NCBI GenBank assembly: GCA_963677505.2
Contig: CAXXWB010000045.1
Coordinates: forward strand, 6,870 to 70,869
Origin: an uncultured Acidaminobacter sp.
Lineage (GTDB): Bacteria > Bacillota > Clostridia > Peptostreptococcales > Acidaminobacteraceae
DNA: 64,000 bases
Reading direction: 5' to 3'
In this document: piece after piece, positions 1 to 64,000 of the stretch
How the letters are laid out: each line of letters starts with the position of its first letter
Numbering within the stretch: position 1 is the first letter of the stretch
Notes under the pieces: generated by a model
What the model was told of the DNA's origin: nothing
The model's database searches: none
What the model saw: only the letters and a program-made list of their open reading frames with translations
Position numbers and translations under genes: made by a program

Positions 1-27
1 TCTCATTATGCGACAGTTTAAACCCTT

Positions 28-55
28 TTCAATACCAACTGTCTTCGGTTATAAT
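28..55 (+). promoter_or_regulatory. Candidate sigma-70-type promoter of the TA cassette with flanking inverted repeat (possible operator)
   Basis: TTCAAT (28-33), 16-nt spacer, TATAAT (50-55). Inverted repeat GACAGTT (12-18) / AACTGTC (37-43) brackets the -35. The same arrangement occurs in copy 2 at +23223. Confidence 0.35.
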
Positions 56-76
56 AAATAGTAAGAGGTGATTTGT

Positions 77-250
77 ATGACACTTGTAGAGAAATTTGTA
101 AAAGAGTTTGAAGAATTATCAACTGACAGACAAGCGGAAGTAATAGATTTTATTGAGTTCCTCAAAGAGAAAGAGAACAAAAGAATTGAAGGATTAATGG
201 ATCTAATTATTGATGAAAATAAGGAAGCTTTATTGGAGCTTGCCAAATGA
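77..250 (+). CDS. Antitoxin of Phd/Doc-type module (small DUF2281-like protein)
   Basis: 57 aa from ATG 77, with AAGAGG RBS ending 8 nt upstream. Stop overlaps the doc start (ATGA at 247-250). The ..RQAEVIDFIEFLKEKE.. segment is typical of small antitoxins. Confidence 0.7.
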   Translation: MTLVEKFVKEFEELSTDRQAEVIDFIEFLKEKENKRIEGLMDLIIDENKEALLELAK

Positions 251-627
251 AAAATCTAGATATCAAGCAAGTTGTAGTATTTCATGAGAAAATCATCGAA
301 AAGACTGGTGGTAGCCACGGAGTCAAAAATTATGGCTTAGTAGAAAGCGCACTTCATAGAGGTGAGGCAAGTTTTTCAGGAGAGGATTTTTATCCAAGTT
401 TAGAATCAAAAATATCTGCTATAACCCATAGCTTAATTAGTAATCATGGATTTGTTGACGGGAATAAAAGAATTGGTGTATCCGTAATGCTGATACTTTT
501 GAAAATCAATTCACTTGAAATTCAATACAGCCAATCGGAATTAGTTAGTCTCGGTTTATCAGTAGCTTCAGGTGAAATGGATGAAAAACAAATTGAATCT
601 TGGATAATTGCAAGAAAAGTAAAGTAA
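247..627 (+). CDS. doc: Fic/Doc family toxin (death-on-curing)
   Basis: 126 aa. Doc-type Fic motif HGFVDGNKRIG. Translationally coupled to the upstream small ORF. Confidence 0.85.
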   Translation: MKNLDIKQVVVFHEKIIEKTGGSHGVKNYGLVESALHRGEASFSGEDFYPSLESKISAITHSLISNHGFVDGNKRIGVSVMLILLKINSLEIQYSQSELVSLGLSVASGEMDEKQIESWIIARKVK

Positions 628-648
628 GAGGAGAAATCCTCTTTTTTT
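627..648 (+). terminator. Rho-independent terminator after doc
   Basis: agagga-GAAA-tcctct hairpin followed by T7. Confidence 0.6.
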
Positions 649-701
649 ATAATAAACACATGGAATAAAATGCTTATAAAAACAATAAAAAGAAAACCGT
701 C

Positions 702-826
702 GTATAACTCCGAACTTACGTCATTGCCTATTGTCACGCCTTTTGCGGAGAACCGTTCAAAAGTCCCGCCAACTTGCCGCTGTGGCGTCAAGCACGTCAA
801 CGTCGTAAGTTCGTCTTTCGTTATAC
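702..826 (+). repeat. attC site 1 (125-nt class)
   Basis: R'' gtataac 702-708; arms cgaacttacg/cgtaagttcg; enlarged central hairpin ccttttgcggagaaccgttcaaaagt; R' gttatac 820-826. Confidence 0.9.
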
Positions 827-851
827 GCAATAATTCTGCACGTCAATTTGT

Positions 852-1105
852 AAAAGAAAAAAGGCAACCGCAAGAGCTGCCTTATTGAAGATATAAAATT
901 TGTTCAGCCCCGTAGTAGTGGCTAAGGTTGAATTAGTTGCTCTGTTTGGTTTCTTAAATTTAATCGAAACAAACGGTAATCGTATGTCAAAGCCATCGAA
1001 CCATTTAACAAGTGCTTTCATAGGCACCGCCCCCTTTTTCACCAATTTTACTACGGATGCTTTCGCATTTGGCTTACTCGCCTCGGGGAAACGAAGCTGA
1101 ACAAA
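852..1105 (-). ncRNA. Candidate structured RNA (unclassified) ending in an intrinsic terminator, inside cassette 2
   Basis: 10-bp closing helix 899-908/1096-1105; second helix 910-917/1049-1056; minus-strand hairpins ATGC-GAAA-GCAT (1057-1068) and GGC-GAGTAA-GCC (1071-1082); hairpin 944-953/966-974. On the minus strand a stem (861-866/878-883) is followed by a U-tract (852-860). The region looks more G+C-rich than its AT-rich flanks. Confidence 0.4.
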
Positions 1106-1229
1106 TTTAATATCTAAGAGTAACTATAGCATAATAAATTCAAAAATCACAATTTAAATAGAAATTAGGATTTTTGAATTTACATTCAATGTTAAAGTAC
1201 TAATTATAGTCTTAAGGGAGCTGTAAATA

Positions 1230-1601
1230 ATGGACAAACTGCGTTGGGCATATAAATATGTAGAACTGTTTCCAGAACATAAGGGACGTTTGGATGAGCA
1301 TATTAAAGATTATGGAGAGTTACTCGGGCATGTTTTCTTTGGTGATCTCATAAACGAACGACTTTATAATTTAATAAAATATGAAAGAGAGCTAGAAACT
1401 GTAGAAATATTATTTGATTTTATTAATGAAATGTTTAAGTATGGTGATGACGATTGCAAAAATATAATTGAAGTAACTATATTGGAATACTTAGGTGATG
1501 ATGACAAGGTACTAAAACGCAGTAAAAAATACTTAAGTCCTGAACTTATTGCTTTGTCGGATATAGTTGAGGAGTCACTGGGAAGGAAACATTTTGAGTA
1601 A
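1230..1601 (+). CDS. Hypothetical protein (123 aa, acidic, probably all-alpha)
   Basis: ORF with AAGGGAG RBS upstream, followed by an attC. Identical copy at 2161-2532. Confidence 0.7.
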   Translation: MDKLRWAYKYVELFPEHKGRLDEHIKDYGELLGHVFFGDLINERLYNLIKYERELETVEILFDFINEMFKYGDDDCKNIIEVTILEYLGDDDKVLKRSKKYLSPELIALSDIVEESLGRKHFE

Positions 1602-1639
1602 TAATATATGTGGAATTAATTAATGATACGAATTACTGC

Positions 1640-1758
1640 GTATAACTCCGAACTTACGCCATTGCCTATTGTCACGTCTTTTGCGGATGCAAAAGCCCCG
1701 CCAACTTGTCGCTGTGGCGCCAAGCACGTCAACGTCGTAAGTTCGTCTTTCGTTATAC
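1640..1758 (+). repeat. attC site 2 (119 nt)
   Basis: R'' gtataac, R' gttatac; conserved arms and central hairpin cttttgcg..gcaaaag. Confidence 0.9.
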
Positions 1759-1783
1759 GCAATAATTCTGCACGTCAATTTGT

Positions 1784-2036
1784 AAAAGAAAAAAGGCAAC
1801 CGCAAGAGCTGCCTTATTGAAGATATAAAATTTGTTCAGCCCCGTAGTAGTGGCTAAGGTTGAATTAGTTGCTCTGTTTGGTTTCTTAAATTTAATCGAA
1901 ACAAACGGTAATCGTATGTCAAAGCCATCGAACCATTTAACAAGTGCTTTCATAGGCACCGCCCCCTTTTTCACCAATTTTACTACGGATGCTTTCGCAT
2001 TTGGCTTACTCGCCTCGGGGAACGAAGCTGAACAAA
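1784..2036 (-). ncRNA. Candidate structured RNA, second copy (cassette 3)
   Basis: Duplicate of 852-1105. The only difference seen is a 1-nt indel (gggaaacg vs gggaacg) in an unpaired bulge. Confidence 0.4.
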
Positions 2037-2160
2037 TTTAATATCTAAGAGTAACTATAGCATAATAAATTCAAAAATCACAATTTAAATAGAAATTAGG
2101 ATTTTTGAATTTACATTCAATGTTAAAGTACTAATTATAGTCTTAAGGGAGCTGTAAATA

Positions 2161-2532
2161 ATGGACAAACTGCGTTGGGCATATAAATATGTAGAACTGT
2201 TTCCAGAACATAAGGGACGTTTGGATGAGCATATTAAAGATTATGGAGAGTTACTCGGGCATGTTTTCTTTGGTGATCTCATAAACGAACGACTTTATAA
2301 TTTAATAAAATATGAAAGAGAGCTAGAAACTGTAGAAATATTATTTGATTTTATTAATGAAATGTTTAAGTATGGTGATGACGATTGCAAAAATATAATT
2401 GAAGTAACTATATTGGAATACTTAGGTGATGATGACAAGGTACTAAAACGCAGTAAAAAATACTTAAGTCCTGAACTTATTGCTTTGTCGGATATAGTTG
2501 AGGAGTCACTGGGAAGGAAACATTTTGAGTAA
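2161..2532 (+). CDS. Hypothetical protein (123 aa), duplicate of 1230-1601
   Basis: Translation identical to 1230-1601. Confidence 0.7.
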   Translation: MDKLRWAYKYVELFPEHKGRLDEHIKDYGELLGHVFFGDLINERLYNLIKYERELETVEILFDFINEMFKYGDDDCKNIIEVTILEYLGDDDKVLKRSKKYLSPELIALSDIVEESLGRKHFE

Positions 2533-2570
2533 TAATATATGTGGAATTAATTAATGATACGAATTACTGC

Positions 2571-2689
2571 GTATAACTCCGAACTTACGCCATTGCCTAT
2601 TGTCACGTCTTTTGCGGATGCAAAAGCCCCGCCAACTTGTCGCTGTGGCGCCAAGCACGGCAACGTCGTCAGTTCGTCTTTCGTTATGT
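2571..2689 (+). repeat. attC site 3 (119 nt)
   Basis: R'' gtataac, R' gttatgt. Confidence 0.9.
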
Positions 2690-2749
2690 GAAATTGATTT
2701 AATATACATATTTTGAAGTATATTTAAAAACCAATTCGGAGGAAATCAA

Positions 2750-3571
2750 ATGCCAAATGGTAATATTTTGAGAACTTTTGATCAAAATTTGAAAAATAAG
2801 TTTAATGAGCGCTGTTTTATTTATGATAAATATAGACCTGAATATGTAGATGAGTTGTTTAAAGATATTTTTCAAATGAAAATGTTAAATCATAATAGTA
2901 AAGCATTAGAAATTGGAATAGGAACAGGACAAGCAACCAAACCTATTCTTGAAACGGGATGTAGTCTATTGGCGTTGGAAATTGGCGATCAGTTGGCGAG
3001 TTTTACTAAAGAGAAATTTCAGTCTTATGGTAACTTTACTGTTGAGAACAGTTCATTTGAAGATAGCAGCTTAGATGATAATAGCTATGATTTAGTATTT
3101 TCAGCATCTGCATTTCATTGGATTCCAGAAGAGTTTGGTTACTCTAAAGTTTTTAGAATTTTAAAACCCAATGGCGTGTTTGCCCGTTTTGCAATGCATC
3201 CTTATCCAGCAAAGGATAATATAGAGCTTTTTGAAGCAATACAACAATGTTATAAGAAATATTTACCAGAATCAAAACCAGGTCTTGAATATACAGAAGA
3301 AAAGGCTAGAGTAAGAGCAGAATTAAGCATTAAATATGGTTTTATTGACTCAAAATACTACGTTTACAATAGAATTAGGACTCATAATGCTCAAGAGTAT
3401 GTCAAGTTACTTGAAACTATGCACGACCATATAGCTTTGGATAGTAATTTGCGAGAAATGCTGTTTAATGACATTGAGGCTGCTATTGTAAAATATGGAA
3501 ATCAAATCAATGTCTATGATACAATTGACCTTCAGTTGGCTAGAAAAGCAAATATAGAAAATAATGATTAA
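2750..3571 (+). CDS. Class I SAM-dependent methyltransferase
   Basis: 273 aa. Motif I LEIGIGTGQAT; post-I and later motifs DLVFSASAFHWI and LKPNGVF. GGAGG RBS. Confidence 0.8.
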   Translation: MPNGNILRTFDQNLKNKFNERCFIYDKYRPEYVDELFKDIFQMKMLNHNSKALEIGIGTGQATKPILETGCSLLALEIGDQLASFTKEKFQSYGNFTVENSSFEDSSLDDNSYDLVFSASAFHWIPEEFGYSKVFRILKPNGVFARFAMHPYPAKDNIELFEAIQQCYKKYLPESKPGLEYTEEKARVRAELSIKYGFIDSKYYVYNRIRTHNAQEYVKLLETMHDHIALDSNLREMLFNDIEAAIVKYGNQINVYDTIDLQLARKANIENND

Positions 3572-3593
3572 TATATGATAAAAAATCAACTTC

Positions 3594-3712
3594 ACATAAC
3601 TCCGAACTTACGTCATTGCCTATTGTCATGTCTTTTGCGCATGCAAAAGCCCCGCCAACTTGCCGCTGTGGCGTCAAGCACGGCAACGACGTAAGTTCGT
3701 CTTTCGTTATAC
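3594..3712 (+). repeat. attC site 4 (119 nt)
   Basis: R'' acataac (complement of the preceding R' gttatgt), R' gttatac. Confidence 0.9.
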
Positions 3713-3797
3713 GAAATATTTCTCTACAATGTCGTAAAAATATAAATGTAATTTTATTAAAAATTGTAAAAGTACATCATCATGAGAGGGTAGCAGA

Positions 3798-4430
3798 ATG
3801 AAAATATTTAATAAGAAACTGAGTAATAAACTAATATATGCAATGATATGTGTTGTCCTATTTTTTCTTTTTCAATTTGTAAAATTGTATATTCTAACAG
3901 CTGAAGCATTTAAAGAACAAACAAGTTTAAACTTAGCACACCTTAGAATGGAATTAGGCGATCTTAATGACAGTCTAGTCGAAATTACTAATTCAACTTC
4001 GGATTTGAGTGAGTTCCACAACGAAGACTATATTGATTGGTTAACATTACATTCAGTATGCAAATCAACTAGGAGTATAGGGAAGATTACTGGAAGAAAA
4101 GATTTGGATGATTTAGAATACTTCTATATGGATACATATTTTCAAATAAACGGTATATTAAAAGATAAAAAAATTGATGAAAAAGAAAAACAGTATTTAG
4201 AAGAGCTAAAAGCATTTACTAGTGAAGTATTGAAAGTGTACAGCAGATGTGTATATGGTACTAACATCTCTATCAAAGATGATTACTTTTTAAAAGAGAA
4301 TTTATCGAGTAGACAAGTTTATAATATATACGCAAGTTTTTTTGATAAAACATATCAATTATATATGCTTGATAAATATGAGTACATGAGAGAGTATAAA
4401 GAATATAAACCAAATGATACAAGCAACTAA
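3798..4430 (+). CDS. Hypothetical protein with N-terminal transmembrane helix (210 aa)
   Basis: ORF with GAGAGGG RBS. Hydrophobic segment LIYAMICVVLFFLFQFVKLYIL. Confidence 0.65.
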   Translation: MKIFNKKLSNKLIYAMICVVLFFLFQFVKLYILTAEAFKEQTSLNLAHLRMELGDLNDSLVEITNSTSDLSEFHNEDYIDWLTLHSVCKSTRSIGKITGRKDLDDLEYFYMDTYFQINGILKDKKIDEKEKQYLEELKAFTSEVLKVYSRCVYGTNISIKDDYFLKENLSSRQVYNIYASFFDKTYQLYMLDKYEYMREYKEYKPNDTSN

Positions 4431-4468
4431 AAACAAATTTTGGTAAATTATATTACAAGAAATACTTC

Positions 4469-4587
4469 GTATAACTCCGAACTTACGCCATTGCCTATTG
4501 TCATGTCTTTTGCGCATGCAAAAGCCCCGCCAACTTGCCGCTGAGGCGTCAAGCACGTCAACGTCGTAAGTTCGTCTTTCGTTATAT
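4469..4587 (+). repeat. attC site 5 (119 nt)
   Basis: R'' gtataac, R' gttatat. Confidence 0.9.
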
Positions 4588-4798
4588 GCAATAGCTCTAG
4601 CCTGAAATTGGTAATTACTATTAGAACTTATTCTAAGCAACAAAAGGCTCAAATCCATGCTGACAGGCTCTTGATAACTGTATTTGTTTTTAAAAAGTGT
4701 TATATAATATTTCTGTGTATCTTACAGACTAAAAATTACCTCACCAAAGTTTGGCTGAGAAACAGTTTTTCAATATAAGTGTTTAATTTATGTAAGAA

Positions 4799-4933
4799 AT
4801 GGAAATGTTGGTTTGGATTCAATCAGACTTGAATAAAATAAAGTTAATGAATTTCAGAACTGTAGTAGGAAGGTCAAAGGCAGCTTTTAAAAACCCAACC
4901 TATTTAGTAATTTGTAAAGGCATGAAGAGTTGA
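4799..4933 (+). CDS. Possible 44-aa micro-ORF in an otherwise ORF-less cassette
   Basis: ATG..TGA, translation MEMLVWIQSDLNKIKLMNFRTVVGRSKAAFKNPTYLVICKGMKS. Weak RBS. It is the only +strand ORF in cassette 4582-5057. Confidence 0.2.
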   Translation: MEMLVWIQSDLNKIKLMNFRTVVGRSKAAFKNPTYLVICKGMKS

Positions 4934-4944
4934 AGAGCAACTGC

Positions 4945-5063
4945 ATATAACTCCGAACTTACGTCATTGCCTATTGTCATGTCTTTTGCGCATGCAAAAG
5001 CCCCGCCAACTTGTCGCTGCGGCGCCAAGCACGGCACCGACGTAAGTTCGTCTTTCGTTAGGT
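4945..5063 (+). repeat. attC site 6 (119 nt)
   Basis: R'' atataac, R' gttaggt. Confidence 0.9.
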
Positions 5064-5096
5064 GACATATTTTACACGTAAAATTGGAGTGTTTAG

Positions 5097-6095
5097 ATGG
5101 ATAAGAATAAAATAAGAAATATACTATGTAAATATTTAAGAATTGCCATAGAATATTTCTACTCTTCATTTATCAAAATAGTAAAAAGTGCTTTCAATTG
5201 GATAAATATTAATTGGAAACAAGATAAGTATCTTAGAGTAAATATTGCATTCACTCTCATTTTGATGTTGATAGCAGTGTTTCTTAATGTGAATAATGAA
5301 ATATACTGGCTTATTCTTAAATTATTATTTTGTGCAACCAATATTATTGTTTCAATACTTTGTTTCCTGAGTCTCGTAAAATTGAAAAGTAAATTAAGCA
5401 CAGAACATCATTATTACAACATGTATGAATGGTATAGTTTGCAAATTCTAAGCATGAGTGCATATATAATTATATTAAACAGTATCTATCCAAACTCAGT
5501 TGATTTTTTTGGATTGTTAATTGGTATATTCTTTTATTTAACTTTTTATTCATATGGAAGATATTTTGTCGCTAAATGGATAAAAAAATGGTGGACATTT
5601 GCGTTACTCTTTTTTGCGATGCCTCTTATTGCTTTGCTTATAGGAACTATAGGATCTGGAATATTCGCTAGTTTATTTAATATTGATTTGATACAATTTG
5701 ATCCTTTTTTAGGATTTATAGTTATAGTGACTACAATATTGTTAATTAATTACATTATAGCTTCTACTCCGGAATCTCTTGTGGGTGAGGTAAAAGTTGC
5801 AATTTATCTTATTTTGGCAATATCGTCAGCAATTTCATATTGTTTTTTTGCACCTGAATACTTAACCAATTTTTTAGTCGAAAATATAAAATTATTAGAA
5901 TATACAAATAAAAATGAAATAATAGAAGTTATTGATAGTATTCTAAAATGGGTCACTCTGCCTTATTCAATTGGTTCTGTATTTGGATGTTTCACAATTG
6001 AGTTAGTTGAAAGAAATAACAGAATTTTTAATGCTAATAAAATGCAAGATGAAGATAAACAGAGTATTAGCATTCAAGATGAGAGTATAAACTAA
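5097..6095 (+). CDS. Multi-pass integral membrane protein (332 aa), function unknown
   Basis: Long ORF with many hydrophobic helices, directly between attC 6 and attC 7. Confidence 0.75.
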   Translation: MDKNKIRNILCKYLRIAIEYFYSSFIKIVKSAFNWININWKQDKYLRVNIAFTLILMLIAVFLNVNNEIYWLILKLLFCATNIIVSILCFLSLVKLKSKLSTEHHYYNMYEWYSLQILSMSAYIIILNSIYPNSVDFFGLLIGIFFYLTFYSYGRYFVAKWIKKWWTFALLFFAMPLIALLIGTIGSGIFASLFNIDLIQFDPFLGFIVIVTTILLINYIIASTPESLVGEVKVAIYLILAISSAISYCFFAPEYLTNFLVENIKLLEYTNKNEIIEVIDSILKWVTLPYSIGSVFGCFTIELVERNNRIFNANKMQDEDKQSISIQDESIN

Positions 6096-6115
6096 TTTGG
6101 AATATAAAATACGTC

Positions 6116-6234
6116 ACCTAACTCCGAACTTACGCCATTGCCTATTGTCATGTCTTTTGCGCATGCAAAAGCCCCGCCAACTTGCCGCTAGGGCGTCAAG
6201 CACGGCAACGTCGTAAGTTCGTCTTTCGTTATAC
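6116..6234 (+). repeat. attC site 7 (119 nt)
   Basis: R'' acctaac (complement of gttaggt), R' gttatac. Confidence 0.9.
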
Positions 6235-6337
6235 GCAATAATTCTGATAGCATAATTGTATTTAGAATTTCATAGAATCATTTAAAACCAAAACCACTGA
6301 GATTGCTCCTCAAAATTTAAAATGGAGGCATAGCAAA

Positions 6338-6634
6338 ATGTCTAGTCAAAATTTATTCAGGGCGTACCAGAGAAAAAAGAAAAATCAGAGTATAGCAACT
6401 TTTAGTTTAATAATTTTTGCATTAGCTGGAATGATTTTGAATGAATACGGTAAATTTAATACGGAGATAATTCAAAAATATATCGTTCCGGCAATGATCT
6501 TAGTTTTGATATTGTTTATCGTATTTTCGTTACAGAATTGGAGATGTCCAAGGTGCAGAGCATATTTGGGGAGAGAAATGAACCCTAAGTTCTGTAAGAA
6601 CTGTGGTGTCCAATTAGTTGAATTTATAGATTAA
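6338..6634 (+). CDS. Small membrane protein with C-terminal zinc-ribbon (98 aa)
   Basis: Two hydrophobic helices followed by CPRC..x13..CKNCG. GGAGG RBS. Confidence 0.65.
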   Translation: MSSQNLFRAYQRKKKNQSIATFSLIIFALAGMILNEYGKFNTEIIQKYIVPAMILVLILFIVFSLQNWRCPRCRAYLGREMNPKFCKNCGVQLVEFID

Positions 6635-6913
6635 TGATATAAGACAGAAAATGCAAATTGCATGTATTATTATTCCAATCGTTAGATTGCTATATTACAT
6701 ATTGTGGAAAATATTGATGAAGCCAGTAAACATATAAAGCCTTCAAAAATATCAGCGAGTAGGGTGCTATAATTGATAAGTATTTAACTTAAATAATCTA
6801 TTTGTTTAAGTTAATACTAAACTCTAATTTGTTTACCAATAAAAGCATTTGCAAATAATGAAGAATTAATAAAATCAAAATCGTAAAGGCATAATCCGTG
6901 AACGAATTACAGC

Positions 6914-7032
6914 GTATAACTCCGAACTTACGCCATTGCCTATTGTCACGTCTTTTGCGCATGCAAAAGCCCCGCCAACTTGTCGCTGAAGCGCCAAGCA
7001 CGGCAACGTCGTAAGTTCGTCTTTCGTTATAC
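6914..7032 (+). repeat. attC site 8 (119 nt)
   Basis: R'' gtataac, R' gttatac. Confidence 0.9.
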
Positions 7033-7074
7033 GAAAGACTTTCCCAAGAGGAATCATGATTGGAGGTACTTTTT

Positions 7075-7449
7075 TTGAAAAGAAAATTTGATTCCATAGG
7101 TTTGCTGATGATTATACTTTTAATAGTTGGAATTTTATTGAAGTTCTATATTATTGGAAATGCTGTAAATACCGATAGTGTATATTTTGAAAAGGTAGAG
7201 GTGTCTCCATATTTTTTAAAATTAGCTGGTAATACTTCGAATAGTGGTCTAACGTTTTCAAGATTTAAGATGAGATATGCTAATAAAAGTGCCTATATAA
7301 AATTGATATATACTTTGCCTAGTTTCATCAATAAATCTGGAAAGTTCGAAATACATCAAGGGGAGTATTTAGAAAATGTTGAAACACTATATTTAGAAGG
7401 CAATGATAAAAATAATAAAAATAATAAAAAGATTATATGGAAAAAATAA
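7075..7449 (+). CDS. Hypothetical membrane-anchored protein (about 124 aa)
   Basis: TTG 7075 lies 8 nt after GGAGG (7062-7066); the ORF track starts at 7060 in the same frame. N-terminal TM helix LLMIILLIVGILLKFYII. Confidence 0.6.
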   Translation: MKRKFDSIGLLMIILLIVGILLKFYIIGNAVNTDSVYFEKVEVSPYFLKLAGNTSNSGLTFSRFKMRYANKSAYIKLIYTLPSFINKSGKFEIHQGEYLENVETLYLEGNDKNNKNNKKIIWKK

Positions 7450-7610
7450 GTCATAGATTAATACATGAAATAGAAATAATTAAAGTGGGATTGTGATAAT
7501 TATATTTTTGAGATACTGGCTGACCCGAGGTAGTTTTGCGAGAAAGTTATAACAAATAAGGTGATCTTTTATCTCAATACATTTTAAGGTCAAGTCCTTC
7601 GTATAACTCC

Positions 7611-7729
7611 GAACTTACGCCATTGCCTATTGTCACGTCTTTTGCGCATGCAAAAGCCCCGCCAACTTGCCGCTGAGGCGTCAAGCACGGCAACGTCGTA
7701 AGTTCGTCTTTCGTTAAGCGAAATTTTTT
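7611..7729 (+). repeat. attC site 9 (119 nt)
   Basis: R'' gtataac, R' gttaagc. Confidence 0.9.
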
Positions 7730-7788
7730 CAATGTACGTTAATTTAATTTCGACGGAAAAATCAATGCATAAAAGGGCGTGATATCAG

Positions 7789-8313
7789 ATGATTACTATA
7801 GAACAGGTATCAATTGAAAATGCTAATGAAATACTTGCATTTGAGATTGAAAATAGATGTTTTTTCGAAGCAACTTTACCATCGAGAGGCAATGATTATT
7901 ACATTTTAGATAATTTCATGAATATCATCAATGAAATTTGTGAAGAACAAAAAAATGGTTCATTATATATGAATATCATAAGAAATGAGTTTAATGAAGT
8001 CGTTGGCAGAATCAATCTTTTCCTAATAAAGCATGAAAAATATAATCGAGCATTTGAGTTAGGTTATCGTATTGCTGAAAAACATCAGGGAAAAGGGTAC
8101 GCAACAAGCTCTGTAAAAGCATTAATCAAAATAGCATTTAAAGAATATGAAATAGAATGTATTCAAGCATTAACTTCTCCTAAAAATGCAGCTTCTCAAA
8201 TAATACTTATAAAGAATGGATTCTCATTTGTTACCAAAATACCAAATGATGTAGAGGTGAATGGGATTTTTGAGGACAGCATTGTATTTGAAATAGAGAA
8301 TCAGATCAAATAG
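7789..8313 (+). CDS. GNAT family N-acetyltransferase (RimJ/RimL-like)
   Basis: 174 aa. Motif A region YRIAEKHQGKGYATSSVKALI; C-terminal ..KNGFSF. Confidence 0.8.
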   Translation: MITIEQVSIENANEILAFEIENRCFFEATLPSRGNDYYILDNFMNIINEICEEQKNGSLYMNIIRNEFNEVVGRINLFLIKHEKYNRAFELGYRIAEKHQGKGYATSSVKALIKIAFKEYEIECIQALTSPKNAASQIILIKNGFSFVTKIPNDVEVNGIFEDSIVFEIENQIK

Positions 8314-8382
8314 AATCCAAAGACTTAAAAGCAATAACCGTTCGAAAAAGAGAAAGACTAGATAATTGAGTTCAAAAACTTC

Positions 8383-8507
8383 GCTTAACTCCGAACTTAC
8401 GTCATTGCCTATTGTCACGCCTTTTGCGAAAAATCGTGCAAAAGCCCCGCCAACTTGTCGCTGTGGCGCCAAGCACGGCAACGACGTAAGTTCGTCTTTC
8501 GTTATAT
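8383..8507 (+). repeat. attC site 10 (125-nt class)
   Basis: R'' gcttaac (complement of gttaagc), R' gttatat; enlarged loop gcgaaaaatcgtgc. Confidence 0.9.
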
Positions 8508-8603
8508 GACATTCTTTGCTACATACATATTTTAACTTTATATGAATATATTTAGAATTCAAGGTCAAAAGAAAAAAGAAAATTATATTAGGGAGATAAT
8601 CAT

Positions 8604-9011
8604 ATGAAAAGAACCTTGGGTGTAATAGTATTGATCTGTACCATAATGATTTCTTTAGCTTTAAACGGTTCAGCAGAAATGATTATGAATGGGGGGAGTC
8701 TTATAATTGTTTTGGGAACTTATTCGGCAGGGATTCTACTCTCAAATGTTAAATTAGATGATTTTCTTGAAGAAGTCAATAAATCAGAACCTAATGTGAA
8801 AATAATTGGTCGGTTTAGAGATATAACAAAATATGCATCTATATCAGCATTGATAATAAGTTTATCAATAAATGGACCAAATTTGATTTCCAGTTTTTCA
8901 AACAATAACTCGCTAGAAGTTGCTATTCAAGAAATTCTAGCAACGTTATTATACGTTGTAATTATACAATTTATTATAAGTATTGTTTTCTATAATCAAA
9001 CAGAAAAATAG
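8604..9011 (+). CDS. Integral membrane protein (135 aa), function unknown
   Basis: GGGAG RBS; several hydrophobic helices. Confidence 0.65.
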   Translation: MKRTLGVIVLICTIMISLALNGSAEMIMNGGSLIIVLGTYSAGILLSNVKLDDFLEEVNKSEPNVKIIGRFRDITKYASISALIISLSINGPNLISSFSNNNSLEVAIQEILATLLYVVIIQFIISIVFYNQTEK

Positions 9012-9050
9012 GCAAAAGAATAAAACTCAATATCAAAAGCAAAGAACGTC

Positions 9051-9169
9051 ATATAACTCCGAACTTACGCCATTGCCTATTGTCATGTCTTTTGCGCATG
9101 CAAAAGCCCCGCCAACTTGCCGCTGAAGCGTCAAGCACGGCAACGTCGTAAGTTCGTCTTTCGTTATAC
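9051..9169 (+). repeat. attC site 11 (119 nt)
   Basis: R'' atataac, R' gttatac. Confidence 0.9.
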
Positions 9170-9274
9170 GCAAGGTTTCTGCGACAGAATTGGTATCAGT
9201 ATTTAGGTTTATTTTAGATTAAAGATTAAAAACCAAAGATAAAAATAATAATTGACATATAAGGAGGCATTTTT

Positions 9275-9847
9275 ATGAGAGATATCGATTATAGTACATA
9301 TTTTTGGAAAGATGATGTAATTAGACTTAGAGCAATGAAGCCAAATGATTGGGAGAATTATTACTTAAATAGATTTGATACACCCGCAAGAAGAATTTTG
9401 AACTATGAGGTGGAGTTACCGCCAACGGTTGAAGATGCTCAATCTTTTACTGAGAAATTTGAGAATTTTAAAGAAGGTACAGGTCGCCTAATGTTTGTAG
9501 CAGAGACTTTAGACGGTAATAATGTAGCAGCTCTAAATCTAAATAGTATAGATATGAAAAATGGTACGTTTAGTATAGGTATGCAAGTAGATCGAGAAAA
9601 TCGTGGAAAAGGGTATGGAACTAGGGCAATGAGAATAGTTCTGCGATATGCCTTTATGGAGTTAAGACTAAATAAGTTCAATGTTTCTGTAATGCAAGGA
9701 AATATAGGCTCATACACAATGATGAAAAAGTTAGGTTGTAAGGAAGAAGGCGTCAGAAGACAAGTAGTTTATACTGAAGGTCAATACTGGGATGAAACTA
9801 TGTTTGGTCTGACCCGAGAAGAGTTTATAGAAACAGAAAAGAAATGA
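9275..9847 (+). CDS. GNAT family N-acetyltransferase (RimJ/RimL-like)
   Basis: 190 aa. QVDRENRGKGYGTRAMRIVLRYAF; KLGCKEEG; AAGGAGG RBS. Confidence 0.8.
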   Translation: MRDIDYSTYFWKDDVIRLRAMKPNDWENYYLNRFDTPARRILNYEVELPPTVEDAQSFTEKFENFKEGTGRLMFVAETLDGNNVAALNLNSIDMKNGTFSIGMQVDRENRGKGYGTRAMRIVLRYAFMELRLNKFNVSVMQGNIGSYTMMKKLGCKEEGVRRQVVYTEGQYWDETMFGLTREEFIETEKK

Positions 9848-9894
9848 AAAAGCAGATAAATCAAGGACTAAAGAGAAATAAGACGAAACCCTGC

Positions 9895-10013
9895 GTATAA
9901 CTCCGAACTTACGCCATTGCCTATTGTCACGCCTTTTGCGCATGCAAAAGCCCCGCCAACTTGTCGCTGCGGCGCCAAGCACGGCAACGACGTAAGTTCG
10001 TCTTTCGTTATGT
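9895..10013 (+). repeat. attC site 12 (119 nt)
   Basis: R'' gtataac, R' gttatgt. Confidence 0.9.
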
Positions 10014-10049
10014 GACATGCATATAAAATAATTATTTGAGAGGAGAATA

Positions 10050-10178
10050 ATGATGTCTGAAAAAACAAATGTACCAAAACCTATTAAAGTTCCAACACCG
10101 CCAAGATTAATTATTAAAGATTCCGTTGATATTCCAAAAGGAACCTTTAAACCACCAACCCCACCAGTGAGGAAATAA
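10050..10178 (+). CDS. Proline/lysine-rich micro-protein (42 aa), first gene of a two-gene cassette
   Basis: GAGAGGAG RBS ending 5 nt before the ATG. Translation MMSEKTNVPKPIKVPTPPRLIIKDSVDIPKGTFKPPTPPVRK. Stop lies 5 nt before the next ATG. Below the ORF-track length cutoff. Confidence 0.45.
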   Translation: MMSEKTNVPKPIKVPTPPRLIIKDSVDIPKGTFKPPTPPVRK

Positions 10179-10183
10179 AAACA

Positions 10184-10813
10184 ATGGACTTTGAATTACT
10201 TGAAAAAATTCCACTATTAATACCTAATTTTCTACAATATATTATGCCAGGTTATATTTTCATGTTAATTTTCGACTTTATACTGATTAGGCCTAAACGT
10301 GATAAAGAAGATATGTTCATTAAATCAATTACTATAAGCTTTGTTCTTGTATCCTTATTACGTGCATTTTTAATGCCACTTAACGATTTGCAGAACAATG
10401 GAGTTATATTCATTGCAATTGTACTAGCAGTAATTATTTCAATTTTTACAGCTAAACATGTTACTTCAGATTTTGTAGATAAGAAGTTGAAAAATTTAGG
10501 AGTAAATAGAACCGTGCATAGCAACATTTGGCATCAAATGATTGATGAAAAAAACGGCGTATATGCTACCATCTATCTAAAAGAGGAAAAATGGATAGTT
10601 AGAGGCTATATCCGCAAATATGATGTTGGCGAAAATAATGAAGTATATATTGTTTTAGATGAGTATTATTACACAGATTATCAAAATAATGAGAAGCAAG
10701 CAGTTGTAGATAATCAATGGAGATGTGTAATTAAGTTAAGTAATGTAGATATTCTTGAATTGTACTATGATGAAAACAGCAATATTCTGCAGAAAGAACA
10801 TGTCGTAAGATAA
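10184..10813 (+). CDS. Hypothetical protein with N-terminal TM helices and a soluble C-terminal domain (209 aa)
   Basis: ORF between the micro-ORF and attC 13. Confidence 0.65.
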   Translation: MDFELLEKIPLLIPNFLQYIMPGYIFMLIFDFILIRPKRDKEDMFIKSITISFVLVSLLRAFLMPLNDLQNNGVIFIAIVLAVIISIFTAKHVTSDFVDKKLKNLGVNRTVHSNIWHQMIDEKNGVYATIYLKEEKWIVRGYIRKYDVGENNEVYIVLDEYYYTDYQNNEKQAVVDNQWRCVIKLSNVDILELYYDENSNILQKEHVVR

Positions 10814-10842
10814 TAATGAACTTTTAATTAAATATGCACGTC

Positions 10843-10961
10843 ACATAACTCCGAACTTACGTCATTGCCTATTGTCATGTCTTTTGCGCATGCAAAAGCC
10901 CCGCCAACTTGCCGCTATGGCGTCAAGCACGGCAACGACGTAAGTTCGTCTTTCGTTATGC
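10843..10961 (+). repeat. attC site 13 (119 nt)
   Basis: R'' acataac, R' gttatgc. Confidence 0.9.
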
Positions 10962-11141
10962 GACAACTGGATTCTAGGAGTTTGGCTTTAGCTATAAAGT
11001 TTTTAATTCAGCTTTTAAACCCATAAAAACAACCAATAGTAAACAATGAATAGTAATAGACATCATTTCTCAATACATAAGTAGAACAAATTTAGACAGC
11101 ACACTTTGGTCGCAACATAAATTATGAGGCGCATATTATAA

Positions 11142-11531
11142 ATGGAGAGCTTAACTATGACCGATTTGAAAATATCAGAAATGATGAAAATGCAAATGGA
11201 TCTATGGGAACAAAATAAAGAAAAATGGTCACCTATGGAACCATCACATGGTAAATCAAGTTTGCTATGGATGATTGAAGAAATTGGTGAAGTAATATCT
11301 ATTATAAAAAAGAAAAAAGAACATGAGCTTTTAGATAATGAAGAAGTAAGAAATAAGCTCGTAGAAGAGTTCGCAGATGTTTATATGTATCTAACAGATA
11401 CGTTGCTTCGCTATAAAATTTCTCCAGAAGAGATTAGTTCGGCTTATATGAAAAAGCACATGGTTAATATGAATAGAAATTATCAAAAAGAATATTCAAA
11501 TTACATAACAGTTGAAAAAGAAGCAGAGTAG
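11142..11531 (+). CDS. MazG-like nucleotide pyrophosphohydrolase domain protein
   Basis: 129 aa. EEIGEV..x..EEFADVYMYL metal-binding EExxE/EExxD pattern. Confidence 0.65.
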   Translation: MESLTMTDLKISEMMKMQMDLWEQNKEKWSPMEPSHGKSSLLWMIEEIGEVISIIKKKKEHELLDNEEVRNKLVEEFADVYMYLTDTLLRYKISPEEISSAYMKKHMVNMNRNYQKEYSNYITVEKEAE

Positions 11532-11552
11532 TATAATGGTTCACCAGTCATC

Positions 11553-11677
11553 GCATAACTCCGAACTTATGCCATTGCCTATTGTCATGCCTTTTGCTGA
11601 AGAGCTTGCAAAAGTCCCGCCAACTTGCCGCTGAGGCGTCAAGCACGGCAACGTCGTAAGTTCGTCTTTCGTTATAT
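11553..11677 (+). repeat. attC site 14 (125-nt class)
   Basis: R'' gcataac, R' gttatat; enlarged loop gctgaagagcttgc. Confidence 0.9.
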
Positions 11678-11824
11678 GCCATTCCTTTTGCAGACTGTGT
11701 TATCTTTAAATTAATTCAAATGATAATTAAAATCAAATCTCTTGAATATCACTAAGGCAGATACAGAAACAATTGTAAAACAAGACGTATAAAAATCATA
11801 AATTCAAACTGAGGGAAACTAATT

Positions 11825-12250
11825 ATGACAAATTATATTATTGAAGAAAGCACAAAAGACGAATATGGGTTGGTTGATGATGGGATAGTTGAATATAATA
11901 TATCCAAAGTTCCTTTTACGCAAGAACCATCTTATATTTCAATAAATAGAGTAATAAAAGACTTAGATGGAGAGGTTTTAGCAGGAATAAATAGTCTATT
12001 ATACTGTTGGAATTGCTTATATGTAGATGTTTTATGGGTTAAAGAGCAGTTTAGAAAAGAAGGGTACGGCTCTATACTTCTAAGTGAAGTAGAAAAAATT
12101 GCGAAAGAAAAAGGGTGCAATCTCATTCACTTAGATACTTTTGATTTTCAAGCAAAAGATTTCTACCGTAAACATGGATATGAGGTCTTTGGTATATTAG
12201 AAGATTGCCCAATGGATCATAATCGTTATTATATGAAAAAGAAAATATAG
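11825..12250 (+). CDS. GNAT family N-acetyltransferase
   Basis: 141 aa. VKEQFRKEGYGSILLSEVEKIAKEKG; KHGYEVFG. Confidence 0.75.
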   Translation: MTNYIIEESTKDEYGLVDDGIVEYNISKVPFTQEPSYISINRVIKDLDGEVLAGINSLLYCWNCLYVDVLWVKEQFRKEGYGSILLSEVEKIAKEKGCNLIHLDTFDFQAKDFYRKHGYEVFGILEDCPMDHNRYYMKKKI

Positions 12251-12326
12251 TTCAACATATTCATATAATGCGAGTAAATGGAATCGTCACTAGCACATTC
12301 ATTTTATACATAGGAGTATTAAAATC

Positions 12327-12758
12327 ATGAATCAAGAAATCGTTCATATTGCATTGGTTGTAAAAGACTATGATGAAGCAATTGATTTTTATACTAAAAA
12401 GTTAAACTTTGAATTGATTGAAGACACATATCAACCCGAACAAGATAAAAGATGGGTTGTAGTAGCGCCGACTGGATCTAGAGGAACAACTATCTTGCTT
12501 GCCAAGGCATCAAATCAAGAACAAGAAAAGTTTATCGGGAATCAATCGGGTGGTAGAGTCTTTCTATTTTTAAACACAGATGATTTTTGGAGAGACTATA
12601 ATTCGATGATCAAGAAGGGAATTATTTTTGTAAGAGAACCAAAAACCCAGGACTATGGTATTGTGGCAGTCTTTGAAGACTTGTATGGGAACAGGTGGGA
12701 TTTATTGCAGCTGAATAAAAACCATAAAATCTATGAAAGAATAAGTGAGAGAGCATAA
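12327..12758 (+). CDS. VOC (glyoxalase/bleomycin-resistance/dioxygenase fold) family protein
   Basis: 143 aa. HIALVVKDYDEAIDFYTKKLNFEL; C-terminal FEDLYGNRWDLLQ. Shares one cassette with the preceding GNAT; no attC lies between them. Confidence 0.7.
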   Translation: MNQEIVHIALVVKDYDEAIDFYTKKLNFELIEDTYQPEQDKRWVVVAPTGSRGTTILLAKASNQEQEKFIGNQSGGRVFLFLNTDDFWRDYNSMIKKGIIFVREPKTQDYGIVAVFEDLYGNRWDLLQLNKNHKIYERISERA

Positions 12759-12768
12759 AAGAAACGGC

Positions 12769-12887
12769 ATATAACTCCGAACTTACGTCATTGCCTATTG
12801 TCATGTCTTTTGCGTATGCAAAAGCCCCGCCAACTTGTCGCTGAGGCGCCAAGCACGGCAACGACGTAAGTTCGTCTTTCGTTAAGC
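12769..12887 (+). repeat. attC site 15 (119 nt)
   Basis: R'' atataac, R' gttaagc. Confidence 0.9.
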
Positions 12888-12919
12888 GAAAGACAAAAAT
12901 AATTAAGTGGAGATAGAAT

Positions 12920-14029
12920 ATGATAGAAAAAACACTAGAATTAACAAAAAAATATGAATCTTTTTTACCTTTAATATATACAATTATTGCCACGGGATTA
13001 TACTCAATAGCTTATTGCTTTTTGTGTGGTTTTTATTTCTTTAATGAAAATTTCACCATAGACTATATAACAAACCCAATTCCATTTTCTAAAACAGGTC
13101 TTATTTTTCTAGGTGTTATATTGCTTTGCATTCTTACTTGGATAATGTTTTCTTGCGATGAATATATTAGAGCAGATAGATTGAAATCAAAATTTTTATA
13201 TTTATTTCTTATAGCTTTACCATATATAGTAGTAATGTTGTTACTTAGATTAGGAATAGATATAAAAATTGATAAAATTGAAATTGCATATTTTCTGTTA
13301 TTTGTTCTTATAATTCAAATTACAAATGATATCATGCATGGTAATTTGAAAGATATATTAAATTTTATTTTGTCATTACTAATAAGTATTATTATTTATG
13401 TGCTTGTAACCGTAACTTCAGGAGATAATTGGCTAGAATCGTGGTATACGATTATTCTACTAATAATGTCGATTACAATTAATTTATTTACTTCAACTCC
13501 TAAGATAGGTGTAAAAAGTTCCAATAAAATATATCCTGTTCTTATGTTTATTGTCTTATATTTTATAACTATTTTCTTAAGTGATGACTTAAAAAATTAT
13601 TTTTTTAACAGAAATATTAATGAGTATTTTATTGTAATGTGTGGTGTATATTTCTTTATTGAACTTTCATTCTATTTATTTGGTATTTTGCTACTCAGAG
13701 AATTATCAGAACGGTTTGTATTGATAGATAAGCTTAAATTATTTCTTGCGAATAAGCAAAAAGAGACAATTGATAGGATTGATATAAAAAATAAATTTTT
13801 AATTTTTGCTCTAATTATATTTTACATGTCCAGTCCGTATCTTGCGTACTTTGTAGGAAAAAATATTGGTTCAGCTATTGATTTGGAAGATTTATATTCT
13901 AAAATCAGCTATAACAATAAAAATGAAAATAAAAAAGGAATAGTTTGTGCATCTTCTGGTAATACAATCTATGTAAGTGTTAAAGGTGAATTATATATAT
14001 TTAATTCAAATGAGTATCAAGTAGAGTAA
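12920..14029 (+). CDS. Multi-pass integral membrane protein (369 aa), function unknown
   Basis: Long ORF with GGAG RBS and many hydrophobic helices. Confidence 0.75.
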   Translation: MIEKTLELTKKYESFLPLIYTIIATGLYSIAYCFLCGFYFFNENFTIDYITNPIPFSKTGLIFLGVILLCILTWIMFSCDEYIRADRLKSKFLYLFLIALPYIVVMLLLRLGIDIKIDKIEIAYFLLFVLIIQITNDIMHGNLKDILNFILSLLISIIIYVLVTVTSGDNWLESWYTIILLIMSITINLFTSTPKIGVKSSNKIYPVLMFIVLYFITIFLSDDLKNYFFNRNINEYFIVMCGVYFFIELSFYLFGILLLRELSERFVLIDKLKLFLANKQKETIDRIDIKNKFLIFALIIFYMSSPYLAYFVGKNIGSAIDLEDLYSKISYNNKNENKKGIVCASSGNTIYVSVKGELYIFNSNEYQVE

Positions 14030-14039
14030 TTTGTCCTTC

Positions 14040-14158
14040 GCTTAACTCCGAACTTACGCCATTGCCTATTGTCACGTCTTTTGCGCATGCAAAAGCCCCG
14101 CCAACTTGCCGCTGCGGCGTCAAGCACGGCAACGTCGTCAGTTCGTCTTTCGTTATGT
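14040..14158 (+). repeat. attC site 16 (119 nt)
   Basis: R'' gcttaac, R' gttatgt. Confidence 0.9.
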
Positions 14159-14277
14159 GACATTTTAGCAGCGACACATGGATTTGTCAAAAAAAGTGCA
14201 GTCGGTAAACTCACTAAATTGATAAAGGGGTATAACCCCATTGAATTACCTTGAGTTCATTTAGACCACTTTTCATT

Positions 14278-15150
14278 TTATGCTGCTGTACTACTTGCTA
14301 AACTTTTCATACGATAGACAAATGGCGGAAGCCCTTGTGGATTTGATGTATAGACCCGCTGTTTATTGTAATAAATCATAATGTAACGGAAGATCACTGA
14401 CTTGACCTGGTGCATCGGGAAATGCGCTGTTCCTATTCTGTAGAGTTTCTCTTTTTTCAGAGTGGCAAAGAAGCTCTCCATCCTTGCATTATCATAGCAT
14501 CGACCTGTGCCACTCATACTTTGTATGGCTCCATATTGAGCCAAGGTCTTTCGATAATCAGAGCTGGTAAACTGACTTCCTCGGTCTGAGTGAAGAATCA
14601 TGCCCTTGGCATTCTGTGACTTGCAAGCGTTTTCAAAGGCTTGAATACACAGTTCTTTACGCATGTTGTTGTCCATGGATAGACCAACAATCTCACCATT
14701 ATAGCAGTCAAGGATTGGTGCAACATAGAGTTTACCATCAGAACACTGCACTTCAGTGATGTCTGTTAGCCACTTCTGATTTGGTGCAGTTGCTGCAAAG
14801 TCCCTTTGGATGATATTTTCACTCTTTTGCGCTGCAGCGTCTTCACGAGTGATACCATTTGGGTGACGTTTACGCTTTTTAAGCATCTGATATTTGCGCA
14901 TAGTCCGATAAATGGTACTATAGCTCACCTGTTGGTCCAACTGAAGTAGCCTTAAATAAATGCGTCTAGCGCCGTAATTATCATTATCGGGATGTTGACT
15001 TAGAACCGACTTTATTTGACCCAGAAGAAGGCTGTCTCGTTTAATCTTGTCTGTATGTTTAAGGCTTCTAAAATAACCTGACTCACTGACTTTTAGCGCT
15101 ATACAAAGTTCGTGAATGGAGTATTTTAAGCACCTTTGACTGATAAACAT
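14278..15150 (-). CDS. IS3-family transposase OrfB (DDE integrase-like catalytic domain)
   Basis: 290 aa from the first ATG. Motifs ..NQKWLTDITEV.. and HSDRGSQFTS. Confidence 0.85.
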   Translation of the reverse strand: MFISQRCLKYSIHELCIALKVSESGYFRSLKHTDKIKRDSLLLGQIKSVLSQHPDNDNYGARRIYLRLLQLDQQVSYSTIYRTMRKYQMLKKRKRHPNGITREDAAAQKSENIIQRDFAATAPNQKWLTDITEVQCSDGKLYVAPILDCYNGEIVGLSMDNNMRKELCIQAFENACKSQNAKGMILHSDRGSQFTSSDYRKTLAQYGAIQSMSGTGRCYDNARMESFFATLKKEKLYRIGTAHFPMHQVKSVIFRYIMIYYNKQRVYTSNPQGLPPFVYRMKSLASSTAA

Positions 15151-15167
15151 GTATAAAAGCTGTGGTT

Positions 15168-15455
15168 TTACTTCTTCCGGTCTTTTGCGAAAAAACCCAA
15201 TGCATCCTTTAGAATTTCATTGGCCTTGCGAAGTTCAGCATTTTCCTTTTCAAGCTCCATCTCTCGACGGCTTCTAGGATCAATGCGTAGGTTACCACTG
15301 CCAACATAGGCGAGTTCGCCGTAATGGGTACGTTTTTGACGCCAATTGGACAAGGTATGATACGGAACACCAAGTTGTTTTGCAGCTGTAGCCAGTCCAA
15401 TTTCATCAGATAGTTTTACGGCTTCAATTTTAAATGCGGTATCATAAGTTTTCAT
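15168..15455 (-). CDS. IS3-family transposase OrfA (HTH)
   Basis: 95 aa. ..LGVPYHTLSNWRQK.. followed by a leucine-zipper-like ELEKENAELRKANEILKDA. Confidence 0.85.
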   Translation of the reverse strand: MKTYDTAFKIEAVKLSDEIGLATAAKQLGVPYHTLSNWRQKRTHYGELAYVGSGNLRIDPRSRREMELEKENAELRKANEILKDALGFFAKDRKK

Positions 15456-15717
15456 TTCGAGTCCTCACTTTCATAGATATGGTTATAGTCATCATATCGC
15501 ATTTAGTGAGTTTGGTGACTGCACTTTTATGATATCATTCCACATTGTTATTACTTTATTATGGCATCTAAATTTATACATAAAGGTAAGTTCTAATAAC
15601 TGGAATCGACATATTACTTTTATTAGTATGTAAGAACTGAAAAAATAGGAGTAATTATATTGAGTAATTCTGGCAACCACACAAACAATATTTAGTATAA
15701 AAACACGAGGATAAAAT

Positions 15718-16146
15718 ATGTCTTTTGTACGAGAAAAGGTTCCGCAAGATCAATGGGAGTATTTCAATTCACTAAATATTAAGTATGAAGGGAAGCTTAG
15801 AACTGCTAATGAGTATTCGATATGGGTAATTGACCGAGAACGTGAAATTATTTTTACAAATACTTGCTTAAGCGGAAGAGACTATGGAGACAGCTATATT
15901 TTGATTTGGGGAGAAGAGCGTATTTACATTTATGTTGAGGCTCATACTGAAAGACAGACTGAATACGCTGCAAAATACTGTCATTGGGATATACAATGTA
16001 TTATTGCACCCATGTCATTAAAAGATAGACAGGCCGAACTTATAAAACTTATTCGTCAGATAGCCGAAATACACTATGATCCTCGAAGTACCTCGACTTT
16101 TGTCATTGACAATATTGCGGAACCTCAATTTAAAGAAAGTGTGTAG
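15718..16146 (+). CDS. Hypothetical protein (142 aa)
   Basis: ORF with GAGGA RBS in the cassette that carries IS3 copy 1. Confidence 0.65.
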   Translation: MSFVREKVPQDQWEYFNSLNIKYEGKLRTANEYSIWVIDREREIIFTNTCLSGRDYGDSYILIWGEERIYIYVEAHTERQTEYAAKYCHWDIQCIIAPMSLKDRQAELIKLIRQIAEIHYDPRSTSTFVIDNIAEPQFKESV

Positions 16147-16206
16147 TCAGATTAATGGGGTTAAAACCATTGAAGTTTTTAAAGTGAAGAAATTCCAAGA
16201 AACGTC

Positions 16207-16325
16207 GTATAACTCCGAACTTACGTCATTGCCTATTGTCATGTCTTTTGCGCATGCAAAAGCCCCGCCAACTTGTCGCTGAGGCGCCAAGCACGGCAAC
16301 GACGTAAGTTCGTCTTTCGTTAGAC
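16207..16325 (+). repeat. attC site 17 (119 nt)
   Basis: R'' gtataac, R' gttagac. Confidence 0.9.
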
Positions 16326-16398
16326 GAAATTGACTTACTCAGCATATTATCTTCAAATTATGAAAAAAAGCAAAAAAACTCAAAGGATGATTTTAATT

Positions 16399-16731
16399 AT
16401 GTCAACTTATAGAATTAGATTTTGGTTCGAGCATGGTGGGATTTGCTTGTGGGGAATGAATGAGGCAACAAAAGAAAAGTATGGTTATGCAATTGAAAAT
16501 AACGAACTACCACTTTCTGAAACATTAATAGAAGTGCTCAATGATTTAGAAATTCAGTATAGTAAAAGCTTGAATTGGGAAAGTCCATTGGACATGGCAC
16601 CTTGGACAAAGGCTGATAGGGAAAAATTCAGAGAAGGCACAAATGTTGCATATTCTTTATTAGTTGAGGCGTTAGGCTCAGACTTTGAAGTAATCAATGA
16701 TATAGAAGATTGTATTTATGAAAAGGACTAG
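16399..16731 (+). CDS. Hypothetical protein (110 aa), first gene of a two-gene cassette
   Basis: ATG 16399 follows AAAGGATG. The ORF track starts further upstream at 16330, inside the attC flank. Confidence 0.6.
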   Translation: MSTYRIRFWFEHGGICLWGMNEATKEKYGYAIENNELPLSETLIEVLNDLEIQYSKSLNWESPLDMAPWTKADREKFREGTNVAYSLLVEALGSDFEVINDIEDCIYEKD

Positions 16732-16798
16732 AAATTTTACAAAAGTTAACTGCAATTAAATATAGTTTTTATACATCTAATTTTAATAGGGTGATATT

Positions 16799-17164
16799 AT
16801 GAGTGAATTTGAACTACAATACTATGGAGAAATTCGGTTTGGCCCAAGTTACTTCAGACTTTTTATAAATGGGAATGAATTGATAGATAGAATTTTTGGA
16901 CAGTTACACTGCATATCAGCAAATGAGAGATATGTGGCATTTGAAGAATGGCTTACGACAAACTATTCAGATGGGCCAATTACGAGAGTCGTAATATATG
17001 ATTTACTAAAAAATCATATAAGTGAGCTATCAGATGGTCAAAGTGGATTTATTGAATTAATGGAGTTCACCGAGACCAGTTTTAGATATAGTAGACATAA
17101 TTATGGACAAAAGATAATAGATAATTTTGAAGTTACATTTGCTTCAATGAGTTTTAAAGATTAA
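16799..17164 (+). CDS. Hypothetical protein (121 aa), second gene of a two-gene cassette
   Basis: ORF with AGGGTGA RBS, followed by attC 18. Confidence 0.6.
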   Translation: MSEFELQYYGEIRFGPSYFRLFINGNELIDRIFGQLHCISANERYVAFEEWLTTNYSDGPITRVVIYDLLKNHISELSDGQSGFIELMEFTETSFRYSRHNYGQKIIDNFEVTFASMSFKD

Positions 17165-17199
17165 ATAGATTCATTAGAATATATTGTAAAGTCAACTTC

Positions 17200-17324
17200 G
17201 TCTAACTCCGAACTTACGCCATTGCCTATTGTCACGCCTTTTGCGGTGTAGCTTGCAAAAGTCCCGCCAACTTGTCGCTGCGGCGCCAAGCACGGCAACG
17301 TCGTCAGTTCGTCTTTCGTTAAGC
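17200..17324 (+). repeat. attC site 18 (125-nt class)
   Basis: R'' gtctaac (complement of gttagac), R' gttaagc. Confidence 0.9.
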
Positions 17325-17438
17325 GAAAGTCTTTATACTTGCATATCTCATTGTAATAAAGAGATATTGTTCAAGGATCAAATCCAATACCATTGAATTT
17401 AGCATTAATTATATTTATTGATTATATAGGGTGAAATT

Positions 17439-17678
17439 TTGAGAGCATTAAAAGTGATAATATTTGTCATATTCACCTTAGTCATAGTGCATTCTATAGA
17501 GTACTATTTCAAAATTAATCAAGTTGTAAGTGGTGTTTGGTTAATGACAATTCTATATTTTTACAGATTTACAAAATCACTGCAAGATGAATATGAATTA
17601 TCCAGAAAATTTGTTATTTTTTGTGAGTTCCTCTATAATCGTCACTTTAGGATATTTTTTATTAAGGCCTTTTGGTGA
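17439..17678 (+). CDS. Small hydrophobic protein (79 aa)
   Basis: TTG start after AGGGTGA; two predicted TM helices. Confidence 0.45.
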   Translation: MRALKVIIFVIFTLVIVHSIEYYFKINQVVSGVWLMTILYFYRFTKSLQDEYELSRKFVIFCEFLYNRHFRIFFIKAFW

Positions 17679-17751
17679 AATCATTATTTTTAGCCTGTAG
17701 AGGTACAATCAAATAATCAAGTATCTAAACCACTTGAGGAGGTTGAAGCTG

Positions 17752-18150
17752 ATGTTGCCATTTCAATGTTATGGATTATTAATACGTTCTATTATTCAAG
17801 CAATCTTATTAGTACTAGTTTTAGATGCAATGGGTGCAATTAGCGGTAATATGCTTACTTATTTTGTACTATCTGTGTTCTTGTTTGTTCTACGATTAAT
17901 AGTTACAAATTATGCCATGAAAAAAGATGTGCATGAATTCTTTGTAAATTCTAATTCGTATTCAAAAGAAAAACTAAGTACCGAAAATTTTTATAAAAAA
18001 TATGCATTATTAGATCCCGAAATGAAAGTATATCATAGAAAGAAAAACCCCTTATATTATATAGTGTCATATAATGAAAGCTTTGGAATTATTGCATCTA
18101 AGAACGAACATGATATAGAAATCAACTCAATTAGAAATTATTATTTATAG
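17752..18150 (+). CDS. Membrane protein (about 132 aa), function unknown
   Basis: ATG 17752 lies 9 nt after GAGGAGG. The ORF track starts at 17734 in the same frame. Confidence 0.6.
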   Translation: MLPFQCYGLLIRSIIQAILLVLVLDAMGAISGNMLTYFVLSVFLFVLRLIVTNYAMKKDVHEFFVNSNSYSKEKLSTENFYKKYALLDPEMKVYHRKKNPLYYIVSYNESFGIIASKNEHDIEINSIRNYYL

Positions 18151-18183
18151 AAAGTAGAAGTGGCTGTAAAAATAAAGCCCTTC

Positions 18184-18228
18184 GCTTAACTTCGAATTCA
18201 CGAAATTTGTAATAGAATTGTCCGCACT
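18184..18228 (+). repeat. Truncated attC (5' part only)
   Basis: gcttaacttcgaattcacg..attgtcc matches the R''/L'' half of the consensus (gcttaactccgaacttacg..attgtca). Its upstream flank aaagcccttcgcttaac is complementary to the start of this cassette (gttaagcgaaagtcttt). No L'/R' half follows. Confidence 0.6.
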
Positions 18229-18645
18229 GTTGAGGAAAAATTGATGAAAAACCCAAATTCTCAAAAACCAACATACATAATGTTTGATCCAATGAAGGAT
18301 AGCATAGAGGATATAAAACGTGTAACTGACTCTGGCATATACTTGATTTGTTTTCGTGACTTGATGAAGCTACCTATTCCATTACAAAAAATAGAGTACT
18401 CCAGTTTTGAAAACGATAATGTACTTTACATTGGGAAGTCTTCAAGAGGTTTTTATAAACGAGATTATAAGAATCATTATTGTGGGTCGGCACGTAACTC
18501 AACAGTTAGAAAAAGCTTAGGAACATTGAACGGACTTAGAAGAAAGTATTATTCAAATCAAAAATATCGATTTATTGAGTCAGATGAAGAAAAGTTGACA
18601 CTTTGGATGAAAGAAAACCTCTTAATTTTTTATTGTGTGAACAGA

Positions 18646-19368
18646 AAACCCCCGGTTCTACCGGGGGTTCCAAAGAGCTTTAGCTTTGCCCAAAAAGAAT
18701 ACCTCCTTTTGTTAGAATAATGGTGGTTCGCCAACCGCTATTTTCTAATAAAAGGAGGATCCGAAATTGGATAAGAACAGTTTAGCACACACAACTTGGA
18801 ATTGCAAATATCACGTAGTGTTTGCACCAAAGTATAGACGACAAGCGATTTATGGAAAAATTAAGACAGATGTAGGAAAAATACTGAGGAAACTGTGTGA
18901 ACAAAAGGGCGTAAAAATTCTAGAAGCGACGGCTTGTTCTGACCATGTTCATATGGTTATCGAAATACCGCCAAAGCATAGTGTTTCGAGTATTATGGGA
19001 GATCTAAAAGGAAAAAGTTCTTTGATGATATTTGATAAGCACGCAAACTTGAAATATAAGTACGGAAATCGTCATTTTTGGTGTAGAGGTTACTATGTAG
19101 ATACAGTAGGAAGAAATGAAAAAGCAATAAGAGAATATGTGAAAAATCAACTCCAAGAGGATATAGCTAATGATCAAATAAGTATCATGGAATATGTTGA
19201 CCCGTTTACGGGTGAGCAAGCAGCGAAAAAGGGCAAAAAATAAAAGCTGCTTTAGCAGCAGCCAGTAAACGCAAGCGTTTGGCGAACCAAATCAATGAGC
19301 CTTAAGGCTCACGCGGGCAACATGCCCTTATAGGGCGGAACAAACTACCCGCTAAGCGGGTAGTTTTG
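18646..19368 (+). mobile_element. IS200/IS605-family element (tnpA only); ends approximate
   Basis: Y1 transposase gene flanked by subterminal hairpins aaacccccggttctaccgggggtt (left) and aaactacccgctaagcgggtagtttt (right). Confidence 0.65.
18767..19243 (+). CDS. tnpA: IS200/IS605 family Y1 (HUH) transposase TnpA
   Basis: 158 aa. HUH motif SDHVHMVIE; catalytic-Tyr region FWCRGYYVDTVG. TTG start after AGGAGG. Confidence 0.9.
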   Translation: MDKNSLAHTTWNCKYHVVFAPKYRRQAIYGKIKTDVGKILRKLCEQKGVKILEATACSDHVHMVIEIPPKHSVSSIMGDLKGKSSLMIFDKHANLKYKYGNRHFWCRGYYVDTVGRNEKAIREYVKNQLQEDIANDQISIMEYVDPFTGEQAAKKGKK

Positions 19369-19502
19369 ATTTGATTACGAATGACTACGATTCTGAAGAA
19401 ATTAAGTACATCAGTAGATACTATCCACCACTAAATATAAAAATAATAATTCGTTTAGAAACGTAGAATTTAGGAAAGAGTTGAAAATGATGAGGAATAA
19501 TC

Positions 19503-19727
19503 ATGAATGACATGGATAAAGATATTTTTCTTATTGGTTTCATTGTGTCTATATCTATATATTATTTATTAAGACATTTTGTAAATAGGAAAACAGAACT
19601 GAATTTGCCTATTTTACCAGAACGATTTCATGAAGACCCACTTAAGACATTGGCACAAGCTCTACTAACTATGATAAGCATAGGTTTAGGTATGTTTATA
19701 ACTATCTCTGTCGCAAAAATTATATAA
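19503..19727 (+). CDS. Small membrane protein (74 aa, 2 TM)
   Basis: ORF followed by attC 19. Confidence 0.5.
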   Translation: MNDMDKDIFLIGFIVSISIYYLLRHFVNRKTELNLPILPERFHEDPLKTLAQALLTMISIGLGMFITISVAKII

Positions 19728-19776
19728 GGACAAAAAACGTAAAAAGTTGAAATACATAATCGAGAGACCAAACTTC

Positions 19777-19895
19777 GCTTAACTCCGAACTTACGCCATT
19801 GCCTATTGTCACGTCTTTTGCGCATGCAAAAGCCCCGCCAACTTGCCGCTGCGGCGTCAAGCACGGCAATGACGTAAGTTCGTCTTTCGTTATAC
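19777..19895 (+). repeat. attC site 19 (119 nt)
   Basis: R'' gcttaac, R' gttatac. Confidence 0.9.
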
Positions 19896-20047
19896 GAAAG
19901 ACTTATTCGATTTACAGCATTTTAAATAAAAAAAATGCGTAATCAAAATCGAAGAAATAGTATTTATCTAGGTTGATATATCTAATTTTGATCAAGTCAA
20001 AATAGCAAGAATAATTGAGTAGTCTTTTGGAGGAATTATTGAGATAT

Positions 20048-20377
20048 ATGAAAATTATTGATAAATTAAATAGAGTTTTGAAAAACTTATTCAATGATAA
20101 TAATATAATTCGCACACAAGACACCTTAGTATTCACCACTAAGGAAATAATTAATCAAGGCGCTCCAATTTTATTAGTAACCCATGATGAGGACGATGGA
20201 TCATGGCAATTTCTAAGTGGGCAGGATATATCTGAAAAAGATGCGATGATTGTTGGATTAATAGAAATTTTAAATCATGATGCGAGTTTAAAGAGCGTTT
20301 TAAATCTACCCATGGGATACTTTGCGACAAGAGGCAGAATCAGTGAAGAGTGGATATTTCAAAAGATTTGTGATTAG
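20048..20377 (+). CDS. Hypothetical protein, DUF2185-like (family assignment from memory)
   Basis: About 109 aa from ATG 20048; the ORF track starts at TTG 20015. Motif LLVTHDEDDGSWQFLSG. Confidence 0.55.
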   Translation: MKIIDKLNRVLKNLFNDNNIIRTQDTLVFTTKEIINQGAPILLVTHDEDDGSWQFLSGQDISEKDAMIVGLIEILNHDASLKSVLNLPMGYFATRGRISEEWIFQKICD

Positions 20378-20492
20378 TCAATTTTAAGTAGGCTTTGGAA
20401 TTATTATTGTGACTTTGAATTGCATTAAACAGTGATATTTTTTCGTACTTATAATTTAGCTGAAGATAGAGCAAAAATGGAGGATTAGCGAA

Positions 20493-20654
20493 TTGAATAT
20501 TTCCTTAATCTCTACAATATTGATTCTGATTTTGTTTTATATAATTCTAGCGAAATACTGGTGTCGATTTGCAGATTGGATTGGGAAAAGTATTGGATTA
20601 AAGAAATTAATAGAATGGATTATAAGTAGATTTATGAGCAACGGAGAAAAATAA
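20493..20654 (+). CDS. Small single-TM protein (53 aa)
   Basis: TTG start 9 nt after GGAGG. Translation MNISLISTILILILFYIILAKYWCRFADWIGKSIGLKKLIEWIISRFMSNGEK. A TATAAT-like box lies about 45 nt upstream. Below the ORF-track cutoff. Confidence 0.45.
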   Translation: MNISLISTILILILFYIILAKYWCRFADWIGKSIGLKKLIEWIISRFMSNGEK

Positions 20655-20670
20655 TGGCTCAAAGTCCTTC

Positions 20671-20789
20671 GTATAACTCCGAACTTACGTCATTGCCTAT
20701 TGTCATGTCTTTTGCGCATGCAAAAGCCCCGCCAACTTGGCGTTGCGACGCCAAGCACGGCAACGACGTAAGTTCGTCTTTCGTTATGC
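20671..20789 (+). repeat. attC site 20 (119 nt)
   Basis: R'' gtataac, R' gttatgc. Confidence 0.9.
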
Positions 20790-20820
20790 GAAATCATTTA
20801 TATTTCAAGGGGGAATTTAA

Positions 20821-21824
20821 TTGGAACATTCACATAGTAACGAAGAGCTTCAAAAGATAACTGAGAAATTCAGGTATATGGTATTAGATTTTAGCTTTAA
20901 TAGAGCTTATTCAGAAGAAATTAGGAAATTAATCAAGTTTATTGTGAAAATCTTTTAACCATAAAGATATCTAATAAGCAACGAGTATTAAATTTCCTTC
21001 TTGTTAATATTTTTAATAGTTATGATACTCTACTCTTATTAATAGATAAAAATAAATTAATTGACACTCATGTTATAGCGAGAAGAATAATAGAAATAGT
21101 GATAAAAAATGAATATTTATCCAAAACTGAGAGATACGATGATTTTTATAATGAAAGGTATCACGAGAAACAACAGCTTTTAAGAACTCTGATTAAAGGC
21201 CATAGGGCAAGAGATATTATTGAAAACCCTATATGGAAAGAAAGACATATTATTCTTTCAGAAAATAAGAAGTTATATAGTGAATCCAAATCAAAAAAAA
21301 TAAGAGTGTCAGAATTGCCAAAAATTGAACAAATGGCTAAAATAGTTGATCTAAGTTATCTTTATAGTGTATCGTATAGTTCTTGGTCAAAGTTAGTCCA
21401 TTGCAATATGTCTGCTGAATCTAGTGTTCTATATAACAATTCTGAGAATTATTATTATGATATTTATGAAACTGAAATGGATTCTGTAAGGATGGGTATT
21501 TATAGGGGGGTACTTAGTAGTGTTAATGCAAGTATTGTTCTCTTTTTAGAAAAATACATTGAAATTACAGAGTTATATAAGGACACATTTACTGAATTCA
21601 AACAAAATAATATATTAGCTTCGGTTGACTTATATACGGGAAGAAGCAATAAATCTGATAATATAGCAGAAAAAATGGCAGAAAATTTATACGGAATTAC
21701 ACTTGATTCACCGATTGATGAATCTGAAGCAATTTTGGAAACAGATATGGAAAAATTTAAACGTAGTAATGAGGAATTAGAAGATTTGATATTAAAAACC
21801 GAAGCTGAAATTTCTAGACTTTGA
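20821..21824 (+). pseudogene. Frameshifted gene for an all-alpha protein (possibly DUF5677/AbiV-like; weak assignment)
   Basis: A TTG 20821 ORF with AAGGGGGA RBS stops at 20956-20958. The frame of ORF 21099-21824 is open upstream to about 20935 with no start codon, reading ..ISNKQRVLNFLLVNIFNSYDTLLLLIDKNKLIDTHVIARRIIEIV... This implies a 1-nt indel near gtgaaaatcttttaacc. Confidence 0.5.
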
Positions 21825-21843
21825 GATAAATTTAAATGACTTC

Positions 21844-21962
21844 GCATAACTCCGAACTTACGTCATTGCCTATTGTCATGTCTTTTGCGCATGCAAAAGC
21901 CCCGCCAACTTGCCGCTGCGGCGTCAAGCACGGCAACGACGTAAGTTCGTCTTTCGTTATGT
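21844..21962 (+). repeat. attC site 21 (119 nt)
   Basis: R'' gcataac, R' gttatgt. Confidence 0.9.
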
Positions 21963-22130
21963 GAAAGCCTCCAAGAAATATGGTTGTAAGATTATTTATC
22001 AAATATTTAATTAGAAGTAGTTAAGACAACATTACTATCTAATTCTTTAATAAATATTTATATAGCTCATATTGTAAACGCTATTTAAAATTATTGTTGA
22101 AGATTAGGTCTTAAAATCACTGGAGGAAAA

Positions 22131-22877
22131 ATGATAAAATATACCAAAATCGGTGCGCTTTTAATTACTGCTATCCTAATAATCGGTGCAGCATTAAATA
22201 TGAGCCAGAAACTATATGGAACAAATATATTAGATAAAATTTATGTATTATCGAACGAAAAAGTTGTAAAGAATGGTATTAAAGAAAGCAATTATAAAGA
22301 ACAAGAGAATATTGATAAAAAAAGAAGTTTAGCTATGTCGACATTAAAGAAGGTAGTTAAAAGTGAATGTGATTTTTACAATGTAGATGATAAAGTTGAC
22401 GTGAGATTGAATAAATTTGATTTTGTAAATGGTTCTAAATTGGATAAAGCACTTGCAATAAAAAATTTTTCTGTAATAGATTTAGATGGAGATGAAATAC
22501 CAGAAGTTGTACTTTTTACTGATGAAATTCAATATGAAATTTTACAATATGATGATAATAAAGTATATGGATATAATATATTTTTCAGAGAACTTATGAA
22601 TATTAAAATTGATGGAACATTTAGTTTTTCTGGTGGTGCCTCTGACAGTGGGTTTGGTAGAATGATATTTTCAATAAATAATCGCAGTATTCAAAACGAA
22701 GTGTACTCAGAATCTCATAATATAGGTGATAAAAATGTAATTTCTTATTTTAAGAATCAATTAGAAATAACGGAAAGTGATTATTTTAAGTTTATTGATG
22801 AGCAGAACAAAAAAGAAGACATTAAGTGGTATGATTTTACAGTTGAGAATATTGAGAAAGTCTTCTCAATGGAATAA
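22131..22877 (+). CDS. Secreted or membrane-anchored hypothetical protein (248 aa)
   Basis: N-terminal hydrophobic helix IGALLITAILIIGAAL; GGAGG RBS. Confidence 0.7.
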   Translation: MIKYTKIGALLITAILIIGAALNMSQKLYGTNILDKIYVLSNEKVVKNGIKESNYKEQENIDKKRSLAMSTLKKVVKSECDFYNVDDKVDVRLNKFDFVNGSKLDKALAIKNFSVIDLDGDEIPEVVLFTDEIQYEILQYDDNKVYGYNIFFRELMNIKIDGTFSFSGGASDSGFGRMIFSINNRSIQNEVYSESHNIGDKNVISYFKNQLEITESDYFKFIDEQNKKEDIKWYDFTVENIEKVFSME

Positions 22878-22941
22878 TAAAAAGATCGATTTATAATTAG
22901 ATATAATAGAAAATTATTGTTGAGTTTGATTTACGGCCTTC

Positions 22942-23066
22942 ACATAACTCCGAACTTACGCCATTGCCTATTGTCATGCCTTTTGCGGTGGTACTTGCAA
23001 AAGTCCCGCCAACTTGCCGCTAGGGCGTCAAGCACGGCAACGTCGTCAGTTCGTCTTTCGTTATAC
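22942..23066 (+). repeat. attC site 22 (125-nt class)
   Basis: R'' acataac, R' gttatac. Confidence 0.9.
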
Positions 23067-23213
23067 GACAGTTTTCTTTGCAAAATTTTGTTATTTGAAT
23101 TACATTTTTTTGATTTAAAGAAAAATCAAAATCTGATTAAACATGATATATACTCGTTGCAATTGCGGCAAACATAACAATAATTTCCATGCATTGGGTA
23201 TAAGTAATTCTTA

Positions 23214-23236
23214 CACACACGGCTCTCAATTTACGA
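23214..23236 (+). repeat. Possible decayed attC 3' remnant upstream of TA copy 2
   Basis: cacacggctctcaatttacgac resembles caagcacggc..tctttcgttatacgac with an internal deletion. The window start (tctcattatgcgac) shows the same remnant before TA copy 1. Confidence 0.25.
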
Positions 23237-23299
23237 CAGTTTAAACCCTTTTCAATACCAACTGTCATCGGTTATAATAAATAGTAAGAGGTGATTTGT

Positions 23300-23473
23300 A
23301 TGACACTTGTAGAGAAATTTGTAAAAGAGTTTGAAGAATTATCAACTGACAGACAAGCGGAAGTAATAGATTTTATTGAGTTCCTCAAAGAGAAAGAGAA
23401 CAAAAGAATTGAAGGATTAATGGATCTAATTATTGATGAAAATAAGGAAGCTTTATTGGAGCTTGCCAAATGA
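23300..23473 (+). CDS. Antitoxin of Phd/Doc-type module, copy 2
   Basis: Translation identical to 77-250. Confidence 0.7.
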   Translation: MTLVEKFVKEFEELSTDRQAEVIDFIEFLKEKENKRIEGLMDLIIDENKEALLELAK

Positions 23474-23850
23474 AAAATCTAGATATCAAGCAAGTTGTAG
23501 TATTTCATGAGAAAATCATCGAAAAGACTGGTGGTAGCCACGGAGTCAAAAATTATGGCTTAGTAGAAAGCGCACTTCATAGAGGTGAGGCAAGTTTTTC
23601 AGGAGAGGATTTTTATCCAAGTTTAGAATCAAAAATATCTGCTATAACCCATAGCTTAATTAGTAATCATGGATTTGTTGACGGGAATAAAAGAATTGGT
23701 GTATCCGTAATGCTGATGCTTTTGAAAATCAATTCACTTGAAATTCAATACAGCCAAATAGAATTGGTCAATTTAGGATTATCAGTGGCTTCAGGCGAAA
23801 TGGATGAAAAGCAAATTGAATCATGGATAAATGCAAGAAAAGTAAAGTAA
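23470..23850 (+). CDS. doc: Fic/Doc family toxin, copy 2
   Basis: 126 aa with HGFVDGNKRIG. It has 4 aa differences from copy 1, all in the C-terminal third. Confidence 0.85.
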   Translation: MKNLDIKQVVVFHEKIIEKTGGSHGVKNYGLVESALHRGEASFSGEDFYPSLESKISAITHSLISNHGFVDGNKRIGVSVMLMLLKINSLEIQYSQIELVNLGLSVASGEMDEKQIESWINARKVK

Positions 23851-23924
23851 GGGGAGAAATCCTCTTTTTTTATAATAAATATATGGAATATAATGCTTAT
23901 TAAAACAATAAAAAGAAAACCATC

Positions 23925-24043
23925 GTATAACTCCGAACTTACGCCATTGCCTATTGTCACGTCTTTTGCGCATGCAAAAGCCCCGCCAACTTGCCGCTGG
24001 GGCGTCAAGCACGGCAACGACGTAAGTTCGTCTTTCGTTATAC
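23925..24043 (+). repeat. attC site 23 (119 nt)
   Basis: R'' gtataac, R' gttatac. Confidence 0.9.
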
Positions 24044-24162
24044 GAAAGTTCCCAGATTGTGATTGGAATAGTCAAGAAAAGTGCAGTCTATAAACTCACT
24101 AAATTAATCAAGGTGGATAATCCTATTGAAATTGCTTGAGTTTATTTAATCGACAACAATAG

Positions 24163-25020
24163 TTATGCAGCTTGGGTCGTTACTAAACTTTTCATACGAT
24201 AGGCGTACGGTGACAAACCTTGTGGGTTTGATGTATAGATTCGCTGTTTGTTGTAATAAATCATGATGTAGCGAAAAATTACTGACTTGATCTGGTGCAT
24301 TGGGAAATGTTCTGTTCCTATTCGGTAGAGTTTCTCTTTTTTCAAAGTAGCAAAGAAGCTCTCCATCCTTGCATTATCATAGCATCTACCAGTGCCACTC
24401 ATACTTTGTGTGGCACCATACTGAGCCAAAGCATTTCGAAAGTCATAACTTGTATACTGACTTCCTCGATCTGAATGGAGAATCATAGCTTTTGCTCCTT
24501 GAGATTTGCATGCGTTCTCAAAGGCTTGAATACACAGTTCTTTACGCATGTTGTTATCCATTGATAGACCTACAATCTCGCCATTGAAACAGTCGAGAAT
24601 TGGTGCTATATAAAGTTTGCCATCGGAACACTGTACCTCAGTGATATCGGTCAACCACTTCTGATTCGGCGCTGTTGCCGTAAAGTCTCGCTGGATTATA
24701 TTTTCGCTCTTCTGTGCTGCAGCATCTTCACGGGTAATGCCATTAGGATGACGTTTCCGTTTTTAAGCATCTGATGTTTCTTCATGATTCGGTAAACTGT
24801 ACTGTAGCTTACGTTCTGATCCATCTGTAAAAGTCCTAAATGAACCCGCTGAACGCCATAGTTATCGTTGTCAGGATATTGACTTAGAATAGCTTTGATA
24901 TGACCCAGAAGAAGGTCTTCACGTTTAAGTCGGTCTGTACTAAAATAACCTGACTCGCTGACCCTAAGAGCTATACAAAGGTCATGAATGCTGTATTTTG
25001 AACGCCTTAGACTGATGAAA
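24163..25020 (-). pseudogene. IS3-family transposase OrfB, frameshifted
   Basis: The C-terminal 163 aa are intact. A 1-nt loss in the A-run (atgcttaaaaacgg vs atgcttaaaaagcg in copy 1) breaks the frame, and a 12-13-nt deletion lies near 24940. Confidence 0.75.
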
Positions 25021-25039
25021 ACGTATAAACGCTGGGGTT

Positions 25040-25327
25040 TTACTTCTTCCGGTCTTTTGCGAAAAAACCTAATGCATCCTTTAGAATTTCATTGGCCTTG
25101 CGGAGCTCAGCATTTTCTTTTTCAAGTTCAAGTTCGCGACGACTTCTAGGGTCTATACGCAAGTTTCCACTGCCAACATAGGCGAGCTCGCCGTAATGGG
25201 TACGTTTTTGGCGCCAGTTGGACAAGGTGTGATAGGGAACACCAAGTTGCTTTGCAGCTGTAGCAAGTCCAATTTCATCAGAAAGTTTGACTGCTTCAAT
25301 TTTAAAGGCGGTATCATAAGTTTTCAT
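25040..25327 (-). CDS. IS3-family transposase OrfA
   Basis: 95 aa, 1 aa different from copy 1. Confidence 0.85.
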   Translation of the reverse strand: MKTYDTAFKIEAVKLSDEIGLATAAKQLGVPYHTLSNWRQKRTHYGELAYVGSGNLRIDPRSRRELELEKENAELRKANEILKDALGFFAKDRKK

Positions 25328-25529
25328 GTCGAATCCTCACTTTCATACATATGGGTTATATTTATCATATCTTATTTAGTGAGTTTTGCGACTGCACTTT
25401 TATGATAGCATTCCAACTTTGGACTGTATATTTACTTTTAAAGATTAGAAGAAGATCAAATTCTATGAGCCATTATGAATGTGATTAATAATACATAAAT
25501 CATGCCTAGATTAAGAAAGTAGGACTAAT

Positions 25530-26025
25530 ATGAAATTAAAAAAACTAGACCAATGCAGTGAAGCTTCATACATATATTACTGTGATGCTTTTAAAGAGGC
25601 TCATGAGATGCCTTTTTCTAGCAACTTAATGAACCTAGATTATAAAACATGGATTAATGAAAGTAAAAAGTTAGAAGATAGGATGCAACTGCCAAGTGGT
25701 TATGTTCCTTCTCATACATTTTTCTTAGTGGACGAGAGTAAACACTTGCTGGGAAATGTAAGCATTAGAACAGAATTAAATGACTATTTAAGTAAGTACG
25801 GCGGTAATATTGGATATGTGGTTTCTCCTGAAGAGAGAGGCAGAAAATATGGGAAGAAACTACTAGAACTAGCACTTGAAGAAGCAAAAAAAACTTGGGC
25901 TAAAAGAAGTACTACTAACATGTGATAAATCGAATATAGCATCTTCGAAAATAATCACGGGAAATGGCGGAACATTAGATTCAGAAGATATGGTTGAAGG
26001 TGTGGAGATTGAACGCTATTTGATT
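25530..26025 (+). pseudogene. GNAT family acetyltransferase with a frameshift in an A8 run
   Basis: ..GNIGYVVSPEERGRKYGKKLLELALEEAKK then the frame changes at gcaaaaaaaactt. The shifted frame continues LGLKEVLLTCDKSNIASSKIITGNGG..IERYLIKL. Paralogous to 28601-29133. Confidence 0.6.
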
Positions 26026-26106
26026 AAGTTATAGAACCGAGAGGCTTAGTTGAAGGTAAAACTAGAAGAAATATAGATTTTAGAATGAGTGGTATCGAAT
26101 ACCGTC

Positions 26107-26231
26107 GTATAACTCCGAACTTACGCCATTGCCTATTGTCACGCCTTTTGCGGAGAACCGTGCAAAAGCCCCGCCAACTTGCCGCTGAAGCGTCAAGCAC
26201 GGCAACGTGGTCAGTTCGTCTTTCGTTATGC
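26107..26231 (+). repeat. attC site 24 (125-nt class), last site of the array
   Basis: R'' gtataac, R' gttatgc. No further copies of the repeat occur downstream. Confidence 0.9.
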
Positions 26232-26359
26232 GCCATATTAACAATCCATTCCAGATTATAGAAGCAAATATATATTGATTATTTACAATATCGATGTCAA
26301 ATTGATAATATATTGTATAAATGTTATAATGTGAGATAAAATTTACAGGAGGCGTTATT

Positions 26360-27765
26360 ATGAAAAAATATATAATTACTGTTTTACTCTGTTTAATTTC
26401 TGTTTTACCAGTTTTTGCTGATGCAACAATACCGGTTTATTTTGATAGCCAGCCACTGGAGCTCTCAAATAAACCGGTACAAAAGAATGGTACTACATTA
26501 GTTCCGTTAAGGGAAATTTTCGATGCCTTAGGATTTAATGTAGTATGGAATGAGAAGACTAAAACTATTATTGCTTCTTCGAAGGATGCTACTATTAAAT
26601 TGACAATAGGTAGCAAAGTGGCATACGTTAATGGTGAAGCCAAACCAATATCAGTTGCACCTCAATTAATTAAAGGTACTATGTATGTTCCTTTAAAATT
26701 TGTTTCTGAGGCTGCTGGATATTCTGTAGGTTGGAATAATGAAAATCGATACATAACAATTTGGCGAAGTCGATCAAGCTCTTATTGATGTATATGAGAC
26801 AGTTTCTGTATATGATGCATCCAATAAGCTTGGTAAGCTTAGATATGAAGATATGTATACAGTTAAAGGAACAGGTGAGTATTCAGGATATAATAAATTA
26901 ATGGGACATCCCTATAAAGGATATGATTTATATTATAAAAGTAGTAGAAAAGGGAGTACAAGCAACAGTGAAGTTATAATTGTACCTAAAAATATCAATT
27001 TCAAACAAACTGTTTAGATGGACCTATAATGGTGTTTCTTATCGTAGTACCAAAGGTGAAATTTTTAGTTATTTAAGTGATCTTTCTCAAATACCAGGCT
27101 ACGATATAAATCTATCTGAAGATAAACTTAAAAAAATATTTGGTAAAGTATATGACGAGTGGATTTCATATGGTGGCGTTAATTCTGATGCGTCCAGGTT
27201 TGTAGAGGGTTATATTTCATATATTGATGGAAGTGCATTTGATTTACATTATTCATGGTATAAAAGCGACAAAGCTTCAGAAGCACTATCCGAACAAATG
27301 GCAAAAGATGAAGAAGCTAGAATAAAGTTAGAAAAAGAAGATGAAGCCAAAAAAGAATTGCTAGAAAGAGTTAGAAAAAGAAGCGGAAGCAAGAAAAGCA
27401 TTAGAACTTGAAGCAAAACAAAAAGAGAAGAGTACGAAGAAAAAGTTAATGCAATAAATAAAAAATTCAAAGATGAGTGGACAACAGCAATTGAACTTGA
27501 AAATACTTATGGCATTAGTTCAATTTGGATGGTGAAACCATTATTTTTACAAAAAATAATAATAAAATTTACACGATTTATGGTTCTCCGAGAAGTTCTT
27601 TCACTAAAGATATGGTCTATAATGGAACGGCATTCAATATGCCTATTTACGTGTTGTGGAGTACGACTTCCCAGAGGCGAAAGATGGAACAGGGAAGATT
27701 AAAATCAATGTAACGGCCTTGCGTTTAAAACTGCGGATTTAAGAAGTGTAGGTATTATTAATTAA
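26360..27765 (+). pseudogene. Copper-amine-oxidase-N-terminal (stalk) domain protein gene with multiple frameshifts
   Basis: The first 142 aa are intact: a signal peptide plus ..TLVPLREIFDALGFNVVWNEKTKTI..MYVPLKFVSEAAGY... Coding-like sequence then continues through at least 5 frame changes to 27765. Confidence 0.5.
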
Positions 27766-27819
27766 ATACATTATAAATTTAAAATGTAAATTAGAAATTA
27801 AAAGTTCAGAAAATGTGTG

Positions 27820-27860
27820 TAGAATAAGGTTAATTTAATATTTAACCTTATTCTATTCTT
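27820..27860 (+). terminator. Rho-independent terminator
   Basis: 14-bp perfect stem tagaataaggttaa / ttaaccttattcta followed by a T-rich tail. Confidence 0.6.
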
Positions 27861-28280
27861 TAGGCTATATATAATTACGTTAGAACCAATCTGTATCTAT
27901 TTTGTAAATACTAAAAGCGATAAAATCATATGGTCTATTGTGTTATGCTAAAGTGAATACCTTCATTTAAATAGCAGATTACTATTAACTTAAATAAGGG
28001 GGTAAATTTTGATCAGTAAATATCGCAAAGTGGTTGGTTTTCAGAAATTAATAAAAATATAGATGTCAGCCTTCATGGACAAGTGGTTTTAGCAAATATG
28101 TTTTTGCTTTGTGTTTTGAATTTTTGAGAATGCATATGAAAAATAGACTACCGACAGTTACAGACATTGTCAGTATAGGTATAATCGCTGTAAGGCGTAG
28201 AAATTAACACTTTGCTAAACATTAGGTCAGCTTAATCTTTAAAATAAAATAATCAGTCAGTGGATTGAAAGGAAAATGTT

Positions 28281-28556
28281 ATGAAAAAATATAATTATGA
28301 TCCAATAAGACTCATGGGGATACTCTCAGCCGTTGCTATAATCGTGTTAGGATTTTACTATTTTATAGGTCATATAACCATTACGGGAGCCATGCCTATA
28401 GCGACTGCTTTTCTCGCAGGCAGTATTGCGTTTAAGTACCTTAAAGATAATAAAGTGAAAAAAACGACAATGAATACCGTAACGGCTGCACTTGCAGGGA
28501 TTGCATTTTTATTGAATATAGGGATAGGCATCATTCAAATTGTGTCTGCAAAGTAA
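28281..28556 (+). CDS. Small membrane protein (91 aa)
   Basis: AAAGGAAA RBS; three hydrophobic helices. Confidence 0.6.
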   Translation: MKKYNYDPIRLMGILSAVAIIVLGFYYFIGHITITGAMPIATAFLAGSIAFKYLKDNKVKKTTMNTVTAALAGIAFLLNIGIGIIQIVSAK

Positions 28557-28600
28557 TTTAGATAACGCTAAATGTTTTTCTAATGGTGGGAGGTACTTCT

Positions 28601-29133
28601 ATGGATAATATAAAACTAATAGGCCCAGACAAAAGATTCAAAGATTCTTTTACAAGCTATTATGAAGAATATAATGCCATTAACGAGTCTAGTGCAACCA
28701 TCTATAAGGACATGTATCGTTACGGAAAAGAAGATTTGAAAATTACCTAAAATTTTTAGAGGATAGAAAAAATGGAATAGGTGTACCAGAAGGCTGGACT
28801 GCCTCACATACTTATTGGTTGGTAAGAGATGAAAGTGAGCTTCTGGGAATTGTCAGAATCAGACCTGATATTGGTACAGACTTTTTAAGTAAGTACATAG
28901 GGCATATTGGCTATGATATAAAACCATCCGAAAGAGGCAATGGTTTAGGGACTGAACTGCTCAGGTTGGCCCTACAGAAAGTAAAGAAATTAAATATATC
29001 TGAGGCCCTGGTATTATGCAGTTCAAAAAATAAGGCCTCGAGGAAAGTGATTTTAAATAACAATGGGATTTATGAGTCAAATATAGAAGATGAAACAGGT
29101 GAACTTCTTGAAAGGTATTGGATTAAGCTATGA
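28601..29133 (+). pseudogene. GNAT family acetyltransferase, frameshifted
   Basis: ATG 28601 after GGGAGG reads MDNIKLIGPDKRF..KEDLKIT then a stop. The next frame continues ..LKFLEDRKNGIGVPEGWTASHTYWLVRDESELLGIVRIRP..GNGLGTELLRLAL.. (ORF 28819-29133). Confidence 0.6.
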
Positions 29134-29141
29134 CGATTGAA

Positions 29142-29549
29142 ATGAAATATTCAAAAAATGAATTACATCTATTCTTAGCATTAGGGTGGGAATCGTCGCT
29201 GTTATTAACTTAGGATTAATAGTATTTTTGCTTTAACACCAATGGATATGGGGTTATTCCTTTTACTACCGCTATTCCAAGTAGTGCTTACATCTCTGAT
29301 GTGTTTTATGTACAGTTCAATTTATGTGGGTTCAAGAAACTATCTAAACTAGAAGAAGATTATATTTACAAGGATCGCGGTCTTTTAAGACCGAAAAGTA
29401 GAATTAGACGAAGTGACATTGAAAATACCCTTATATTAGGTAGTACCCTTAGAATAGTCGATATAATGGGAAAGGAATTCAATATTAAACTAGACATTGT
29501 TAAAATTAATGACATAGAAATATTAAAGAAAAATTTGGCTATTTTATAA
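29142..29549 (+). pseudogene. Fragmented small gene (membrane N-terminus plus 82-aa C-terminal ORF)
   Basis: ATG 29142 ORF stops after 23 codons. ORF 29301-29549 is in another frame and has no good start. Confidence 0.3.
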
Positions 29550-29637
29550 TTTCTTCACATGGTTACGTAATTATATTATGTTAACCAAACTGGCGATTAT
29601 ACAAGTAAATTCACTATTTGGTCTAGGAGACAAAGGG

Positions 29638-30151
29638 ATGTATTATATTCTTGGAATTAATCACTATATTCAATACCTAAATAAAGAAATAAACATAGAG
29701 GTGTTTACCGAGTTTGTTGCGTTTGTTTTAGAAATCCTAGAAAAAAAGATATTGCAGTGATAGCTGAAGAGTTTAATGAAGATTGTTTAGAACTTAACCA
29801 TGTTCGTCGTTCTGTTCTTCAATTGATCGCTGAAGAGGCCTCAGTCCTTCATCAATTTGTGGACCCAACTCAGACTGTAAGAAACTGCCCTAGGTATTCC
29901 CAATCCCCAAACGAGGAATCTGTTGTGGCGGCTTACAAAATCAGAGAGCGATATTGGTTCAATCAAATGGCAGTTCATGGCGGCGAAAATATTCTAGTTT
30001 GCATAGTGCTAGCCATGTAAAGTCTTTTACTATGTTGTTAGAAAATGAAAGGGTTGAACATCAGATTATTGATTCTTATTGGAATGAAGCACTATTTCTT
30101 AAACGCAGTTCACTCAAAGGAGAGACATCTGAACACAATCAGCTAAAATAA
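29638..30151 (+). pseudogene. Hypothetical gene broken by two frameshifts
   Basis: ATG 29638 after GGAGA. Three consecutive ORF pieces (..29760, 29757-30020, 29954-30151). The first break is at an A7 run. Confidence 0.4.
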
Positions 30152-30278
30152 TCTAAGTGGGACAATGCAAATGCTAAAGTATTGTGAAAATAACACGTTT
30201 ATCCATCATGACGAATGCTTAAAAACCATGTATAATGATTGATGTTAACACTAATCAAAAAAGGGTGAATATATTAAA

Positions 30279-30539
30279 ATGAGTAGACCTATTAAAGCAA
30301 TTTTGGTTTTTGTAGTACTTCTCCTTGGCGGTGCTGTATATATGGGCATTAGTGCTTATATGCAAAGTGAGTATCAATTAAGTGTGAAAGCTAGTAATGG
30401 CATAGGTGTATTATGTGCACTCATCTACTACATTGGTTTGATTACAACAATTGTACTTTCAAAAGCTATACCAAGTTTGTACCTCAAGCATGGCACGTCT
30501 GAAGAAGACACAGATGAAACGGACAATGGTAGTGATTAA
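30279..30539 (+). CDS. Small membrane protein (86 aa)
   Basis: AAGGGTGA RBS; two TM helices; acidic tail. Confidence 0.6.
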   Translation: MSRPIKAILVFVVLLLGGAVYMGISAYMQSEYQLSVKASNGIGVLCALIYYIGLITTIVLSKAIPSLYLKHGTSEEDTDETDNGSD

Positions 30540-30563
30540 AAATTAAGAATTGGAGTTTAGAAA

Positions 30564-31418
30564 ATGGATTTTATTGAATTGTTAAAAGTTATTTTACTTG
30601 CAATTGTTGAAGGTGTTACAGAGTGGCTACCTATAAGTAGTACAGGCCATATGATTTTGTTAAATGAATTTATTAAGTTAGATGTAAGCAAGGAATTTTG
30701 AGTCTTTTCGAAGTTGTTATTCAACTAGGTGCCATAATGGCCGTCGTGATTTTATTTTGGCATCAGATTTTCCCCTTTGGGAAAAAAGACAATTCTCGAC
30801 CTATGGCCAGAAAAGGGATTCTCTCGTATGTGAATATGGATACCATGATTCTATGGATGAAAATTTTAGTGTCTTGTATCCCTGCAGCAGTTATTGGCAT
30901 ATTGTACAATGATACGTTTGAGGCTCTATTTTATTCTATAAGCCAATTTCAATTGCCTTGATTGTCTTTGGTATTGCTTTTATCGTCATAGAAACTAGGT
31001 ACAAAGGAAAAACTTCTAAAATTAATAGTTTAGCAGAAATCACTTTTAAACAGCCCTTATTATTGGTCTCTTCCAATTGATTGCTGCAATATTCCCAGGA
31101 ACTTCACGCTCAGGGGCAACTATTGTAGGCGCACTTTTGATAGGGGTATCAAGAACGGTAGCCGCAGAATATACTTTCTTCCTAGCGATTCCAGTTATGT
31201 TTGGTGCTAGTCTATTGAAATTACTAAAGTATGGCATGGTCTTTACAAGTTGGGAATTAGTAGTCCTCGCTGTAGGCATGTTGGTATCCTTTGCCGTTTC
31301 GATTGTAGTCATTAAATTCCTTATGAGCTACATTAAAAAACATGATTTTAAAGTCTTTGGCTGGTATCGAATCGTACTAGGTCTTTTGATTTTAGCGTAT
31401 TTTGGTATGATTGCTTAA
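30564..31418 (+). pseudogene. uppP: Undecaprenyl-diphosphate phosphatase (UppP/BacA) with about 3 frameshifts
   Basis: [32 protein letters not shown].. (ATG 30564), then pieces 30698-30961 and 31077-31418 containing [36 protein letters not shown]. Confidence 0.7.
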
Positions 31419-31428
31419 GTTAATTATT

Positions 31429-31463
31429 AAAACCACCTTTTAGTGATGAAGGGTGGTTTCTTT
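31429..31463 (+). terminator. Rho-independent terminator after uppP
   Basis: aaaccacc..ggtggttt stem followed by a T-rich tail. Confidence 0.55.
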
Positions 31464-31491
31464 ATAAATTGTATTCTAAGGAGGGCTTAAA

Positions 31492-32343
31492 ATGAAATTC
31501 ACAATTTTAGGTAGTGGCGGTTGCGTAGCCCTTCCAAAACCTTTGTGTCAATGTGATGTATGTAAGGAAGCCCGAGAGAAGGGACGACCGTATTCTCGAT
31601 TTGGATGTAGCCTATACCTTGAAGATATACATATGCTAATCGACACACCAGAAGATATAACCCATGCCCTAAATGCCGCCAATATTAAAAAAATTGAGTC
31701 CGTTGCCTACAGTCATATGGACCCTGACCACACTCTCGGAATGCGAGTATTTGAACATTTGAGACTAGATTGGTTAAAACTTTCTGAAGGAAATCATTGT
31801 CAGGACCCTATACCTGTCTACGCACTGTCAAATGTGTTGGAAGATCTCAATTCTATCAAAAGCAAACTCGGTTCTTACATGGCCTATTATGAATCTATAC
31901 GCAATCTCATTATTCAACAATCTGTTGAGAACCTTTTAGAAATTAATGGTATTCAGATTCAATTTATTTCAGCAGGGGAGGCAACGGTGTTTGTCTTTCA
32001 ACAAGGTGGCAAAAAAGTCATTTATGCCCCTTGTGATGTGAAGCCATTTCCAATTTCAAACTTATTTGAGGATGCAGATTACTTAATTATTGGCAATACG
32101 ATTCCCTGTGATAAGCTTAAAGATGATTTTCGACTAACGGCAGGCAATTTTTTAAGCAATGATCTCTTCAGCATGAACGAAATTTTAGCACTTAAAAATC
32201 AATACGCTATTAAAAAAGTTGTCATCACCCATTTGGAAGAGGATTGGGGCAAGTCCTATGAGGACTATCTCACTTTAGAAAAACAGTACGAGGCTATTGA
32301 ATTTGCCTATGATGGTATGATTATAGACACAGAGAAATTTTAA
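31492..32343 (+). CDS. MBL-fold metallo-hydrolase
   Basis: 283 aa; HMDPDHTLG metal-binding motif; AAGGAGGG RBS. Confidence 0.75.
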   Translation: MKFTILGSGGCVALPKPLCQCDVCKEAREKGRPYSRFGCSLYLEDIHMLIDTPEDITHALNAANIKKIESVAYSHMDPDHTLGMRVFEHLRLDWLKLSEGNHCQDPIPVYALSNVLEDLNSIKSKLGSYMAYYESIRNLIIQQSVENLLEINGIQIQFISAGEATVFVFQQGGKKVIYAPCDVKPFPISNLFEDADYLIIGNTIPCDKLKDDFRLTAGNFLSNDLFSMNEILALKNQYAIKKVVITHLEEDWGKSYEDYLTLEKQYEAIEFAYDGMIIDTEKF

Positions 32344-32392
32344 TAAGCCTATTAAAAAAAATATAGATTAGACAAAACAGGGGGTAAATACT

Positions 32393-32920
32393 ATGTATAC
32401 TGGCAATCTTGTGAAATTAAGAGAATATCGCAAAGAGGATGTTCCAAAGGCTCAAGAATATTTAAACAATCCTGAAATTAAGCGCTTACTTGCACCCAAT
32501 ATACCATTTCTCTACACCCTTGAAGATGAATATAAATGGTATGAGGGTCAATCTGCTATGAAAGACCTTTATAGCTTTGCAATTGAAACCAAAGAGACAA
32601 AAGAATACATTGGGGGCTGCGGTATTAACCATTTGGACTGGAAAAATAGCACGGCAACCATTGGCATTTTCATAGGGGATACAGAATTTTGGGGTAAGGG
32701 CTATGGCACAGATGCAATGAAAGTCCTAATTCGATTTGTGTTTGAGCAAATGAATATTCATAAAGTGAAATTGAACGTATATGCTTTTAATGAACGGGCA
32801 ATCAAAAGTTATCAAAAAATAGGTTTTGTTCATGAGGGTACTCTGAGACAAGAAATATATAAAGATGGTAAATACCACGACGAATGGGTCATGGGATTGT
32901 TTGCATCAGAATTGAAATAA
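32393..32920 (+). CDS. GNAT family N-acetyltransferase (RimJ/RimL-like)
   Basis: 175 aa. FWGKGYGTDAMKVLIRFVFE; KIGFVHEGTLR. Confidence 0.8.
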   Translation: MYTGNLVKLREYRKEDVPKAQEYLNNPEIKRLLAPNIPFLYTLEDEYKWYEGQSAMKDLYSFAIETKETKEYIGGCGINHLDWKNSTATIGIFIGDTEFWGKGYGTDAMKVLIRFVFEQMNIHKVKLNVYAFNERAIKSYQKIGFVHEGTLRQEIYKDGKYHDEWVMGLFASELK

Positions 32921-32971
32921 ACGATATAATGGTCACTTTAATTACTAAGCATTTATTAAGAGGTGAAGGCA

Positions 32972-33452
32972 ATGGAAAATGAAATTAGAAATATAACTTT
33001 AGGCGCCTTCACAGAAGCCCATGCTAAAGAAATCTGTACTTGGGTATATTCAGGACTATATAGCGTTTATAATCTTGCACCTTGGGAAGTGATGGTTGAA
33101 AATCATTGGCAAGCTTGCAGATGAAGATGCTCGAAATGAAATATTTTACACCATCTTCCTTAATGATGAAATGATTGGCTTCGGCAGAATCCAAAGGGTT
33201 GAAGATCTAATTGTTTTAGGGGTAGGGTTAAAACCGGAATATTGTGGCAAAGGGCTTGGACTTCCCGTCATGGAAACTCTTACTGCAAAAGCTGAAGCCC
33301 TCTATCCTAATGAGATCATTAGCCTAGAAGTTAGGCGTTTTAACGAGCGTGCCATCAAATGTTATGAGAAAGCGGGCTTTAAAATCGTCGATAAATATAT
33401 GAAAGAGACCATGGATGGCTATGTACCTTTTGCCTTAATGATTAAAACGTAA
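32972..33452 (+). pseudogene. GNAT family acetyltransferase with an apparent frameshift near 33100
   Basis: ATG 32972 ORF (MENEIRNITLGAF..WEVMVENHW) stops at about 33122. ORF 33096-33452 carries CGKGLGLPVMETL and KAGFKIV. Confidence 0.55.
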
Positions 33453-33456
33453 GCTT

Positions 33457-34227
33457 ATGGAAATTGAAAAGATTATTCACACCAAATACAGAAAAAAAAT
33501 ATGGGCACCTTTTATGCGAGGTCTTGAAACTTACCAAATGATTGAAAAAGGCGATGTCATTGGTGTTGCAATATCTGGCGGTAAAGATAGTCTTCTCATG
33601 GCTAAACTCTTAGAGTCTTTGGTCAGAGTCTACAAGGGCGAAATTCAAATCAAGTGTATTGTAATGGACCCAGGGTATAAGCCTGAAATAAGGGCATCGT
33701 TGGAAGAAAACTTAAAGCTTTTGGAAATTGAAGCCTATATATTTAATACAGAAATATTCGATATTTCCGAAAAAATGTCTGGAGAAAAACAGTCGCCATG
33801 TTTTCTCTGTGCCCGCATGAGAAGAGGCGCACTTTATGAGAAGGCAAAGTCCCTCGGGTGTAATAAATTGGCACTAGGGCACCATTATGACGATGTTATT
33901 GAGACTATTCTCATGAACGTCCTCTGCGGCGGTGAATTTAAAACCATGTTACCCAAAATAAAAGCTCAAAATTTTGAAGATATGATTTTAATCAGACCCC
34001 TTTACCTTGTGCGAGAATCTGATATTCTCCACCTAACGAGGGTTCTTAAAATATCGCCTATGAATTGTGGCTGTTCCGTCACAGAAAAAAAAGAAGAGAG
34101 CAGACGTGCTGAAATAAAAGCACTCATAGCCGACTTATCTACGCGTTTTGAAAATGTAGAACACTCTATTTTCAGTGCTTCAAAAAATGTCAGATTAGAT
34201 CATTTACTCATCCATCGGGAGGACTAA
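33457..34227 (+). CDS. PP-loop ATPase, TtcA-like tRNA thiolation family
   Basis: 256 aa. PP-loop AISGGKDS; cysteine motifs CFLCARMRRG and CGC. Confidence 0.7.
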   Translation: MEIEKIIHTKYRKKIWAPFMRGLETYQMIEKGDVIGVAISGGKDSLLMAKLLESLVRVYKGEIQIKCIVMDPGYKPEIRASLEENLKLLEIEAYIFNTEIFDISEKMSGEKQSPCFLCARMRRGALYEKAKSLGCNKLALGHHYDDVIETILMNVLCGGEFKTMLPKIKAQNFEDMILIRPLYLVRESDILHLTRVLKISPMNCGCSVTEKKEESRRAEIKALIADLSTRFENVEHSIFSASKNVRLDHLLIHRED

Positions 34228-34230
34228 ACC

Positions 34231-34791
34231 ATGGGACTAAAAAGTAACTTTCCTGTACTGTTGACACCCCATCTTATGCTGAGAGAAATTGAGTTTACAG
34301 ACAGTTATGCCCTTAACGAAATTTTTAAAGACGAAGAAACTATGAAGTGGTATGGTATGATGCCTGTGGAAAATATGGAAGCAACCATCCGGCTCATTGA
34401 AAATCTTAGAATGAATTATTATGATAATCGAGGCATCCGATGGGCAATTGAACATAGGGCGACAGGAGCTTTTTTAGGAACTTGCGGCTTCCATAACTGG
34501 AATCTCATGTCTCGTAGAGCGGAAATCGGGTATGAAATATCAAAAGAATATTGGGGACAGGGCTATTGTACCGAAGCACTTAGAGAAATGAGGACTTTTG
34601 GACTAGACGCCATGAATCTCCACCGTGTTGAAGCCTTGATTTACCCTGAAAATATTGGATCTCAAAGGGTACTAGAAAAACTAGACTTTAGAAGAGAAGG
34701 TCTGCTAGAAGGGTACGCCTATTTCAGAAATACCTATCAAGACCTTGTCATGTATGGATGGATCAACCCCAATCATGTGAGACGGGAATAA
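34231..34791 (+). CDS. GNAT family N-acetyltransferase (RimJ/RimL-like)
   Basis: 186 aa. YWGQGYCTEALREM; KLDFRREGLL. Confidence 0.8.
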   Translation: MGLKSNFPVLLTPHLMLREIEFTDSYALNEIFKDEETMKWYGMMPVENMEATIRLIENLRMNYYDNRGIRWAIEHRATGAFLGTCGFHNWNLMSRRAEIGYEISKEYWGQGYCTEALREMRTFGLDAMNLHRVEALIYPENIGSQRVLEKLDFRREGLLEGYAYFRNTYQDLVMYGWINPNHVRRE

Positions 34792-34819
34792 CTGTGGTTG
34801 TTGAAGGGAGCCTAAGACT

Positions 34820-35428
34820 ATGGATAAGAGAATCGTTACAAAATCCCATTGGTGTGAACAATTGATACATGAGTATCATCATCAAAATAGTAGCGTTTTA
34901 TGTGTGATACTGGGCGGTCAAAACTATAGTATACACAAACCACTCTGTTACTATAGTGCTAAATTATGTGTCCAAGCAGGGTACGACGTTCTCGCTGTTC
35001 AATATGGTTTTCAGCAGAACCATTCTTTGACCCATTTTCCAGAGGATTTTGAAATACTCTATAAAGAAGTCAAAGAGGCTATCGATTTAGTCATACAGCC
35101 ACATCAAACAGAAATTATTTGGATTGGCAAAAGCTTAGGAACTGTATTGATGAAAAGACTTAAGGGGGATTATAACCAATTTTCTCAAAAGTTGATTCTA
35201 TTGACACCCGTTTCGCCTGCCTTCGATCAAGAGGATTTCAGAGAGAAGCTTATTATCATGGGAACTCATGATGAACATTATGACGAAAAGCTATTAGAAA
35301 AAGAGACAGAATCCATGATTGTAGAATTTGATGGCGCAGACCATGGGCTAGAGACTGGTAACGTCATAGCGGACCTTGAAATCATGGAAAGGGTCATAGG
35401 AGCTATCGCAGGCTATATTGAAGAATAG
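34820..35428 (+). CDS. Alpha/beta hydrolase fold protein
   Basis: 202 aa; nucleophile elbow GKSLG. Confidence 0.6.
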   Translation: MDKRIVTKSHWCEQLIHEYHHQNSSVLCVILGGQNYSIHKPLCYYSAKLCVQAGYDVLAVQYGFQQNHSLTHFPEDFEILYKEVKEAIDLVIQPHQTEIIWIGKSLGTVLMKRLKGDYNQFSQKLILLTPVSPAFDQEDFREKLIIMGTHDEHYDEKLLEKETESMIVEFDGADHGLETGNVIADLEIMERVIGAIAGYIEE

Positions 35429-35486
35429 TACGGATACTAGAAAACATTAATAAAGGCGCTGTACTCATTGAAGTAAATTGCAATAG

Positions 35487-35519
35487 AAAAGGGTCTTACC
35501 ATTTGGTAAGACCCTTTTT
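35487..35519. terminator. Bidirectional intrinsic terminator
   Basis: aaaagggtcttacc-attt-ggtaagaccctttt perfect 14-bp stem with A/T tracts on both sides. Confidence 0.7.
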
Positions 35520-35534
35520 AGATGAAGTTGTTGA

Positions 35535-35684
35535 TTAAACTTTTCTAATGCCGATTCTCTTATTGGATTTTTCTTTTGAATCGCTGCCCATCTTTTTATC
35601 TGGTCTTTGAGCATTGTTGCTTGCGTTCTTAGCTTTCTTTTCTTCTAACAACTTTTTCATCATTTCAACGTTTTTACTAGACAT
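35535..35684 (-). CDS. Small basic protein (49 aa)
   Basis: Minus-strand ATG preceded by AAGGGAG. Translation MSSKNVEMMKKLLEEKKAKNASNNAQRPDKKMGSDSKEKSNKRIGIRKV. Below the ORF-track cutoff. Confidence 0.4.
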   Translation of the reverse strand: MSSKNVEMMKKLLEEKKAKNASNNAQRPDKKMGSDSKEKSNKRIGIRKV

Positions 35685-35763
35685 ATGAAAACTCCCTTTG
35701 CTTAATTCTTAAGTCACAATTGTTTATATGTCATTATACACCAAAAACCCATTGAATTTAAGC

Positions 35764-36873
35764 TTATTTTTTCTCAAGAAGTTCTTTGATCATACCTGTG
35801 GCATCAAGATAAGGGGCAATGGACTGATCGTAGTTTAATTTATTGACCACACGGGCCATAAAATTAGACAGGTCAACCTCTGTAAACCACTCAGCATTTC
35901 TTACACTCTCAGGAATATAAGTCAGGTTAGTAGAATATACTCGAGTAATGATGCCTTCTTTATACAACTTTTCAAATTTCTCAATACCCTCGGTAAAGAA
36001 ACAGAAAGTAGAAGCCACATAAACATTCCGAGCGTTTCTAGCTTTAAGTTCGTGGGCTATATCCACAACGGATTCCCCTGAAGCAATCATATCGTCCACA
36101 ATGAGAACGTCAACACCTGTCACATCGCGACCTAAATATTCATGTTGAATAATAGGATTTTTCCCATTGACGACTTGCGAGTGATCTCTTCTCTTATAGA
36201 AAAGGCCAATATCTACACCAAGAACCCCTGAATAGTAAACCGCACGGTCCATAGCGCCTGTGTCAGGGCTTATGACCAAAAGATTATCCTTATGCAAAAT
36301 CAGTTCTTGTTCATTGGTAATAAAGCTTTTGACAATTTCATAAGTTGGGTACAGGTTTTCAAATGAGGTGAGTGTAATAGCATTTTGCACATTTGGGTCA
36401 TGAGCATCAAAGGTAATGATTTCATGTACGCCGAGTCTTTCGAGCTCTTGAAGAGCCATTGCACAATCAAGAGATTCTCTGCCTTTTCTGCGGTGTTGTC
36501 TTGAGGCATAGAGCAGGGGCATGATTACAGTGATGCGATTGGCTTTGCCTCTAATGGCAGAAATGGTACGTTTAATATCTTGGAAATGTTCATCTGGGCC
36601 CATGTGATTTTCAAAGCCAAACATATTGTATGCAATATTGTAATTGCCTACATCTGCAAGAATATAAATGTCTTTACCACGAACAGTTTCGTCTAAAATT
36701 ACTTTTCCTTCTCCATTAGAGAAACGGATGTCTTTGGACTTAATTAAAAATGAACGTTCAACATCTCTTTTAGCTCGAATATGCTCGTCGATTTTTTGTC
36801 CCATTTCAGCGCAGCTTTGAAGAACGATAATTCCCAATTCCCCGTTAGTTGGTACATTAGTAAAGTGAGCCAT
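35764..36873 (-). CDS. prs: Ribose-phosphate pyrophosphokinase (long form)
   Basis: 369 aa. PRPP-binding loop VLIVDDMIASGESV; RRKGRESL region. Confidence 0.8.
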   Translation of the reverse strand: MAHFTNVPTNGELGIIVLQSCAEMGQKIDEHIRAKRDVERSFLIKSKDIRFSNGEGKVILDETVRGKDIYILADVGNYNIAYNMFGFENHMGPDEHFQDIKRTISAIRGKANRITVIMPLLYASRQHRRKGRESLDCAMALQELERLGVHEIITFDAHDPNVQNAITLTSFENLYPTYEIVKSFITNEQELILHKDNLLVISPDTGAMDRAVYYSGVLGVDIGLFYKRRDHSQVVNGKNPIIQHEYLGRDVTGVDVLIVDDMIASGESVVDIAHELKARNARNVYVASTFCFFTEGIEKFEKLYKEGIITRVYSTNLTYIPESVRNAEWFTEVDLSNFMARVVNKLNYDQSIAPYLDATGMIKELLEKK

Positions 36874-36918
36874 GACAATCTCCTATAATCATTTGTTCAG
36901 AGGGGTTTCAAATATAAA

Positions 36919-38160
36919 TTAACAATTTGCCATAAAAGCTTCAATGGCTTCAGGCGTCTTGATAATTGCTTCTGAGAGGACTTTGCGACCATCTGTTGTA
37001 ACGAGTACATCGTCTTCAATTCTAATGCCAATGCCTTCTTCGGCGATGTAGAGCCCTGGTTCTACGGTGAATACCATACCTGGTTCCAGTGTGCCTTCTC
37101 TGTCGCAAAGATCGTGAACATCTAAACCGAGGTGATGGCTGACACCGTGATAGTAATATTTTGAAAGCTCATCAATCGTAGCAATCAAACCGATTTTAAT
37201 CAATTCTTCTGAAAGGACATTTCGACAAGTTTCATTAAGGGTTGTGAAAGCAATCCCTGGCTTCATAATATCAATAACCGCTTGTTCTGCTTTTAAGACG
37301 ATGTTATAGATTTCTCTTTGTCTATCTGTGAATTTGCCGTTCACTGGATATGTTCTAGTAATATCCGCCGCATATTCTTTATATTGAGCCCCTAAGTCAA
37401 GAAGCACCAAAGTATTGTCTTCAAGAGGTCTATTGTTCTCAACATAGTGTAAAATAACAGCTTCTGAGCCACTGGCAGCAATAGTAGGGAAGGAAGAGCC
37501 GTCTGCGCCGTTCATACGAATAGAGTGGGCAAAGGTTGCTTCTAATTGATATTCCATAGCACCAGGCTTCAAGAATTTCATAATAGATTCAAGACCTTCT
37601 TTGGTCATATCGATGGCTTTTTGCATTTGATCAATTTCTTGAGTTTCCTTAACCATTCGAAGTTTAGTGGCAATAGGATGAATAGTACCCACTGGTATAA
37701 ATGGGAATCTCTTTTGAATTTCTAGCATTTGCTTATGTCCATAAGAATCGGCTTCATAATAACCTAGTTTTTCTAAGTCAAATACCAGTTTTTTTACTTT
37801 ATCCGCATAAACTAAGCGTGTGAGCCATGCTTCAAATTCTTGGGTATACTGAACCGTTTCAACGCCAGATATTGCTGATGCAGTTTCTTTTGAAATCTTT
37901 CTGCCATACCATTTTTCCACATCATAATTGGGCATTTCAATGAACAGATTGGTCACAATAGCACCGTTTTGTTTATGGAGTGCAACAACAAAATTTTCTT
38001 GATTTAAGCCTGTAAAATAGAAGAAGTTCTTATTCGGCTTAAAGGTGTAATTAGCGTCTGCAGTGCTTTTAGGTGCATTTCCTTGATATAGGATCACAAG
38101 ATCGCCATCGTTTAAATACGAATTAAGTTTCTCGCGGTTTTTAATAAATAGTTTTTTCAT
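36919..38160 (-). CDS. Xaa-Pro aminopeptidase / M24B family peptidase
   Basis: ATG after GGAGG; the ORF track adds 5 codons upstream. Pita-bread metal-ligand regions DLGAQYKEYAADITRT, HGVSHHLGLDVHD and EPGLYI..GIRIED. Confidence 0.8.
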   Translation of the reverse strand: MKKLFIKNREKLNSYLNDGDLVILYQGNAPKSTADANYTFKPNKNFFYFTGLNQENFVVALHKQNGAIVTNLFIEMPNYDVEKWYGRKISKETASAISGVETVQYTQEFEAWLTRLVYADKVKKLVFDLEKLGYYEADSYGHKQMLEIQKRFPFIPVGTIHPIATKLRMVKETQEIDQMQKAIDMTKEGLESIMKFLKPGAMEYQLEATFAHSIRMNGADGSSFPTIAASGSEAVILHYVENNRPLEDNTLVLLDLGAQYKEYAADITRTYPVNGKFTDRQREIYNIVLKAEQAVIDIMKPGIAFTTLNETCRNVLSEELIKIGLIATIDELSKYYYHGVSHHLGLDVHDLCDREGTLEPGMVFTVEPGLYIAEEGIGIRIEDDVLVTTDGRKVLSEAIIKTPEAIEAFMANC

Positions 38161-38281
38161 GAGCAAAACCTCCAAAATATGTGATATCTTAATGATATAT
38201 GATTTTCCCTAGGGAATTGCATAAAAAATTAAAAATAAAAAAGATGATTTTGTAATAAGTCACCTGTGAAAGGACGGTTTT

Positions 38282-38569
38282 ATGATTCAAGTTGTCGCTA
38301 AAAAATTTATTATTCCAAGTCAAGTAGAAGCGTATATTGAAACCACACGTGAACTCATTGAATTAACTCGAAAAGAAGAGGGTTGTATTCAATATTCTCT
38401 GTGCCAAGACACAAAGACACCTACCGTTATTAGTTTTATTGAGCAGTGGGAGAGTAGAGCCCATCTAAAAGCGCATATGGAAACAGAACATTTCCAACGA
38501 TTAGTGCCACTTCTTGCTACATTTAGCGAAAAAGAAGGAGAACTCAATATTTACGAGGTTCTCATCTAA
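38282..38569 (+). CDS. Antibiotic biosynthesis monooxygenase (ABM) domain protein
   Basis: 95 aa. ..EEGCIQYSLCQD..FIEQWESRAHLKAHMETEHF. Confidence 0.65.
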   Translation: MIQVVAKKFIIPSQVEAYIETTRELIELTRKEEGCIQYSLCQDTKTPTVISFIEQWESRAHLKAHMETEHFQRLVPLLATFSEKEGELNIYEVLI

Positions 38570-38627
38570 TATCAATGAACACACCTAAATGATATACATT
38601 TTTGGCAAATACATTTATTAAAAATTT

Positions 38628-38678
38628 AAAGGGCTGTCTCAATACATGATATCAAATCATTCTGAGACAGCCCTTTTT
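38628..38678. terminator. Long-stem hairpin terminator between the ABM gene and tRNA-Sec
   Basis: aaagggctgtctca / tgagacagcccttt 14-bp stem followed by a T-run. Confidence 0.6.
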
Positions 38679-38683
38679 GAGTT

Positions 38684-38780
38684 TGGCGGGAGTACGTGGG
38701 AATCGAACCCACCTAAGAGGCTCTTAACCCCTCAAACTGGTTTTGAAGACCAGAGGACACACCAGCACCCATCTACCCCC
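38684..38780 (-). tRNA. selC: tRNA-Sec (anticodon UCA)
   Basis: 97 nt on the minus strand: GGGGGTAG..CTGGT-CTTCAAA-ACCAG..GTGGGTTCGATTCCCAC-GTACTCCC-G-CCA. 7-nt anticodon loop with UCA; about 22-nt variable arm; extended acceptor stem; possible 6-bp D-stem with 4-nt loop; encoded CCA. Confidence 0.85.
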
Positions 38781-38832
38781 AAGCGTAAGGATGATAAATT
38801 AGAATCATACCAAGCCATAGTAACATATTTGG

Positions 38833-39420
38833 TTAAAACTTGAAAGTATTTTCTTCACCTTTAATAATCTTATTAATATTAGAACGATGTCTGTAAATAA
38901 TGAAAGCAGAGAGGAATACTGAACAGCCTACGTAGATATTTGAAGTATTCATAATAACCGCCATGACAGGCAGTAACAGTGCAGCAATCATAGAAGACAG
39001 GGACATCATTTTAAACACTTTAAGCGTTGTAAGATGAACGATTAAAATGATCAGTCCAATCAAAGGTTGGGTAAAAACTACCATGCCAGCAGCTGTTGCC
39101 ACACCTTTTCCACCTTTAAAGCCAAGGGAGAAGGGAAAACAATGGCCTACAACAGCAATTGTTGCGCAAATAGCAGCACCATCTTTGCCCATAACAAGAT
39201 AACCAATAAGAGCAGTAATACCACCCTTTAAAAAGTCACCTAGAAAGGCAATTAAACCAACTTTTCTGCCAAGTATTCTATAAACATTGGTTGCGCCTGT
39301 ATTCCCGCTGCCATGTCTTCTAATGTCTACATTGCCTAGGTATTTACTGACAATATATGAAAAGGGAATACTCCCCAAAAGATAGCCAATAACGATTAGT
39401 AGTAGAAAATAGTAGTTCAT
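38833..39420 (-). CDS. plsY: Glycerol-3-phosphate acyltransferase PlsY
   Basis: 195 aa membrane protein with GSGNTGATNV and FKGGKGVAT motifs. Confidence 0.85.
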   Translation of the reverse strand: MNYYFLLLIVIGYLLGSIPFSYIVSKYLGNVDIRRHGSGNTGATNVYRILGRKVGLIAFLGDFLKGGITALIGYLVMGKDGAAICATIAVVGHCFPFSLGFKGGKGVATAAGMVVFTQPLIGLIILIVHLTTLKVFKMMSLSSMIAALLLPVMAVIMNTSNIYVGCSVFLSAFIIYRHRSNINKIIKGEENTFKF

Positions 39421-39524
39421 ATTAAGACCTCCTGTTTAATTTTCAATTTATTGTACCATAAAAACACAAAATGCACTATGTCTTTCAATCAATTTCAGTC
39501 CTTATAGAGGAATAAAAGAAAAAA

Positions 39525-40907
39525 ATGAGGTGGCCTATGAGAGGTATGTTTTTGTTCCAAAGAGATCTAAGAACTGAAGATCAAGTGGGGTTGGCTACAG
39601 CTATTAGCAGTTGTGATGAAATCTTACTAGGGGCGGTATTTGATTCTAAGCTACAAAAATTATCGACTAAGTCTCCGTATAGTCATAATGCCATTGAAAG
39701 ATTCACTGCATTAATGGCATTAGAAAGTCATTTAAGGGATATGAACATTCCACTTGCCGTCCATGTGGGCTCTATGGTGCCGTGGGTTTTAGAACTTTGT
39801 CGTGACTATCAAATTGAAAAAGTATGGCTCAACCAAGTTTACGAACCCGCCTACGTAAAAGCCTATCGTGAATTAGAAGAAGGACTCAGAGCACAAAACG
39901 TCACCCTTATATGCTGCTCCGATGATTTTGGCGTTCCAATAGAGAGCCTCCACAAAGGGGATGGTCTAGTATACAAGGTGTTCACACCCTTTTATAAATA
40001 TTGGAGAAGTCATCTTAATCTAGAAGAAATGTCATTATATATAATTCCTTGGAGGAATATCAATATTTTTATAGAATTAAATACAATAACTTCCACATCA
40101 AGCAGTATTAAATTATCCAAGTGGCAGGAAATAAAAATAGAAATCCTTAAATTGAAAAAAGGTCGCCCTATTTTAGACGAGGATTACTACCAAAATGGTT
40201 GGCATGTTTTTTTATCTGAAAAAATAAAAGCCTATGACAGTCTCCGAGATTATCCATCTAGTGATGGGACGTCTCAACTCTCAGTTGCTATAAACAACGG
40301 AATGATCAGTTATAGGCAATTGGTGAGAGAAGCTTACTTAAATCCTGATGGAGAAGCCTTTTTGAGACAATTGGCATGGCGCCAGTTTTATCAAATCATT
40401 CTAATGAACTTCCCAAATGTGGAAAAAGAATCATTCAGAGAGGTCTACCGCAATTTGGTTTGGCCAAATAATCCTGAACTATTCCAGAAATGGAAGGATG
40501 GTCAAACTGGGTTTCCAATTGTTGATGCTGCAATGAGACAACTTAAATCTGAGGGAAATATGCACAATCGACTTCGCATGGTTTGTGCGTCCTTTTTGGT
40601 AAAGCATTTAGGCGTAGATTGGCGACTAGGAGAGGCCTACTTTTATGAAATGCTCCGAGATGGGGATTTAGCACTGAACAACGGTGGTTGGCAGTGGTGC
40701 GCATCCACAGGAACAGATGCACAGCCTTATTTTCGAATATTTAACCCTATAAGACAGGCTGAAAGGTATGACTCAGATCATATTTATATTTCTCGCTGGA
40801 TAGAAGATTCAGTAGAGCCATGCGTTGACTTAAAGGTTATGTCAAATTGGACCATCCAACACTATAAAAAAGCAAGGGAAGGGGTTTTCGACAGTGGAAA
40901 TGTTTAA
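39525..40907 (+). CDS. Deoxyribodipyrimidine photolyase / cryptochrome family
   Basis: 460 aa; the start may be ATG 39537. FAD-binding C-terminus WRQFY.., GWQWCASTGTDAQPYFRIFNP. Confidence 0.85.
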   Translation: MRWPMRGMFLFQRDLRTEDQVGLATAISSCDEILLGAVFDSKLQKLSTKSPYSHNAIERFTALMALESHLRDMNIPLAVHVGSMVPWVLELCRDYQIEKVWLNQVYEPAYVKAYRELEEGLRAQNVTLICCSDDFGVPIESLHKGDGLVYKVFTPFYKYWRSHLNLEEMSLYIIPWRNINIFIELNTITSTSSSIKLSKWQEIKIEILKLKKGRPILDEDYYQNGWHVFLSEKIKAYDSLRDYPSSDGTSQLSVAINNGMISYRQLVREAYLNPDGEAFLRQLAWRQFYQIILMNFPNVEKESFREVYRNLVWPNNPELFQKWKDGQTGFPIVDAAMRQLKSEGNMHNRLRMVCASFLVKHLGVDWRLGEAYFYEMLRDGDLALNNGGWQWCASTGTDAQPYFRIFNPIRQAERYDSDHIYISRWIEDSVEPCVDLKVMSNWTIQHYKKAREGVFDSGNV

Positions 40908-41823
40908 ACTGTTAGGTGCAGATAATCTAGAACTTCAAGGTATAAAATGGGATGAAGTTGAGTCGCCTCTCGGTGTGGTTCAAATTTCTCATGGAATGGC
41001 AGAACATTTGTCCAGATATACTGAATTTGCTGAGTTTTTAAACTGTAACAGATTCATCGTTTACGGACATGACCATAGAGGCCACGGTGATAGTGCTAAA
41101 ACGGAAGAAGATTATGGCTATTTAAGCCATGAAGAGGGTTGGCATAAGTTGGTGTCAGACCTAAATCTTATGACTCTAAAAATAAAAGAAGACTATCCAA
41201 GTTTACCAATATATCTATTTGGACATAGCATGGGGTCCTTTGCACTTAGAGACTATCTAACCCAATATGGGAACAATATTGATGGGGCAATTATTTGTGG
41301 AACAGGGAATAACCCTAATTGGCTTAACCATTTGGCCCTTTGGTTTGCTAAGAGAGAATGTAATCAAAAAGGACCAAGGCATCGGTCAACTTTAATGACA
41401 AAGCTTTCTTTTGGTAGTTATAATAAAAAATTTAAGCCCAACAAAACAGATTTCGATTGGCTTAGCAGAGATGAAATTCAAGTTTACAAATATATTGAGG
41501 ATTCAGAATGTGGAAAGATATTTACCGCTCAGTTTTATGTGGATTTTTTAACGGGAATTATACAACTTTCCAAACAAGAAAATGTCAACAAAATACCAAA
41601 AGACAAACCGTATTTATTTATCTCAGGACAGGACGATCCACTTTCTAAAAATGGACAAGCCATTCAATTCGTTTCCGACCAGTTTAAACGTGCTGGTATT
41701 AGCCGTGTTCAAATGAAAATGTACCCAGGAGCCCGTCACGAACTCACCAATGAAGTTAATCGACAAGAAATATACTCTGATGTATTATTCTGGATTAATG
41801 AAAATATTAATAAATCTTATTAA
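40894..41823 (+). CDS. Alpha/beta hydrolase (lysophospholipase/monoacylglycerol lipase-like)
   Basis: 309 aa. HGMAEH, GHDHRGHG, nucleophile elbow GHSMGS. Confidence 0.75.
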   Translation: MEMFKLLGADNLELQGIKWDEVESPLGVVQISHGMAEHLSRYTEFAEFLNCNRFIVYGHDHRGHGDSAKTEEDYGYLSHEEGWHKLVSDLNLMTLKIKEDYPSLPIYLFGHSMGSFALRDYLTQYGNNIDGAIICGTGNNPNWLNHLALWFAKRECNQKGPRHRSTLMTKLSFGSYNKKFKPNKTDFDWLSRDEIQVYKYIEDSECGKIFTAQFYVDFLTGIIQLSKQENVNKIPKDKPYLFISGQDDPLSKNGQAIQFVSDQFKRAGISRVQMKMYPGARHELTNEVNRQEIYSDVLFWINENINKSY

Positions 41824-41930
41824 ATTCTGTTATTTCGTTCATAAATAATTTACATTTGACCTATTGAAGGGGCCTCGCCTCAGGCGTATAATTCAAGAAT
41901 ACTAAATAGATGTAATCGAGGTGGCTTCAA

Positions 41931-44900
41931 ATGTCAGTAAGCCTATGGGGCGGGCTTGATATCGGTTCAACGACAGTAAAAATGGTTATCATTGACGATC
42001 AAACGAACATCATACATAAGGAGTATGTTCGTCATGGATCTGAAATCAAAAAATCCGTTGAAGATATTATGCAAAACGCCTACAAGCATTTAGGAAATAT
42101 TAGCTTAAAGTTTCAAATAACAGGTTCTGGTGGTTTAGCACTGGCTGAACAACTAGGGATTCCATTTATACAGGAAGTGATAGCTGGAACTAAAGCGGTT
42201 GAACGCTTGTTCCCAGAAACAGATGTGGCAATCGAATTAGGTGGAGAGGACGCGAAAATCACCTTTTTCTCAACCCCAGTTGAACAGAGAATGAATGGTG
42301 TCTGTGCAGGTGGTACAGGTGCTTTTATTGATCAAATGGCTATTTTACTTGATACAGATGCTGCTGGTCTCAATGAACTGGCTAAAAACTATCATACACT
42401 TCACCCAATTGCCTCTCGTTGTGGTGTATTTGCCAAAACAGATATTCAGCCCCTTATCAACGAAGGGGTCCCAAAAGAAGATCTTGCGGCGTCAATTTTT
42501 CAAGCGGTGGTCAATCAAACTATCAGTGGTTTAGCATGTGGTAAATCAATCAAAGGCAAAGTGGCTTTCCTAGGTGGACCGCTATTTTTCTTATCTCAAC
42601 TTAGAGAAAGATTCTACAAGACCCTTGGTCTCACAGAAAACGAAATTATTGCCCCTGAATTTGCCCATTATATGGTTGCTTTAGGTTGTGCCGTTGAATC
42701 GGCTAAACAAACACCTGAGTTTACAATAGAAACCTTGATGGAGAAGATTAAAAATGGGGGGGACCTTCATAATATTGAGAGCGTATCCTTAGAGCCACTT
42801 TTCAAAGACGAAGAGGCTTATTTAGCGTTCCAGAAGAAGCATCAGACTTATAAGGTTAAACGCAACGAATTAGCAACCTACAAAGGACCTATTTTCCTTG
42901 GAATAGATGCAGGTTCCACAACCACTAAATTGATTGCCATTGACCAAGAAGGACAAGTGCTATATCAACATTATGACTCTAACAAAGGCAATCCCCTACA
43001 TTCTGCATGCATTGCCTTAACAGAATTGTACGACCTTATGCCTGAATGTACTTACATCGGGCAAAGCGTGGTCACTGGCTATGGGGAGCATCTTTTAAAA
43101 GCTGGCCTAATGATCGATGAAGGCGAAATTGAAACCATTACCCACTACCGAGGAGCAGAATACTTCCAACCAGGTGTCACCTTTGTCCTAGACATAGGTG
43201 GGCAAGATATGAAGAGCTTAAAGATTAAAAATGGCTTTATTGAAAGTATTATGCTCAATGAAGCCTGTTCTTCTGGTTGTGGTTCATTTATTGAAACCTT
43301 TGCCATTGCCATGGGTATGGATGTAAAATCCTTTGCAAAAGAAGCTGTTCACTCTTCTGAACCAGTAGATTTAGGTACACGCTGTACCGTATTCATGAAC
43401 TCAAAAGTTAAACAAGCGCAAAAAGAAGGGGCCAGTGTAGCAGATATTTCTGCGGGGATTGCTTACTCCGTCATTAAAAATGCCTTGTATAAAGTCATAC
43501 GTCTTAAGAATATCAAAGCCTTAGGAAACAAAATCGTAGTTCAAGGCGGTACCTTCTTTAACGATGCAGTGCTTAGAGCTTTTGAATTGACCACTGGAGT
43601 AGAAGTCATTCGTCCTGATATTTCAGGGCTTATGGGCGCCTTTGGTGCGGCGTTGATCGCAAAAGATAATTTTATAGAGGGAACTGTTTCCACTATTTTA
43701 CCTGCTTCAGAATTGTCTGATTTCAACGTAGAGATAACCAATGATAGATGCAAATTATGCGGGAATACATGTTTGCTCACTATTCAGACTTTTTCAAATG
43801 GCAAGCGCTTTGTTTCAGGCAATCGCTGTGAAAGAGGTCTAAAGGACCATACCGTTATAGATAGGGGTCCTAATTTCTTTGATTACAAATACAAAAGATT
43901 GTTCCAATATAAACCTCTTTCAAATGAAAAGGCTTATAGAGGCACAATTGGCATTCCTAGAGTTTTAAACATTTATGAGAATTATCCGTTCTGGTATCGT
44001 TTCTTTACAGATTTAGGGTACCGAGTGGAATTGTCAAGACGTTCTTCTAAAGAGGTTTATGGCAAAGGTATAGACTCTATTCCTTCAGAATCTGTTTGTT
44101 ACCCTGCTAAAATGGTCCATGGGCATATAGAGGACTTAATCGAGCGCGGTGTGAATAATATTTTCTATCCGAGTATTCCTTATGAAATCAAGGAATCTAT
44201 TAATGCGGATAATCACTATAATTGTCCAATTGTAACGTCTTACCCTGAGACCATTCGCCTCAATGTAGGACATATTGAAAAACCTGAAATTAACTACTTT
44301 AATCCATTTTTACCTTTGTTTGATCGAGACAAAATGGTTAAAATCACCCAAAGAGAAATGGCTAAATACGATATTGATCCTAGAGATATTGAGAGGGCAA
44401 TCGACTGCGCGTATGGTGAACTTGAAATCTATAAGAATGACCTTAAAATTAAAGCAGAAGAGATGATTGAACAGGCTAGAAAAGAAAATAGAAAAATTGT
44501 TATTCTTTCTGGACGTCCTTATCATATTGACCCTGAAATTAACCACGGGATTCCTCAAATGATTTCAAACTATGGCATGGCAGTTATTTCAGAAGATGCA
44601 ATTGTTCATTTATCTGACTTGACTAGACCCTTAAGAATCGTTGACCAGTGGGCGTACCATACGAGACTTTATCATGCCGCTGAATTTGTCAGCAAACATT
44701 CTGATATGGAACTCATTCAGCTCAATTCCTTTGGTTGCGGTTTAGATGCGGTAACCATCGACCAAGTTGAAGAAATTTTAGCTAAGAAAAATAAAACCCA
44801 TACGGTCATTAAAATCGATGAAATCAATAATTTAGGAGCGGCTCGGATTAGAGTTCGTTCACTGATGGCCGTCATGTCAGAAAGAAACAAAAGTGACGAA

Positions 44901-46226
44901 GATTTTAATAGGCTCAACAGAGGAGCATTAACCTCCCAAGAACGCCTTTCCTTGACTAAAAAAACAGTGAATAAAAAGGGCGCTAAGCCAGTTTCAACAC
45001 GAATAGAATTTACAAAGGCTATGAAGGAAACTCACACCATATTAGCCCCTCAAATGTCGCCTATGCATTTTAGACTCTTTGAGGCGGCGTTCCAAAGTGA
45101 GGGTTATAACCTAGTGGTATTACCTTCAGTAGATGAGTTGGCTATACAAGAAGGTCTTCAACATGTTCATAACGATGCATGTTATCCTTCAATTATTACC
45201 ATTGGTCAGATTATGGCAGCTTTAAAATCTGGTGAATATGATTTACACAACACCAGTGTCATTATCTCTCAAACAGGCGGCGGTTGCCGTGCGACTAATT
45301 ATATAGGATTTTTGAGAAAGGCATTGAAAGACTCAGGACTCGATCATATTCCCGTCATTTCTCTCAACTCAGGTGGCTTAGAAAAAAATGAAGGCTTTAA
45401 AATCTCGCCCAAATTATTGAACAAACTGGCTATAGGCTTGATTTACGGCGATTTATTTATGCGTTTGATTTATCAAGTCCGACCCTATGAAGTTGAAGTC
45501 GGCGCCACGAATGATTTGTATGAGAAATGGAATGATAAAGCAACATTCAATGTGGCGGGGGGTAAATTCTTGGCCTTTAAGAAGGATATGGCAAGTATCG
45601 TCAGTGATTTTGCCAACATTCCCGTTACCAATGAAAGTAAACCAAAGGTGGGTATTGTAGGGGAAATCCTTGTAAAATACCACCCTGTTGCCAACAATCA
45701 CTTGGTGGCAACTTTGGAAAATATGGGAGCAGAAGCCATTGTTCCTGACTTAACCGATTTCTTATTGTATTCAAGTTATAACAATACAATCAAAAATCAA
45801 TTATTAGATACCTCTTTAATGAAAAAATATACCAGCGATGTGGCCATTAAATTTATTGAGTACTATCGCAAAGAAATGCGAAAAGCCCTTGAATCTAGCA
45901 ATCGATTTACTGTCCCTAGTCGAATTGAAGAGAAGGCCCACTCAGCGTCTCAATTGATTTCCCTCGGTCACCAAACAGGGGAAGGATGGTTTTTGACGGC
46001 TGAAATGATTGAACTTCTCAATAGTGGTGTAAATAACATTGCTTGTCTTCAACCCTTTGCTTGTTTGCCAAATCACATTGTAGGAAAAGGCATGTTCAAA
46101 GCCCTTAAAAAGGCCTATCCCAATGCAAATATTGCAGGTATTGATTACGACCCAGGGGCCAGCGAAGTCAATCAAATGAATCGTATTCTTTTAATGATTA
46201 CGAATGCTAAAGACCATATTGGTTAA
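41931..46226 (+). CDS. Fusion protein: two BcrAD/BadFG/HgdC-type ATPase (activase) modules plus 2-hydroxyacyl-CoA dehydratase-like domains
   Basis: 1431 aa. Two LGIDxGSTTxK actin-fold starts (GLDIGSTTVKMV at the N-terminus, GIDAGSTTTKLI at about residue 325). Cys-rich linker CKLCGNTCLL. Long C-terminal region. Confidence 0.7.
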   Translation: MSVSLWGGLDIGSTTVKMVIIDDQTNIIHKEYVRHGSEIKKSVEDIMQNAYKHLGNISLKFQITGSGGLALAEQLGIPFIQEVIAGTKAVERLFPETDVAIELGGEDAKITFFSTPVEQRMNGVCAGGTGAFIDQMAILLDTDAAGLNELAKNYHTLHPIASRCGVFAKTDIQPLINEGVPKEDLAASIFQAVVNQTISGLACGKSIKGKVAFLGGPLFFLSQLRERFYKTLGLTENEIIAPEFAHYMVALGCAVESAKQTPEFTIETLMEKIKNGGDLHNIESVSLEPLFKDEEAYLAFQKKHQTYKVKRNELATYKGPIFLGIDAGSTTTKLIAIDQEGQVLYQHYDSNKGNPLHSACIALTELYDLMPECTYIGQSVVTGYGEHLLKAGLMIDEGEIETITHYRGAEYFQPGVTFVLDIGGQDMKSLKIKNGFIESIMLNEACSSGCGSFIETFAIAMGMDVKSFAKEAVHSSEPVDLGTRCTVFMNSKVKQAQKEGASVADISAGIAYSVIKNALYKVIRLKNIKALGNKIVVQGGTFFNDAVLRAFELTTGVEVIRPDISGLMGAFGAALIAKDNFIEGTVSTILPASELSDFNVEITNDRCKLCGNTCLLTIQTFSNGKRFVSGNRCERGLKDHTVIDRGPNFFDYKYKRLFQYKPLSNEKAYRGTIGIPRVLNIYENYPFWYRFFTDLGYRVELSRRSSKEVYGKGIDSIPSESVCYPAKMVHGHIEDLIERGVNNIFYPSIPYEIKESINADNHYNCPIVTSYPETIRLNVGHIEKPEINYFNPFLPLFDRDKMVKITQREMAKYDIDPRDIERAIDCAYGELEIYKNDLKIKAEEMIEQARKENRKIVILSGRPYHIDPEINHGIPQMISNYGMAVISEDAIVHLSDLTRPLRIVDQWAYHTRLYHAAEFVSKHSDMELIQLNSFGCGLDAVTIDQVEEILAKKNKTHTVIKIDEINNLGAARIRVRSLMAVMSERNKSDEDFNRLNRGALTSQERLSLTKKTVNKKGAKPVSTRIEFTKAMKETHTILAPQMSPMHFRLFEAAFQSEGYNLVVLPSVDELAIQEGLQHVHNDACYPSIITIGQIMAALKSGEYDLHNTSVIISQTGGGCRATNYIGFLRKALKDSGLDHIPVISLNSGGLEKNEGFKISPKLLNKLAIGLIYGDLFMRLIYQVRPYEVEVGATNDLYEKWNDKATFNVAGGKFLAFKKDMASIVSDFANIPVTNESKPKVGIVGEILVKYHPVANNHLVATLENMGAEAIVPDLTDFLLYSSYNNTIKNQLLDTSLMKKYTSDVAIKFIEYYRKEMRKALESSNRFTVPSRIEEKAHSASQLISLGHQTGEGWFLTAEMIELLNSGVNNIACLQPFACLPNHIVGKGMFKALKKAYPNANIAGIDYDPGASEVNQMNRILLMITNAKDHIG

Positions 46227-46272
46227 TAGAATTCGTTAAAATCTAGATAAACTTTAAGACAGTATAAATTTG

Positions 46273-46303
46273 AAAGACAGAGGGTTGACTCTGTCTTTCT
46301 TCT
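46273..46303 (+). terminator. Rho-independent terminator
   Basis: aaagacagag-ggttga-ctctgtcttt followed by a T-rich tail. Confidence 0.65.
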
Positions 46304-46321
46304 TACTTAGGAGGTGCTCTT

Positions 46322-47248
46322 ATGTCATTAGAATGGTTAGTTGAAGGGGAAATAGGTTATTTTAGAGGTCCCGCGACAGTAGGTTTAATAAAAGGAAAAA
46401 CAGGCTGGATTTTCATTGATTCAGGTGTGGATGCAGATGTACCCAAAAAGGTAATTAAGGCATTATTGGCAATCACAGGTGAGAAGAGCCTTTCTGTCAG
46501 CACGGTGATTAATACCCATGCCCATGCAGATCATACAGGGGGAAATGCCTATCTCCAGCGCAATTATAACGCTCAGGTAGTCGCCAGCTTAGGGGAGAAA
46601 CCCTATATTGAAAATCCTTTCATAGAACCTCACTATTTGTTCTCTGCAGAAGCGCCAAAAGCCCTTCATAACAAATTCTTTGAGGCTAAACCATCTTGTG
46701 TCAATCAAAGTATTTCTTTTAAATCAGAAGGTGGTCAGGACTTGCCTGTAGGTTCAAACGTGATTGAGACTATAGATGGTATTTCTTTAGACTTTGTTAG
46801 ACTGCCTGGACATGCCAAGGAAATGATGGGAGTTTTGACTGAGGAGGGTTATTTCTTCTGTGGCGATTTACTCTTTCCTAAAATCATATTAGAAAAACAT
46901 CCACTCCTTTTTCTTCACGACAACAAACTATTTTTAGAGTCCTTAGAATGGGCATCCCATCAAGCATTCAAAGGGGTTATTTTGACCCATGGCGCTTATT
47001 TCAAAGATCACTTGCCTACGGTCGAGGAGACCAGAGAATCTATACTTCATACGAAGAAGACTCTATTGTCCATAATCAACAGCCCAATGGATGAATGCCT
47101 AATTCATGCTCAAATGGCTCAGCATTATGGTCTAAGTGAATCCTTTGGCGATTGGCATTTGAACCATGGTGTTGTTAGAAGTTATTTAGCGGATGGTCTT
47201 GAAAGTGGTGTTCTGAAATGGGAAAATGGCCTATACATGCCTTTATAG
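46322..47248 (+). CDS. MBL-fold metallo-hydrolase
   Basis: 308 aa. NTHAHADHTGGN motif. Confidence 0.75.
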   Translation: MSLEWLVEGEIGYFRGPATVGLIKGKTGWIFIDSGVDADVPKKVIKALLAITGEKSLSVSTVINTHAHADHTGGNAYLQRNYNAQVVASLGEKPYIENPFIEPHYLFSAEAPKALHNKFFEAKPSCVNQSISFKSEGGQDLPVGSNVIETIDGISLDFVRLPGHAKEMMGVLTEEGYFFCGDLLFPKIILEKHPLLFLHDNKLFLESLEWASHQAFKGVILTHGAYFKDHLPTVEETRESILHTKKTLLSIINSPMDECLIHAQMAQHYGLSESFGDWHLNHGVVRSYLADGLESGVLKWENGLYMPL

Positions 47249-47293
47249 GGAAATGTATAGACCACTTTTATTTAGCTGAGTCGGAATCGTGTA

Positions 47294-48511
47294 TTAAACC
47301 AATAAGGCTTCTATATATTCAATGAGTTCATCGGTTTGTTCAGGGTCGCTTAAACTGCCCTGCACACTATGGGGAGCGCCGCCACCTTTAAGGCTAAATT
47401 TCTTTTGAGCCTCTGCAAAGAGGGTTTTACAATCAATAAGGGTCTGGGTTTTAGGCCGTGCCAAAATCAATTGGGTTTGGGTTTCATTTTTACTGAGAAG
47501 CAAGAGACCAACTTTATCTTGAACCTCAGTAAATTTTTGACTCAAACGCTTTAAATGGTCTAGTGAGCGCATTTCATATTGATAAATGTAGAGGGGTGTG
47601 AAGCTTCCCAGTTCCATGTCGTCTTCCATTTTTTCTAACCATCTATCAATTTCTAATTGGAGAAGTTCATCAGTTAAAGCTATGTTTTGACCTTTAATGT
47701 CATTTAACTGCTGTTCTTTTTTCTCTATTTGCTCTAGGACTTGGTCAAGAGGTGCACTGAGACGCTTAGTTAGCTGCTCTAAAATTCTAAATTGCTTTTG
47801 AATATAATCGATATAGCGCATGCCACAAACAAATTCTAAACGAGTGCCGCCTTTATAATTCTCATATTTGGTAATTTTAAGCCCCATAACCTCAGACGTG
47901 CTATTGGGGTGTGTACCGCCGCATGGAGAATGATCAAGACCTTCAATTACAACAACCCGAATACCTTCATCTACTTTAGGCTGTTTTCTAAGTGGCAATT
48001 CTTTTAACTCATCATCTGAAGGGTAAATGGCTTGAACTTTTAGACCCATGCTAATAGCTGTCATGACGGATTTTTCAATTTTCTCAATGTCCGCTAATTC
48101 CAATTTTTGATCAATATCAATGGTGGTGTATGTCTCGCTGAGGTGAAAACCAACGGTTTTTGCATCGTAGTCCCTAAAGAGTAGGGCAGACAAAATGTGC
48201 TGACCATTGTGCTGTTGAGTCATATCCATTCTGCGTTCCCAGTCTACGACACAGTTAAGATTTTCTCTTTCATTAGGCAAATGGTCCACATAGTGATAAA
48301 CTAAGTCATCTACCCACTGGACATCTGTCACTTTTGAATTTCCAATTGTGCCTTGATCCGCAGGTTGACCGCCGCCTTCAGGATAGAACGGACTCTTGTC
48401 TAAAATAAGTGCACTGCCCTTAGGGGTTTCTTTTATTTCAATAATGTTGGCAATAATGGCTGCTGGTACCTCTGAGCTTTGGTTCGGGTATAGTAATTCA
48501 GTCATAAACAA
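47294..48511 (-). CDS. Alanyl-tRNA editing protein (AlaX-L type)
   Basis: 405 aa. HxxxH (HNGQHILS) and CGGTH zinc/editing motifs; C-terminal DHHA1-like GGGAPH. Confidence 0.75.
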   Translation of the reverse strand: MFMTELLYPNQSSEVPAAIIANIIEIKETPKGSALILDKSPFYPEGGGQPADQGTIGNSKVTDVQWVDDLVYHYVDHLPNERENLNCVVDWERRMDMTQQHNGQHILSALLFRDYDAKTVGFHLSETYTTIDIDQKLELADIEKIEKSVMTAISMGLKVQAIYPSDDELKELPLRKQPKVDEGIRVVVIEGLDHSPCGGTHPNSTSEVMGLKITKYENYKGGTRLEFVCGMRYIDYIQKQFRILEQLTKRLSAPLDQVLEQIEKKEQQLNDIKGQNIALTDELLQLEIDRWLEKMEDDMELGSFTPLYIYQYEMRSLDHLKRLSQKFTEVQDKVGLLLLSKNETQTQLILARPKTQTLIDCKTLFAEAQKKFSLKGGGAPHSVQGSLSDPEQTDELIEYIEALLV

Positions 48512-48658
48512 TCTCCTTTTGTGAAGTTTCTATACTTTGGTATACCATAGCTTTCTTGTAATATCAAGCTTTACAACGATTTTATTTGAAAGACTATAGG
48601 TTTATCCCAATAATAATGATAAAATATATCATGCAAAATCTATCAACGAGGTGAAAAT

Positions 48659-49564
48659 ATGGAACGCTGGTTAAATATTCAAGAAAATCTTAACGAAATC
48701 CTTTTTGAGGTCATGCAGATTGAAAATGAGGCTTTTGTAGAAGAAGCAAAAAATGTCTATGAGTTGGGTATTAAAAATACCGTTGAAGGGCTTTTCTTTA
48801 CTCAATATCTCTCATTCCACTACCCTGACGAAAATGGCAAAACCTTATTTAGCCGTTATATAGAAAAACATCCTGACAGCTCTTTGAGCTTGGTCACCAG
48901 CCTGCGTTTTAGTGTTTACGAAGTAAAGAAATATCCTGCAGGGATGGGATTAAAGGATTTATACACCAAGCAAGACTTTTTGGTAAAAGGGGAAGAAGAG
49001 CTTTCTGAAGGGGATATTATTGTAGCAACCTTGGTCAGTATCGGTCCCGATCATTTTATCAATGAAGACTTCATGCTGTTCCCAAGTCAATACAAAGATC
49101 CTTTTGTGAAGGGGATTATGGAGAAATATAACGAGCTATGTCGTTCAAAAGGCGCGATGGACTTAGAACATTTTGTTAAAACGAACCCTCTTATCATTAT
49201 GAAATTTGTTGAAATAATCAACAATGTTGAGCAAGATGCCTATGAAGCACAAGAAGATTATTTAGTTTATCAAACGGTATTCCTTGTAGGGGATATGGCA
49301 TTGGCGAAAGCAAAAATAAAAGAAGATCCTGATTTTGAGATTACCCTAGATGAATCAGGTTTTTTAGTGACAAGACTCTTTATGGACAAAGGTACAGAGG
49401 ATGAAAATCTAATTGCTGAAATTGTTATAGACGGCAATCGTATTGAAATTGAAGCCCTTGACGAATTCAGACAAAATATGGCTAAAGCAAAAGTCGAAAG
49501 TCTTTTACAAGATTTAGCTGTCCATTTCAAGGACGAAGTGGTTTCAATGGATGATTTATTCTAA
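48659..49564 (+). CDS. Hypothetical protein (301 aa)
   Basis: ORF with GAGGTGA RBS. No motif recognised. Confidence 0.65.
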   Translation: MERWLNIQENLNEILFEVMQIENEAFVEEAKNVYELGIKNTVEGLFFTQYLSFHYPDENGKTLFSRYIEKHPDSSLSLVTSLRFSVYEVKKYPAGMGLKDLYTKQDFLVKGEEELSEGDIIVATLVSIGPDHFINEDFMLFPSQYKDPFVKGIMEKYNELCRSKGAMDLEHFVKTNPLIIMKFVEIINNVEQDAYEAQEDYLVYQTVFLVGDMALAKAKIKEDPDFEITLDESGFLVTRLFMDKGTEDENLIAEIVIDGNRIEIEALDEFRQNMAKAKVESLLQDLAVHFKDEVVSMDDLF

Positions 49565-49603
49565 TCCTTAGATTAAATAAAGACCTTCAAAGGATGTGTA
49601 GGC

Positions 49604-51592
49604 ATGAGTGTGGCAGAACGGCTGAGATTTGATAAAACCCTTGATACAGCGAAAAGAATCGAAACAGGCAGTTATTATACACCACCAGAGTTGGCTGAGT
49701 TTATGATCTGTCTGTCTCTGAGTACCCTTCTAGCTAAAAGGTTTCCAATTCTGGACTTTTCTGACTATATGAAATTGTTCATGCCACAGTCATCTTTATC
49801 TGCTTCAAAGGAAAATCAAACCTTTGAACCAACCTTAGAAAAGCAGCAAAGTGAGGGAATTGGAAAGATTCTAAAAACGCTTAAAGTGCTGGACTTATGC
49901 GTTGGCAGCGGTGTATTTCCGCTAGCCTATCTTCAGGTGATGGCGCATTTCTTTCTTCAAGAAGGTCTGGAAACTCAAGAAAGTTTTAAAGCTTTGGCAA
50001 ATCAGTTAGCTGATGGCATTTATGCAGTGGACATACAAGCAGAACCCTTAACACTCTATGAAAACGAATTAAAGACCCTATATGAGGCTAAACCAAGTCA
50101 CATTAAGACATTTTGCTTAGATGCTTTGTCAGACGATGCACTTCTGAAAGCGCCTCAGCTGAAAACACAAATGGACAAAGGTTTTGATTTGGTGCTAGGG
50201 AATCCCCCCTATTTAGGTGAAAAGCATCACAAAGAAATTTTCCAAGCCTTGCGCGGTACGGATTTTGGTGCCAAATATTATGAAGGCAAAATGGATTATT
50301 TCTATTTCTTTATTTATCGGGGATTTGAGGCATTAAAGGCTGACGGACAGCTCTGTATGATTACCACCAATTATTTTGCAACAGCTGATGGCGGAAAGCT
50401 TTTAAGAAAATACTTTAAAGAGAATACCCACTGGGATGGAATTGTCAATTTCAATGATTGTGCCTTATTTAAAGATGCTTTGGGTCAGCACAACATGATT
50501 TTTGTCCTGTCAAAGCCCAGTGACGTAGGTTCTAGTCACCTTTGTTACCCAAAGGGTAAAGACGTGACTTTAAAGGCCTTGTATCAGACATTAATTGTTA
50601 AAAATTCAACAGATCAATGGGATTATGAAGTTATTCAACCTGAACGGCTTTTTGATCATCAGGGCATGTTGAATATCCTCCCAAGTCAAGCTTATCAAAG
50701 TGTTTTGGACAAACTTCAATTTGATGAAACCAGACCTAGAACCACTCTGGGAGAGTTATTTCACGTACAACAGGGTATAGTCAGTGGTTATGACAGAAAC
50801 TTTAAAGAGGACAAAGGCGTCTTTGTCTTATCCAACTCCGAAGTGGAACTTCATCCGGAATTGGAATTCCATCTGAAGCCTTTTTATAAAAACAGTCAGG
50901 TGAGAAAGTATAGAGTTACTAAACCAACCCAGTATCAGATCTTATATGTGGCCGAAAAAATTGATTTATCCCTTGAGTCTTCAAAATCCCTTATTGACCA
51001 CTTGCAGCCCCATTTTGAGCGTTTGTCTCTTAGAAGGGAAGTTGTCAAAGGCATTCGACCCTGGTATGCTCTGCAGTGGCCAAGAGAACCTTGGCGATTT
51101 ACAGGGCCTTTAATTGCAGCACCACAAAGGGCCTATGTCAATGTCTTTGCTTATGAAGAAAATGACCTATATGGTAGTGCAGACCTTTATTATATTTCTG
51201 ATAGAGAGTCTGACCGTTATACCAAAGACAGAACTTTATTTATGACGGCATATTTGAATTCTCCAATTATTTACTATTGGCTGGCCCTTAAAGGAAAGCG
51301 AAAGGGTTCCATGCTTGAACTATATGCCACGCCATTAAAAGCCATACCAGTACTTAACTACAATTCTGATGATTCTAGTCATCAAGCAGTCGTTGAGCTC
51401 ACTCAATCAGTCTTGTCGGCACTGAATGAGGGTGTTCATTATGAGGTTATTATCAAGGAAAGACTGCCTAAAATCCATCAAATTATTTACAAAGGATTGG
51501 GACTCACAGAAACTGAAATTGAAACAGTTGAGGCTTATTATCAGTCCATGGGCGCAATAGAAGTTGAACCTAACTATTGGTATACAAAATAG
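49604..51592 (+). CDS. N6-adenine DNA methyltransferase, Eco57I/TaqI-like (gamma class)
   Basis: 662 aa. GSYYTPPELAEFM; FxGxG-like DLCVGSGVF; catalytic LVLGNPPYLG. The long C-terminal region is consistent with a target-recognition domain. Confidence 0.75.
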   Translation: MSVAERLRFDKTLDTAKRIETGSYYTPPELAEFMICLSLSTLLAKRFPILDFSDYMKLFMPQSSLSASKENQTFEPTLEKQQSEGIGKILKTLKVLDLCVGSGVFPLAYLQVMAHFFLQEGLETQESFKALANQLADGIYAVDIQAEPLTLYENELKTLYEAKPSHIKTFCLDALSDDALLKAPQLKTQMDKGFDLVLGNPPYLGEKHHKEIFQALRGTDFGAKYYEGKMDYFYFFIYRGFEALKADGQLCMITTNYFATADGGKLLRKYFKENTHWDGIVNFNDCALFKDALGQHNMIFVLSKPSDVGSSHLCYPKGKDVTLKALYQTLIVKNSTDQWDYEVIQPERLFDHQGMLNILPSQAYQSVLDKLQFDETRPRTTLGELFHVQQGIVSGYDRNFKEDKGVFVLSNSEVELHPELEFHLKPFYKNSQVRKYRVTKPTQYQILYVAEKIDLSLESSKSLIDHLQPHFERLSLRREVVKGIRPWYALQWPREPWRFTGPLIAAPQRAYVNVFAYEENDLYGSADLYYISDRESDRYTKDRTLFMTAYLNSPIIYYWLALKGKRKGSMLELYATPLKAIPVLNYNSDDSSHQAVVELTQSVLSALNEGVHYEVIIKERLPKIHQIIYKGLGLTETEIETVEAYYQSMGAIEVEPNYWYTK

Positions 51593-51695
51593 CGTATGTG
51601 TCTATTATACCGATACAATTTGAATCCATTCTTGTTTATATAGATACAATTAGGTGCTATAATCTAATTGACTAAGTATGAAAAGAGGGACAATA

Positions 51696-52235
51696 ATGAA
51701 AATTTCAACGAGAACAATGGCAATTGGCGGTATTTTTGCTGCATTGGTAACACTAGGGACCATGATTATAAGAATTCCGACACCTATTCCAGCCAATGGG
51801 TATATACATATTGGTGATAGTTTGGTGTATCTTTCAGGTATATTGCTCGGCCCTTTACTGGGAGGTATTGTCAGTGCAATTGGTTCAGGAATTGCAGACC
51901 TTTTCGGTTACGCTGTTTATGCACCTGGAACTACCTTAATAAAATTCTTTGATGCTTTTATGACAGCTACAGTTTTTATCATGGTTCAAAAACGTTTTAA
52001 AGGTTTTTCAGGCACGATTATTGGCTATATTGCTGGCGTAGTAGTAGGTGGTGCCATTATGGTTGGCGGTTATTACCTCTACGAGACGGTTATTTTTGGA
52101 TCAGCAACAGCCATTGTATCGGTTATTCCCAACATTGCACAAGCTGTGGGTGGCGCAGTCATTGGTCTGCCACTATTAATTGCCCTAGGAAAGACTAAAT
52201 ACTTTACAAGATTGAACGGAACATTAAATTCATAA
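51696..52235 (+). CDS. ECF-transporter S-component-like membrane protein
   Basis: About 179 aa from ATG 51696 after AGAGGGA. Six hydrophobic helices. Substrate unknown. Confidence 0.5.
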   Translation: MKISTRTMAIGGIFAALVTLGTMIIRIPTPIPANGYIHIGDSLVYLSGILLGPLLGGIVSAIGSGIADLFGYAVYAPGTTLIKFFDAFMTATVFIMVQKRFKGFSGTIIGYIAGVVVGGAIMVGGYYLYETVIFGSATAIVSVIPNIAQAVGGAVIGLPLLIALGKTKYFTRLNGTLNS

Positions 52236-52267
52236 AAATGTTAAATGGCCGACAGTCAGGAGACTAT

Positions 52268-53137
52268 ATGAAGTGGATAGAAAGAAATGAAACATGTTGG
52301 TGCGGTAGTAATTTAAAAGCGAAAAAATGCAATTGCGGCATTTCAGAAGCTTTGGATGGGTACTCAAAAAAAGGTTACAAAATTCCAAAACGCAGTCTAA
52401 TTAAGGACGAGAAGACCATTGAAGGCATGAGAGCCAGTGGTAAAATCACGACTAAAATTTTAGACGAAGTGGCAACACTTATTAAACCAGGCACAACAAC
52501 TGAAGAAATTAATACCTTTGTTCATAATCGCACCCTAGAAATGGGTGGCATTCCAGCGCCACTCAACTATAACGGTTTTCCAAAGAGCACCTGTACTTCT
52601 ATTAACGAAGTCATTTGCCATGGCATTCCTAGCCCTGATCGTGTCCTCAAAGAAGGAGATATTATCAATGTGGATGTGACCACCATTTTAGATGGTTGTT
52701 ACAGCGATGCAAGCCGTATGTATGCCGTTGGAGAAATTAGCGAAAATGCAAAGAGACTGATAGAAGTTGCCAAAGAGTCTTTAGACATTGGCAGATCTGT
52801 GGTTAAACCTTTAGCCACCACTAACGATATAGGTGCTGCAATTGAACAGTATGCCGATTTAAACGGTTACGCTGTCGTCGAAGACTTTGGCGGTCATGGT
52901 GTAGGGCTACAATTCCATGAAGATCCTTTTGTTTTCCATTTTGACACGGGAGAACCTGGCATGGTCCTTTTACCTGGCATGACCTTTACTATTGAGCCAA
53001 TGCTTAACGAGGGCACTTACGAGTGCAATATCCTCTCAGATCATTGGACGGCGGTTACTGCTGATGGTATGTTGTCGGCTCAGTGGGAGTATACCTTACT
53101 TGTTACTAAAGATGGTACCGAAGTTATTGCTTATTAG
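52268..53137 (+). CDS. map: Type I methionine aminopeptidase with N-terminal SEC-C zinc motif
   Basis: ATG 52268 after CAGGAG. CWCGSNLKAKKCNCG, then the Map core ..VICHGIP..DVT..DASRMY..GHGVG..EPM..WEYT. Confidence 0.85.
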   Translation: MKWIERNETCWCGSNLKAKKCNCGISEALDGYSKKGYKIPKRSLIKDEKTIEGMRASGKITTKILDEVATLIKPGTTTEEINTFVHNRTLEMGGIPAPLNYNGFPKSTCTSINEVICHGIPSPDRVLKEGDIINVDVTTILDGCYSDASRMYAVGEISENAKRLIEVAKESLDIGRSVVKPLATTNDIGAAIEQYADLNGYAVVEDFGGHGVGLQFHEDPFVFHFDTGEPGMVLLPGMTFTIEPMLNEGTYECNILSDHWTAVTADGMLSAQWEYTLLVTKDGTEVIAY

Positions 53138-53241
53138 TTAAATAGGCCTGAAAAGTCATTAAACTAACTTAAAAATAGAAATATTTTACAAAATAATCGC
53201 AGAAAGTCTTGTTTTCTTATTATCCATATATTACCATATAA

Positions 53242-55644
53242 GTGGTGATGATAATGAGAAGACCTTCTGTGATTTTTTTATTGGCAATAATTTTAGGTAT
53301 CAAACTGGCAGATACTAGTATTTACAGTACATCTGTATTATTGCTAGTGCTATTTTTGCTGACCAGTAGTTTTGTGTTAAAATATCAGCCTAAAAAATGG
53401 CTCTACCTGTTCCTAGGGATTGCTATAGCTTTTACCCATACAACTTATTTAAAAAATAATTTACAAAATCAAAGTAGGTCTATGTCAGAAAATGCCACTG
53501 AAAAAGGGCTAGTTCAAGTGAGTGGTATTTTATATCAAAAGAATTATCTCGATCAAAAGCAGAGTTGGATCCAACTAGATACAGGGGGAAAGTGCAAGCT
53601 ACAGTTTAGCAGTTATAAGACTTTTCCTAAGTTAGATTCGGGTGTAAAGGTTCTTTTGAGTGGAAAATTTACCAAAGCCAGTCCTGCAAGAAACCCCAAT
53701 GGATTTGACGAGAAAAAATGGCTCTACAGTAAAAAAGCTTTTGGAACGATTGCCGTGGAAAAAATAGAGGTCATTAAAGGGACGGGTGACCCCATTGAAA
53801 GCCTAAGGTATAAACTTATTAAGCCTGTGGTTGAAAGTTTGTTGTATCACACCGCGCTAAAACAAGGTCCTCTCGCAGCAGGCATGCTCTTTGGAGAAGA
53901 TGGATGGATTGAGGCCGATGTCTTAGATGCTTTTTCCACAGCTGGGGTGAATCACATTTTAAGTGTGTCAGGTGCTCATTTTGCAGTCCTTTTGTTTTGG
54001 ATTTACTATTTGCTTGACTTTAAAGAATGCTCATTTTGGTTAAAAAAAGTCACAGCATGGTCTATTTTAGGCATTTTCATATGGCTTATTGGAATGGATG
54101 TGGCTGCTTTAAGAGCTTATGTGATGTTTGTTCTTCTCGATGTTATGCGTATACAGTATAAGCAATCTGATGGCTTAAATGCCCTTAGCCTCACCATCGT
54201 TATCATGTTGATAATGAATCCTTATTCTGCTAGCGATATTGGTCTTCAATTGGCAGCTTCAGCTATGTACGCCATTGTTGTCATAGCCCCATTTACAGGT
54301 GCCTTAGGATTTCAAAAAATCCAAAGGTTACTGAAAACTGAAGAGATTGACCCACCTGTTAAAAAGTGGCTCTTTAAACAGTTGAGTGCTGTGGTTCAGG
54401 CGGTCAATGTTTCTCTTAGCGTTACCATTGTGCTGTATCCCATACTTAGAAATCAATTCAATCAATTTAGCTTTTTAAGCATTTTATACAATATTCCGGT
54501 TTCTCTTATCAGCGCCATTAGTCTACCCGCCAGTGTCCTGTGTTGTATCTTGTCTCCAATTCAATTTTTGGCACGGGGTGCTGGGCTGATCAATGGTTTG
54601 CTTTTAAAAAGCATGAGCCTAATCGTTCAAACCAGTGAGAACTTGCCACATCAAAATCATTTGCCAAGTTTAAGCAGTCTTCAGACCTTTATTTTCTATG
54701 GTATTTTGCTGATGCCAATGTATTTTAAAACCTTTGAGAATGGTATTCTCGCCCTTAAAGTCGAAAAGACAGCAATGGCTATTAAAAAGTATATAGGGAT
54801 GGGGAGCCTAGCCATTCTTCTGCTGACGATTAATCTTTTACCGACCATGTCTTTTTCAAATCAGCTAAGGATTTATTATTTGGATGTGGGGCAGGGCGAT
54901 GGTTCTGTTATAATTACCCCTGACAAAAAGGTAATTTTAATGGATACGGGTCTAAAAAAGGGGTCATTAAAAGTAGGGGACTCTTTGCTCAAACTTGGCA
55001 TTGACCACATCGATTTAATGATTTTAACCCACCCTCACGACGACCATATTGGGGGCGCACCTGACATACTCAGTATGATGCCCGTCAAAGAACTTGCGGT
55101 TTTTAAGGGACATTATAGCCCAGAAGAAACAGCTGCTCTAAACGTTATCCTTCAATTGGCTCAAAGTCATCGTACAAAAATCCTCTATTGGGGAAAAGGG
55201 GTGACAGACGACCTGAGTTCAAAAGAGGGCAATCTAAATATAAGGGTTCTACACCCTCCTGAAGGTTTTGATTCTGATAATGCCAACGACGAAAGTTTGG
55301 TATGCGAAATAATTTACCAAAAGACCTCTTTTTTATTCACTGGTGACATTTCCACCTCAGTTGAATGTGATATAATAAATCAGGTTAAAGGTAATGCTTT
55401 GGTTCTAAAAGTCCCTCATCACGGCTCTGGAAGCAGTTCAGGCGATGAACTGTTATCACTTCCAATTCAGTTGGCAGTGATACAGGTAGGTCAAAATAAT
55501 CGATATGGCCACCCTAACGATAAGGCCCTTTCCAGAATAAAAATGGAGGCCATTCCCATATTTAGAACCGATAAGCAGGGGTGTATTTCTATTAGCACCG
55601 ATGGCGAGCAACTGATTTATAAGTCTCAAATTCAAGAGGAGTAA
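53242..55644 (+). CDS. comEC: DNA internalization competence protein ComEC/Rec2 (with C-terminal MBL domain)
   Basis: 800 aa; the start may be ATG 53254. Competence domain ..FSTAGVNHILSVSGAHF..; MBL motif THPHDDHIGG. Confidence 0.85.
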   Translation: MVMIMRRPSVIFLLAIILGIKLADTSIYSTSVLLLVLFLLTSSFVLKYQPKKWLYLFLGIAIAFTHTTYLKNNLQNQSRSMSENATEKGLVQVSGILYQKNYLDQKQSWIQLDTGGKCKLQFSSYKTFPKLDSGVKVLLSGKFTKASPARNPNGFDEKKWLYSKKAFGTIAVEKIEVIKGTGDPIESLRYKLIKPVVESLLYHTALKQGPLAAGMLFGEDGWIEADVLDAFSTAGVNHILSVSGAHFAVLLFWIYYLLDFKECSFWLKKVTAWSILGIFIWLIGMDVAALRAYVMFVLLDVMRIQYKQSDGLNALSLTIVIMLIMNPYSASDIGLQLAASAMYAIVVIAPFTGALGFQKIQRLLKTEEIDPPVKKWLFKQLSAVVQAVNVSLSVTIVLYPILRNQFNQFSFLSILYNIPVSLISAISLPASVLCCILSPIQFLARGAGLINGLLLKSMSLIVQTSENLPHQNHLPSLSSLQTFIFYGILLMPMYFKTFENGILALKVEKTAMAIKKYIGMGSLAILLLTINLLPTMSFSNQLRIYYLDVGQGDGSVIITPDKKVILMDTGLKKGSLKVGDSLLKLGIDHIDLMILTHPHDDHIGGAPDILSMMPVKELAVFKGHYSPEETAALNVILQLAQSHRTKILYWGKGVTDDLSSKEGNLNIRVLHPPEGFDSDNANDESLVCEIIYQKTSFLFTGDISTSVECDIINQVKGNALVLKVPHHGSGSSSGDELLSLPIQLAVIQVGQNNRYGHPNDKALSRIKMEAIPIFRTDKQGCISISTDGEQLIYKSQIQEE

Positions 55645-55646
55645 AC

Positions 55647-56699
55647 ATGCCCTACAACAAATTATCAAAAGAAATTAACAGTGGCAACATTAGGCCCGTT
55701 TACTGTTTTTACGGAACTGAACCTTACTTAATGGATCAATTGGTAAAACAGCTGAGAGAGGTCATTGTGCCTCCTGATTATAGCGATTTCAACGAGCAAT
55801 ATTTAGATGGCAGCAAGCTCAGTACCGATGAAGCTATTAATGCTTTTGAAACACTGCCATTTTTTTCAGATAAGCGATTGGTAATTCTTCGCCAGGTCTC
55901 ATGGTTAGGGACCACTAAAAATGCACTGAGCGAAGAGGGTGAAGCTCAGTTAATGAACTATTTCGAGAACCCTTCGCCCAGTTCGGTAGTCGTTCTTTTG
56001 TGTGATGGGGTAGACAAGCGCAAAAAAATTGGAAAAATGCTTCAAAAACAGAATGCTCTGTTTGAGTTTTCTAAATTAAATGAAACCGATTTGAAAAGTA
56101 TAATAAATGAACGCATGCTGTCTCATCAATGTACCATCAGCCCTGAGAACCTTTCCTATTGCATATTCTTGTTAGGCTACCTTGAAAAAGATGCTGACAG
56201 AGATCTATATGATGTTTTGGGACAAGTAGACCGAATCGCGTCTGCGTCAAATGGTGAAATTACTAAGGTGCTTTTAGACCGAATGTTAGAGAAACCACTG
56301 GATACCAATATTTTTGCCTTTATGGACGCAGTTTCTGAAGGAAAAACCATGGACGCTATTCGCATAAAGGATCAATTGCTGACAGAGGACTACAACGAAA
56401 TACAAATCAATTCTATGCTTTACAAACACTTTAGGAATCTTTATAAAACCGTATTGTGGTTAGATGCAGGGTATAACCCAACGGTAATTGCTGAGAAAAT
56501 CGGTGTCCATCCTTTTTCTGCTAAAAAATATGCAGGGCAGTGTCGCCGCTTTTCAGAAAGCTATTTAAAACAAGTCATTATCGACTTAGCAGATTTAGAT
56601 CACGGTATGAAGACTGGAAAAATTAGCTTCGAGCAAGCTTTGGATTTAATGACCGTTTGCCTGTCTCAAAAAGTAAGGATTCCTTTGAACAACCTGTAA
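55647..56699 (+). CDS. holA: DNA polymerase III delta subunit
   Basis: 350 aa immediately after comEC, the conserved comEC-holA order. N-terminal ..IRPVYCFYGTEPYLMD. Confidence 0.75.
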   Translation: MPYNKLSKEINSGNIRPVYCFYGTEPYLMDQLVKQLREVIVPPDYSDFNEQYLDGSKLSTDEAINAFETLPFFSDKRLVILRQVSWLGTTKNALSEEGEAQLMNYFENPSPSSVVVLLCDGVDKRKKIGKMLQKQNALFEFSKLNETDLKSIINERMLSHQCTISPENLSYCIFLLGYLEKDADRDLYDVLGQVDRIASASNGEITKVLLDRMLEKPLDTNIFAFMDAVSEGKTMDAIRIKDQLLTEDYNEIQINSMLYKHFRNLYKTVLWLDAGYNPTVIAEKIGVHPFSAKKYAGQCRRFSESYLKQVIIDLADLDHGMKTGKISFEQALDLMTVCLSQKVRIPLNNL

Positions 56700-56715
56700 T
56701 AGTAAGGAGCGCAAC

Positions 56716-58461
56716 ATGATACGTAAACTGACAAAATATTATAAACCTCATATGAAGTTGTTCCTATTGGATATGTTCTTTGCATTTTTAATTGCAGCCA
56801 TCGACTTGATTTTTCCAATGCTTTCAAGAGATGTGGTCTCTGAAATCATTCCATCGGCTAATATGGCATTGCTGTTAAGATTCACAATCATTGCGGTGGT
56901 TTTGTATGTCTTAAGAATGTACTGTACCTATTTTATTGCTTATTACGGGCACATGATGGGCGCCAGTATCGAATATGATATGAAAAATGAACTCTTTGAC
57001 CATATGCAAAAACTACACCACAAATATTTTGATAAAACCAGAACGGGACAGATCATGAACCGTTTTACAGGAGATCTTTTTGAAATATCAGAAATGACCC
57101 ACCACGGTCCAGAAGATTTCTTTATATCCATTGTTATGTTGGTTGGAGGTTTTCTACTCTTAATGACAATTGATATACCTCTAACCCTAATTATGTACTC
57201 CGTGGTCTTAGTCCTCGTTTGGTTTGCCTATTTTAGAAGAACCCATATGAGTCGTGCTTTTAAGGCGCAAAAAGCCACAGCGGCGGATCTGAATGCAAAA
57301 CTTGAGAACAGTGTTAGTGGCATACGCTTAGCTAAGGCTTTTTGCAACGAAGAATATGAAAAAGAAAGATTTGACGAATACAATCTTGCCTACTACGAAT
57401 CTAAAGATGAAGCCTATCATCAAATGGGTATATTTGCATCCATCAACGGTTTCTTGACGGACTTATTGAATTTAAGTGTCATGTCCTTTGGCGGCTATTT
57501 TGTCTACAGAGGTTGGATTAACCTTGGGGACCTGATTGCCTTTATCCTCTTTGCAAACTTTATGCTGAAGCCAGTCAGAAGACTTATGGACTTTGTTCAA
57601 CAGTGGCAACAAGGGATGGCCGGGTTTGAGCGCTTTATTGAAATTATGAACGTCGACCCTGAAATTCAGGACAAACCTCATGCCAAGGCATTAACCCATC
57701 TGGAAGGCAAAATTAATTTTAACAATGTAGACTTCCGTTATTCCAATGAAGATGAATACGTTCTTAAAAACTTTAATCTGACCATTAACAAAGGAGAAAC
57801 TGTAGCCCTTGTAGGCTCTTCTGGGGTTGGAAAAACCACCATTGCCCACCTTATTCCTCGGTTTTATGAAATAGAGTCTGGCGTTATTAGCATTGACGAC
57901 CAAGACATACAAGGCTTGACACTCCAATCCTTGCGGGGCCGAATTGGCTTTGTGGGACAGGATGTTTTGATTTTTTATGGCACAATTGAAGACAATATTA
58001 GATACGGCAATCCTTTAGCGAGCTTCGATGAAATTGTCAGTGCTGCAAAGAAAGCCAACATACACGAATTCATCGAGGGTTTAGAACAAGGTTATCAAAC
58101 CATTGTTGGAGAAAGAGGCATTATGCTTTCTGGCGGTCAAAAGCAGAGACTGTCTATTGCCAGACTGTTCCTGAAAAATCCTGATATTCTCATACTAGAT
58201 GAAGCCACATCAGCTCTCGATAATGAAAATGAAGCTATTGTTCAAAGTGCCATAGAGGCTTTAGCAAAAGGACGAACCAGCTTGATTATTGCACATAGAC
58301 TGTCAACCATTCGCGGAGCAGATCGAATTGTGGTTATGGATCAAGGTGGTATTACGGAACAGGGAACCCATCAAGAACTCATTGATAAAAAAGGCGCGTT
58401 CTTCCGATTTTATGACCTTCAGCAAAAATCCATCCCATCTGTAGAAATGAACAACTTATAA
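56716..58461 (+). CDS. ABC exporter, fused permease/ATPase (MsbA/MdlB-like)
   Basis: 581 aa. Walker A GSSGVGKTT; signature LSGGQKQRLSIAR; Walker B ILILDEATS. Confidence 0.85.
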   Translation: MIRKLTKYYKPHMKLFLLDMFFAFLIAAIDLIFPMLSRDVVSEIIPSANMALLLRFTIIAVVLYVLRMYCTYFIAYYGHMMGASIEYDMKNELFDHMQKLHHKYFDKTRTGQIMNRFTGDLFEISEMTHHGPEDFFISIVMLVGGFLLLMTIDIPLTLIMYSVVLVLVWFAYFRRTHMSRAFKAQKATAADLNAKLENSVSGIRLAKAFCNEEYEKERFDEYNLAYYESKDEAYHQMGIFASINGFLTDLLNLSVMSFGGYFVYRGWINLGDLIAFILFANFMLKPVRRLMDFVQQWQQGMAGFERFIEIMNVDPEIQDKPHAKALTHLEGKINFNNVDFRYSNEDEYVLKNFNLTINKGETVALVGSSGVGKTTIAHLIPRFYEIESGVISIDDQDIQGLTLQSLRGRIGFVGQDVLIFYGTIEDNIRYGNPLASFDEIVSAAKKANIHEFIEGLEQGYQTIVGERGIMLSGGQKQRLSIARLFLKNPDILILDEATSALDNENEAIVQSAIEALAKGRTSLIIAHRLSTIRGADRIVVMDQGGITEQGTHQELIDKKGAFFRFYDLQQKSIPSVEMNNL

Positions 58462-58470
58462 TAGAACTAA

Positions 58471-58509
58471 AAAACTGCTTCTGTCCCTTGAGACAGAAGC
58501 AGTTTTTTG
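58471..58509 (+). terminator. Rho-independent terminator
   Basis: aaaactgcttctgtc / gacagaagcagtttt 15-bp stem followed by T-run. Confidence 0.75.
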
Positions 58510-58561
58510 TTTCAATACTTGCATTATATGGGTAAAAAGATTATACTAAGTTATCAAATGC

Positions 58562-58582
58562 AAATGCGAGGTATTCTCATTT
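58562..58582 (+). promoter_or_regulatory. Candidate Zur/Fur-family operator upstream of znuA
   Basis: Inverted repeat AAATGCGA-n5-TCTCATTT (7/8 complementary) between a TATACT -10-like box and the RBS of the zinc-uptake operon that ends with a Fur-family gene. Confidence 0.3.
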
Positions 58583-58598
58583 AAGGAGGTCACAAATT

Positions 58599-59588
58599 TT
58601 GAAAATCACAAAAAAAAGAATTTCAGTTCTAATGATATTATCAATCCTATTGTTGGCAACTACTGGTTGTAACAGCACAAAAACACAACCAGCGGCTAGC
58701 AACAAACCAACAGTTACAGATGCAACTAAACAGATTCAGGTAATCGCCACTTTATTTCCACAGTATGACTTTACCAAAGCCATTGCAGGGGATAAGGTAA
58801 GCGTTCGCTTGCTAATGCCACCAGGTACCGAAGCCCACAGTTATGAGCCTACACCTAAAGATTTAGTAGATATTAAAAATGCTGACGTTTTCATATATAC
58901 TTCCTTTGCAATGGAACCATGGGTTGAGAAAATAATTGCAGAAGCCAACCCAAATACGTTAATCATAGACGCAACTGAGGGTGTGAAGTACTATACAGCC
59001 AAAGAAATGGGTATCCCAAATCATGACAATGATTCAGACCATGATCATAACGGCGTAGATCCTCATGTATGGTTGGATCCTGCAAATGCCAGTATTATGG
59101 CTGGGAATATTGCCAAGGGCCTTATGAAAATTGACGCCGACAATGCTAACTTTTATAAAGAGAACTTAGTAGCATATCAGGCGGATCTCACTGCTTTAGA
59201 TTTAGAAATTGCAGACACCCTTGGTAAGTTTAAGAGCAAAGAAATTATCTTTGCAGGGCATTTTGCTTTTGGGTATTTCTCTAAAAAATATGATATTGTA
59301 TACCATTCTCCATACGAAGGGTTTTCGCCTGATACAGAACCATCACCTCAAAACATAGCGGCTATGATTGATTTGATGAAATCAGAAAAGCAAAAAGTTG
59401 TTTATTACGAAGAACTAATTGATCCTAAAATTGCACGGGTTATAGCTTCGGAAACCGATGCAGAAATGGTAATGCTTCACGCTGCCCACAACGTTTCTAA
59501 AGAAGATTTATCAATGGGTCTGACTTATATACAAATTATGAAAGAAAATCTGTTAAAATTAAAGAAAGGGTTGGCTGGGCATGAGTAA
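58599..59588 (+). CDS. znuA: Zinc/metal ABC transporter substrate-binding lipoprotein
   Basis: 329 aa. TTG start after AAGGAGG; lipobox LLATTGC; His/Asp-rich loop HDNDSDHDHNGVDPH. Confidence 0.8.
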   Translation: MKITKKRISVLMILSILLLATTGCNSTKTQPAASNKPTVTDATKQIQVIATLFPQYDFTKAIAGDKVSVRLLMPPGTEAHSYEPTPKDLVDIKNADVFIYTSFAMEPWVEKIIAEANPNTLIIDATEGVKYYTAKEMGIPNHDNDSDHDHNGVDPHVWLDPANASIMAGNIAKGLMKIDADNANFYKENLVAYQADLTALDLEIADTLGKFKSKEIIFAGHFAFGYFSKKYDIVYHSPYEGFSPDTEPSPQNIAAMIDLMKSEKQKVVYYEELIDPKIARVIASETDAEMVMLHAAHNVSKEDLSMGLTYIQIMKENLLKLKKGLAGHE

Positions 59589-60309
59589 TCCTATATTATC
59601 CGTTAAAAATTTAAACGTTAGCTATGGTAAACAGCAAATACTTAATGGACTGAGTTTTGAAATTGAAAAAGGGGATTATGTAGGCATTGTTGGAGCTAAC
59701 GGTTCAGGAAAAACCACTTTGGTAAGAGTGCTTTTAGGTCTGATTCAGCCTAATTCAGGAGACGTTAAATTTTCTCGTGGCAAAGACACCGCCATTGGAT
59801 ATCTGCCTCAGCGAACTTTGGTCAATGACAGTTTCTTTCCTGCACAAGTTGATGAAATCGTTGGAACTGGCCTTATGGGCAGTCCAGAAGGTCGATTGAT
59901 GAAGCGCAGTGAAAAACAACAACGTATTAAAGATACCCTGACGCTCCTCAATATGGATGGCTTTTTAAAGCGAAAAATTGGTTCTTTATCCATTGGGCAA
60001 CAACAAAGAGTCCTTCTTGCCAGAGCCTTAGTTTCCAGACCCGATTTACTGATTCTGGACGAGCCTACCAGTTCCTTAGATCCGAAGATAAGAGAAGAAT
60101 TTTATGAAATGCTCCATCATCTGCACTTAAAACATCAGGTGACCATACTTCAGGTTTCCCACGATGTGAGCAGCATGGACCTATACATGAATAAACTTTT
60201 GCTCATGGGATTTGATGAAGTCCTATTTGGTAATTATCAAGACCTAAAAGATTCTCACGGGGGTCACATCCATGGTTTAGAAATTCAGCCCAAAGGGAGG
60301 ATTGAATAA
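59581..60309 (+). CDS. znuC: Zinc/metal ABC transporter ATP-binding protein
   Basis: 242 aa. Walker A GANGSGKTT; signature LSIGQQQR; Walker B LLILDEPTS. Confidence 0.85.
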   Translation: MSNPILSVKNLNVSYGKQQILNGLSFEIEKGDYVGIVGANGSGKTTLVRVLLGLIQPNSGDVKFSRGKDTAIGYLPQRTLVNDSFFPAQVDEIVGTGLMGSPEGRLMKRSEKQQRIKDTLTLLNMDGFLKRKIGSLSIGQQQRVLLARALVSRPDLLILDEPTSSLDPKIREEFYEMLHHLHLKHQVTILQVSHDVSSMDLYMNKLLLMGFDEVLFGNYQDLKDSHGGHIHGLEIQPKGRIE

Positions 60310-61102
60310 TGAATAGTTATGTGGATTTATTCTTTCAAGCCTTTCAATATGACTTCATTATAGACGCATTATTGGTAGGGGTTTTAGTAGCTATTAGCTG
60401 CTCCATGCTAGGCACTTTTCTGGTTTTGAGAAAGCTTTCACTTATAGGAGATGGACTTGCTCATGTAAGTTTTGCAGCGGTTGCCATTGCTATGCTCACC
60501 GCACAATCTCCTTTAGTAGTAGGCATTCCCATCGTGACGGGGGCTTCTTTACTGATATTAAAACTTCACGAAAAAACCAACATACACGGAGACGCAGCAA
60601 TTGGATTGGTTTCCTCAATGTCCATTGCCATAGGGGTAATGCTTTCTAGCTTGTCTGGCGGCTACAATGTAGATTTGTTCAGCTATTTGTTTGGTAGTTT
60701 ATTGGTCATTAGTAATATGGACTTATTCTTGTCATTAACTTTAGCACTAACCGTTGTGATCTCAGTGATTTTGTTATATCCTAAACTTTTCGCCATAACT
60801 TTTGATGAAGAATATGCTCAGATATTAGGCATTAATATTAAACATATGAATTACCTTTTAAGTATTTTGACAGCAGTGACCATCGCTCTTGGTATTCGAA
60901 TTGTAGGGACAATGCTTATTTCAAGTATGATTATATTTCCTGCAATTACAGCCCTTCAAGTTACCAACTCTTTTAAATCCACATTATTTTTGGGGTTGCA
61001 GTTTCAAGTCTTTCAGTGGTCTTGGGGGTACTCAGTTCTTTTGTCTTCAACTTGCCTTCAGGGGCAACCATTGTCATTATCAATGGCGTCTTTTTGCAAT
61101 GA
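60309..61102 (+). pseudogene. znuB: Zinc/metal ABC transporter permease with an apparent 1-nt frameshift near 60990
   Basis: The ORF-track tail (..LQFQVFQWSWGYS..) is out of frame. Shifting at tttttgggg restores ..GVAVSSLSVVLGVLSSFVFNLPSGATIVIINGVFLQ, ending at TGA 61100-61102. Confidence 0.7.
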
Positions 61103-61150
61103 GTTATACTTACCGTAAAATTGTCATACAAAGCTGAGGTGCTATTTAAT

Positions 61151-61573
61151 ATGGATATATTAAGTTCTGAAACTCTACTTAAGGAAAAAGGTCTAAAAAC
61201 CACAAAGCAGCGGTTAATTTTATTAAAAGTTCTATTAGATGCACCCATGCCTTTAAACGCAGATATGATTCTGGAAAAAATGAAATTGTCTTTGGCAGGC
61301 TGTAATTTATCCACGGTGTACAGAAATATGGAAATTCTTCTCAACAGAGATGTGATTCATGAAATAACCATTGATCAAAAATCTTATTATGCCATTAATC
61401 AAAGCCAACACGGGCATTATATTCAGTGTGTTCGTTGTAAAGAAATGACTCGGATTGAAGGCTGTCCCTTAGAATCTTATGAAAGGGAGTTAGAAAACAA
61501 GACAGGGTATAAAGTCATTAAACATCGTGTTGAGCTTTTTGGTATTTGTAAAAAATGTGCCAAGAATTGCTAA
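61151..61573 (+). CDS. zur: Fur-family metalloregulator (probable Zur)
   Basis: About 140 aa from ATG 61151. LKTTKQRLILLKVL HTH region; HGHYIQCVRC..CP and CKKC zinc sites. Last gene of the znu operon. Confidence 0.7.
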   Translation: MDILSSETLLKEKGLKTTKQRLILLKVLLDAPMPLNADMILEKMKLSLAGCNLSTVYRNMEILLNRDVIHEITIDQKSYYAINQSQHGHYIQCVRCKEMTRIEGCPLESYERELENKTGYKVIKHRVELFGICKKCAKNC

Positions 61574-61619
61574 GTTACTGTTATAATAGAATTGTAATCT
61601 TAGCAATATTGGAGGCATT

Positions 61620-62985
61620 ATGAAAAAAATCAAAATTGACAAATCCTTTATGAGAACCATGATGGTTATCGGTATTCCTGTAATGGTTCAAAACTTCTTA
61701 TCCACTGCTCTTAATTTGATTGACACCTTGATGATAGGGCAGGTTGGCAAAAATGAACTCGCTGCAGTTGGTTTAGCCACCAGCTTTTTTTGTGATGATT
61801 CTTTTAATATTTGGCATAAATAGTGGCGCCTCTGTCTTTATTGCTCAGTTTTGGGGACGAAGGGACGAGAAAAATATTAAAAAAACTATGGGAATTGGCT
61901 TAATATTTGGTGGGATTGTCAGCTCGATATTTCTACTAATTGGTCAAATTTTTCCAGAACAGGTCATGTCAATTCTCAGTGATGGAAACCCTACACTGAT
62001 TGCCCATGGGACCATCTATCTAAAAATCGTATCATGGTCCTACATATTAACAGCCATTTCATTTTCTTTCTCAGTGGCTGCAAGAAGTATTGCCCAAGCT
62101 ACAATGCCTACCGTGGTCAGCGCTATTTCTGTATTGATTAACGCTGTGTTAAATTACGTTTTGATTTACGGCCAATTTGGTTTTCCTCAAATGGGGGTTG
62201 CGGGCGCAGCTTTAGCGACGACCATTGCAAGAGGCGTTGAAATGATTACTATAATTGTTATACTTTACAGTCAAAACAGTCCCTTGGCAGCGCGATTCAA
62301 AGAACTTTTCAATTTTGATCGTCAATATTTAAAAACTGTAATGACCACTTCATTGCCTGTTATCATCAATGAGTCTATGTGGGCTGTGGGTAATGTTATG
62401 TACACCATCGCCATTGCAAAAATCAGTGCAGATGCCGTTGCCTCTTACCAAGTGGGTATTTCTGTATACCGTTTCTTTTATGAAGTGGTGTTTATAGGCT
62501 TTGCCAGTGCTTGTCAGGTCATGATTGGCAATAGCATTGGAGCTGGCAGAGAAGACGAAGCCAAATCTCATGCAAAGCATTTCCTATGGTTGAATCAAAT
62601 CGGGGCCGTTTTCATCGTTGCAGCCCTATACTTTACCGCTTCGTGGAACGTCTCCCTATTCGGTCTACCTCCAGAAGTCAGTAACAGTGCGGCTAATCTG
62701 GTAAAACTTTATGGTATATTTTCCTTCTTTAAGTGCTTTAATCTATTAATGATTGTAGGTATTTTACGTGGAGGCGGGGACACCCACTTTGCTATGCGAG
62801 TAGAGCTTGCAGCCGTATGGCTGGTTGGTGTGCCATTATCTTTCATTTGTGCTGTAATGCTTCATTGGTCTGTAGAGTGGACAGTAACCGCTATGCTGAT
62901 GGAAGAAGTGGTTAAGTCGGTATTCTGCTATTACCGGTATATGAGTAAAAAATGGTGTCGCAATGTTATAGGAGAATTTAATTAA
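61620..62985 (+). pseudogene. MATE family efflux transporter with an apparent frameshift in a T7 run (about 61785)
   Basis: The 61620-61823 and 61792-62985 pieces join as ..AAVGLATSFF|VMMILLIFGINSGASVFIAQFWG... Confidence 0.7.
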
Positions 62986-63005
62986 TTTTGCTGGAGGATG
63001 GCATT

Positions 63006-64000
63006 ATGGAAGTGAAGCTGGATAAAACCACAAGCATTTTAAATAAATCATCCATCGTCTTGTTTGAATGGGATGTGGAAGCTGAAGTCACCCTTAATTT
63101 TGTGTCTGATAGCATAGGGGCTTTTGGCTATACACCTGAAGACTTTTATACAGGTGAATTTGCTGAATTTTGGCCATTTATCTATGAGGCAGACCGTGAA
63201 AAGGCAAAGCGGACCATTCACGATGCTAGAATGCGTCAGCAAAAGGAAATTCGGCATAATTATAGAGTGATTTGCAAAAGTGGAAAAGTGAAATGGGTAG
63301 AAGAACTGGTTATCTTTGAAAAAGACCACTATGGCGAAATAATAAAAGAGTTAGGTGTTATTTACGATGTGACTAAGCAAAAACAAATGGAAGAAATAAT
63401 TGCGAGAAGCGAGCGTAAATATCGTAATTTATTTGAAAAAGGGCCCACATTACTTTTACAGTTAGATTCAGATGGAAAAATTGTAACGGTAAATAAAGCC
63501 GCTCTTAGCGTTTTAGAATATCGTAAGCATGAACTTATGGGAATGCCTTTAAGTCAGCTGATGGTTGAGCCTTCTGAAAATTTTCTAGTAGAGTTGCTGA
63601 AGGAACCTTCCCAAATTCCTACTGAACTCAGTATAATAAATAAAGGCAATCAAGTGGTAACCCTTTCTGTTCTCAACCATCGCCTAGATATTGACGATCT
63701 TACGAGAGAACACTACTTGATTGGGCAAAATATAACGCAAATGAAGGCGAATGAAAAACAAATTCAATATTTAAGCTATCATGACCAATTAACAGGTTTA
63801 TTTAATGCCAATTATTTCGATGCCTACTTAAAACAGTTGAATGAGGAAACTGGTCGACATTATGCCGTCGTACTGGGACAGCTTTATCAACTAAAGAAGA
63901 CGTGTGAACTCTTCGGACAAAAGTTAGGCGAAGAGTTGGTATTGGCCGTTACAGAAATCCTTAAGAACAGTTGCAGACAAACCGACATTGTGTGCCGAGT
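63006..64000 (+). CDS. PAS-PAS-GGDEF diguanylate cyclase (3' end outside the window)
   Basis: ATG 63006 after GGAGGA. Open to the window end, so absent from the ORF track. PAS-like segments; GGDEF domain start YLSYHDQLTGLFNANYF. Confidence 0.75.
   Translation, partial: MEVKLDKTTSILNKSSIVLFEWDVEAEVTLNFVSDSIGAFGYTPEDFYTGEFAEFWPFIYEADREKAKRTIHDARMRQQKEIRHNYRVICKSGKVKWVEELVIFEKDHYGEIIKELGVIYDVTKQKQMEEIIARSERKYRNLFEKGPTLLLQLDSDGKIVTVNKAALSVLEYRKHELMGMPLSQLMVEPSENFLVELLKEPSQIPTELSIINKGNQVVTLSVLNHRLDIDDLTREHYLIGQNITQMKANEKQIQYLSYHDQLTGLFNANYFDAYLKQLNEETGRHYAVVLGQLYQLKKTCELFGQKLGEELVLAVTEILKNSCRQTDIVCR

Follow-up and report, generated by a model that had tools for sequence, protein, structure and literature searches.

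A probable chromosomal integron-type cassette array with non-canonical attC-like sites in a Clostridia-class bacterium

The first 26 kb of the window (the whole 64-kb stretch of DNA analyzed here) carries long imperfect palindromes between genes. The question raised by this locus is whether these palindromes are the recombination sites of an integron and, if so, which enzyme moves the cassettes. We conclude with considerable confidence that positions 1-26231 make up the distal portion of an integron-type cassette array on the chromosome of a Clostridia-class bacterium. The identity of the recombinase is a separate matter that is taken up below.

Results

The array contains 24 attC-like sites in a single orientation

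Anchored pattern matching was used to locate the repeats. Exactly 24 sites were found between 702 and 26231, 18 of 119 nt and 6 of 125 nt, which bears out the number, lengths, common orientation and terminal motifs given in the original prediction. The 125-nt sites are 1 (702-826), 10 (8383-8507), 14 (11553-11677), 18 (17200-17324), 22 (22942-23066) and 24 (26107-26231). The 119-nt sites are 2 (1640-1758), 3 (2571-2689), 4 (3594-3712), 5 (4469-4587), 6 (4945-5063), 7 (6116-6234), 8 (6914-7032), 9 (7601-7719), 11 (9051-9169), 12 (9895-10013), 13 (10843-10961), 15 (12769-12887), 16 (14040-14158), 17 (16207-16325), 19 (19777-19895), 20 (20671-20789), 21 (21844-21962) and 23 (23925-24043). Every site begins with xxxTAAC and ends with GTTAxxx, and the 119-nt sites share 89-98% pairwise identity (mean 93%). 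All 24 are on the + strand, and the same matching returned no - strand site in the 64-kb window. No full, half or degenerate copy of the repeat was detected on either strand between 26,300 and 64,000 with up to 5-7 mismatches allowed.

The sites delimit 23 complete cassettes on the + strand and one more that the window start truncates. This start falls within the array, which therefore extends upstream beyond position 1; site 24 is its distal end. Cassettes range from 476 to 2571 bp (median 948 bp), and a + strand ORF lies 10-279 nt upstream of each site. The G+C content is 29-39% in the array versus 36-40% in the downstream core genes.

Many of the cassette ORFs are orphans. The others, all on the + strand, include a two-gene cassette (68-627) encoding a DUF2281-like small protein and a Fic-domain protein, which resembles a toxin-antitoxin pair and recurs at 23291-23850 with 99% DNA identity. 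A DUF7674 cassette is present in two tandem copies (1230-2532; ORFs 1230-1601 and 2161-2532) that are 99-100% identical in DNA. Four cassettes encode GNAT acetyltransferases (7789-8313, 9275-9847, 11825-12250 and 25530-25925), and single ORFs encode a SAM-dependent methyltransferase (2750-3571), a MazG-like nucleotide pyrophosphohydrolase (11142-11531) and a protein with the glyoxalase/bleomycin-resistance fold (12327-12758). In size and in content these are typical cassettes of sedentary chromosomal integrons.

Three insertion sequences interrupt the array. An IS3-family element on the - strand (14179-15542; ORFs 15168-15455 and 14278-15150; inverted repeats TGGAtT...AAAAGTGCAGTC) begins 23 nt past the GTTA of site 16 and lacks a target duplication. 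A second, frameshifted and diverged IS3-family copy (24064-25415, - strand; about 73-89% identical by segment) begins 23 nt past the GTTA of site 23. The third is an IS200-type element on the + strand (18647-19243) within the 2.5-kb cassette 18; its 5' leader matches Rfam STnc490 (63 bits) and is followed by a Y1 transposase ORF (18767-19243). Only some cassettes contain IS200 or IS3 transposases, which are ordinary insertions.

The ends of neighboring sites are complementary

The terminal 7-mer of each site is the exact reverse complement of the initial 7-mer of the next at 22 of 23 junctions. This recount agrees with the original prediction, and both of the examples it quoted are correct. 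The sole exception is the junction from site 16 to site 17, which spans the cassette with the first IS3-family element; site 16 is the only site with a right flank unmatched by its successor. Complementarity between the right flank of one site and the left flank of the next reaches 13 nt past GTTA, with 251 of 299 positions matched. Permutation of the partners (n = 100,000) gave 145.4 ± 8.7 matches, and no permutation reached 251. Exact 3-mers across junctions numbered 22 against 5.5 expected. The two flanks of the same site match at 6.5 of 16 positions, which is the chance level (7.0 of 16 for random pairs), whereas flanks of neighboring sites match at 12 of 16.

At flank position 7 the right flank has A and the left flank has C without exception (23/23 junctions). 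In the top strand these two bases form a C·A mismatch; their bottom-strand counterparts form a G·T wobble, so the position pairs only in the bottom strand.

An independent array from another metagenome (L001; ENA ERZ21878172) has 16 sites in 16 kb. The junction rule is obeyed at 14 of its 15 junctions, and flank position 7 shows the same A/C pair at 15/15. Two cassettes are common to the window and L001, the Fic cassette (99% identical) and one encoding a 135-aa protein (97.7% identical), and each has different neighbors on both sides in the two arrays. The junction rule with its bottom-strand-only pairing, together with its recurrence in a second array, is a signature of integron-type cassette exchange. 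The view that the repeats bound integron-style cassettes thus stands on the junction rule, the common orientation, the upstream + strand ORFs, the cassette sizes and the GNAT and toxin-antitoxin-like content.

The sites fold from the bottom strand and differ from classical attC

The lower (-) strand of each site forms a long hairpin. Its outermost part is the R stem (xxxTAAC/GTTAxxx), which an asymmetric internal loop separates from an L stem of 10-18 bp; the tip is Y-shaped. The mean folding energy is -34.8 kcal/mol for the bottom strand versus -23.7 kcal/mol for the top strand, and the bottom strand folds better at all 23 sites tested (by ~11 kcal/mol). At site 8 the values are -35.9 (z -8.3) and -23.2 kcal/mol, and site 10 has an uninterrupted 18-bp L stem in the bottom strand.

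Bulged bases set the choice of strand and orientation in classical attC sites, and IntI cuts at the AAC/GTT triplet of the R box. The R box of the window sites is the same as that in 11 of 13 class 1 attC sites. Their L stem, in contrast, is perfectly matched with no extrahelical base, and their R-L box spacers are asymmetric, with 3 versus 7 unpaired nt compared with 5 and 5-6 in the 13 class 1 sites. These 13 sites were used to build a proxy covariance model for classical attC. The model recovered class 1 sites outside its training set at 29-68 bits and found every classical attC tested, and it matched none of the 24 window repeats even without filters. The repeats match no Rfam family. The attC architecture originally proposed therefore holds for the R box and fails for the L-stem bulge, the spacers and the model score. 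Failure of an attC covariance model to score the repeats had been named in advance as evidence against the proposal, and this was the outcome for the proxy model.

Cassette exchange would follow from strand transfer within the R stem. A site-specific recombinase would cut and exchange the lower strand, in its folded form, within the invariant GTTA, and the sequence to the right of the cut point would then be part of the next cassette. A cut at this place would explain why the 13 nt past GTTA complement the 13 nt that precede the next TAAC and not the left flank of their own site. In the excised circular cassette the site would regain a 17-bp R stem specific to that cassette; reconstituted circular-cassette sites have a folding energy of -44.9 kcal/mol versus -37.8 kcal/mol in the array context. 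The exact crossover point is provisional, because the last 15 nt are invariant in every site.

The array lies at a conserved Clostridia locus

The holA gene downstream of the array is 86% identical to that of an 'uncultured Peptostreptococcaceae bacterium' MAG (Clostridia), with complete synteny. By sequence comparison, the marker genes place the predicted host beside this MAG. The low-GC, Clostridia-like host proposed at the outset is thus supported as a member of the Clostridia-class Bacillota, and the repeat also occurs in Fusibacter sp. 3D3. IntegronFinder surveys found integrons almost absent from Firmicutes, with a few CALIN and one complete integron only. Such arrays are very rare in this phylum, in agreement with the earlier statement that complete integrons are essentially absent from it.

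An attC-free zone on the + strand (26232-30560) separates the array from the core genes. Besides small ORFs, it contains a GNAT remnant (28735-29130) and a Cu_amine_oxidN1 gene (26360-27762) that is broken into three frames. Part of this zone recurs in the corresponding region of relatives in which attC remnants persist. The first conserved core gene downstream is uppP (bacA; 30564-31418, + strand), itself split over four frames. This gene anchors the array locus in relatives, with the array upstream of it. Three relatives have attC sites or attC-less cassette remnants at this position. L014 has a full site at its contig end, L004 has one full site and half-sites, a decayed remnant is present in L012/L014, and L030 has neither site nor remnant. 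Every related assembly is interrupted at the array.

No recombinase was found beside the array

Tyrosine recombinases were sought by Pfam and NCBIfam scans of the larger ORFs on the downstream side of the array and by tblastn with IntI1. These searches detected none in the window or the 16 related loci; the best IntI1 match had E = 6.6, and no candidate for an alternative enzyme is conserved beside the arrays. Because the window starts within the array, the no-integrase result is confined to the window. The original choice between a complete integron and a CALIN keeps both its arms, with no recombinase in the window and the related assemblies broken at the array. We lean modestly toward an IntI-type integrase in this genome; the enzyme would be a tyrosine recombinase encoded upstream of position 1. 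The remaining probability is divided between a CALIN and a different recombinase.

Discussion

The alternatives

The array could be an orphan (CALIN), assembled in the past by an integron integrase whose gene is now gone beside the array or genome-wide, and so a decaying fossil. We consider this unlikely. The recombinase searches of the window and related loci fit this explanation, as do the three insertion sequences, the broken end complementarity in two cassettes, the stepwise loss of sites at the same locus among relatives and the surveys of Firmicutes, which list a few CALIN against a single complete integron. IS elements have been proposed as creators of CALIN. Against it, the mean site identity is 93% and the 13-nt cassette-specific stems remain unbroken at 21-22 of 23 junctions, which speaks for selection on the folded site, either recent or still under way. 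Cassettes 99% identical occur in three different contexts, a perfect tandem cassette duplication is present, and the integrase end of the array falls beyond the window.

An integron-like platform driven by a non-classical recombinase, be it a highly divergent tyrosine recombinase or a different kind of enzyme that acts on hairpins of single-stranded DNA, is improbable. Such an enzyme would account for the non-canonical geometry of the sites: the unlike spacers, the missing L-box bulge, the 17-bp cassette-specific R stem and the blank proxy model. IntI is also nearly unknown in the phylum. However, the R box has the classical sequence, AAC/GTT triplet included; the preference for the bottom strand and the cassette boundaries coincide exactly with those of IntI systems; and no candidate for an alternative enzyme is conserved beside the arrays.

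REP/BIME, ERIC or MITE-type palindromes, spread by transposition or acting as RNA-level regulators or terminators unrelated to cassette exchange, resemble the sites as ~120-nt imperfect palindromes between genes and have a parallel in solitary copies in Fusibacter sp. 3D3, a Bacteroidales MAG and the Peptostreptococcaceae MAG (two places, one per orientation), but these elements are dispersed in both orientations with self-complementary ends, whereas the window sites form a single cluster of one orientation with none in the other 38 kb, complement the neighboring site across a gene, travel with entire cassettes between the window and L001, lack an Rfam match and show no enrichment as terminator-like sites, which makes this explanation very improbable.

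Comparison with known systems

The V. cholerae superintegron occupies a fixed locus and combines homogeneous ~120-nt VCR sites with ~1-kb cassettes in one orientation. Vibrio cassettes include many orphans, acetyltransferases and toxin-antitoxin-like pairs. The VCR cassette boundary lies inside the GTT of the R' box, so neighboring site ends are complementary. The probable integron-type array described here shares all of these features: a large array at a fixed locus, long homogeneous sites, same-orientation cassettes of ~1 kb, similar content, and the same boundaries and end complementarity. It differs in its host, which belongs to Clostridia-class Bacillota and is not a gammaproteobacterium, and in that neither IntI nor attI is seen in the window. 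The sites differ from VCR in lacking the bulged L-box base, in their 3 versus 7 nt spacers, Y-shaped tip and 17-bp R stem, and in going unscored by the proxy classical-attC model.

The class 1 attC sites compared (aadA1, aadA2, aadB, blaVIM-2, arr-3, aac(6')-Ib, dfrA5, dfrA27, cmlA1, estX, qacL and others) share R'' xxxTAAC, R' GTTAxxx and the neighbor rule; aadB ends in GTTAGAC and the next site starts with GTCTAAC. They are 60-114 nt long with 5- and 5-6-nt spacers and an L'' one base longer than L', whereas the window sites are 119 or 125 nt, are spaced differently and pair without a mismatch along the L stem. As far as the window shows, the array satisfies the IntegronFinder definition of a CALIN (at least two sites and no integrase nearby), but with 24 or more near-identical sites it would be an unusually large one. 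The only complete Firmicutes integron in IntegronFinder 2.0 is that of Limnochorda pilosa HC45; by taxonomy alone, it belongs to the same phylum (NCBI taxonomy) but to Limnochordia rather than Clostridia. The array lies in a Clostridia-class host, where such arrays are almost unknown.

Repeat sites in the array

The region 1-26231 is a real integron-type cassette array, new in its host class, in its conserved chromosomal locus and in the deviant structure of its site family. The sites were located by repeat finding together with anchored pattern matching. Exactly 24 copies of one repeat were recovered, all on the + strand, from 702 to 26231. Eighteen copies are 119 nt long and six are 125 nt long, and the sole difference between the two lengths is the loop of one internal hairpin. 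Pairwise identity among the 119-nt copies is 89-98% (mean 93%), with long invariant blocks. Every copy starts with xxxTAAC and ends with GTTAxxx, and the TAAC and GTTA blocks are invariant (24/24). The AAC/GTT triplets of the RYYYAAC/GTTRRRY attC consensus are present throughout; the three outer bases are not always YYY/RRR, as in GTATAAC. A search of both strands of the remaining 38 kb of the window found no copies, half-copies or degenerate copies. There are no - strand sites in the array, and all sites and ORFs share one orientation. The original prediction of 24 imperfect palindromes in one orientation with these ends was right in each detail checked.

Complementarity between neighbouring sites

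The original prediction had also claimed that, at 22/23 junctions, the terminal 7-mer of a site is the exact reverse complement of the initial 7-mer of the next. This count was confirmed, and the rule proved stronger than stated because it runs 13 nt past GTTA. The 16-nt flank after each GTTA was checked against the reverse-complemented 16-nt flank before every TAAC. Between the right flank of one site and the left flank of the next, positions 1-13 match at 74-100% with the exception of position 7, which never matches and is invariably A on the right and C on the left. This A/C pair mismatches in the top strand and forms a G·T wobble in the bottom strand. The background was 7.0 matches out of 16 for non-neighbour pairs and 6.5 for the two flanks of the same site. 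Summed over 13 nt at 23 junctions, 251/299 positions matched compared to 145.4 ± 8.7 with permuted partners, and 0/100,000 permutations reached the observed value. The complementarity of neighbouring flanks means that each ORF is bracketed by cassette-specific 17-nt inverted repeats with the conserved repeat body between units, and each site has its right end in the following cassette, as in attC cassettes. The result was replicated in L001 (ENA ERZ21878172), a 17-kb contig from another metagenome that is array throughout and carries 16 sites of 119/125 nt. There, 14/15 junctions obey the neighbour rule with the same A/C position.

Cassette-specific bracketing is the product expected of exchange at a point inside GTTA, and it is not expected from a palindrome that transposes with terminal repeats of its own. 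REP/ERIC/MITE-type repeats, which would be dispersed palindromes of this latter kind, are strongly disfavoured by the lack in the window of dispersed copies in both orientations and of self-complementary termini. CRISPR arrays consist of 23-50 nt repeats and unique spacers of similar short length; repeats of 119/125 nt at intervals of 351-2446 nt that contain ORFs rule out this reading. Tandem-repeat and RNA-gene readings are ruled out by repeat length, by content and by the absence of an Rfam family matching the repeats.

Folding of the sites

Single-stranded DNA folding distinguishes the two strands of the sites. The bottom strand was more stable than the top at 23/23 sites tested (mean -34.8 vs -23.7 kcal/mol), a gain of 7-13 kcal/mol with a mean of about 11, which is the strand asymmetry of attC sites. 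The bottom-strand z-score against shuffles was -8.3 for the one site analyzed. The bottom-strand fold begins with an outermost 7-bp R stem. Next come an asymmetric internal loop (6 nt 5', 2 nt 3') and a 10-bp L stem, which extends to 18 bp and is interrupted by no more than a single 1x1 mismatch. The tip is a three-way junction with two small hairpins. The site of the circular cassette was rebuilt by joining its own left flank to the flank after the previous site, and the bottom strands of these rebuilt sites had a mean of -44.9 kcal/mol compared to -37.8 kcal/mol in the array context.

Two features of canonical attC sites are absent from the folds. The L'' and L' arms are equal in length, with an uninterrupted 18-bp stem in the 125-nt site at 8383-8507, and no extrahelical (bulged) L-box bases appear. 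Canonical spacers have about 5-6 unpaired nt on both sides; here, the top strand has 3 unpaired nt (TCC) on the R''-L'' side and 7 (GTCTTTC) on the L'-R' side. The canonical attC architecture assigned earlier therefore stands for the R box and the bottom-strand bias and fails for the bulged L-box base and the symmetric spacer.

The second hairpin of every site (for example, 6978-6997) has a side-swapping mismatch as the pair flanking its CGC/GCG stem. In the window and L001 combined, this pair is C..T in 23 sites, T..C in 12 and G..C in 2, and it is never C..C or T..T. Two sites have a compensatory CGT/ACG change in the stem. The conserved non-canonical pair may be a recognition feature.

Cassette content and mobility

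The cassettes are 476-2571 bp in size (median 948 bp) and have the orientation and layout of cassette arrays, with one or few ORFs each and a stop-to-site distance of 10-279 nt. Pfam analysis identified four GNAT acetyltransferases, one SAM methyltransferase, one glyoxalase/bleomycin-resistance fold protein and one MazG-like pyrophosphohydrolase in the array, along with DUF7674, DUF6338 and DUF5677 proteins. A DUF2281-like/Fic pair occurs in the cassette copies at 1-826 and 23224-24043, and a GIY-YIG nuclease domain protein is encoded in a 2.5-kb multi-ORF cassette that also holds an IS200-type element. About ten cassette ORFs have no Pfam family, and most of the cassette proteins are without known function. 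Promoter and terminator counts in the array were no different from shuffles and were uninformative on expression.

Several cassettes are present more than once. Three contexts hold the Fic cassette, two in the window and one in L001, with 95-99% identity between copies. A tandem duplication of the whole DUF7674 cassette together with its site spans 827-2689, where 758-1057 corresponds to 1690-1989 (99%) and 1086-1385 to 2017-2316 (100%). The window and L001 have a Fic-domain cassette (99%) and a 135-aa cassette (97.7%) in common, each flanked on both sides by different neighbours in the two arrays. Searching for the exact proteins of window cassettes gave L001 or no match. The repeated and L001-shared cassettes with their differing neighbours indicate that the cassettes behave as mobile units.

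Insertion sequences in the array

Cassettes of the array contain three insertion sequences, namely one IS200-type element and two IS3-family copies that have diverged. The junction between sites 14040-14158 and 16207-16325 is the sole break in the 7-mer rule, and the junction between sites 23925-24043 and 26107-26231 has the weakest extended match; both cassettes carry IS3 copies. No target-site duplication was found at either window IS3 copy. The end complementarity of these cassettes was likely lost by IS-associated deletion. A swap of right flanks between the two IS3 copies was rejected because the window has no matching partner flank.

IS3-family elements start 23, 23 and 25 nt after the GTTA of a site at 14179-15542 and 24064-25415 in the window and at about 194-1550 in L014, a relative with a full site at its contig end. 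The three flanking contexts differ and the elements are always antiparallel to the cassettes, which suggests that the IS3-family element prefers as its target the DNA just beyond the folded site. Within 18647-19243, an Rfam STnc490 match (63 bits) is directly upstream of a Y1 (IS200-like) transposase ORF, so the 'sRNA' is the leader of the IS200-type element in the 2.5-kb cassette.

Host and chromosomal locus

The core genes downstream of the array are uppP, prs, pepP, plsY, tRNA-Sec, photolyase, comEC-holA, an msbA-like transporter and znuABC. One Logan contig encodes a protein 93% identical to HolA, and CAYOLV010000002.1 (L004), a contig of an uncultured Peptostreptococcaceae bacterium MAG, encodes one that is 86% identical; both share the gene order over 18 kb. 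The Firmicutes host proposed from the core genes holds on these genes and the HolA matches, with the family taken from the label of the nearest MAG. Nucleotide identity of the window is 80% to the Logan contig and 72-74% to the MAG, so the window represents another species within this group.

The region upstream of uppP in relatives is the same locus in differing states. A groundwater-metagenome contig of 414,866 nt starts with a full site and an IS3 element, followed by attC-less accessory genes, one decayed remnant keeping only the L stem, and then uppP. The MAG contig L004 has one full site and three half-sites cut after CCATTG, and L030, a further relative, has accessory genes and no site. 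The window itself has an attC-less zone at 26232-30560 that is partly homologous to the zone of the groundwater relative. Sites or remnants upstream of uppP occur in three relatives, whose identity to the window is 72-80% at the nucleotide level or 73% at the amino-acid level (neighbouring core gene). At least 24 sites of 93% mean identity, many cassettes and a shared locus are the features of a sedentary chromosomal integron. The shared uppP locus in differing states indicates that the array is a sedentary feature of the clade that grows or decays by species.

At 3024, 4318 and 5910 of L004, each half-site retains xxxTAAC and the left L arm and ends no more than a few bases past CCATTG, immediately ahead of the next gene; the truncation point is recurrent. 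Between 26360 and 31418 of the window, the uppP reading frame is broken into four and that of a 469-aa Cu_amine_oxidN1 gene into three. All uppP pieces and the N-terminal two Cu_amine_oxidN1 pieces are 81-91% identical to a relative at the amino-acid level, and the C-terminal piece is 49% identical. The GNAT cassette at 25530-26031 is also frame-shifted. These split frames are either assembly indel errors or very recent pseudogenes. Other features of the flank are a tRNA-Sec gene at 38688-38780 (- strand, 70 bits), a 1431-aa ORF at 41931-46226 (+ strand) for a fused acyl-CoA dehydratase activase (BcrAD_BadFG/DUF2229 type), and a 662-aa N6-adenine methyltransferase at 49604-51592 that is Eco57I-like, weakly PglX-like and in the same place in relatives.

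Search for a recombinase

Judged by cassette orientation, the integrase end lies upstream of position 1, and the first base of the window is already inside the array. The source contig is 84,271 nt long, so that up to 20 kb of it extends outside the window. The related contigs L012, L014, L015 and L016 stop at the array or close to it. No tyrosine recombinase was detected by Pfam/NCBIfam scans of the larger ORFs in 26-64 kb or by Pfam analysis of large ORFs of loci with solitary sites. With IntI1 as the query (100% identical to plasmid intI1 genes), tblastn against the window and all 16 related loci (L001 and 15 others) reached no better than E = 6.6. The 64 kb of the window, with at least 2 sites and no integrase, corresponds to the definition of a CALIN, and the proximal end is beyond the window. 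The array is either a complete integron or an orphan array (CALIN). Recent recombinase activity in the lineage is favoured by the high homogeneity of the sites, by intact cassette-specific stems and by cassettes that are 99% identical yet lie in different contexts.

Solitary sites elsewhere

Scans with the site pattern found only solitary copies in representative genomes (four stretches) and solitary copies in two metagenome contigs. The pattern occurs once in Fusibacter sp. 3D3 (Clostridia), and none was found in the viral contigs, plasmids or phages scanned. Near-identical solitary copies are at 1628-1752 in the Fusibacter locus (L002), at 5155-5273 in L003 (OY782180.1, a 'Bacteroidales bacterium' MAG), and in the site-bearing loci L005, L006 and L007. 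The Bacteroidales-labelled copy is either a cassette transfer across phyla or a mislabelled or contaminated MAG.

A Crassaminicella profunda locus (L028, 5881-10000, CP082326.1) encodes a 71-aa C-terminal tyrosine recombinase fragment. Its best match among solved structures is V. cholerae IntI4 (2a3v, 53.8 bits, aligned to the SPL tail), with XerD next at 49. Small + strand ORFs are downstream of the fragment, and two of the spacers share a different palindromic repeat containing TTCCACGAAAAnCATGTGGAA. A covariance model of class 1 attC sites gave no score on these repeats. This locus may represent the decayed remains of an integron, in another Clostridia genome and with a different site family.

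Integrons in the Clostridia

Integrons are a main route by which bacteria collect and shuffle accessory genes. The IntegronFinder survey (2016) recorded no complete integrons in Firmicutes, and IntegronFinder 2.0 (2022) recorded one (Limnochorda pilosa, class Limnochordia) and 'a few CALIN'. Both agree with the near-absence stated in the original prediction, which has been called puzzling. A full-text literature search found nothing on native arrays in Clostridia, Bacillota, Fusibacter or the Peptostreptococc- group. A large, homogeneous and apparently recently active array at one locus in several Clostridia species means that a cassette system can establish in this class.

A tentative and rather doubtful extension is a chromosomal integron lineage native to Clostridia (groundwater/sediment Peptostreptococcales-like), with a distinct site class that classical attC models have missed. 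Its sites would be defined by the lack of bulged L-box bases, the asymmetric spacer and a 17-bp cassette-specific R stem closed by the bottom-strand-only G·T. The reported near-absence of integrons from Firmicutes would then be partly a detection artefact, and the partner recombinase would be a divergent IntI or a different enzyme that chooses strand and orientation differently. Surveys of integron distribution, and of the pool of cassette genes, are biased if this class of site escapes the standard models.

Comparison with class 1 attC sites

Thirteen attC sites read from class 1 integrons on plasmids were used for comparison. The R box (xxxTAAC/GTTAxxx) and the neighbour rule are common to both groups. 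Class 1 sites have 5-nt and 5-6-nt spacers and an L'' one base longer than L' (the bulged base), whereas in the window sites the L arms are equal and the spacers contain 3 and 7 unpaired bases. A proxy covariance model was trained on the 13 sites after their R and L pairs had been assigned by hand. The model recovers every class 1 site in six plasmid loci, untrained ones included, at 29-76 bits. None of the 24 repeats was found at E ≤ 10 with all filters off by this proxy, which is narrower than the IntegronFinder attC model built from 96 sites. The outcome shows the divergence of the window sites from the mobile-integron type; the real IntegronFinder model might still score them.

Bulged bases and related site features are thought to guide the choice of strand and orientation in attC recombination. 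In the window sites, four additional spacer bases and the G·T pairs specific to one strand may supply the asymmetry that bulged bases give to classical sites. Sites that keep the classical cleavage box and replace the features that guide strand and orientation are a natural test of the substrate needs of integron integrases.

Follow-up and report, generated by a model that had tools for sequence, protein, structure and literature searches.

The attC sites of a clostridial array of integron-type cassettes close with an R arm that extends well past the 7-bp R box. Cassette starts pair with the flank of their own attC over 16-19 nt, and position 11 of this stem, counted from the G of GTT, carries an invariant mismatch: A on the R' side (31/31 sites) and C on the R'' side (32/32). 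The combination gives a G·T (T·G) pair if the bottom strand folds and A·C if the top strand folds, and duplex copies hold A:T or G:C. In our leading reading, to which we give about an even chance, positions 2-12 would form an 11-bp Xer-type binding arm with a mark found only on the bottom strand in its folded form, and positions 13-17 a clamp keeping that arm closed. A sequence-only reading of the same DNA had drawn attention to the long stem and the mismatch; its observation is confirmed here, and its interpretation, a device for strand selection, is partly supported.

The window (the whole 64-kb stretch analysed, to which all positions refer) takes in the distal portion of an array of integron-type cassettes on the chromosome of a Peptostreptococcaceae-like Clostridium. 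Its + strand bears 25 attC sites at 706..26227 (Table 1), of which 24 are complete and measure 111 or 117 nt from AAC to GTT; the remaining site, at 18188, is truncated. The strand that folds is predicted from modelling to be the - strand. Seven further sites lie upstream of the window on the same contig, giving an array of at least 32, and the contig's first base, 6.9 kb upstream of the window, already falls within it. The attC cores are 92-100% identical to one another, and the cassette bodies are mutually unrelated except for three duplicate pairs and one IS pair. In the exact duplicates the downstream attC moves together with the body, and at the tandem duplication attC 2 is a hybrid (5' part attC 3, 3' part attC 1), from which homologous exchange between attC sites is evident. 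As a correction to the sequence-only reading, two cassettes (14152-16213 and 24037-26113), each with an IS3-type insertion, have non-cognate ends.

Table 1. Coordinates of the cassette array and of its attC sites in the window
Feature	Length (nt)	Span	Strand	R'' arm	R' arm	Remarks
Distal 25 sites of integron-type cassette array		692..26241	+			top strand = + (coding-sense)
attC 1	117	692..836	+	692-708	820-836	C at 698; A at 830; R' arm opens next cassette
attC 2	111	1630..1768	+	1630-1646	1752-1768	hybrid site
attC 3		2561..2699	+	2561-2577	2683-2699	
attC 4		3584..3722	+	3584-3600	3706-3722	
attC 5		4459..4597	+	4459-4475	4581-4597	
attC 6		4935..5073	+	4935-4951	5057-5073	R' arm: example in sequence-only reading
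attC 7		6106..6244	+	6106-6122	6228-6244	R'' arm pairs with 5057-5073; R' position 10 = A·A
attC 8		6904..7042	+	6904-6920	7026-7042	
attC 9		7591..7729	+	7591-7607	7713-7729	
attC 10	117	8373..8517	+	8373-8389	8501-8517	R' arm: example in sequence-only reading
attC 11		9041..9179	+	9041-9057	9163-9179	R'' arm pairs with 8501-8517 over 20 nt
attC 12		9885..10023	+	9885-9901	10007-10023	
attC 13		10833..10971	+	10833-10849	10955-10971	position 10 = C/A, also wobble type
attC 14	117	11543..11687	+	11543-11559	11671-11687	
attC 15		12759..12897	+	12759-12775	12881-12897	
attC 16		14030..14168	+	14030-14046	14152-14168	next cassette: IS3-type insertion, non-cognate ends
attC 17		16197..16335	+	16197-16213	16319-16335	R' arm: example in sequence-only reading
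attC 18	117	17190..17334	+	17190-17206	17318-17334	R'' arm pairs with 16319-16335
attC 19, truncated		18174..18228	+	18174-18190		R''/L'' half only; R'' arm still pairs with cassette start 17318
attC 20		19767..19905	+	19767-19783	19889-19905	
attC 21		20661..20799	+	20661-20677	20783-20799	
attC 22		21834..21972	+	21834-21850	21956-21972	
attC 23	117	22932..23076	+	22932-22948	23060-23076	position 10 = C/A
attC 24		23915..24053	+	23915-23931	24037-24053	IS3-type insertion in next cassette
attC 25, last site	117	26097..26241	+			followed by GTTATGCGCCAT

For each cassette, its start, on the right flank of attC i-1, was matched against the reverse-complemented left flank of its own attC i. Identity per position is 0.83-1.00 up to position 16, falls to 0.70 at 17 and stays at background level from 18-19, with a median uninterrupted run of 16. 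Pairing beyond the R box, as previously claimed, thus reaches about 17 nt, far above permuted controls, and the three examples given (8501 with 9037-9057, 5057 with 6104-6122, 16319 with 17188-17206) all read as described; the extension past the 7-mer is real but is 9-10 nt, up to 13, rather than a uniform 10-12. The two flanks of one resident attC, like non-cognate pairs, match only at background level (run of ~5-6). Across 25 non-redundant cassettes, positions 12-17 are paired in 134/150 cells vs 63.4 ± 5.8 with permuted partners (z = 12). The covariation score is 0.483 vs 0.151 ± 0.016 for shuffled partners (0/500 as high) and 0.08-0.13 in slid registers, and all four Watson-Crick pair types occur at each of positions 13-16. 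Because the cassette bodies are unrelated, apart from the pairs already mentioned, the cognate pairing is not accounted for by common descent of entire cassettes.

The invariance of position 11, previously counted in 23/23 cassettes, stands out against its neighbours. Only G occurs at position 8, only A or C at 9-10, mainly G or T at 12, and at 13-14 all four bases are in use; the outer positions, described before as cassette-specific, do covary, but 8-12 are not free. Position 10 is unmatched at 6228 (A·A), 10955 and 23060 (both C/A), exactly as first described. The same A vs C at position 11 recurs in 15/15 hand-curated cassettes from eight other loci with at least four unrelated attC families, and in these it is never Watson-Crick. 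One of the eight is a Bacteroidales array, near which no recombinase was found. A scan with positions 10-11 masked recovered the wobble in 10/11 matches, the single odd match being compatible with the measured false-positive rate. Non-Watson-Crick stem positions at the other loci are of the bottom-strand G·T type in 26 cases vs 1 otherwise.

The crossover point is G|TT: two metagenome contigs share one cassette of this attC family, and their identity starts exactly at TT while the bases upstream differ. Positions 5 onward of the arm follow the downstream cassette. Strand exchange at G|TT sends the arm's 3' half along with the following cassette. The long stem is therefore impossible locally within the array and can arise only on the excised circle or by long-range pairing, and the 16-19-bp helix would be rebuilt only on excision, which joins a cassette start to its own attC. 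Resident sites have only ~4-8 matched bp in the R stem, and the free cassette is predicted to fold ~8 kcal/mol better than the resident one. At the far end of the array, 3' of the last attC, GTTATGCGCCAT (26225-26236) equals the right side of a congener's attI-like site over exactly G+11 nt before the two diverge. That attI-like site adjoins a recombinase gene, and GTTATGCGCCAT is probably the displaced right arm of attI.

Relatives supply the candidate enzyme. At one locus (L053) the window's attC family lies directly 3' of a gene for a 367-aa recombinase and an attI-like site, and at another (L055) a diverged attC family has the same arrangement. The recombinase gene is co-oriented with the downstream content in 8/8 homolog loci; small-ORF arrays follow it at L059-L062; at L040, L053, L055 and L058 the contig runs on far enough to show a first cassette or the start of one. 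The 367-aa protein passes the NF040815 cut-off (229 bits vs 220) and fails that of the IntI model TIGR02249 (177 bits vs 265), matching the latter in two pieces with ~13 residues in place of model positions 178-231. The nearest solved structures are XerA and XerC-like. By these profile and structure matches, the enzyme that accompanies attI and the attC family in relatives is a tyrosine recombinase of XerA/Xer-like kind, lacking the IntI-specific domain, and the assumption of a classical integron calls for revision. The window's own assembly contains neither such an Xer-like recombinase nor IntI; the former is missing because the contig starts inside the array, whose head is unassembled. By kinship with these loci, the window array would go with an Xer-like recombinase.

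These observations suggest how the arm may be built. Rather than a 7-bp box, the R arm of the folded site would comprise the crossover G|TT and nine further semi-conserved positions, so that positions 2-12 make up a putative 11-bp recombinase-binding arm of Xer type (consensus TTA-YRY-G-MM-A-K), followed by ~5 bp (13-17) free in sequence yet required to pair. We infer this footprint from the conserved positions, taking Xer arms and class 1 stems as analogues; its boundary at position 12/13 is suggested by the drop in conservation, the G+11 match to the attI-like side and the class 1 runs. Since T·G exists only in the bottom-strand hairpin, A·C only in the top-strand one and Watson-Crick pairs only in duplex, the wobble, placed at the outer edge of the arm, could be read as a mark of the bottom-strand hairpin. 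The outer, cassette-specific pairs would then hold the wobble and position 12 within the helix. With 12-nt arms on the bottom strand, position 11 is predicted to pair with a probability of 0.39 and position 12 with one of 0.11; these rise to 0.87 and 0.90 with 15-nt arms and to 0.91 and 0.95 with 17-nt arms, and are the same at 20 nt, a plateau matching the stem length seen in the cassettes. Folded as a consensus, the bottom strand shows a 17-bp R helix and a strongly asymmetric 6x2 spacer, and nearest-neighbour folding predicts no single-base bulges or extrahelical bases in it. The Xer-like recombinase of relatives, without the IntI domain, together with this predicted lack of extrahelical bases, favours reading the wobble as a recognition mark over giving it an energetic role; wobble and asymmetric spacer probably replace the reading of extrahelical bases in site and strand choice.

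Alternatively, each arm could be under its own constraint, which would also give an invariant position 11. The mismatch would then be incidental and pairing there irrelevant, the R' A being needed for the right arm of double-stranded attI after insertion and the R'' C for another contact. Consistent with this, A occupies position 11 in all attI-proximal first cassettes that can be paired with their own attC (L053, L055, L058), the R' arm consensus is retained in every cassette of the array, and the energetic effect of position 11 is small. We nevertheless consider it unlikely: positions 4-16 are otherwise clearly selected to pair, the mismatch is without exception the kind yielding G·T on the bottom strand, no second role of the R'' arm is known, and two independent constraints would hardly keep both sides invariant in attC families that are unrelated.

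The sequence-only reading had favoured a thermodynamic device, in which long arm and wobble stabilise the bottom over the top hairpin and so choose the strand. The predicted asymmetry does run that way: stability favours the bottom strand in 29/29 sites (by a mean of 12.8 kcal/mol), with 3.2 G·T pairs per site vs 0.28 on the top strand, whose GC and AT skews are -0.17 and -0.13, and the principle is already published for class 1 attC sites. Yet 11.0 of the ~12.8 kcal/mol come from the core between AAC and GTT, and making position 11 Watson-Crick shifts the predicted difference by only ~1 kcal/mol; the long arm stabilises both strands, and a purely energetic device needs no single fixed position. 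We therefore find this version quite improbable. In these models position 11 is a minor thermodynamic device, and with so small an energetic weight any role in strand choice would be by recognition.

Cognate arms might instead act within the array, cassette ends pairing across the ~0.4-1.2-kb body on single-stranded bottom strand, drawing neighbouring attC sites together, pre-forming the product site and promoting excision. The local R helix is indeed at background complementarity, and 16-19 bp are available with the cognate partner 0.4-1.2 kb away; the fixed wobble is left unexplained, and as the whole explanation we hold this highly improbable. Such pairing is compatible with the recognition reading. 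Least probable is a frozen accident, a functionless ancestral A/C copied along with cores 92-100% identical by the kind of exchange that made attC 2, since the attC moving with a cassette does not include the R' half, positions 9-10 and 12-17 vary and covary, and the same wobble occurs in attC families of unrelated sequence and G+C in other Clostridia and the Bacteroidales array.

Classical attC sites (IntI1, VchIntIA) recombine as a folded bottom strand with R and L boxes, the crossover falling in 5'-AAC-3'. The window sites share with them inverted AAC and GTT triplets, cassettes of an ORF plus attC, crossover at G|TT, a cassette start complementary to its own R'' side and a more stable bottom strand, and, as in classical integrons, arrays are heterogeneous and cassettes move between hosts. 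Unlike them, the window family has a spacer of 6-7 nt on one arm and 2-3 on the other (5-6 each in classical attC), no extrahelical bases in the predicted fold and, in relatives, a recombinase without the IntI-specific domain. Extended pairing as such is not peculiar to this family: cognate runs in eight class 1 cassettes are 8, 12, 9, 13, 8, 4, 13 and 12 nt, perfect runs of 12-13 nt occurring in about 4-5 of the eight, and the run of 4 (aadA1) reaches 12 nt with two wobble-type mismatches. The window stem differs from these 8-13 nt in its length of 16-19 nt and its invariant G·T at position 11, a fixed mismatch there being found in 0/8 of this small class 1 control.

The recombinase family (NF040815; XerA and XerC-like structures) and the proposed 11-bp arm recall Xer/dif and archaeal XerA, and the arm TTATGCGCCAT resembles the E. 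coli dif XerC arm in reverse complement. However, dif is a single double-stranded chromosomal site, whereas the halves of the window arm are widely separated in the array and covary, a pattern that calls for a folded strand or a cruciform. A strand-selecting role of the wobble, put forward as undescribed, has a precedent: G:T mispairs of attC bottom strands were proposed to favour bottom-strand folding (Nivina et al. 2016, NAR, PMC5027507), a statistical effect amounting in class 1 attC to 1.24 vs 0.39 G:T pairs and 2.1 kcal/mol. The window sites have the same bottom-strand surplus and negative top-strand GC and AT skew, but at 3.2 vs 0.28 pairs and 12.8 kcal/mol, and with one wobble whose position, outside the 7-mer, is the same in all cassettes; we found no paper describing a system with a long stem and a fixed position-11 wobble. 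The attP(+) hairpin of CTX-phi, recombined by XerCD, likewise pairs an Xer-type recombinase lacking an extrahelical-base-reading domain with a folded single strand (proposed for the window), the stem mimicking duplex binding arms (PMC4792948). CTX-phi is one phage site using host dimer-resolution enzymes at dif, unlike the dedicated recombinase gene beside an attI-like site and the many-cassette array seen in relatives. What is special here is the combination of a 16-19 nt stem, a fixed position-11 wobble and, in relatives, an Xer-like recombinase.

The window carries 25 attC-like repeats on the + strand, each built as ...RYYYAAC on the left and GTTRRRY... on the right, with an AAC-to-GTT length of 111 or 117 nt in the complete sites. 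Inverted 5'-AAC ... GTT-3' triplets are present in all 24 complete window sites and in 31 across the contig (CAXXWB010000045.1), which holds seven more attC sites upstream of the window. Within the window array the sites are spaced 0.4–2.1 kb apart, usually with one + strand open reading frame per interval. The term CALIN (cluster of attC sites lacking an integron integrase) covers two or more attC sites without a gene for an integron integrase in the vicinity, and the contig falls formally under it. Because the contig begins inside a cassette, leaving the head of the array unassembled, its CALIN status is probably an assembly effect.

The attC family was found nowhere in its own genome outside this contig. 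It also occurs in Fusibacter sp. 3D3, a Peptostreptococcaceae MAG of the same genus (G001, the congener), a Bacteroidales MAG and two metagenome contigs; scans returned four loci among genome contigs and two among metagenome contigs, and the family is rare in these collections. An Rfam search of the attC sites gave no match. The Treponema denticola integron was considered as the identity of the array and dropped, given the occurrence of the family in Fusibacter, the congener and the Bacteroidales MAG; the Treponema integron paper makes no mention of long stems.

Among the individual features tabulated below, the hybrid middle attC of the tandem duplicate indicates that this duplication arose by unequal homologous exchange within attC, not by site-specific G|TT exchange. 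The noncognate ends of the two IS3-type cassettes suggest IS-linked rearrangement, the near-identical breakpoints of the congener half-sites look systematic rather than like random decay, and the array seems to be placed within a conserved selenocysteine-gene neighborhood.

Coordinates of individual features in the window and in loci (L) from other genomes and metagenomes
Feature	Location	Observation
Tandem duplicate	window 820-2685	932-bp cassette
Middle attC of the duplicate	window 1644-1754	5' part as in the downstream attC (distinctive GCGGATGC), 3' part as in the upstream attC (GCACGTCAACGTCGTAAG)
IS3-type cassettes	window 14152-16213 and 24037-26113	~2.06 kb each; related insertions, 82% identity over 1.37 kb, both starting 27 nt past the G of R', just beyond the long-stem end; ends noncognate in both
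Related IS copy, congener	L032 1773-2170	~700 nt downstream of an attC
Half-site, window	window 18188	R''/L'' part only (AACTCCGAACTTACGCCATTGA...), then unrelated sequence
Half-sites, congener	L032 3024, 4318, 5910 (G001:C2)	same form; three consecutive sites that break at almost one point
Rfam STnc490 match	window 18647-18755 (+)	inside the array; 63 bits, gathering score 56
tRNA-Sec	window 38688-38780 (-)	12 kb past the distal array end
selD-selA-selB cluster, relatives	L053/L055 1-5000	just upstream of the recombinase gene
attI-like regions, relatives	L040 2440-2560; L053 11240-11300; L055 11220-11290	1-2 copies of GCAATGCG, 20-60 nt before G|TT
Cassette in a Bacteroidales genome	L031 (OY782180.1, G042:C1:888001-896000) 4493-5270	window-family attC (97% identity with the one at window 9047-9166), within a heterogeneous cassette array
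Interval with a group II intron reverse transcriptase gene	L060 14651-17236	cognate ends with wobble-type mismatches at 7 and 10, not 11

A sequence-only reading had claimed that complementarity between the start of a cassette (R' arm) and the 5' flank of its own attC (R'' arm) extends beyond the 7-bp R box in a cassette-specific, covarying manner. The first 30 nt of each cassette were set against the 30 nt up to and including the AAC of that cassette's attC, read as the reverse complement, with positions counted from the G of GTT. Cognate identity per position is 0.83–1.00 through position 16, 0.70 at 17 and 0.50 at 18, and drops to background beyond, while, within the array, the left and right flanks of a single attC agree only as well as unrelated pairs do. 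For a nonredundant set of 25 cassettes, from which duplicates and two IS-disrupted cassettes had been removed, positions 12–17 are paired in 134 of 150 cells versus 63.4 ± 5.8 with permuted partners (z = 12), with no pairing excess at positions 18–22. The covariation score by pair count is 0.483, as against 0.151 ± 0.016 for shuffles, not one of 500 reaching the observed value; registers slid by 1–3 score 0.08–0.13, and all four Watson–Crick pair types occur at each of positions 13–16. Only one IS pair and three duplicate pairs occur among the cassette bodies, which are otherwise unrelated; the pairing therefore does not stem from whole cassettes sharing an ancestor, and the claim of an extended, covarying arm stands.

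The outer flanks had also been described as differing between cassettes. All four bases are used at positions 13 and 14, but positions 8–12 are not free: G:C is invariant at position 8, only A or C occurs at 9 and 10, and G or T predominates at 12. Position 11 is indeed invariant, with A on the R' side in 31 of 31 cases and C on the R'' side in 32 of 32, and the three exceptions listed earlier for position 10 are all correct. Separate constraints on the two arms, under which A and C would each be required in its own right, are a main rival explanation and could account for the invariance at this position.

Folding of 29 sites, computed with DNA parameters, bore out the expectation of a bottom-strand preference: every site favors the bottom strand, whose mean advantage over the top strand is 12.8 kcal/mol, of which the core between AAC and GTT supplies 11.0. 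The bottom strand contains 3.2 G·T pairs per site versus 0.28 for the top, the strand difference is still 6.8 kcal/mol with G·T pairs forbidden, and both GC and AT skew are negative on the attC top strand. Making position 11 Watson–Crick shifts the strand difference by only ~1 kcal/mol. The earlier notion of the long arm plus wobble as an undescribed strand-selection device is thus borne out as to the asymmetry, but not as to the weight of position 11 or the novelty of the principle. Nivina et al. (2016) counted 1.24 bottom-strand G:T mispairs versus 0.39 in 263 class 1 attC sites, found the bottom-strand folding energy lower by 2.1 kcal/mol and proposed a role in strand selectivity (PMC5027507), so that a G:T-favored bottom strand was already known; compared with those sites, the effect here is far greater, and the place of one wobble does not vary.

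A purely energetic role of the wobble is the next main rival. Variable wobble-type mismatches in the stem are an expected byproduct of selection on the bottom-strand fold, because transitions leaving G·T are tolerated and those leaving A·C are not, and such selection accounts for the finding that, in other loci, mismatches of the bottom-strand type outnumber the opposite type 26 to 1. It leaves a position that is never Watson–Crick unexplained.

Solo cassettes of the window family (Bacteroidales MAG, congener, metagenome contigs) have starts that are perfectly paired with the R'' flank of the same cassette from position 2 to position 17, with A at position 11. A frozen accident, in which the base pair at position 11 would simply have been inherited, is the third main rival and has to be weighed against sites of other sequence, whose cassette ends were partly curated by eye. 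The Bacteroidales array is heterogeneous, and five other cassettes in it, each with an attC of different sequence, all have A versus C at position 11, with A·A at position 10 in four of the five. The presence of a Clostridia-family attC in this array implies cross-phylum cassette exchange; no tyrosine recombinase was found near it. Arrays beside homologous recombinases likewise have A versus C at position 11, with stems of 15–19 nt, some of their attC sites being long and G+C-rich. A generic AAC..GTT hairpin-energy scan of the Bacteroidales genome was too noisy, and hand curation was used instead, together with a scan masking positions 10–11. In the arrays beside homologous recombinases this masked scan gave 11 cognate pairs, 10 of them wobble-type at position 11; the remaining pair falls within an ORF and is in line with the false-positive rate as measured (six matches in 140 kb of control sequence).

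Two of these loci with G+C-rich attC (L059 and L060) have outer stem positions 16–19 (for example ATGC, ACGC, GTGC) conserved across most cassettes, and the next three bases are also conserved, AAA on the R' side versus CCC on the reverse-complemented R''; the outer stem there is therefore partly family-specific, not cassette-specific. The mismatch places of the reverse transcriptase interval in L060 reflect either a register shifted by one or a chance pair.

Eight class 1 cassettes from four plasmids served as a control (dfrA5, aacA4, blaOXA-1, catB3, arr-3, aadA1, blaGES-24 and catB8), with perfect cognate runs of 8, 12, 9, 13, 8, 4, 13 and 12 nt, respectively; the aadA1 run of 4 extends to 12 with two wobble-type mismatches. 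None of the eight, a small control, has a fixed mismatch at position 11. Judged by these eight cassettes, pairing to ~12–13 nt is ordinary and pairing to 16–19 nt with an invariant wobble is not; the "7-bp R box" lies within a perfect 12–13-bp cognate helix in five of the eight.

The crossover point determines where the long helix can assemble. The same 1.48-kb cassette on two metagenome contigs (L034 and L035) shows identity starting exactly at TT, with different bases upstream, and in exact duplicate cassettes the downstream attC moves with the body and the upstream attC does not, as in the duplicate cassettes 6 and 11, where the downstream attC is common to both and the upstream attC is not. 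Exchange is therefore placed at G|TT, and a cassette consists of body plus downstream attC; R' positions from 5 onward covary with the downstream cassette. With this crossover, the long helix cannot form in the array, where the R'' arm lies opposite the beginning of the following cassette; only excision as a circle, or pairing that spans the cassette body, restores it. Mean predicted bottom-strand folding energy is -46.2 kcal/mol for the circular form versus -38.1 kcal/mol for the array form. Cognate arms acting within the array, the last main rival, would call for such pairing across the body, over the 0.4–1.2 kb that separate covarying arms.

The consensus bottom-strand fold predicted for 25 circular-form sites has a 17-bp R helix including the G·T, a spacer of 6–7 nt on the cleaved arm versus 2–3 nt on the other (consensus 6 versus 2), a 9–10-bp L helix, a 1×1 mismatch, another helix and a branched tip, and neither the predicted MFE nor the consensus folds contain single-base bulges. 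By eye, other attC families of this system have spacers of 3–4 versus 6–7 nt. In the L arm, a corresponding irregularity at 11 bp is visible by eye in the window family but not in the L059 attC, and was dropped. Bottom-strand pairing probabilities were computed for varied arm lengths: at positions 11 and 12, respectively, they are 0.39 and 0.11 for an arm of 12 nt, 0.87 and 0.90 for 15 nt, and 0.91 and 0.95 for both 17 and 20 nt, a plateau that coincides with the stem length actually observed. In this model a wobble one step from the helix end frays, and a few extra pairs of any sequence are predicted to keep it shut.

A profile search for IntI (TIGR02249) in the own genome and three relatives gave no match over the cut-off, and the contig has no tyrosine recombinase; the recombinase link of the window array comes from relatives only. 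In the congener, a gene for a 367-aa tyrosine recombinase lies 257 nt from a contig end, after YitT-like and RNase T-like genes. The protein combines a Phage_int_SAM_4 with a Phage_integrase domain. It scores above the threshold of NCBIfam NF040815 (229 bits, cut-off 220) and below that of TIGR02249 (177 bits, cut-off 265), which it matches in two pieces, with ~13 residues in place of model positions 178–231, the region of the IntI-specific domain. Its closest solved structures are XerC-like/XerA and then XerD, and the IntI4 structure matches over the C-terminal 80 residues only. Homologs of 75% and 59% identity share a neighborhood (selD, selA, selB, a two-component pair, a Germane-domain gene, YitT and RNase T), and ~190 nt downstream of each lies an attI-like sequence, ...ACCCGCAATGCGCA..TTAGAGA G|TTA... 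The first cassette after this site carries a window-family attC in one locus (L053) and a diverged form in the other (L055), both with A versus C at position 11. Four further homologs (~41–43% identity) are each followed by co-oriented cassettes with cognate ends, in small-ORF arrays (L059–L062) or as one cassette before the contig end (L058).

The attI-like sites and the window attC family directly downstream of homologs overturned the view of the 367-aa recombinase as an IS91-associated or Xer-like bystander. In relatives, the recombinase next to attI belongs by its sequence to the Xer/XerA family; the wider recombinase family numbers >7000 proteins at E <= 1e-20, some named by NCBI "site-specific tyrosine recombinase/integron integrase". 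Beyond its last attC, an integron carries the right half of attI, displaced from its original place. In the window, the 12 nt that follow the final attC (GTTATGCGCCAT) are those of the right side of the congener attI-like site, with divergence at position 13, a match that hints at an arm of G plus 11 nt. By eye, the left side of the attI-like site resembles the right arm in imperfectly inverted form (AATGCGCACAT / TTATGCGCCAT), around a spacer of 7–8 nt.

Integrons choose site and strand via extrahelical bases read by a domain unique to IntI. The arrays considered here are integron-like (G|TT crossover, cognate ends, cross-phylum cassette sharing), yet no extrahelical bases are predicted for their sites, and the recombinase of relatives lacks the IntI-specific domain. 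We offer one tentative reading, which we regard as possible though unlikely: the invariant bottom-strand G·T at arm position 10, clamp-held in a helix by cassette-specific pairs, would be the signal by which a Xer-like recombinase without the extra domain of IntI recognizes folded sites and picks the strand. Such a system would be a second or ancestral solution to single-strand hairpin recombination; it would stand between classical integrons and Xer/dif (with CTX-phi) and would occur widely across Clostridia and Bacteroidota. In our preferred reading, which is about as likely as not, positions 2–12 would form the recombinase-binding arm and positions 13–17 a sequence-free clamp. The T·G at position 11 would be presented only by the folded bottom strand and, with neither extrahelical bases nor a reading domain, would be a candidate recognition mark. 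The long helix would let free cassettes fold much better than resident ones, which would favor insertion over excision and keep large arrays stable. One invariant base pair that is simple to mutate is a concrete candidate for what replaces the extrahelical signal, and makes the origin of integrons from Xer-type enzymes experimentally approachable.

A literature search outside which most subscription journals lay found no paper on long cognate R arms with a fixed wobble, apart from the general G:T bias (PMC5027507), and none on integron-like arrays served by this Xer-like recombinase family. Cury et al. (2016) report no complete integrons in Firmicutes and did not count as IntI those tyrosine recombinases near attC that lack the IntI C-terminal signature (PMC4889954); arrays such as that of the window would consequently be filed as CALINs. 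Classical attC sites have spacer arms of 5–6 nt each and, on the R''-L'' arm, two or three extrahelical bases (PMC5027507). The sites described here differ in their predicted spacer, which is asymmetric; their predicted folds contain no single-base bulges. With classical sites they share the inverted triplets, the cassette of body plus downstream attC, the G|TT crossover and a bottom strand that folds better and is enriched in G:T. A classical integrase bears an additional domain of ~35 residues near patch III, whereas no TIGR02249 match reaches the cut-off in the own assembly and the recombinase of the relatives lacks model positions 178–231. A Xer site has an 11-bp binding arm next to the cleavage point; here conservation ends at position 12, and the G plus 11 nt common to the array end and the congener attI may correspond to such an arm. 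Unlike a Xer site, which is double-stranded and needs no intrastrand pairing, the present system has distant arms that covary strongly.

Follow-up and report, generated by a model that had tools for sequence, protein, structure and literature searches.

A rare minus-strand element in a Clostridia cassette array combines a conserved RNA fold with a conserved peptide start

The stretch of DNA analysed here (the window; 64,000 nucleotides of contig CAXXWB010000045.1 from an uncultured Acidaminobacter sp.) contains a tandemly duplicated cassette, in which a structured element on the minus strand lies divergently to the gene of a 123-aa DUF7674 protein (Table 1). There are 24 attC-like 3' ends in the window, all on the plus strand, and the repeats flanking the cassette (695-830 and 1630-1762) give bulged hairpins in single-stranded DNA (z = -2.7 and -4.6, respectively). 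The element is located within a unit bounded by attC-type sites, as is the case for an integron gene cassette. An integrase was not seen in the window, and to our knowledge integrons are not usually reported in Clostridium-like bacteria, among which the host was placed by a homologue search with PRPP synthetase. As already stated in the first-pass annotation, the segment is richer in G+C (0.40-0.47) than the spacer at 1110-1229 (0.18-0.23), and ORFs are present on both strands (821-1045, minus, and 900-1100, plus). Comparing both copies of the cassette (offset 931/932) shows a difference of one base, in an A-run at 1089-1091 that comprises three residues in one copy and two in the other. This difference is indeed single and unpaired as described before, but it is found in the loop of the first 5' hairpin and not in a bulge.

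Table 1. Positions of the element's features and of the neighbouring gene in the window
Feature	Position	Strand	Basis
Intrinsic terminator-like hairpin (861-883), then U-tract	851..883	minus	consensus scan
3' arms of P2 (910-917) and of the closing helix P1 (889-909)	889..917	minus	inverted repeat, consensus folds
Rest of the 66-aa ORF, codons 27-66 and stop; overlaps anti-SD, 3' arms of P3/P2/P1, terminator	821..943	minus	not conserved as protein
Predicted downstream anti-SD CCUU, in the invariant block CAACCUUA	924..927	minus	consensus fold, helix 7
Conserved coding part, codons 1-26, MKALVKWFDGFDIRLPFVSIKFKKPN	944..1021	minus	codon-position variation
Shine-Dalgarno (SD) AAAGGGGG	1030..1037	minus	alignment; invariant in all loci, 8 nt upstream of ATG
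P2 5' arm CCGUAGUA, partner 910-917	1049..1056	minus	comparative alignment
Three small 5'-UTR hairpins P1a, P1b, P1c	1057..1095	minus	compensatory changes, alignment
P1 (closing helix) 5' arm AGAUAUUAAAUUUGUUCAGC	1096..1115	minus	inverted repeat, consensus fold
Promoter-like site (TTGTGA, 18-nt spacer, TATAGT, TG upstream)	1123..1152	minus	consensus scan
Divergent gene, 123-aa DUF7674 protein	1230..1601	plus	Pfam PF24722, E = 1.9e-18
Second copy of the whole unit	1783..2083	minus	tandemly duplicated cassette

Seven loci related to the element were found, which belong to two further Clostridium-type genomic contexts and to several metagenome contigs, and the comparative set comprises seven distinct sequences from about five lineages. 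A related region is found on contig JAKGTE010000011.1 of Clostridium sp. YIM B02500 (GCA_022324665.1; about 64.9-71.1 kb). In the five independent contexts the homology is confined to a block of 206-241 nt, which is bounded by the closing helix and shows 81-89% identity. Searches of plasmid and phage records by blastn and two scans of viral contigs returned nothing, and a genome scan with the exact core pattern AAGGGGGCGGTGCCTNNNAAAGC gave only a chance match, which was located in a Bdellovibrio MAG within an IS200-like transposase gene. With fewer than ten loci in the very large collections searched, the family is very rare, and therefore its general importance is limited unless more distant relatives exist. 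The contexts of the element are of the defence-island or cassette type: in L004 it stands alone between direct repeats of about 95 nt, and in other loci it adjoins genes for ThsB-like TIR, OLD/AriA-like, and PrimPol-helicase proteins. In L001, L005, and L012 it occurs outside attC arrays. Apart from the element no second conserved block near it is common to the loci. Comparing the window, L002, and L004 with Rfam release 15 at gathering and permissive thresholds revealed no match on the strand of the element at E <= 10, in agreement with the earlier statement that it does not belong to any named RNA family; the only Rfam matches in the window, tRNA-Sec and STnc490, are both elsewhere. The element is a new family without a place in Rfam, Pfam, or NCBIfam.

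The predicted minus-strand transcript would start at about 1116 and end at about 852, and would thus be roughly 265 nt long. The distance from the end of the -10 hexamer of the promoter-like site to the start of the closing helix is about 7 nt. At the equivalent position there are promoter-like sites in L004 (TTGACT-17-TATCAT) and L005 (TTGCGA-17-TATAAT), both scoring 10/12, and one in L001 that was identified by eye only. The terminator stem and T-run proposed previously on the minus strand correspond to the hairpin at 861-883. A hairpin followed by a T-run is found at the same place in every homologue with a different sequence, and seven terminator pairs are changed on both sides. Most copies have their own promoter-like site and terminator-like hairpin, whose sequences are unrelated across the contexts, and the unit is presumably transcribed. 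The second copy in the window contains the same parts (inverted-repeat arms at 1821-1845 and 2022-2046, terminator at 1793-1815, promoter-like site at 2054-2083), and is scored by the covariance model with 300 bits. Promoter-like sites pointing back into the element were found only in L001 (3210->3183) and L002; a consensus scan, which can miss promoters, gave no antisense promoter-like site in the window, L004, and L005.

Both long helices of the first-pass annotation are perfect in the sequence. The closing inverted repeat 899-908/1096-1105 can be extended to arms of 25 nt (889-913/1091-1115) that are 88% complementary, and forms the 20-bp helix P1 in the consensus fold. Five of its pairs are doubly changed with respect to the other loci, and the outer part contains three consecutive double changes in the window. 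The homology to the other loci stops at the core of P1 (at about 899), but the outer pairs are kept by different sequence. P1 would join the 5' end of the transcript to a stretch within the 3' part of the reading frame, and would enclose the three small hairpins of the 5' UTR, P2, and the SD/anti-SD domain. The 8-bp helix P2 is found in both the MFE and the consensus folds, and one of its pairs is changed from UA/UA to CG/CG in L004 and L005, with U-G and G-U variants in L001, L002, and L013. The minus-strand GAAA hairpin described before (ATGC-GAAA-GCAT at 1057-1068; P1c, AUGC-GAAA-GCAU) is present, and is accompanied by two further small hairpins at about 1071-1082 and 1081-1096. P1b is GGC-GAGUAA-GCC, and P1a has a C-rich loop, UU(U)CCCC, in which UUCCCC is invariant. 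Each of the three hairpins shows one compensatory double change, 100% of the cells are paired, and no pair of the hairpin region is broken by any change. The internal hairpin at 944-974, which had also been proposed, is predicted in the consensus fold.

The minus strand folds with -79.6 kcal/mol (z = -4.1), and none of 200 shuffles is as good. The plus strand is nearly equal (z = -3.9). Because it folds nearly as well, the energy alone cannot choose the strand, but the comparative data do. In the comparative alignment 94.9-97.3% of the cells are paired, and 16-18 pairs are changed on both sides, compared to 6.7-9.2 in shuffled alignments (0/500 reach the observed value) and 0-7 in slid controls. 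On the minus strand of the window 98.2% of the pairs are canonical, including 63 G-U pairs, compared to 85.7% on the opposite strand. Thus, the fold and its strand are shown, at the level of the aligned sequences, by compensatory substitutions and strand-specific G-U pairs, and the structured minus-strand RNA of about 250 nt that had been suggested for this segment is borne out.

The claim that the segment is not coding has to be given up. The first-pass annotation had named codon-like third-position variation in the MKALVKWFDGF ORF behind AAAGGGGG as an outcome speaking against it, and exactly this variation is observed. The start signal AAAGGGGG-N8-ATG is invariant, and within codons 1-26 the variable sites are distributed over the codon positions as 6/1/13, so that 13 of the 20 are third positions. 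Here, pS is 0.35 and pN 0.034, resulting in a pN/pS of 0.10, and the replacements are mostly conservative (mean BLOSUM62 of +0.45 in the sense frame). Only two radical changes of the peptide are found, W7G in L004 and V18D in L013/L014, and the conserved part reads MKALVKWFDG[FIV]D[IV]R[LI]PF[VLD]SIKFKKPN. Because codons 1-26 vary almost only at third positions, the peptide is to be regarded as translated and these codons as being under purifying selection. Codons 27-41 have a pN/pS of 1.19 and follow the RNA pairing and not the coding. The C-terminal tails are unrelated between loci, neither the stop codon nor the C-terminus is conserved, and the ORFs have lengths of 48-75 aa with a conserved part of 26-41 aa. 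The third-position bias alone cannot choose the coding strand because the antisense ORF (900-1100, plus), which is open in every homologue, has its wobble positions in common with the sense ORF. The antisense ORF was rejected as the coding frame on other grounds: its replacements are radical (mean BLOSUM62 of -1.35), it lacks an SD and an ATG, and the periodicity begins exactly at the sense ATG. Taking the alignments together, the segment is a compact and autonomous minus-strand gene, whose transcript would be a conserved folded RNA and at the same time, as an mRNA, encode a peptide with a conserved start of 26 residues.

The peptide itself has few relatives. Only six homologues are present among 1.84 billion representative proteins, and no family match was obtained in Pfam, NCBIfam, and PADLOC. 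Transmembrane or hydrophobic segments are absent from the conserved part (19-residue Kyte-Doolittle mean of 0.78 at most), and the homologues outside the window have GRAVY values of -0.7 to -0.05; only the unconserved tail of the window ORF is hydrophobic (1.51). AlphaFold2 run on the six-sequence alignment gave an uninformative model (pLDDT of 57.8, no fold in the conserved part). A weak match (E = 0.016-0.04) to the motif FDGIGIRLP..KPN of an SDR-type epimerase/DenD was considered fortuitous, since this motif is short, internal, and part of an unrelated fold. KWFDGIDIRLP presumably resembles the strand-loop-strand 'KWGNSxAVRIP' of MazE/AbrB, but no profile match backs this likeness. Attenuation of a downstream gene by a leader peptide was also rejected, because for the window and L012-L014 what follows the element is either a convergent gene or an attC site.

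Two readings, both very improbable, assign the conserved block a role other than that of a self-contained mRNA. In the one preferred by the first-pass annotation, the segment is a purely non-coding RNA, which forms an RNA-protein two-component module with the DUF7674 protein of 123 aa. In favour of this, the structure of the RNA is borne out, the element and the protein gene point away from each other within the same duplicated cassette, and the two promoter-like sites have a perfect inverted repeat of 14 nt between them. However, the covariance model did not detect the element in the DUF7674 homologue loci L006, L007, L010, and L011, and DUF7674 is neither annotated nor matched among the neighbours in five other independent element contexts, which have other neighbours or, in the case of L004, none between the repeats. 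The DNA common to the other element loci and the cassette of the window is the element block only. The proposed co-occurrence fails in both directions, and the genomic distribution indicates that the element and the DUF7674 protein are not conserved partners although one cassette is common to both. As the codon-like variation also points to a translated ORF, such a module is very improbable. It is equally hard to imagine that the block acts at the DNA level, either MITE-like with terminal inverted repeats or as an integron-related recombination structure of single-stranded DNA. This would fit a discrete block of about 210-230 bp that has inverted ends of 13-25 nt and unrelated flanks and that resides inside an attC-type array. 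But a target-site duplication was not seen on direct reading of the flanks, there is one copy per locus except for the cassette duplication, and the 64-kb window holds the tandem cassette copies only. In addition, the sequence of the outer inverted repeat varies between loci yet remains complementary as the arms co-vary, the 63 G-U pairs are strand-specific, and the block shows coding selection as well as flanking promoter-like and terminator-like sites.

The arrangement of the start site suggests how the fold and the peptide could be connected. The AAGG of the SD is predicted to pair with the downstream CCUU, and for all seven sequences the SD has a mean probability of about 0.3 of being unpaired. 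In the MFE folds of L002 and L005 there is an alternative pairing, in which the CCCC loop binds the GGGG, and the ATG (1019-1021) is in the loop of an invariant hairpin (1007-1031). Covariation cannot test the SD/anti-SD pairs and the AUG hairpin, as these are invariant. In the element, the upstream C-rich loop may occlude the SD during RNA synthesis, and the finished transcript would be locked by the 5'-3' helix together with the downstream anti-SD and be poorly translatable. The peptide would be made only once the fold is opened or bypassed, and a translating ribosome would then unzip P3, P2, and P1 in turn. Translation is thus modelled as being gated by the fold.

The mRNAs of type I toxins are described by SD/anti-SD pairing, 5' stem-loops, a 3' terminator, and a long-distance interaction of the 5' and 3' ends (PMC8594479, PMC6733600). 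All of these are present in the element, the SD/anti-SD pairing as a prediction, and with type I ORFs usually being shorter than 60 aa, the ORFs of the element were counted as belonging to this size class. In hok/Sok from E. coli plasmids and aapA/IsoA from Helicobacter pylori, as is predicted for the element, a transcript of about 250 nt with its own promoter-like and terminator-like sites contains a small ORF and 5' stem-loops (PMC6733600, PMC8594479). There, too, the SD pairs with a far-downstream anti-SD in a domain that is closed where the 5' end is base-paired to the 3' region, which is a predicted arrangement for the element, an upstream SD-complementary loop could act during transcription, and the unit resides in accessory or mobile regions. 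The differences are considerable. Type I toxins are usually hydrophobic, have a charged C-terminus, and are predicted to contain a transmembrane segment (PMC6563280), but the peptide of the element is basic and polar and not a hydrophobic membrane helix. An antisense RNA gene was not found for the element, and the 3' arm of its long-distance helix is inside the ORF and not in the 3' UTR. The peptide has no sequence similarity to any catalogued toxin, and the likeness to type I toxin mRNAs is one of architecture only. Within integrons, the element can be compared to promoter-carrying toxin-antitoxin and 'ORF-less' cassettes, because it is found in an attC-type array with its own promoter-like site, is inverted relative to the other cassette genes, and has a Phd/Doc-type pair in a neighbouring cassette; ORF-less cassettes with promoter activity have been described (PMC6557892). 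It differs from the toxin-antitoxin cassettes of integrons in that it has no known two-gene toxin-antitoxin pair and also occurs outside attC arrays.

In our preferred reading the element is a self-contained mRNA with an architecture like that of type I toxin mRNAs, and its own fold gates the translation. We assign this reading a probability of about 45%, so that it is tentative as a whole. By analogy, the most likely role is that of a toxin-like, addiction-type, or stress-released small peptide, since the element has the architecture of type I toxin mRNAs and is a promoter-carrying module in cassettes and defence islands of Clostridium-type bacteria. A toxic effect of the peptide would follow from the same analogy.

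Two explanations that accept the translated ORF have to be weighed against this reading. The element could be a dual-function riboregulator that acts mainly in trans, for example with its UUCCCC loop on G-rich ribosome-binding sites, and makes a small peptide in addition. C-rich loops of Firmicute sRNAs target Shine-Dalgarno sequences, and a C-rich hairpin loop complementary to such sequences is a feature that the element has in common with RNAIII/hld of Staphylococcus aureus and SR1/SR1P of Bacillus subtilis. Dual-function RNAs are an established class, and these two are likewise single short, independently transcribed, and highly structured RNAs with a translated small ORF, an arrangement that is predicted for the element (PMC12612679). 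The element has its own promoter-like and terminator-like sites, its 5' hairpins, one of them with the invariant C-rich loop, show structural selection, and selection also acts on the ORF. However, a target cannot be named, and an anti-SD acting on the element's own ribosome-binding site explains the C-rich loop equally well. Rarity and accessory location, which are unusual in a core regulator, also distinguish the element from conserved chromosomal regulators such as RNAIII/hld and SR1/SR1P. It is further distinguished from these by the 3' part of its ORF, which is mostly constrained by RNA pairing and not as protein. A mainly trans-acting RNA is therefore unlikely. We are similarly doubtful about an ordinary small-protein gene, in which the 26-residue N-terminal module would be the functional and non-toxic part and the fold would set the mRNA stability or serve as a simple sensor such as a thermometer. 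The purifying selection on codons 1-26, the strong invariant ribosome-binding site, and a peptide that is not membrane-like are what such a gene would show, but the 84-nt 5' UTR and the 3' part of the ORF are, in sequence and structure, conserved as strongly as the protein or more so, and neither the stop codon nor the C-terminus is conserved.

A more far-reaching version of the toxin-like reading is quite improbable. The element would represent a new class of 'one-RNA' modules, very small and horizontally shuffled, in the cassette arrays and defence islands of Clostridium. In these modules one transcript of about 250 nt would be a switch (through the 5'-3' lock and the anti-SD) and possibly a trans riboregulator (through the C-rich loop), and would also serve as mRNA for a non-membrane effector peptide. 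The module would be toxin-like or defence-related, and the fold of its RNA would replace a separate antitoxin gene. If the toxin-like reading is true, the type I-style locking of mRNAs would extend to a non-membrane peptide without an obvious antisense partner, and the integron-type cassettes and defence islands of Clostridia would gain a new small module. For the discovery of RNAs the element is a caution, as a candidate that passes covariation analysis can still be an mRNA. In this case two constraints overlap in one block of 210 nt, RNA covariation in the 5' UTR and the 3' part of the ORF and codon-level purifying selection in the first 26 codons. A compensatory pair in L004 consists of two synonymous third positions, TTT>TTC and CCA>CCG.

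All features that the first-pass annotation had read from the cassette (an inverted repeat, helices, hairpins, a terminator, a contrast in G+C content, and a single-base difference between the cassette copies) are present, and its observation is confirmed. The element lies on the minus strand of the window from about 1116 to about 852. The segment has a G+C content of 0.40-0.47 compared to about 0.2 in the spacer at 1110-1229. The cassette (about 830-1620) is tandemly duplicated, with the second copy at about 1762-2552. The sole base differing between the copies belongs to an A3/A2 run at 1089-1091, which on the minus strand is a stretch of U residues within the loop of the first 5' hairpin. 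The minus strand folds with -79.6 kcal/mol (z = -4.1) and the plus strand nearly as well (z = -3.9), so that the strand cannot be chosen from the energy alone.

Features of the element in the window and promoter-like sites at its loci
Feature	Locus	Position	Description
Closing inverted repeat	Window	899-908/1096-1105	perfect
Extended inverted-repeat arms	Window	889-913/1091-1115	25 nt, 88% complementary
8-bp helix (P2)	Window	910-917 with 1049-1056	
ATGC-GAAA-GCAT hairpin	Window	1057-1068	two more small hairpins adjoin
Internal hairpin	Window	944-974	
Terminator-like hairpin, then T-run	Window	861-883	minus strand
Promoter-like site	Window		TTGTGA-18-TATAGT, upstream TG
Promoter-like site	L004		TTGACT-17-TATCAT, upstream TG
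Promoter-like site	L005		TTGCGA-17-TATAAT
Promoter-like site	L001		weaker TTGACT...TGnGATAAT, by eye

Rfam contains no match on the element's strand, and the plasmid, phage, and viral collections contain no match to the element. The lead to its relatives was the minus-strand ORF. A word-indexed search with this ORF revealed two homologues, an exhaustive profile search against 1.84 billion representative proteins added three, and a metagenome scan yielded three loci. The homologous loci derive from Clostridium sp. YIM B02500 (L001), from Logan assemblies (L002, L004, L005), and from JGI metagenomes (L012, L013, L014; the same locus in different metagenomes). The sample comprises seven distinct element sequences from about five lineages. 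In an all-against-all blastn the loci have a single block of 206-241 nt in common (81-89% identity), both ends of which coincide with the closing helix, and R1, the covariance model of the element, scores 296-329 bits on every copy. The element family is new and very rare, and it is absent from Rfam, Pfam, and NCBIfam.

The element is a folded RNA on the minus strand of the window. In a MAFFT alignment of five sequences, tested against shuffled and slid controls, 94.9% of the cells are in standard pairs and 16 pairs are changed on both sides, compared to 6.7 +/- 1.8 in the shuffles (0/500) and 0-7 in the slid controls. The model-fitted alignment (8 distinct rows) is 97.3% paired with 18 doubly changed pairs versus 9.2 in shuffles. 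The outer part of the closing helix P1 reads UUAAAUUUG/CAAAUUUUA in the window but UUCGUUUUG/CAAAACGAA at the other loci, which are three consecutive double changes with the pairing kept, and in P2 ..GUA/UAC.. is replaced by ..GCG/CGC.. in L004 and L005. The small 5' hairpins show U-A to C-G (P1a), G-C to A-U (P1b), and U-A to C-G (P1c), and the 5' 84 nt contain no pair-breaking change at a paired position. Of the core pairs 98.2% are canonical on the minus strand, including 63 G-U pairs, compared to 85.7% if read on the other strand, and these G-U pairs settle the strand. A MITE-like or single-stranded DNA element is contradicted by the evidence and seems very improbable.

The element is also an mRNA. 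Across the loci AAAGGGGG, the 8-nt spacing, and the ATG of the 66-aa ORF (window 1019-1021) are invariant. Codons 1-26 are under coding selection: their variable sites are distributed 6/1/13 over codon positions 1/2/3, and by the Nei-Gojobori method the summed pS is 0.353 and the summed pN 0.034 (ratio 0.10). The conserved peptide, MKALVKWFDG[FIV]D[IV]R[LI]PF[VLD]SIKFKKPN, shows mostly conservative replacements, the two non-conservative ones being W7G (L004) and V18D (L013/L014), and L005 has a 9-nt in-frame deletion. In codons 27-41 the pN/pS is 1.19 and periodicity is absent, and past the closing helix the ORF tails are unrelated between loci. RNA and coding constraints overlap: in L004 two synonymous changes, TTT>TTC (codon 17) and CCA>CCG (codon 25), jointly convert a U-A into a C-G pair. 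In all homologues the plus-strand ORF (window 900-1100) contains no stop codon throughout the conserved block, and at several loci it had been called as a gene-sized ORF. Its pN/pS is also low (0.16) because its wobble positions are shared with the open sense ORF. As a coding frame it was rejected: the mean BLOSUM62 score is -1.35 compared to +0.45 for the sense frame, the non-wobble changes fall on sense position 1 (6) and not position 2 (1), and Shine-Dalgarno sequence (SD) and ATG are found only in the sense frame, where the periodicity starts. Coding is therefore assigned to the sense frame, and the open antisense frame probably results from the sense ORF and its composition. The peptide has no family match in Pfam, NCBIfam, or PADLOC, no hydrophobic segment, and no confident predicted fold. 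A marginal PDB match was dismissed as probably due to chance.

Promoter-like and terminator-like sites are found at equivalent positions in each context; they were called by consensus only and are no proof of transcription. Between the end of the -10 hexamer and the start of the helix lie about 7 nt in the window and L004, and about 13 nt in L005. At each locus a hairpin and a T-run directly follow the helix. Their sequences are unrelated, and 7 pairs of the terminator-like hairpin are changed on both sides. A perfect 14-nt inverted repeat at 1135-1182 (TAAATTCAAAAATC/GATTTTTGAATTTA, 20-nt spacer) overlaps the -35 regions of two divergent promoter-like sites, those of the element and of the DUF7674 gene, and could be an operator; none of the other loci has it upstream of the element.

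Pairing is predicted for most of the SD (mean P(unpaired) about 0.3), its AAGG pairing with the invariant CCUU at 924-927, and the loop of an invariant hairpin holds the AUG. The SD-occluding pairs are themselves invariant, so covariation is uninformative on them. Alternatively, the GGGG of the SD could pair with the invariant CCCC in the loop of P1a. The full-length transcript would be closed to translation, with the 5'-3' helix as the lock, and until the downstream anti-SD is transcribed the C-rich loop further upstream may mask the SD. Translation, when occurring, would traverse and melt the 3' arms of P3, P2, and P1. SD/anti-SD pairing, 5' stem-loops, a terminator, and a long-distance 5'-3' interaction are the determinants by which type I toxin mRNAs are described (PMC8594479), and all of these are seen or predicted in the element. 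Its arrangement also fits the successive anti-SD elements of the aapA3 model (PMC6733600). Unlike the usual type I toxins (PMC6563280), however, its peptide is not hydrophobic. An antisense RNA gene is not evident near the element, and a back-pointing promoter-like site is present only in L001 and L002. The resemblance concerns the way in which such an mRNA works, while membership of the type I family fails or is doubtful on these two defining features. Elements of this kind are known: it is a highly structured RNA with a small ORF, and its build resembles that of a type I toxin mRNA or a dual-function sRNA. With the invariant C-rich loop as a seed acting in trans, it could be a dual-function riboregulator, although we regard this as rather unlikely. 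Similarly doubtful is a non-toxic small-protein gene, to which the lack of hydrophobicity would conform, whose fold stabilises or senses.

The first-pass annotation had tentatively interpreted the segment as a non-coding RNA partnered with the divergent 123-aa protein, and this is only partly supported: the structured minus-strand RNA stands, on the doubly changed pairs and the strand-specific G-U pairs, while the non-coding character and the partnership do not. The neighbour (1230-1601) belongs to the DUF7674 family (PF24722, E = 1.9e-18), and R1 finds no element beside its homologues at four loci (L006, L007, L010, L011). Elsewhere the element adjoins a ThsB-like TIR protein and a DUF4238 protein (L001), an OLD/AriA-like ATPase-nuclease and a PrimPol-helicase (L005), or an unknown 354-aa gene, a PDC-M14A-like protein, and IS66 (L012-L014). 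In L004 it is alone between two direct repeats (432-540 and 1088-1200; about 95 nt, 81% identical, spaced 659 nt) with co-directional flanking genes. Because DUF7674 loci lack it, its neighbours differ, and it stands alone in L004, the element is autonomous, and it resides in variable, cassette-like or defence-island regions. A purely non-coding RNA tied to DUF7674 is contradicted by the evidence and hardly conceivable. The L004 repeats suggest a cassette-like array built from a different repeat family, and their attC-like folding as single-stranded DNA is unconvincing (z = -0.9 and -1.4).

In L001 a 22-nt direct repeat, TGGTGG.AATC.AGTTACTGCA (2792-2813 and 3202-3223), brackets promoter, element, and terminator, and its downstream copy holds a promoter-like site (TTGCCA-16-TAATAT, 3210->3183) directed back into the element. 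The motif is found again upstream of the element in L012 (857-880). In L013/L014 the convergent 354-aa gene is broken by inserted ORFs that by eye read like transposases, and upstream there is an ORF judged, likewise by eye, to be IS66-like; the element itself is intact and has V18D.

The first 26 kb of the window form a cassette array separated by repeats of about 130 nt, apparently one of integron type in a Firmicute. The conserved attC-like 3' ends of 24 repeats (695-26229) are all on the plus strand, and as single-stranded DNA the repeats adopt an attC-like fold (z = -2.7 and -4.6) with R''/L''...L'/R' bulged hairpins. No integrase-sized ORF is present at 26-31.6 kb; an integrase gene, if there is one, lies beyond the window. 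The host is Clostridium-like, its PRPP synthetase being 80% identical to that of Clostridium sp. HMP27. In the cassette just upstream of the element (68-627) two genes overlap, one for a 60-aa DUF2281-like protein (E = 3e-5) and one for a Fic/Doc-family protein of 126 aa (E = 8e-12). They are arranged as a Phd/Doc-type toxin-antitoxin pair, and a terminator-like hairpin comes after them at 626-643. A match to STnc490 (Rfam) at 18647-18755 (63 bits, above the gathering score) directly precedes a 158-aa ORF (18767-19243) that by eye reads like an IS200/IS605-type Y1 transposase; judged from sequence, both together look like an IS200-type 5' UTR and transposase inserted in the array. Outside the array, a selenocysteine tRNA gene is found on the minus strand at 38688-38780 (70.2 bits against Rfam RF01852).

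Follow-up and report, generated by a model that had tools for sequence, protein, structure and literature searches.

The cassette array and its attC-like repeats

The window, i.e., the whole stretch of 64,000 nucleotides that was analyzed, begins within a cassette array, which occupies positions 1 to ~26231; the first base already belongs to the array, and its end lies at 26231. It contains a GC-rich imperfect palindrome of ~120 nt in 24 co-oriented copies, which are separated by AT-rich cassettes of 476–1271 nt with ORFs on the plus strand. For the statistics on insertion given below, a cassette length of ~986 nt was used. Duplications of cassettes have occurred within the array (positions 1–300 vs. 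23224–23523 and 758–1385 vs. 1690–2316). The DNA 3' of the array end is homologous to a contig from a groundwater metagenome (L006). Outside the array, the window has a GC content of ~38%, and a tRNA-Sec gene is present, which would agree with a host of the Peptostreptococcaceae type. Proteins encoded in the chromosomal part of the window share 90%-identity clusters with those of a 725,615-bp contig, and the host appears to be a Peptostreptococcaceae-like Firmicute.

Each repeat starts with nnnTAAC (R'') and ends with GTTAnnn (R'), an arrangement found in all 24 repeats of the window and in 17 copies in another contig (L023). As in attC sites, inverted R'' and R' core sites bound an imperfect palindrome, and the fold is conserved: 9 of the 35 predicted base pairs show compensatory changes, such as the replacement of CGAACTTAC/GTAAGTTCG by CGAATTCAC/GTGAATTCG in contig L009. 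The folding z-scores of the repeats range from -4.4 to -8.7. The 7-mers fit the attC consensus sequences (RYYYAAC for R'' and GTTRRRY for R') only loosely (e.g., GTTATGT and GTTAGCT). In contrast to textbook attC sites, in which extrahelical bases of the L stem mark the recombinogenic strand, the repeats have no predicted one-sided bulges or extrahelical bases there. Their asymmetry resides instead in the unpaired spacer that separates the R box from the L box, with 2 nt on one side vs. 6 nt on the other. The repeats, as putative integron attC sites, are called attC-like here, and the targeting by insertion sequences (IS) discussed below is independent of whether they are named attC. No intI integrase gene was seen in contig CAYOLV010000002.1 (L004), which stems from the metagenome-assembled genome (MAG) of an uncultured Peptostreptococcaceae bacterium and carries the same repeat family together with a truncated copy of the IS. 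A scan of viral contigs for attC cores yielded no matches. To our knowledge, the Firmicutes are a phylum in which integrons are almost absent from the record, and a large attC-like array in a Peptostreptococcaceae-like Firmicute is unusual in its own right.

Two of the repeats, attC 16 and attC 23, are each followed by an IS (Table 1). For the former, a long imperfect hairpin is predicted (z = -4.4), the structure of which is backed by compensatory changes. In the latter, the R' is surrounded by a perfect local palindrome, CTTTCGTTATACGAAAG.

Table 1. Coordinates of the two occupied attC-like repeats, their spacers and the IS copies within the window.
Feature	Position	Strand	Description
attC 16 (attC-like)	14040..14158	+	R'' GCTTAAC 14040-14046, R' GTTATGT 14152-14158; member of the 24-copy family
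Spacer between R' and copy 1	14159..14178	+	20 nt, GACATTTTAGCAGCGACACA
IS copy 1 (w1), IS3 family	14179..15542	-	1364 bp, termini TGGA...TCCA; IRR 14179-14219 beside attC, IRL 15502-15542
Inverted-repeat core of copy 1	14193; 15527	+; -	AAAGTGCAGTC
orfB of copy 1	14278..15150	-	290 aa, intact, DDE integrase-core part of the transposase
orfA of copy 1	15168..15455	-	95 aa, HTH_Tnp_1
Slippery heptamer of copy 1	15189..15195	-	T_TTT_TTC at the end of orfA (GGT TTT TTC)
attC 23 (attC-like)	23925..24043	+	R'' GTATAAC 23925-23931, R' GTTATAC 24037-24043
Spacer between R' and copy 2	24044..24063	+	20 nt, GAAAGTTCCCAGATTGTGAT
IS copy 2 (w2), IS3 family	24064..25415	-	1352 bp, decayed; IRR beside attC; orfA intact (25040-25327), orfB split (24163-24654 and 24696-24824)

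The IS3-family element and its two copies in the array

The element is an unremarkable representative of the IS3 family. OrfB of copy 1 scores 263.3 bits against the family model NF033516 (transpos_IS3) of NCBIfam, which has a cutoff of 160, and its homologs contain HTH_21, rve, and rve_3 domains, whilst those of OrfA contain HTH_Tnp_1; this is the domain set of an ordinary IS3 element, with no extra domain. The layout is that of the family as well: on the minus strand, orfA (HTH) is followed by orfB (DDE/rve) in the -1 frame, with a slippery heptamer at the end of orfA. All copies have 5'-TG...CA-3' ends and inverted repeats of ~41 nt, and target duplications of the 3–4 bp that are usual in the family flank the relatives in contigs L009, L012, L018, and L022. 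The non-coding ends of the IS are only ~87 and 99 nt long. The closest proteins in public databases, with 90–92% identity, are encoded on metagenome contigs, and named relatives, with 63–72% identity, are found in Paenibacillus, Cohnella, and other Firmicutes. In the plasmid set, the best annotated match after Paenibacillus (67%) was IS600, with 37% identity.

An earlier note on this DNA had reported that both copies start 20 nt past the R' 7-mer, which ends at 14158 in one case and at 24043 in the other, and these coordinates and offsets are correct. It had also described the copies as diverged, with a length difference of 12 nt and an orfB that is broken only in copy 2, and this description holds: they are ~82–83% identical, they differ by a 12-nt deletion and two 1-nt indels, and orfB encodes an intact protein of 290 aa in copy 1. 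It was mistaken about the end that is adjacent to the repeat. As the transposase is encoded on the minus strand, it is the IRR, i.e., the orfB-distal end, that faces the attC in both copies, and not the IRL.

The homology between the two copies ends sharply at TGGA on the left and at TCCA on the right. An alignment is obtained for the attC repeats and for the IS, but not for the two 20-nt spacers, already said to be unrelated in the earlier note, or for the distal flanks. This is difficult to reconcile with one ancestral insertion having been copied along with the attC that it adjoins, even though duplications of cassettes do occur in this array. An equal offset arising by coincidence fares no better, because the chance that two independent insertions in cassettes of ~986 nt share both offset and orientation is ~5e-4. 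Moreover, nine further independent copies in related loci, discussed below, are located at 14–22 nt from an R' and refute both possibilities, the probability of which is practically nil. The suggestion in the earlier note that the copies represent independent insertions, rather than a duplicated segment, is thus borne out by the unrelated spacers and distal flanks and by the related copies in different cassettes. The cassette proteins that adjoin the two copies are singletons in the protein collection.

Related copies in other arrays

Contigs encoding the same or near-identical OrfA or OrfB proteins were fetched from public assemblies, and the ends of the IS were set by BLAST against copy 1. 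The distance was scored from the IS end to the nearest R', and contigs with the same junction were merged. This resulted in 15 informative distinct copies, two in the window and 13 outside, which are mutually 82–100% identical. The source contigs come from several unrelated studies, including groundwater, several ENA assemblies, several SRA projects, and one JGI metagenome; they are mostly short metagenome contigs, and the count refers to these contigs. Scanning of genome contigs for the pattern revealed only the truncated copy in the Peptostreptococcaceae MAG and distant relatives in Clostridia, and pattern scans of metagenome and viral contigs revealed no new copies of the IS.

In eight of the 15 copies, the IS end lies exactly 20 nt past R', with the IRR facing the attC in four of them (w1, w2, L010, and L018) and the IRL in the other four (L009, L012, L013, and L017). 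Three more copies are found on the same side at 19 nt (L029, IRR facing), 22 nt (L006, IRR facing), and 14 nt (L027, IRL facing). One copy is located 6 nt outside the R'' side, with the IRL facing the repeat (L015), and no attC-like repeat is found near the remaining three (L008, L011, and L025/26). The spacers of the R'-side copies are all distinct in sequence and, therefore, represent separate events in separate cassettes. These 11 insertions at 14–22 nt are one-sided: each lies beyond R', and the mirror position next to R'' is occupied in none of the copies. Since the +20 position itself was defined from the window, only the 13 outside copies were used as a test. Six of them are at exactly +20, which has a probability of ~2e-15 if insertion is uniform in a cassette of ~986 nt, and of ~2e-9 if insertion is limited to a leader of 100 nt.

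These results lend support to the proposal in the earlier note that the attC hairpin or its flank serves as a landmark for the target: besides the six outside copies at +20, three others are located at 19, 22, and 14 nt. A random distribution, which was considered there as well, is not what was found, as 11 of the 15 copies are positioned 14–22 nt past an R' and the offsets of the two window copies are equal. Nevertheless, the offset is not absolute, as distances of 14, 19, and 22 nt also occur; in addition, there are the copy on the R'' side and the three copies without a repeat nearby. The orientation that the window copies were noted to share is real, both having the IRR adjacent to the repeat, but it is not fixed in the clade, where the IRR is adjacent in six and the IRL in five of the 11 R'-side copies; the agreement within the window is a coincidence.

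The targeting is recent and active, since the IS copies in contigs L009, L012, and L013 are 100% identical over ~1363 nt while occupying three different +20 sites, at two of which the target duplication is still intact. The rule is also kept across IS lineages that are only 82–83% identical (w2 and L018), and on a variant of the attC in contig L009 that is only ~70% identical overall but has retained the last ~25 nt, i.e., the R' end. Therefore, the preference for the attC flank is old, common to the clade, and still operating. More distant relatives (~75% identical), in contigs L022 and L028, are not associated with such repeats.

Target duplications and the position of the cuts

Perfect 3-bp duplications flank the TGGA...TCCA element in contigs L009 (GAT), L012 (ATA), and L018 (ATG, which reads CAT in the orientation of the cassette). 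In all three, the duplicated triplet corresponds to positions +18 to +20 of the spacer, irrespective of the orientation of the IS. As the triplet is constant in position, the staggered cuts are fixed at 17 and 20 nt past the R' 7-mer, which corresponds to 23 and 26 nt from the G|TT crossover point in R'. The target triplets are mostly of the type (G/A/C)A(T/A).

The duplication has been kept in three of the eight attC-adjacent copies of which both flanks are readable, and in none of the three copies that lie away from any repeat (L008, L011, and L025/26). The earlier note had failed to find matching duplications of 3–4 bp at the ends of the window copies, and rightly so, as copy 1 shows a match of at most 2 bp (CA) and copy 2 none (GAT vs. 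ACT); the relatives, in contrast, have clean 3-bp duplications. In copy 1, the last 2–3 nt of the spacer (ACA/CA) probably represent the target duplication, and the first 5 nt (GACAT) are part of a conserved block after R' that is discussed below. The distant relative in contig L022 is flanked by a duplication (TTT) at a site without such a repeat.

Target duplications are erased by recombination between IS copies, which results in deletions when these are in the same orientation and in inversions when they are in inverse orientation, and also by adjacent deletions; inversions, in addition, yield IS copies with two distal flanks. For the copies that lack a duplication and are located away from an attC, such a secondary rearrangement appears to fit better than primary insertion. 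Inversion of an array by recombination between IS3-family copies was demonstrated experimentally in Vibrio cholerae (PMC11023631). A BLAST search against the DNA gathered in the analysis revealed no unoccupied homolog of the distal flanks. Contig L004 was considered as an empty site for the insertion in L006, but shows a different rearrangement with a truncated attC instead.

What marks the site

The first five bases of the cassette after the R' 7-mer are conserved (G, A/C, A/C, A, and T/G). Together with TCTTTC before R', they form a short palindrome, CTTTC-GTTAnnn-GAAAG, which is present on the R' side only. The distance between the center of this palindrome and the center of the duplicated triplet is ~22 bp, i.e., two helical turns. 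The conserved stem of the attC reaches only ~+1 after the 7-mer; hence, the IS is not located just past the base of the stem, as had been thought at first, but ~19 nt beyond it. These observations point to the conserved R' end, with its palindrome TCGTCTTTC-GTTAnnn-GAMAK, as the probable landmark.

Could the position of the insertions be explained without any landmark, by a weak local preference for A/T-rich DNA with triplets like ACA or GAT, combined with loosely shared leaders and selection against insertions elsewhere? Positions +1 to +5 are indeed conserved, motifs such as ATACATATTTT recur in several unrelated cassettes at approximately +14 to +25, and the target triplets are of a common type. 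However, there is little conservation in the spacer between +8 and +20, where eight occupied and 36 empty sites are not different, and therefore, a local motif cannot explain the position. In a position-by-position test, only a T at +7 gave an uncorrected p of 0.014, and this signal was lost after correction for multiple testing. Besides, such triplets are found everywhere in a genome of 30–38% GC, and the nucleotide-exact recurrence in eight cassettes goes beyond what selection could achieve in dispensable DNA, as the probability calculated above for a 100-nt leader indicates. Such a combination of preference and selection is, consequently, very improbable.

Several other candidates were considered and rejected. 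Mimicry of the IS ends by the end of the attC, as known for IS911 and IS30, was evaluated by local alignment of IRL and IRR to the attC, which gave no signal; fractions of 0.99 and 0.41 of 1000 shuffles were at least as good. A subterminal hairpin of the IS, GGGG-TTATA-CCCC, the loop of which reads GTTATAC, could have been a mimic of R', but the loop is variable (TCATA, ATATA, and GTATCA). Capture of an IS circle by IntI does not agree with the position of the junction, which lies away from the G|TT crossover point, nor with the presence of 3-bp duplications.

The targeting may also be real but read by something other than the IS, e.g., by a host or integron protein that occupies the R' box and bends or marks the DNA (IntI or a nucleoid protein), or through an attC that is folded or extruded as a cruciform at the replication fork, the transposase preferring DNA that is distorted approximately two turns away. 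The proteins of the IS have no extra domain and its ends are unlike attC, and insertion in both orientations would be expected for a target that is positioned rather than read directionally. Furthermore, the repeat has a strong and conserved fold, and the conservation of the R' end across attC variants is what one would expect of a binding site for a recombinase. A symmetric structure such as a cruciform, however, predicts insertions on both sides of the repeat, whilst all 11 are on the R' side; this speaks against a hairpin or cruciform being recognized by its symmetry alone, and in favor of the asymmetric R' end being what is read. Also, no integrase gene was found in the DNA examined, and the absence of an association with repeats in the relatives with ~75% identity (L022 and L028) suggests a trait of the IS clade, although their hosts may simply lack the repeats. 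Recognition by a host or integron factor is, therefore, considered unlikely, even if it deserves more weight than a purely local preference. By analogy with IS1397 and ISKpn1, the element's own OrfA or OrfAB appears to be the better candidate for the reader of the landmark.

Comparison with other site-specific mobile elements

Insertion at cassette recombination sites at a reproducible position is also known for the IS1111-attC group (ISPa21, ISPst6, and ISKpn4), members of the IS110/IS1111 family with DEDD transposases that are guided by a seekRNA from a long non-coding region (PMC11187229; PMC3001079). As with the group IIC-attC introns, their insertions are close to the 5' end of the attC and always antisense (PMC3001079). 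The clade described here shares neither of the hallmarks of the IS1111-attC group, i.e., a DEDD transposase with a guide RNA and insertion inside the attC in one orientation. Its members encode a DDE transposase (OrfAB) and have no long non-coding region from which a guide RNA could be derived; they insert 14–22 nt outside R' and in both orientations, generate a 3-bp duplication, and leave the attC intact. The group IIC-attC introns likewise home to the attC sites of cassette arrays (PMC3001079), but they are retroelements whose insertion, always in the same orientation, is into the bottom strand of the attC, with no DDE transposase and no target duplication.

Within the IS3 family, IS1397, ISKpn1, and ISPsy8 target palindromic repeats known as REP or PU, and their transposase was reported to set the specificity (PMC1525189). 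These elements have the layout with OrfA (HTH) and OrfB (DDE) and a repeated palindromic target in common with the element in the window, but their transposases are not close relatives. They insert within the palindromic unit, whereas the clade described here inserts outside it at a measured distance, ~19 nt from where the conserved stem ends, and on one side only. Other IS3-family copies have been found in the cassette array of V. cholerae, where they are located within coding sequences and were not described as targeted (PMC11023631). Full-text searches of the literature did not turn up any IS3-family element associated with the flanks of attC sites. Thus, among site-specific IS, the target behavior is new in that the flank of the attC, and not its interior, is used.

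As for the spacing, the transposon Tn7 provides a parallel. Directed by TnsD, it inserts at attTn7 at a fixed distance from the recognized sequence and leaves that site undamaged. Tn7 has a dedicated target selector and inserts in one orientation, however, whereas the IS in the window has only orfA and orfB and its clade inserts in both orientations.

Proposed mechanism and biological implications

On balance, the copies are probably the result of independent insertions of a target-specific IS3-family element that is positioned by the R' end of the attC-like repeat. From the established biology of the IS3 family, the element would be expected to transpose by a copy-out/paste-in route, in which the OrfAB DDE transposase, produced by -1 frameshifting, integrates an IS circle with abutted ends. 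The part of OrfA or OrfAB with the helix-turn-helix and leucine zipper may contact the R' sequence or its fold and, thereby, position the catalytic sites. The staggered cuts fall at the positions deduced above, duplicating +18 to +20, and the IS is inserted in either orientation. In the occupied sites, the upstream attC with its G|TT crossover point has stayed intact, and the IS begins 26 nt into the next cassette. This DNA is probably dispensable, and the cassette could carry the IS along when it moves. The exceptions, i.e., copies without a duplication or away from an attC, would have arisen later, by recombination between IS copies or by adjacent deletions.

A more far-reaching view, which we put forward only tentatively and hold to be somewhat doubtful, is that the clade has evolved a molecular ruler. 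The element would read the recombinase-binding end of the repeat and insert two helical turns downstream, so that the site stays functional and the IS leads the next cassette, in which it would be movable between genomes by the cassette integrase. The clade would then be a dedicated parasite, or passenger, of an array system of the Firmicutes.

Site-specific DDE transposons are rare and useful. An element that uses only the two standard IS3 proteins to measure out a set distance from a short conserved sequence would constitute a compact system for studying target choice by enzymes that resemble retroviral integrases, and it is a possible starting point for directed insertion. For the biology of integrons, the clade adds a third class, with a different mechanism, to the mobile elements homing to cassette arrays. 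Unlike in the two known classes, the recombination site is spared, and consequently, the IS may ride in cassettes and supply homology for inversions and deletions of the array. If the concept of a molecular ruler is correct, the cassette integrase itself could move the IS between genomes.

The R' end of the attC-like repeats

A local palindrome, CTTTC-GTTAnnn-GAAAG, is centred on the terminal R' 7-mer of the attC-like repeats; it is a palindrome which is found at every R' end, including those preceding the two IS3-family copies, and which extends at most to GTCTTTCG-TTATA-CGAAAGAC. The first 5 nt are conserved in every cassette. In single-strand folds, the local R' hairpin competes with the pairing between R'' and R'. 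The R'-centred palindrome resembles a simple recombinase core site of the double-stranded type. Further downstream, otherwise unrelated cassettes have leader motifs in common at a fixed distance after R'. In one class, the motif is ATACATATTTT, at approximately +14 to +25 after R', and in a second class, it is GCAATAATTCTG...AATTGGTA.

Coordinates of features in the window and in related contigs
Feature	Location	Strand	Details
Array of attC-like repeats	window 1-26231		at least 24 repeats
Chromosomal part	window 26243-64000
R'-centred palindrome	window 14147-14163, 24032-24048, 7021-7040 (example of other R' ends)
Leader-motif examples	window 2690-2715, 8508-8533; L023 (contig with attC-like repeats) 1159-1184; L004 (MAG contig) 1099-1124; others
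Duplicated cassettes	window 1-300 vs. 23224-23523; 758-1385 vs. 1690-2316		99-100% identical
Small conserved hairpin	window 14226-14238	minus (sense)	GGGGTTATACCCC; ~45 nt inside IRR
TGGACTGT	window 25420-25427		4 nt beyond IRL end of copy 2
Unrelated IS	window 18647-19243		inside long cassette 17325-19895
IS200-type Y1 transposase ORF	window 18767-19243		158 aa
Rfam STnc490 match	window 18647-18755		63 bits; precedes Y1 transposase ORF
tRNA-Sec gene	window 38684-38780	minus	Rfam 70 bits; ARAGORN anticodon TCA
Truncated attC-like repeat	L004 (MAG contig) 3024-3086		R''/L'' third only
IS with degenerate IRL tip	L006 (groundwater contig) 2900-2930

The array and its host

The apparent host of the array is a Peptostreptococcaceae-like Firmicute, an assignment based on 90% protein clusters shared between the window and a contig from a Peptostreptococcaceae MAG, on a GC content of ~38%, and on the presence of a tRNA-Sec gene. 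For the Firmicutes as a whole, the literature describes no more than a single complete integron and a few CALINs (PMC9024848). Among the near-identical duplicates within the array is a cassette encoding a Fic-domain protein, which occurs twice. The array also contains an IS that is unrelated to the IS3-family copies and encodes a Y1 transposase; it does not adjoin an attC-like repeat.

Ends of the IS3-family copies

Copy 2 is followed, just beyond its IRL end, by an octamer, TGGACTGT, which exactly matches the initial 8 nt of IRL in related copies and points outwards from copy 2. The octamer may be the remnant of a second IS end, and such a remnant might explain the missing target duplication of copy 2; it may also be a chance match. 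A small hairpin inside IRR has a loop that reads GTTATAC and resembles the R' 7-mer. Across copies, its stem is retained in most, and its loop is variable. Rather than mimicking R', this hairpin is probably a terminator-like element.

Rearrangement and distant relatives

At the distal array end, the MAG contig L004 contains a truncated attC-like repeat, whereas the groundwater contig L006 contains the IS, with a degenerate IRL tip, at the corresponding place. Comparison of these sequences indicates that an IS-associated rearrangement took place at the array end. More distant relatives of the IS, with only the inverted-repeat core in common, are present in four Clostridia and Ruminococcus MAG contigs (L001, L002, L003, and L005). 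There, they adjoin, or are located 17-50 nt from, CCTTCCCC-NNN-GGGGAAGG hairpin repeats, which are found in both orientations. These arrangements hint that an association with hairpin repeats may be broader in this IS lineage, but the distances between IS and hairpin are not constant in these contigs.
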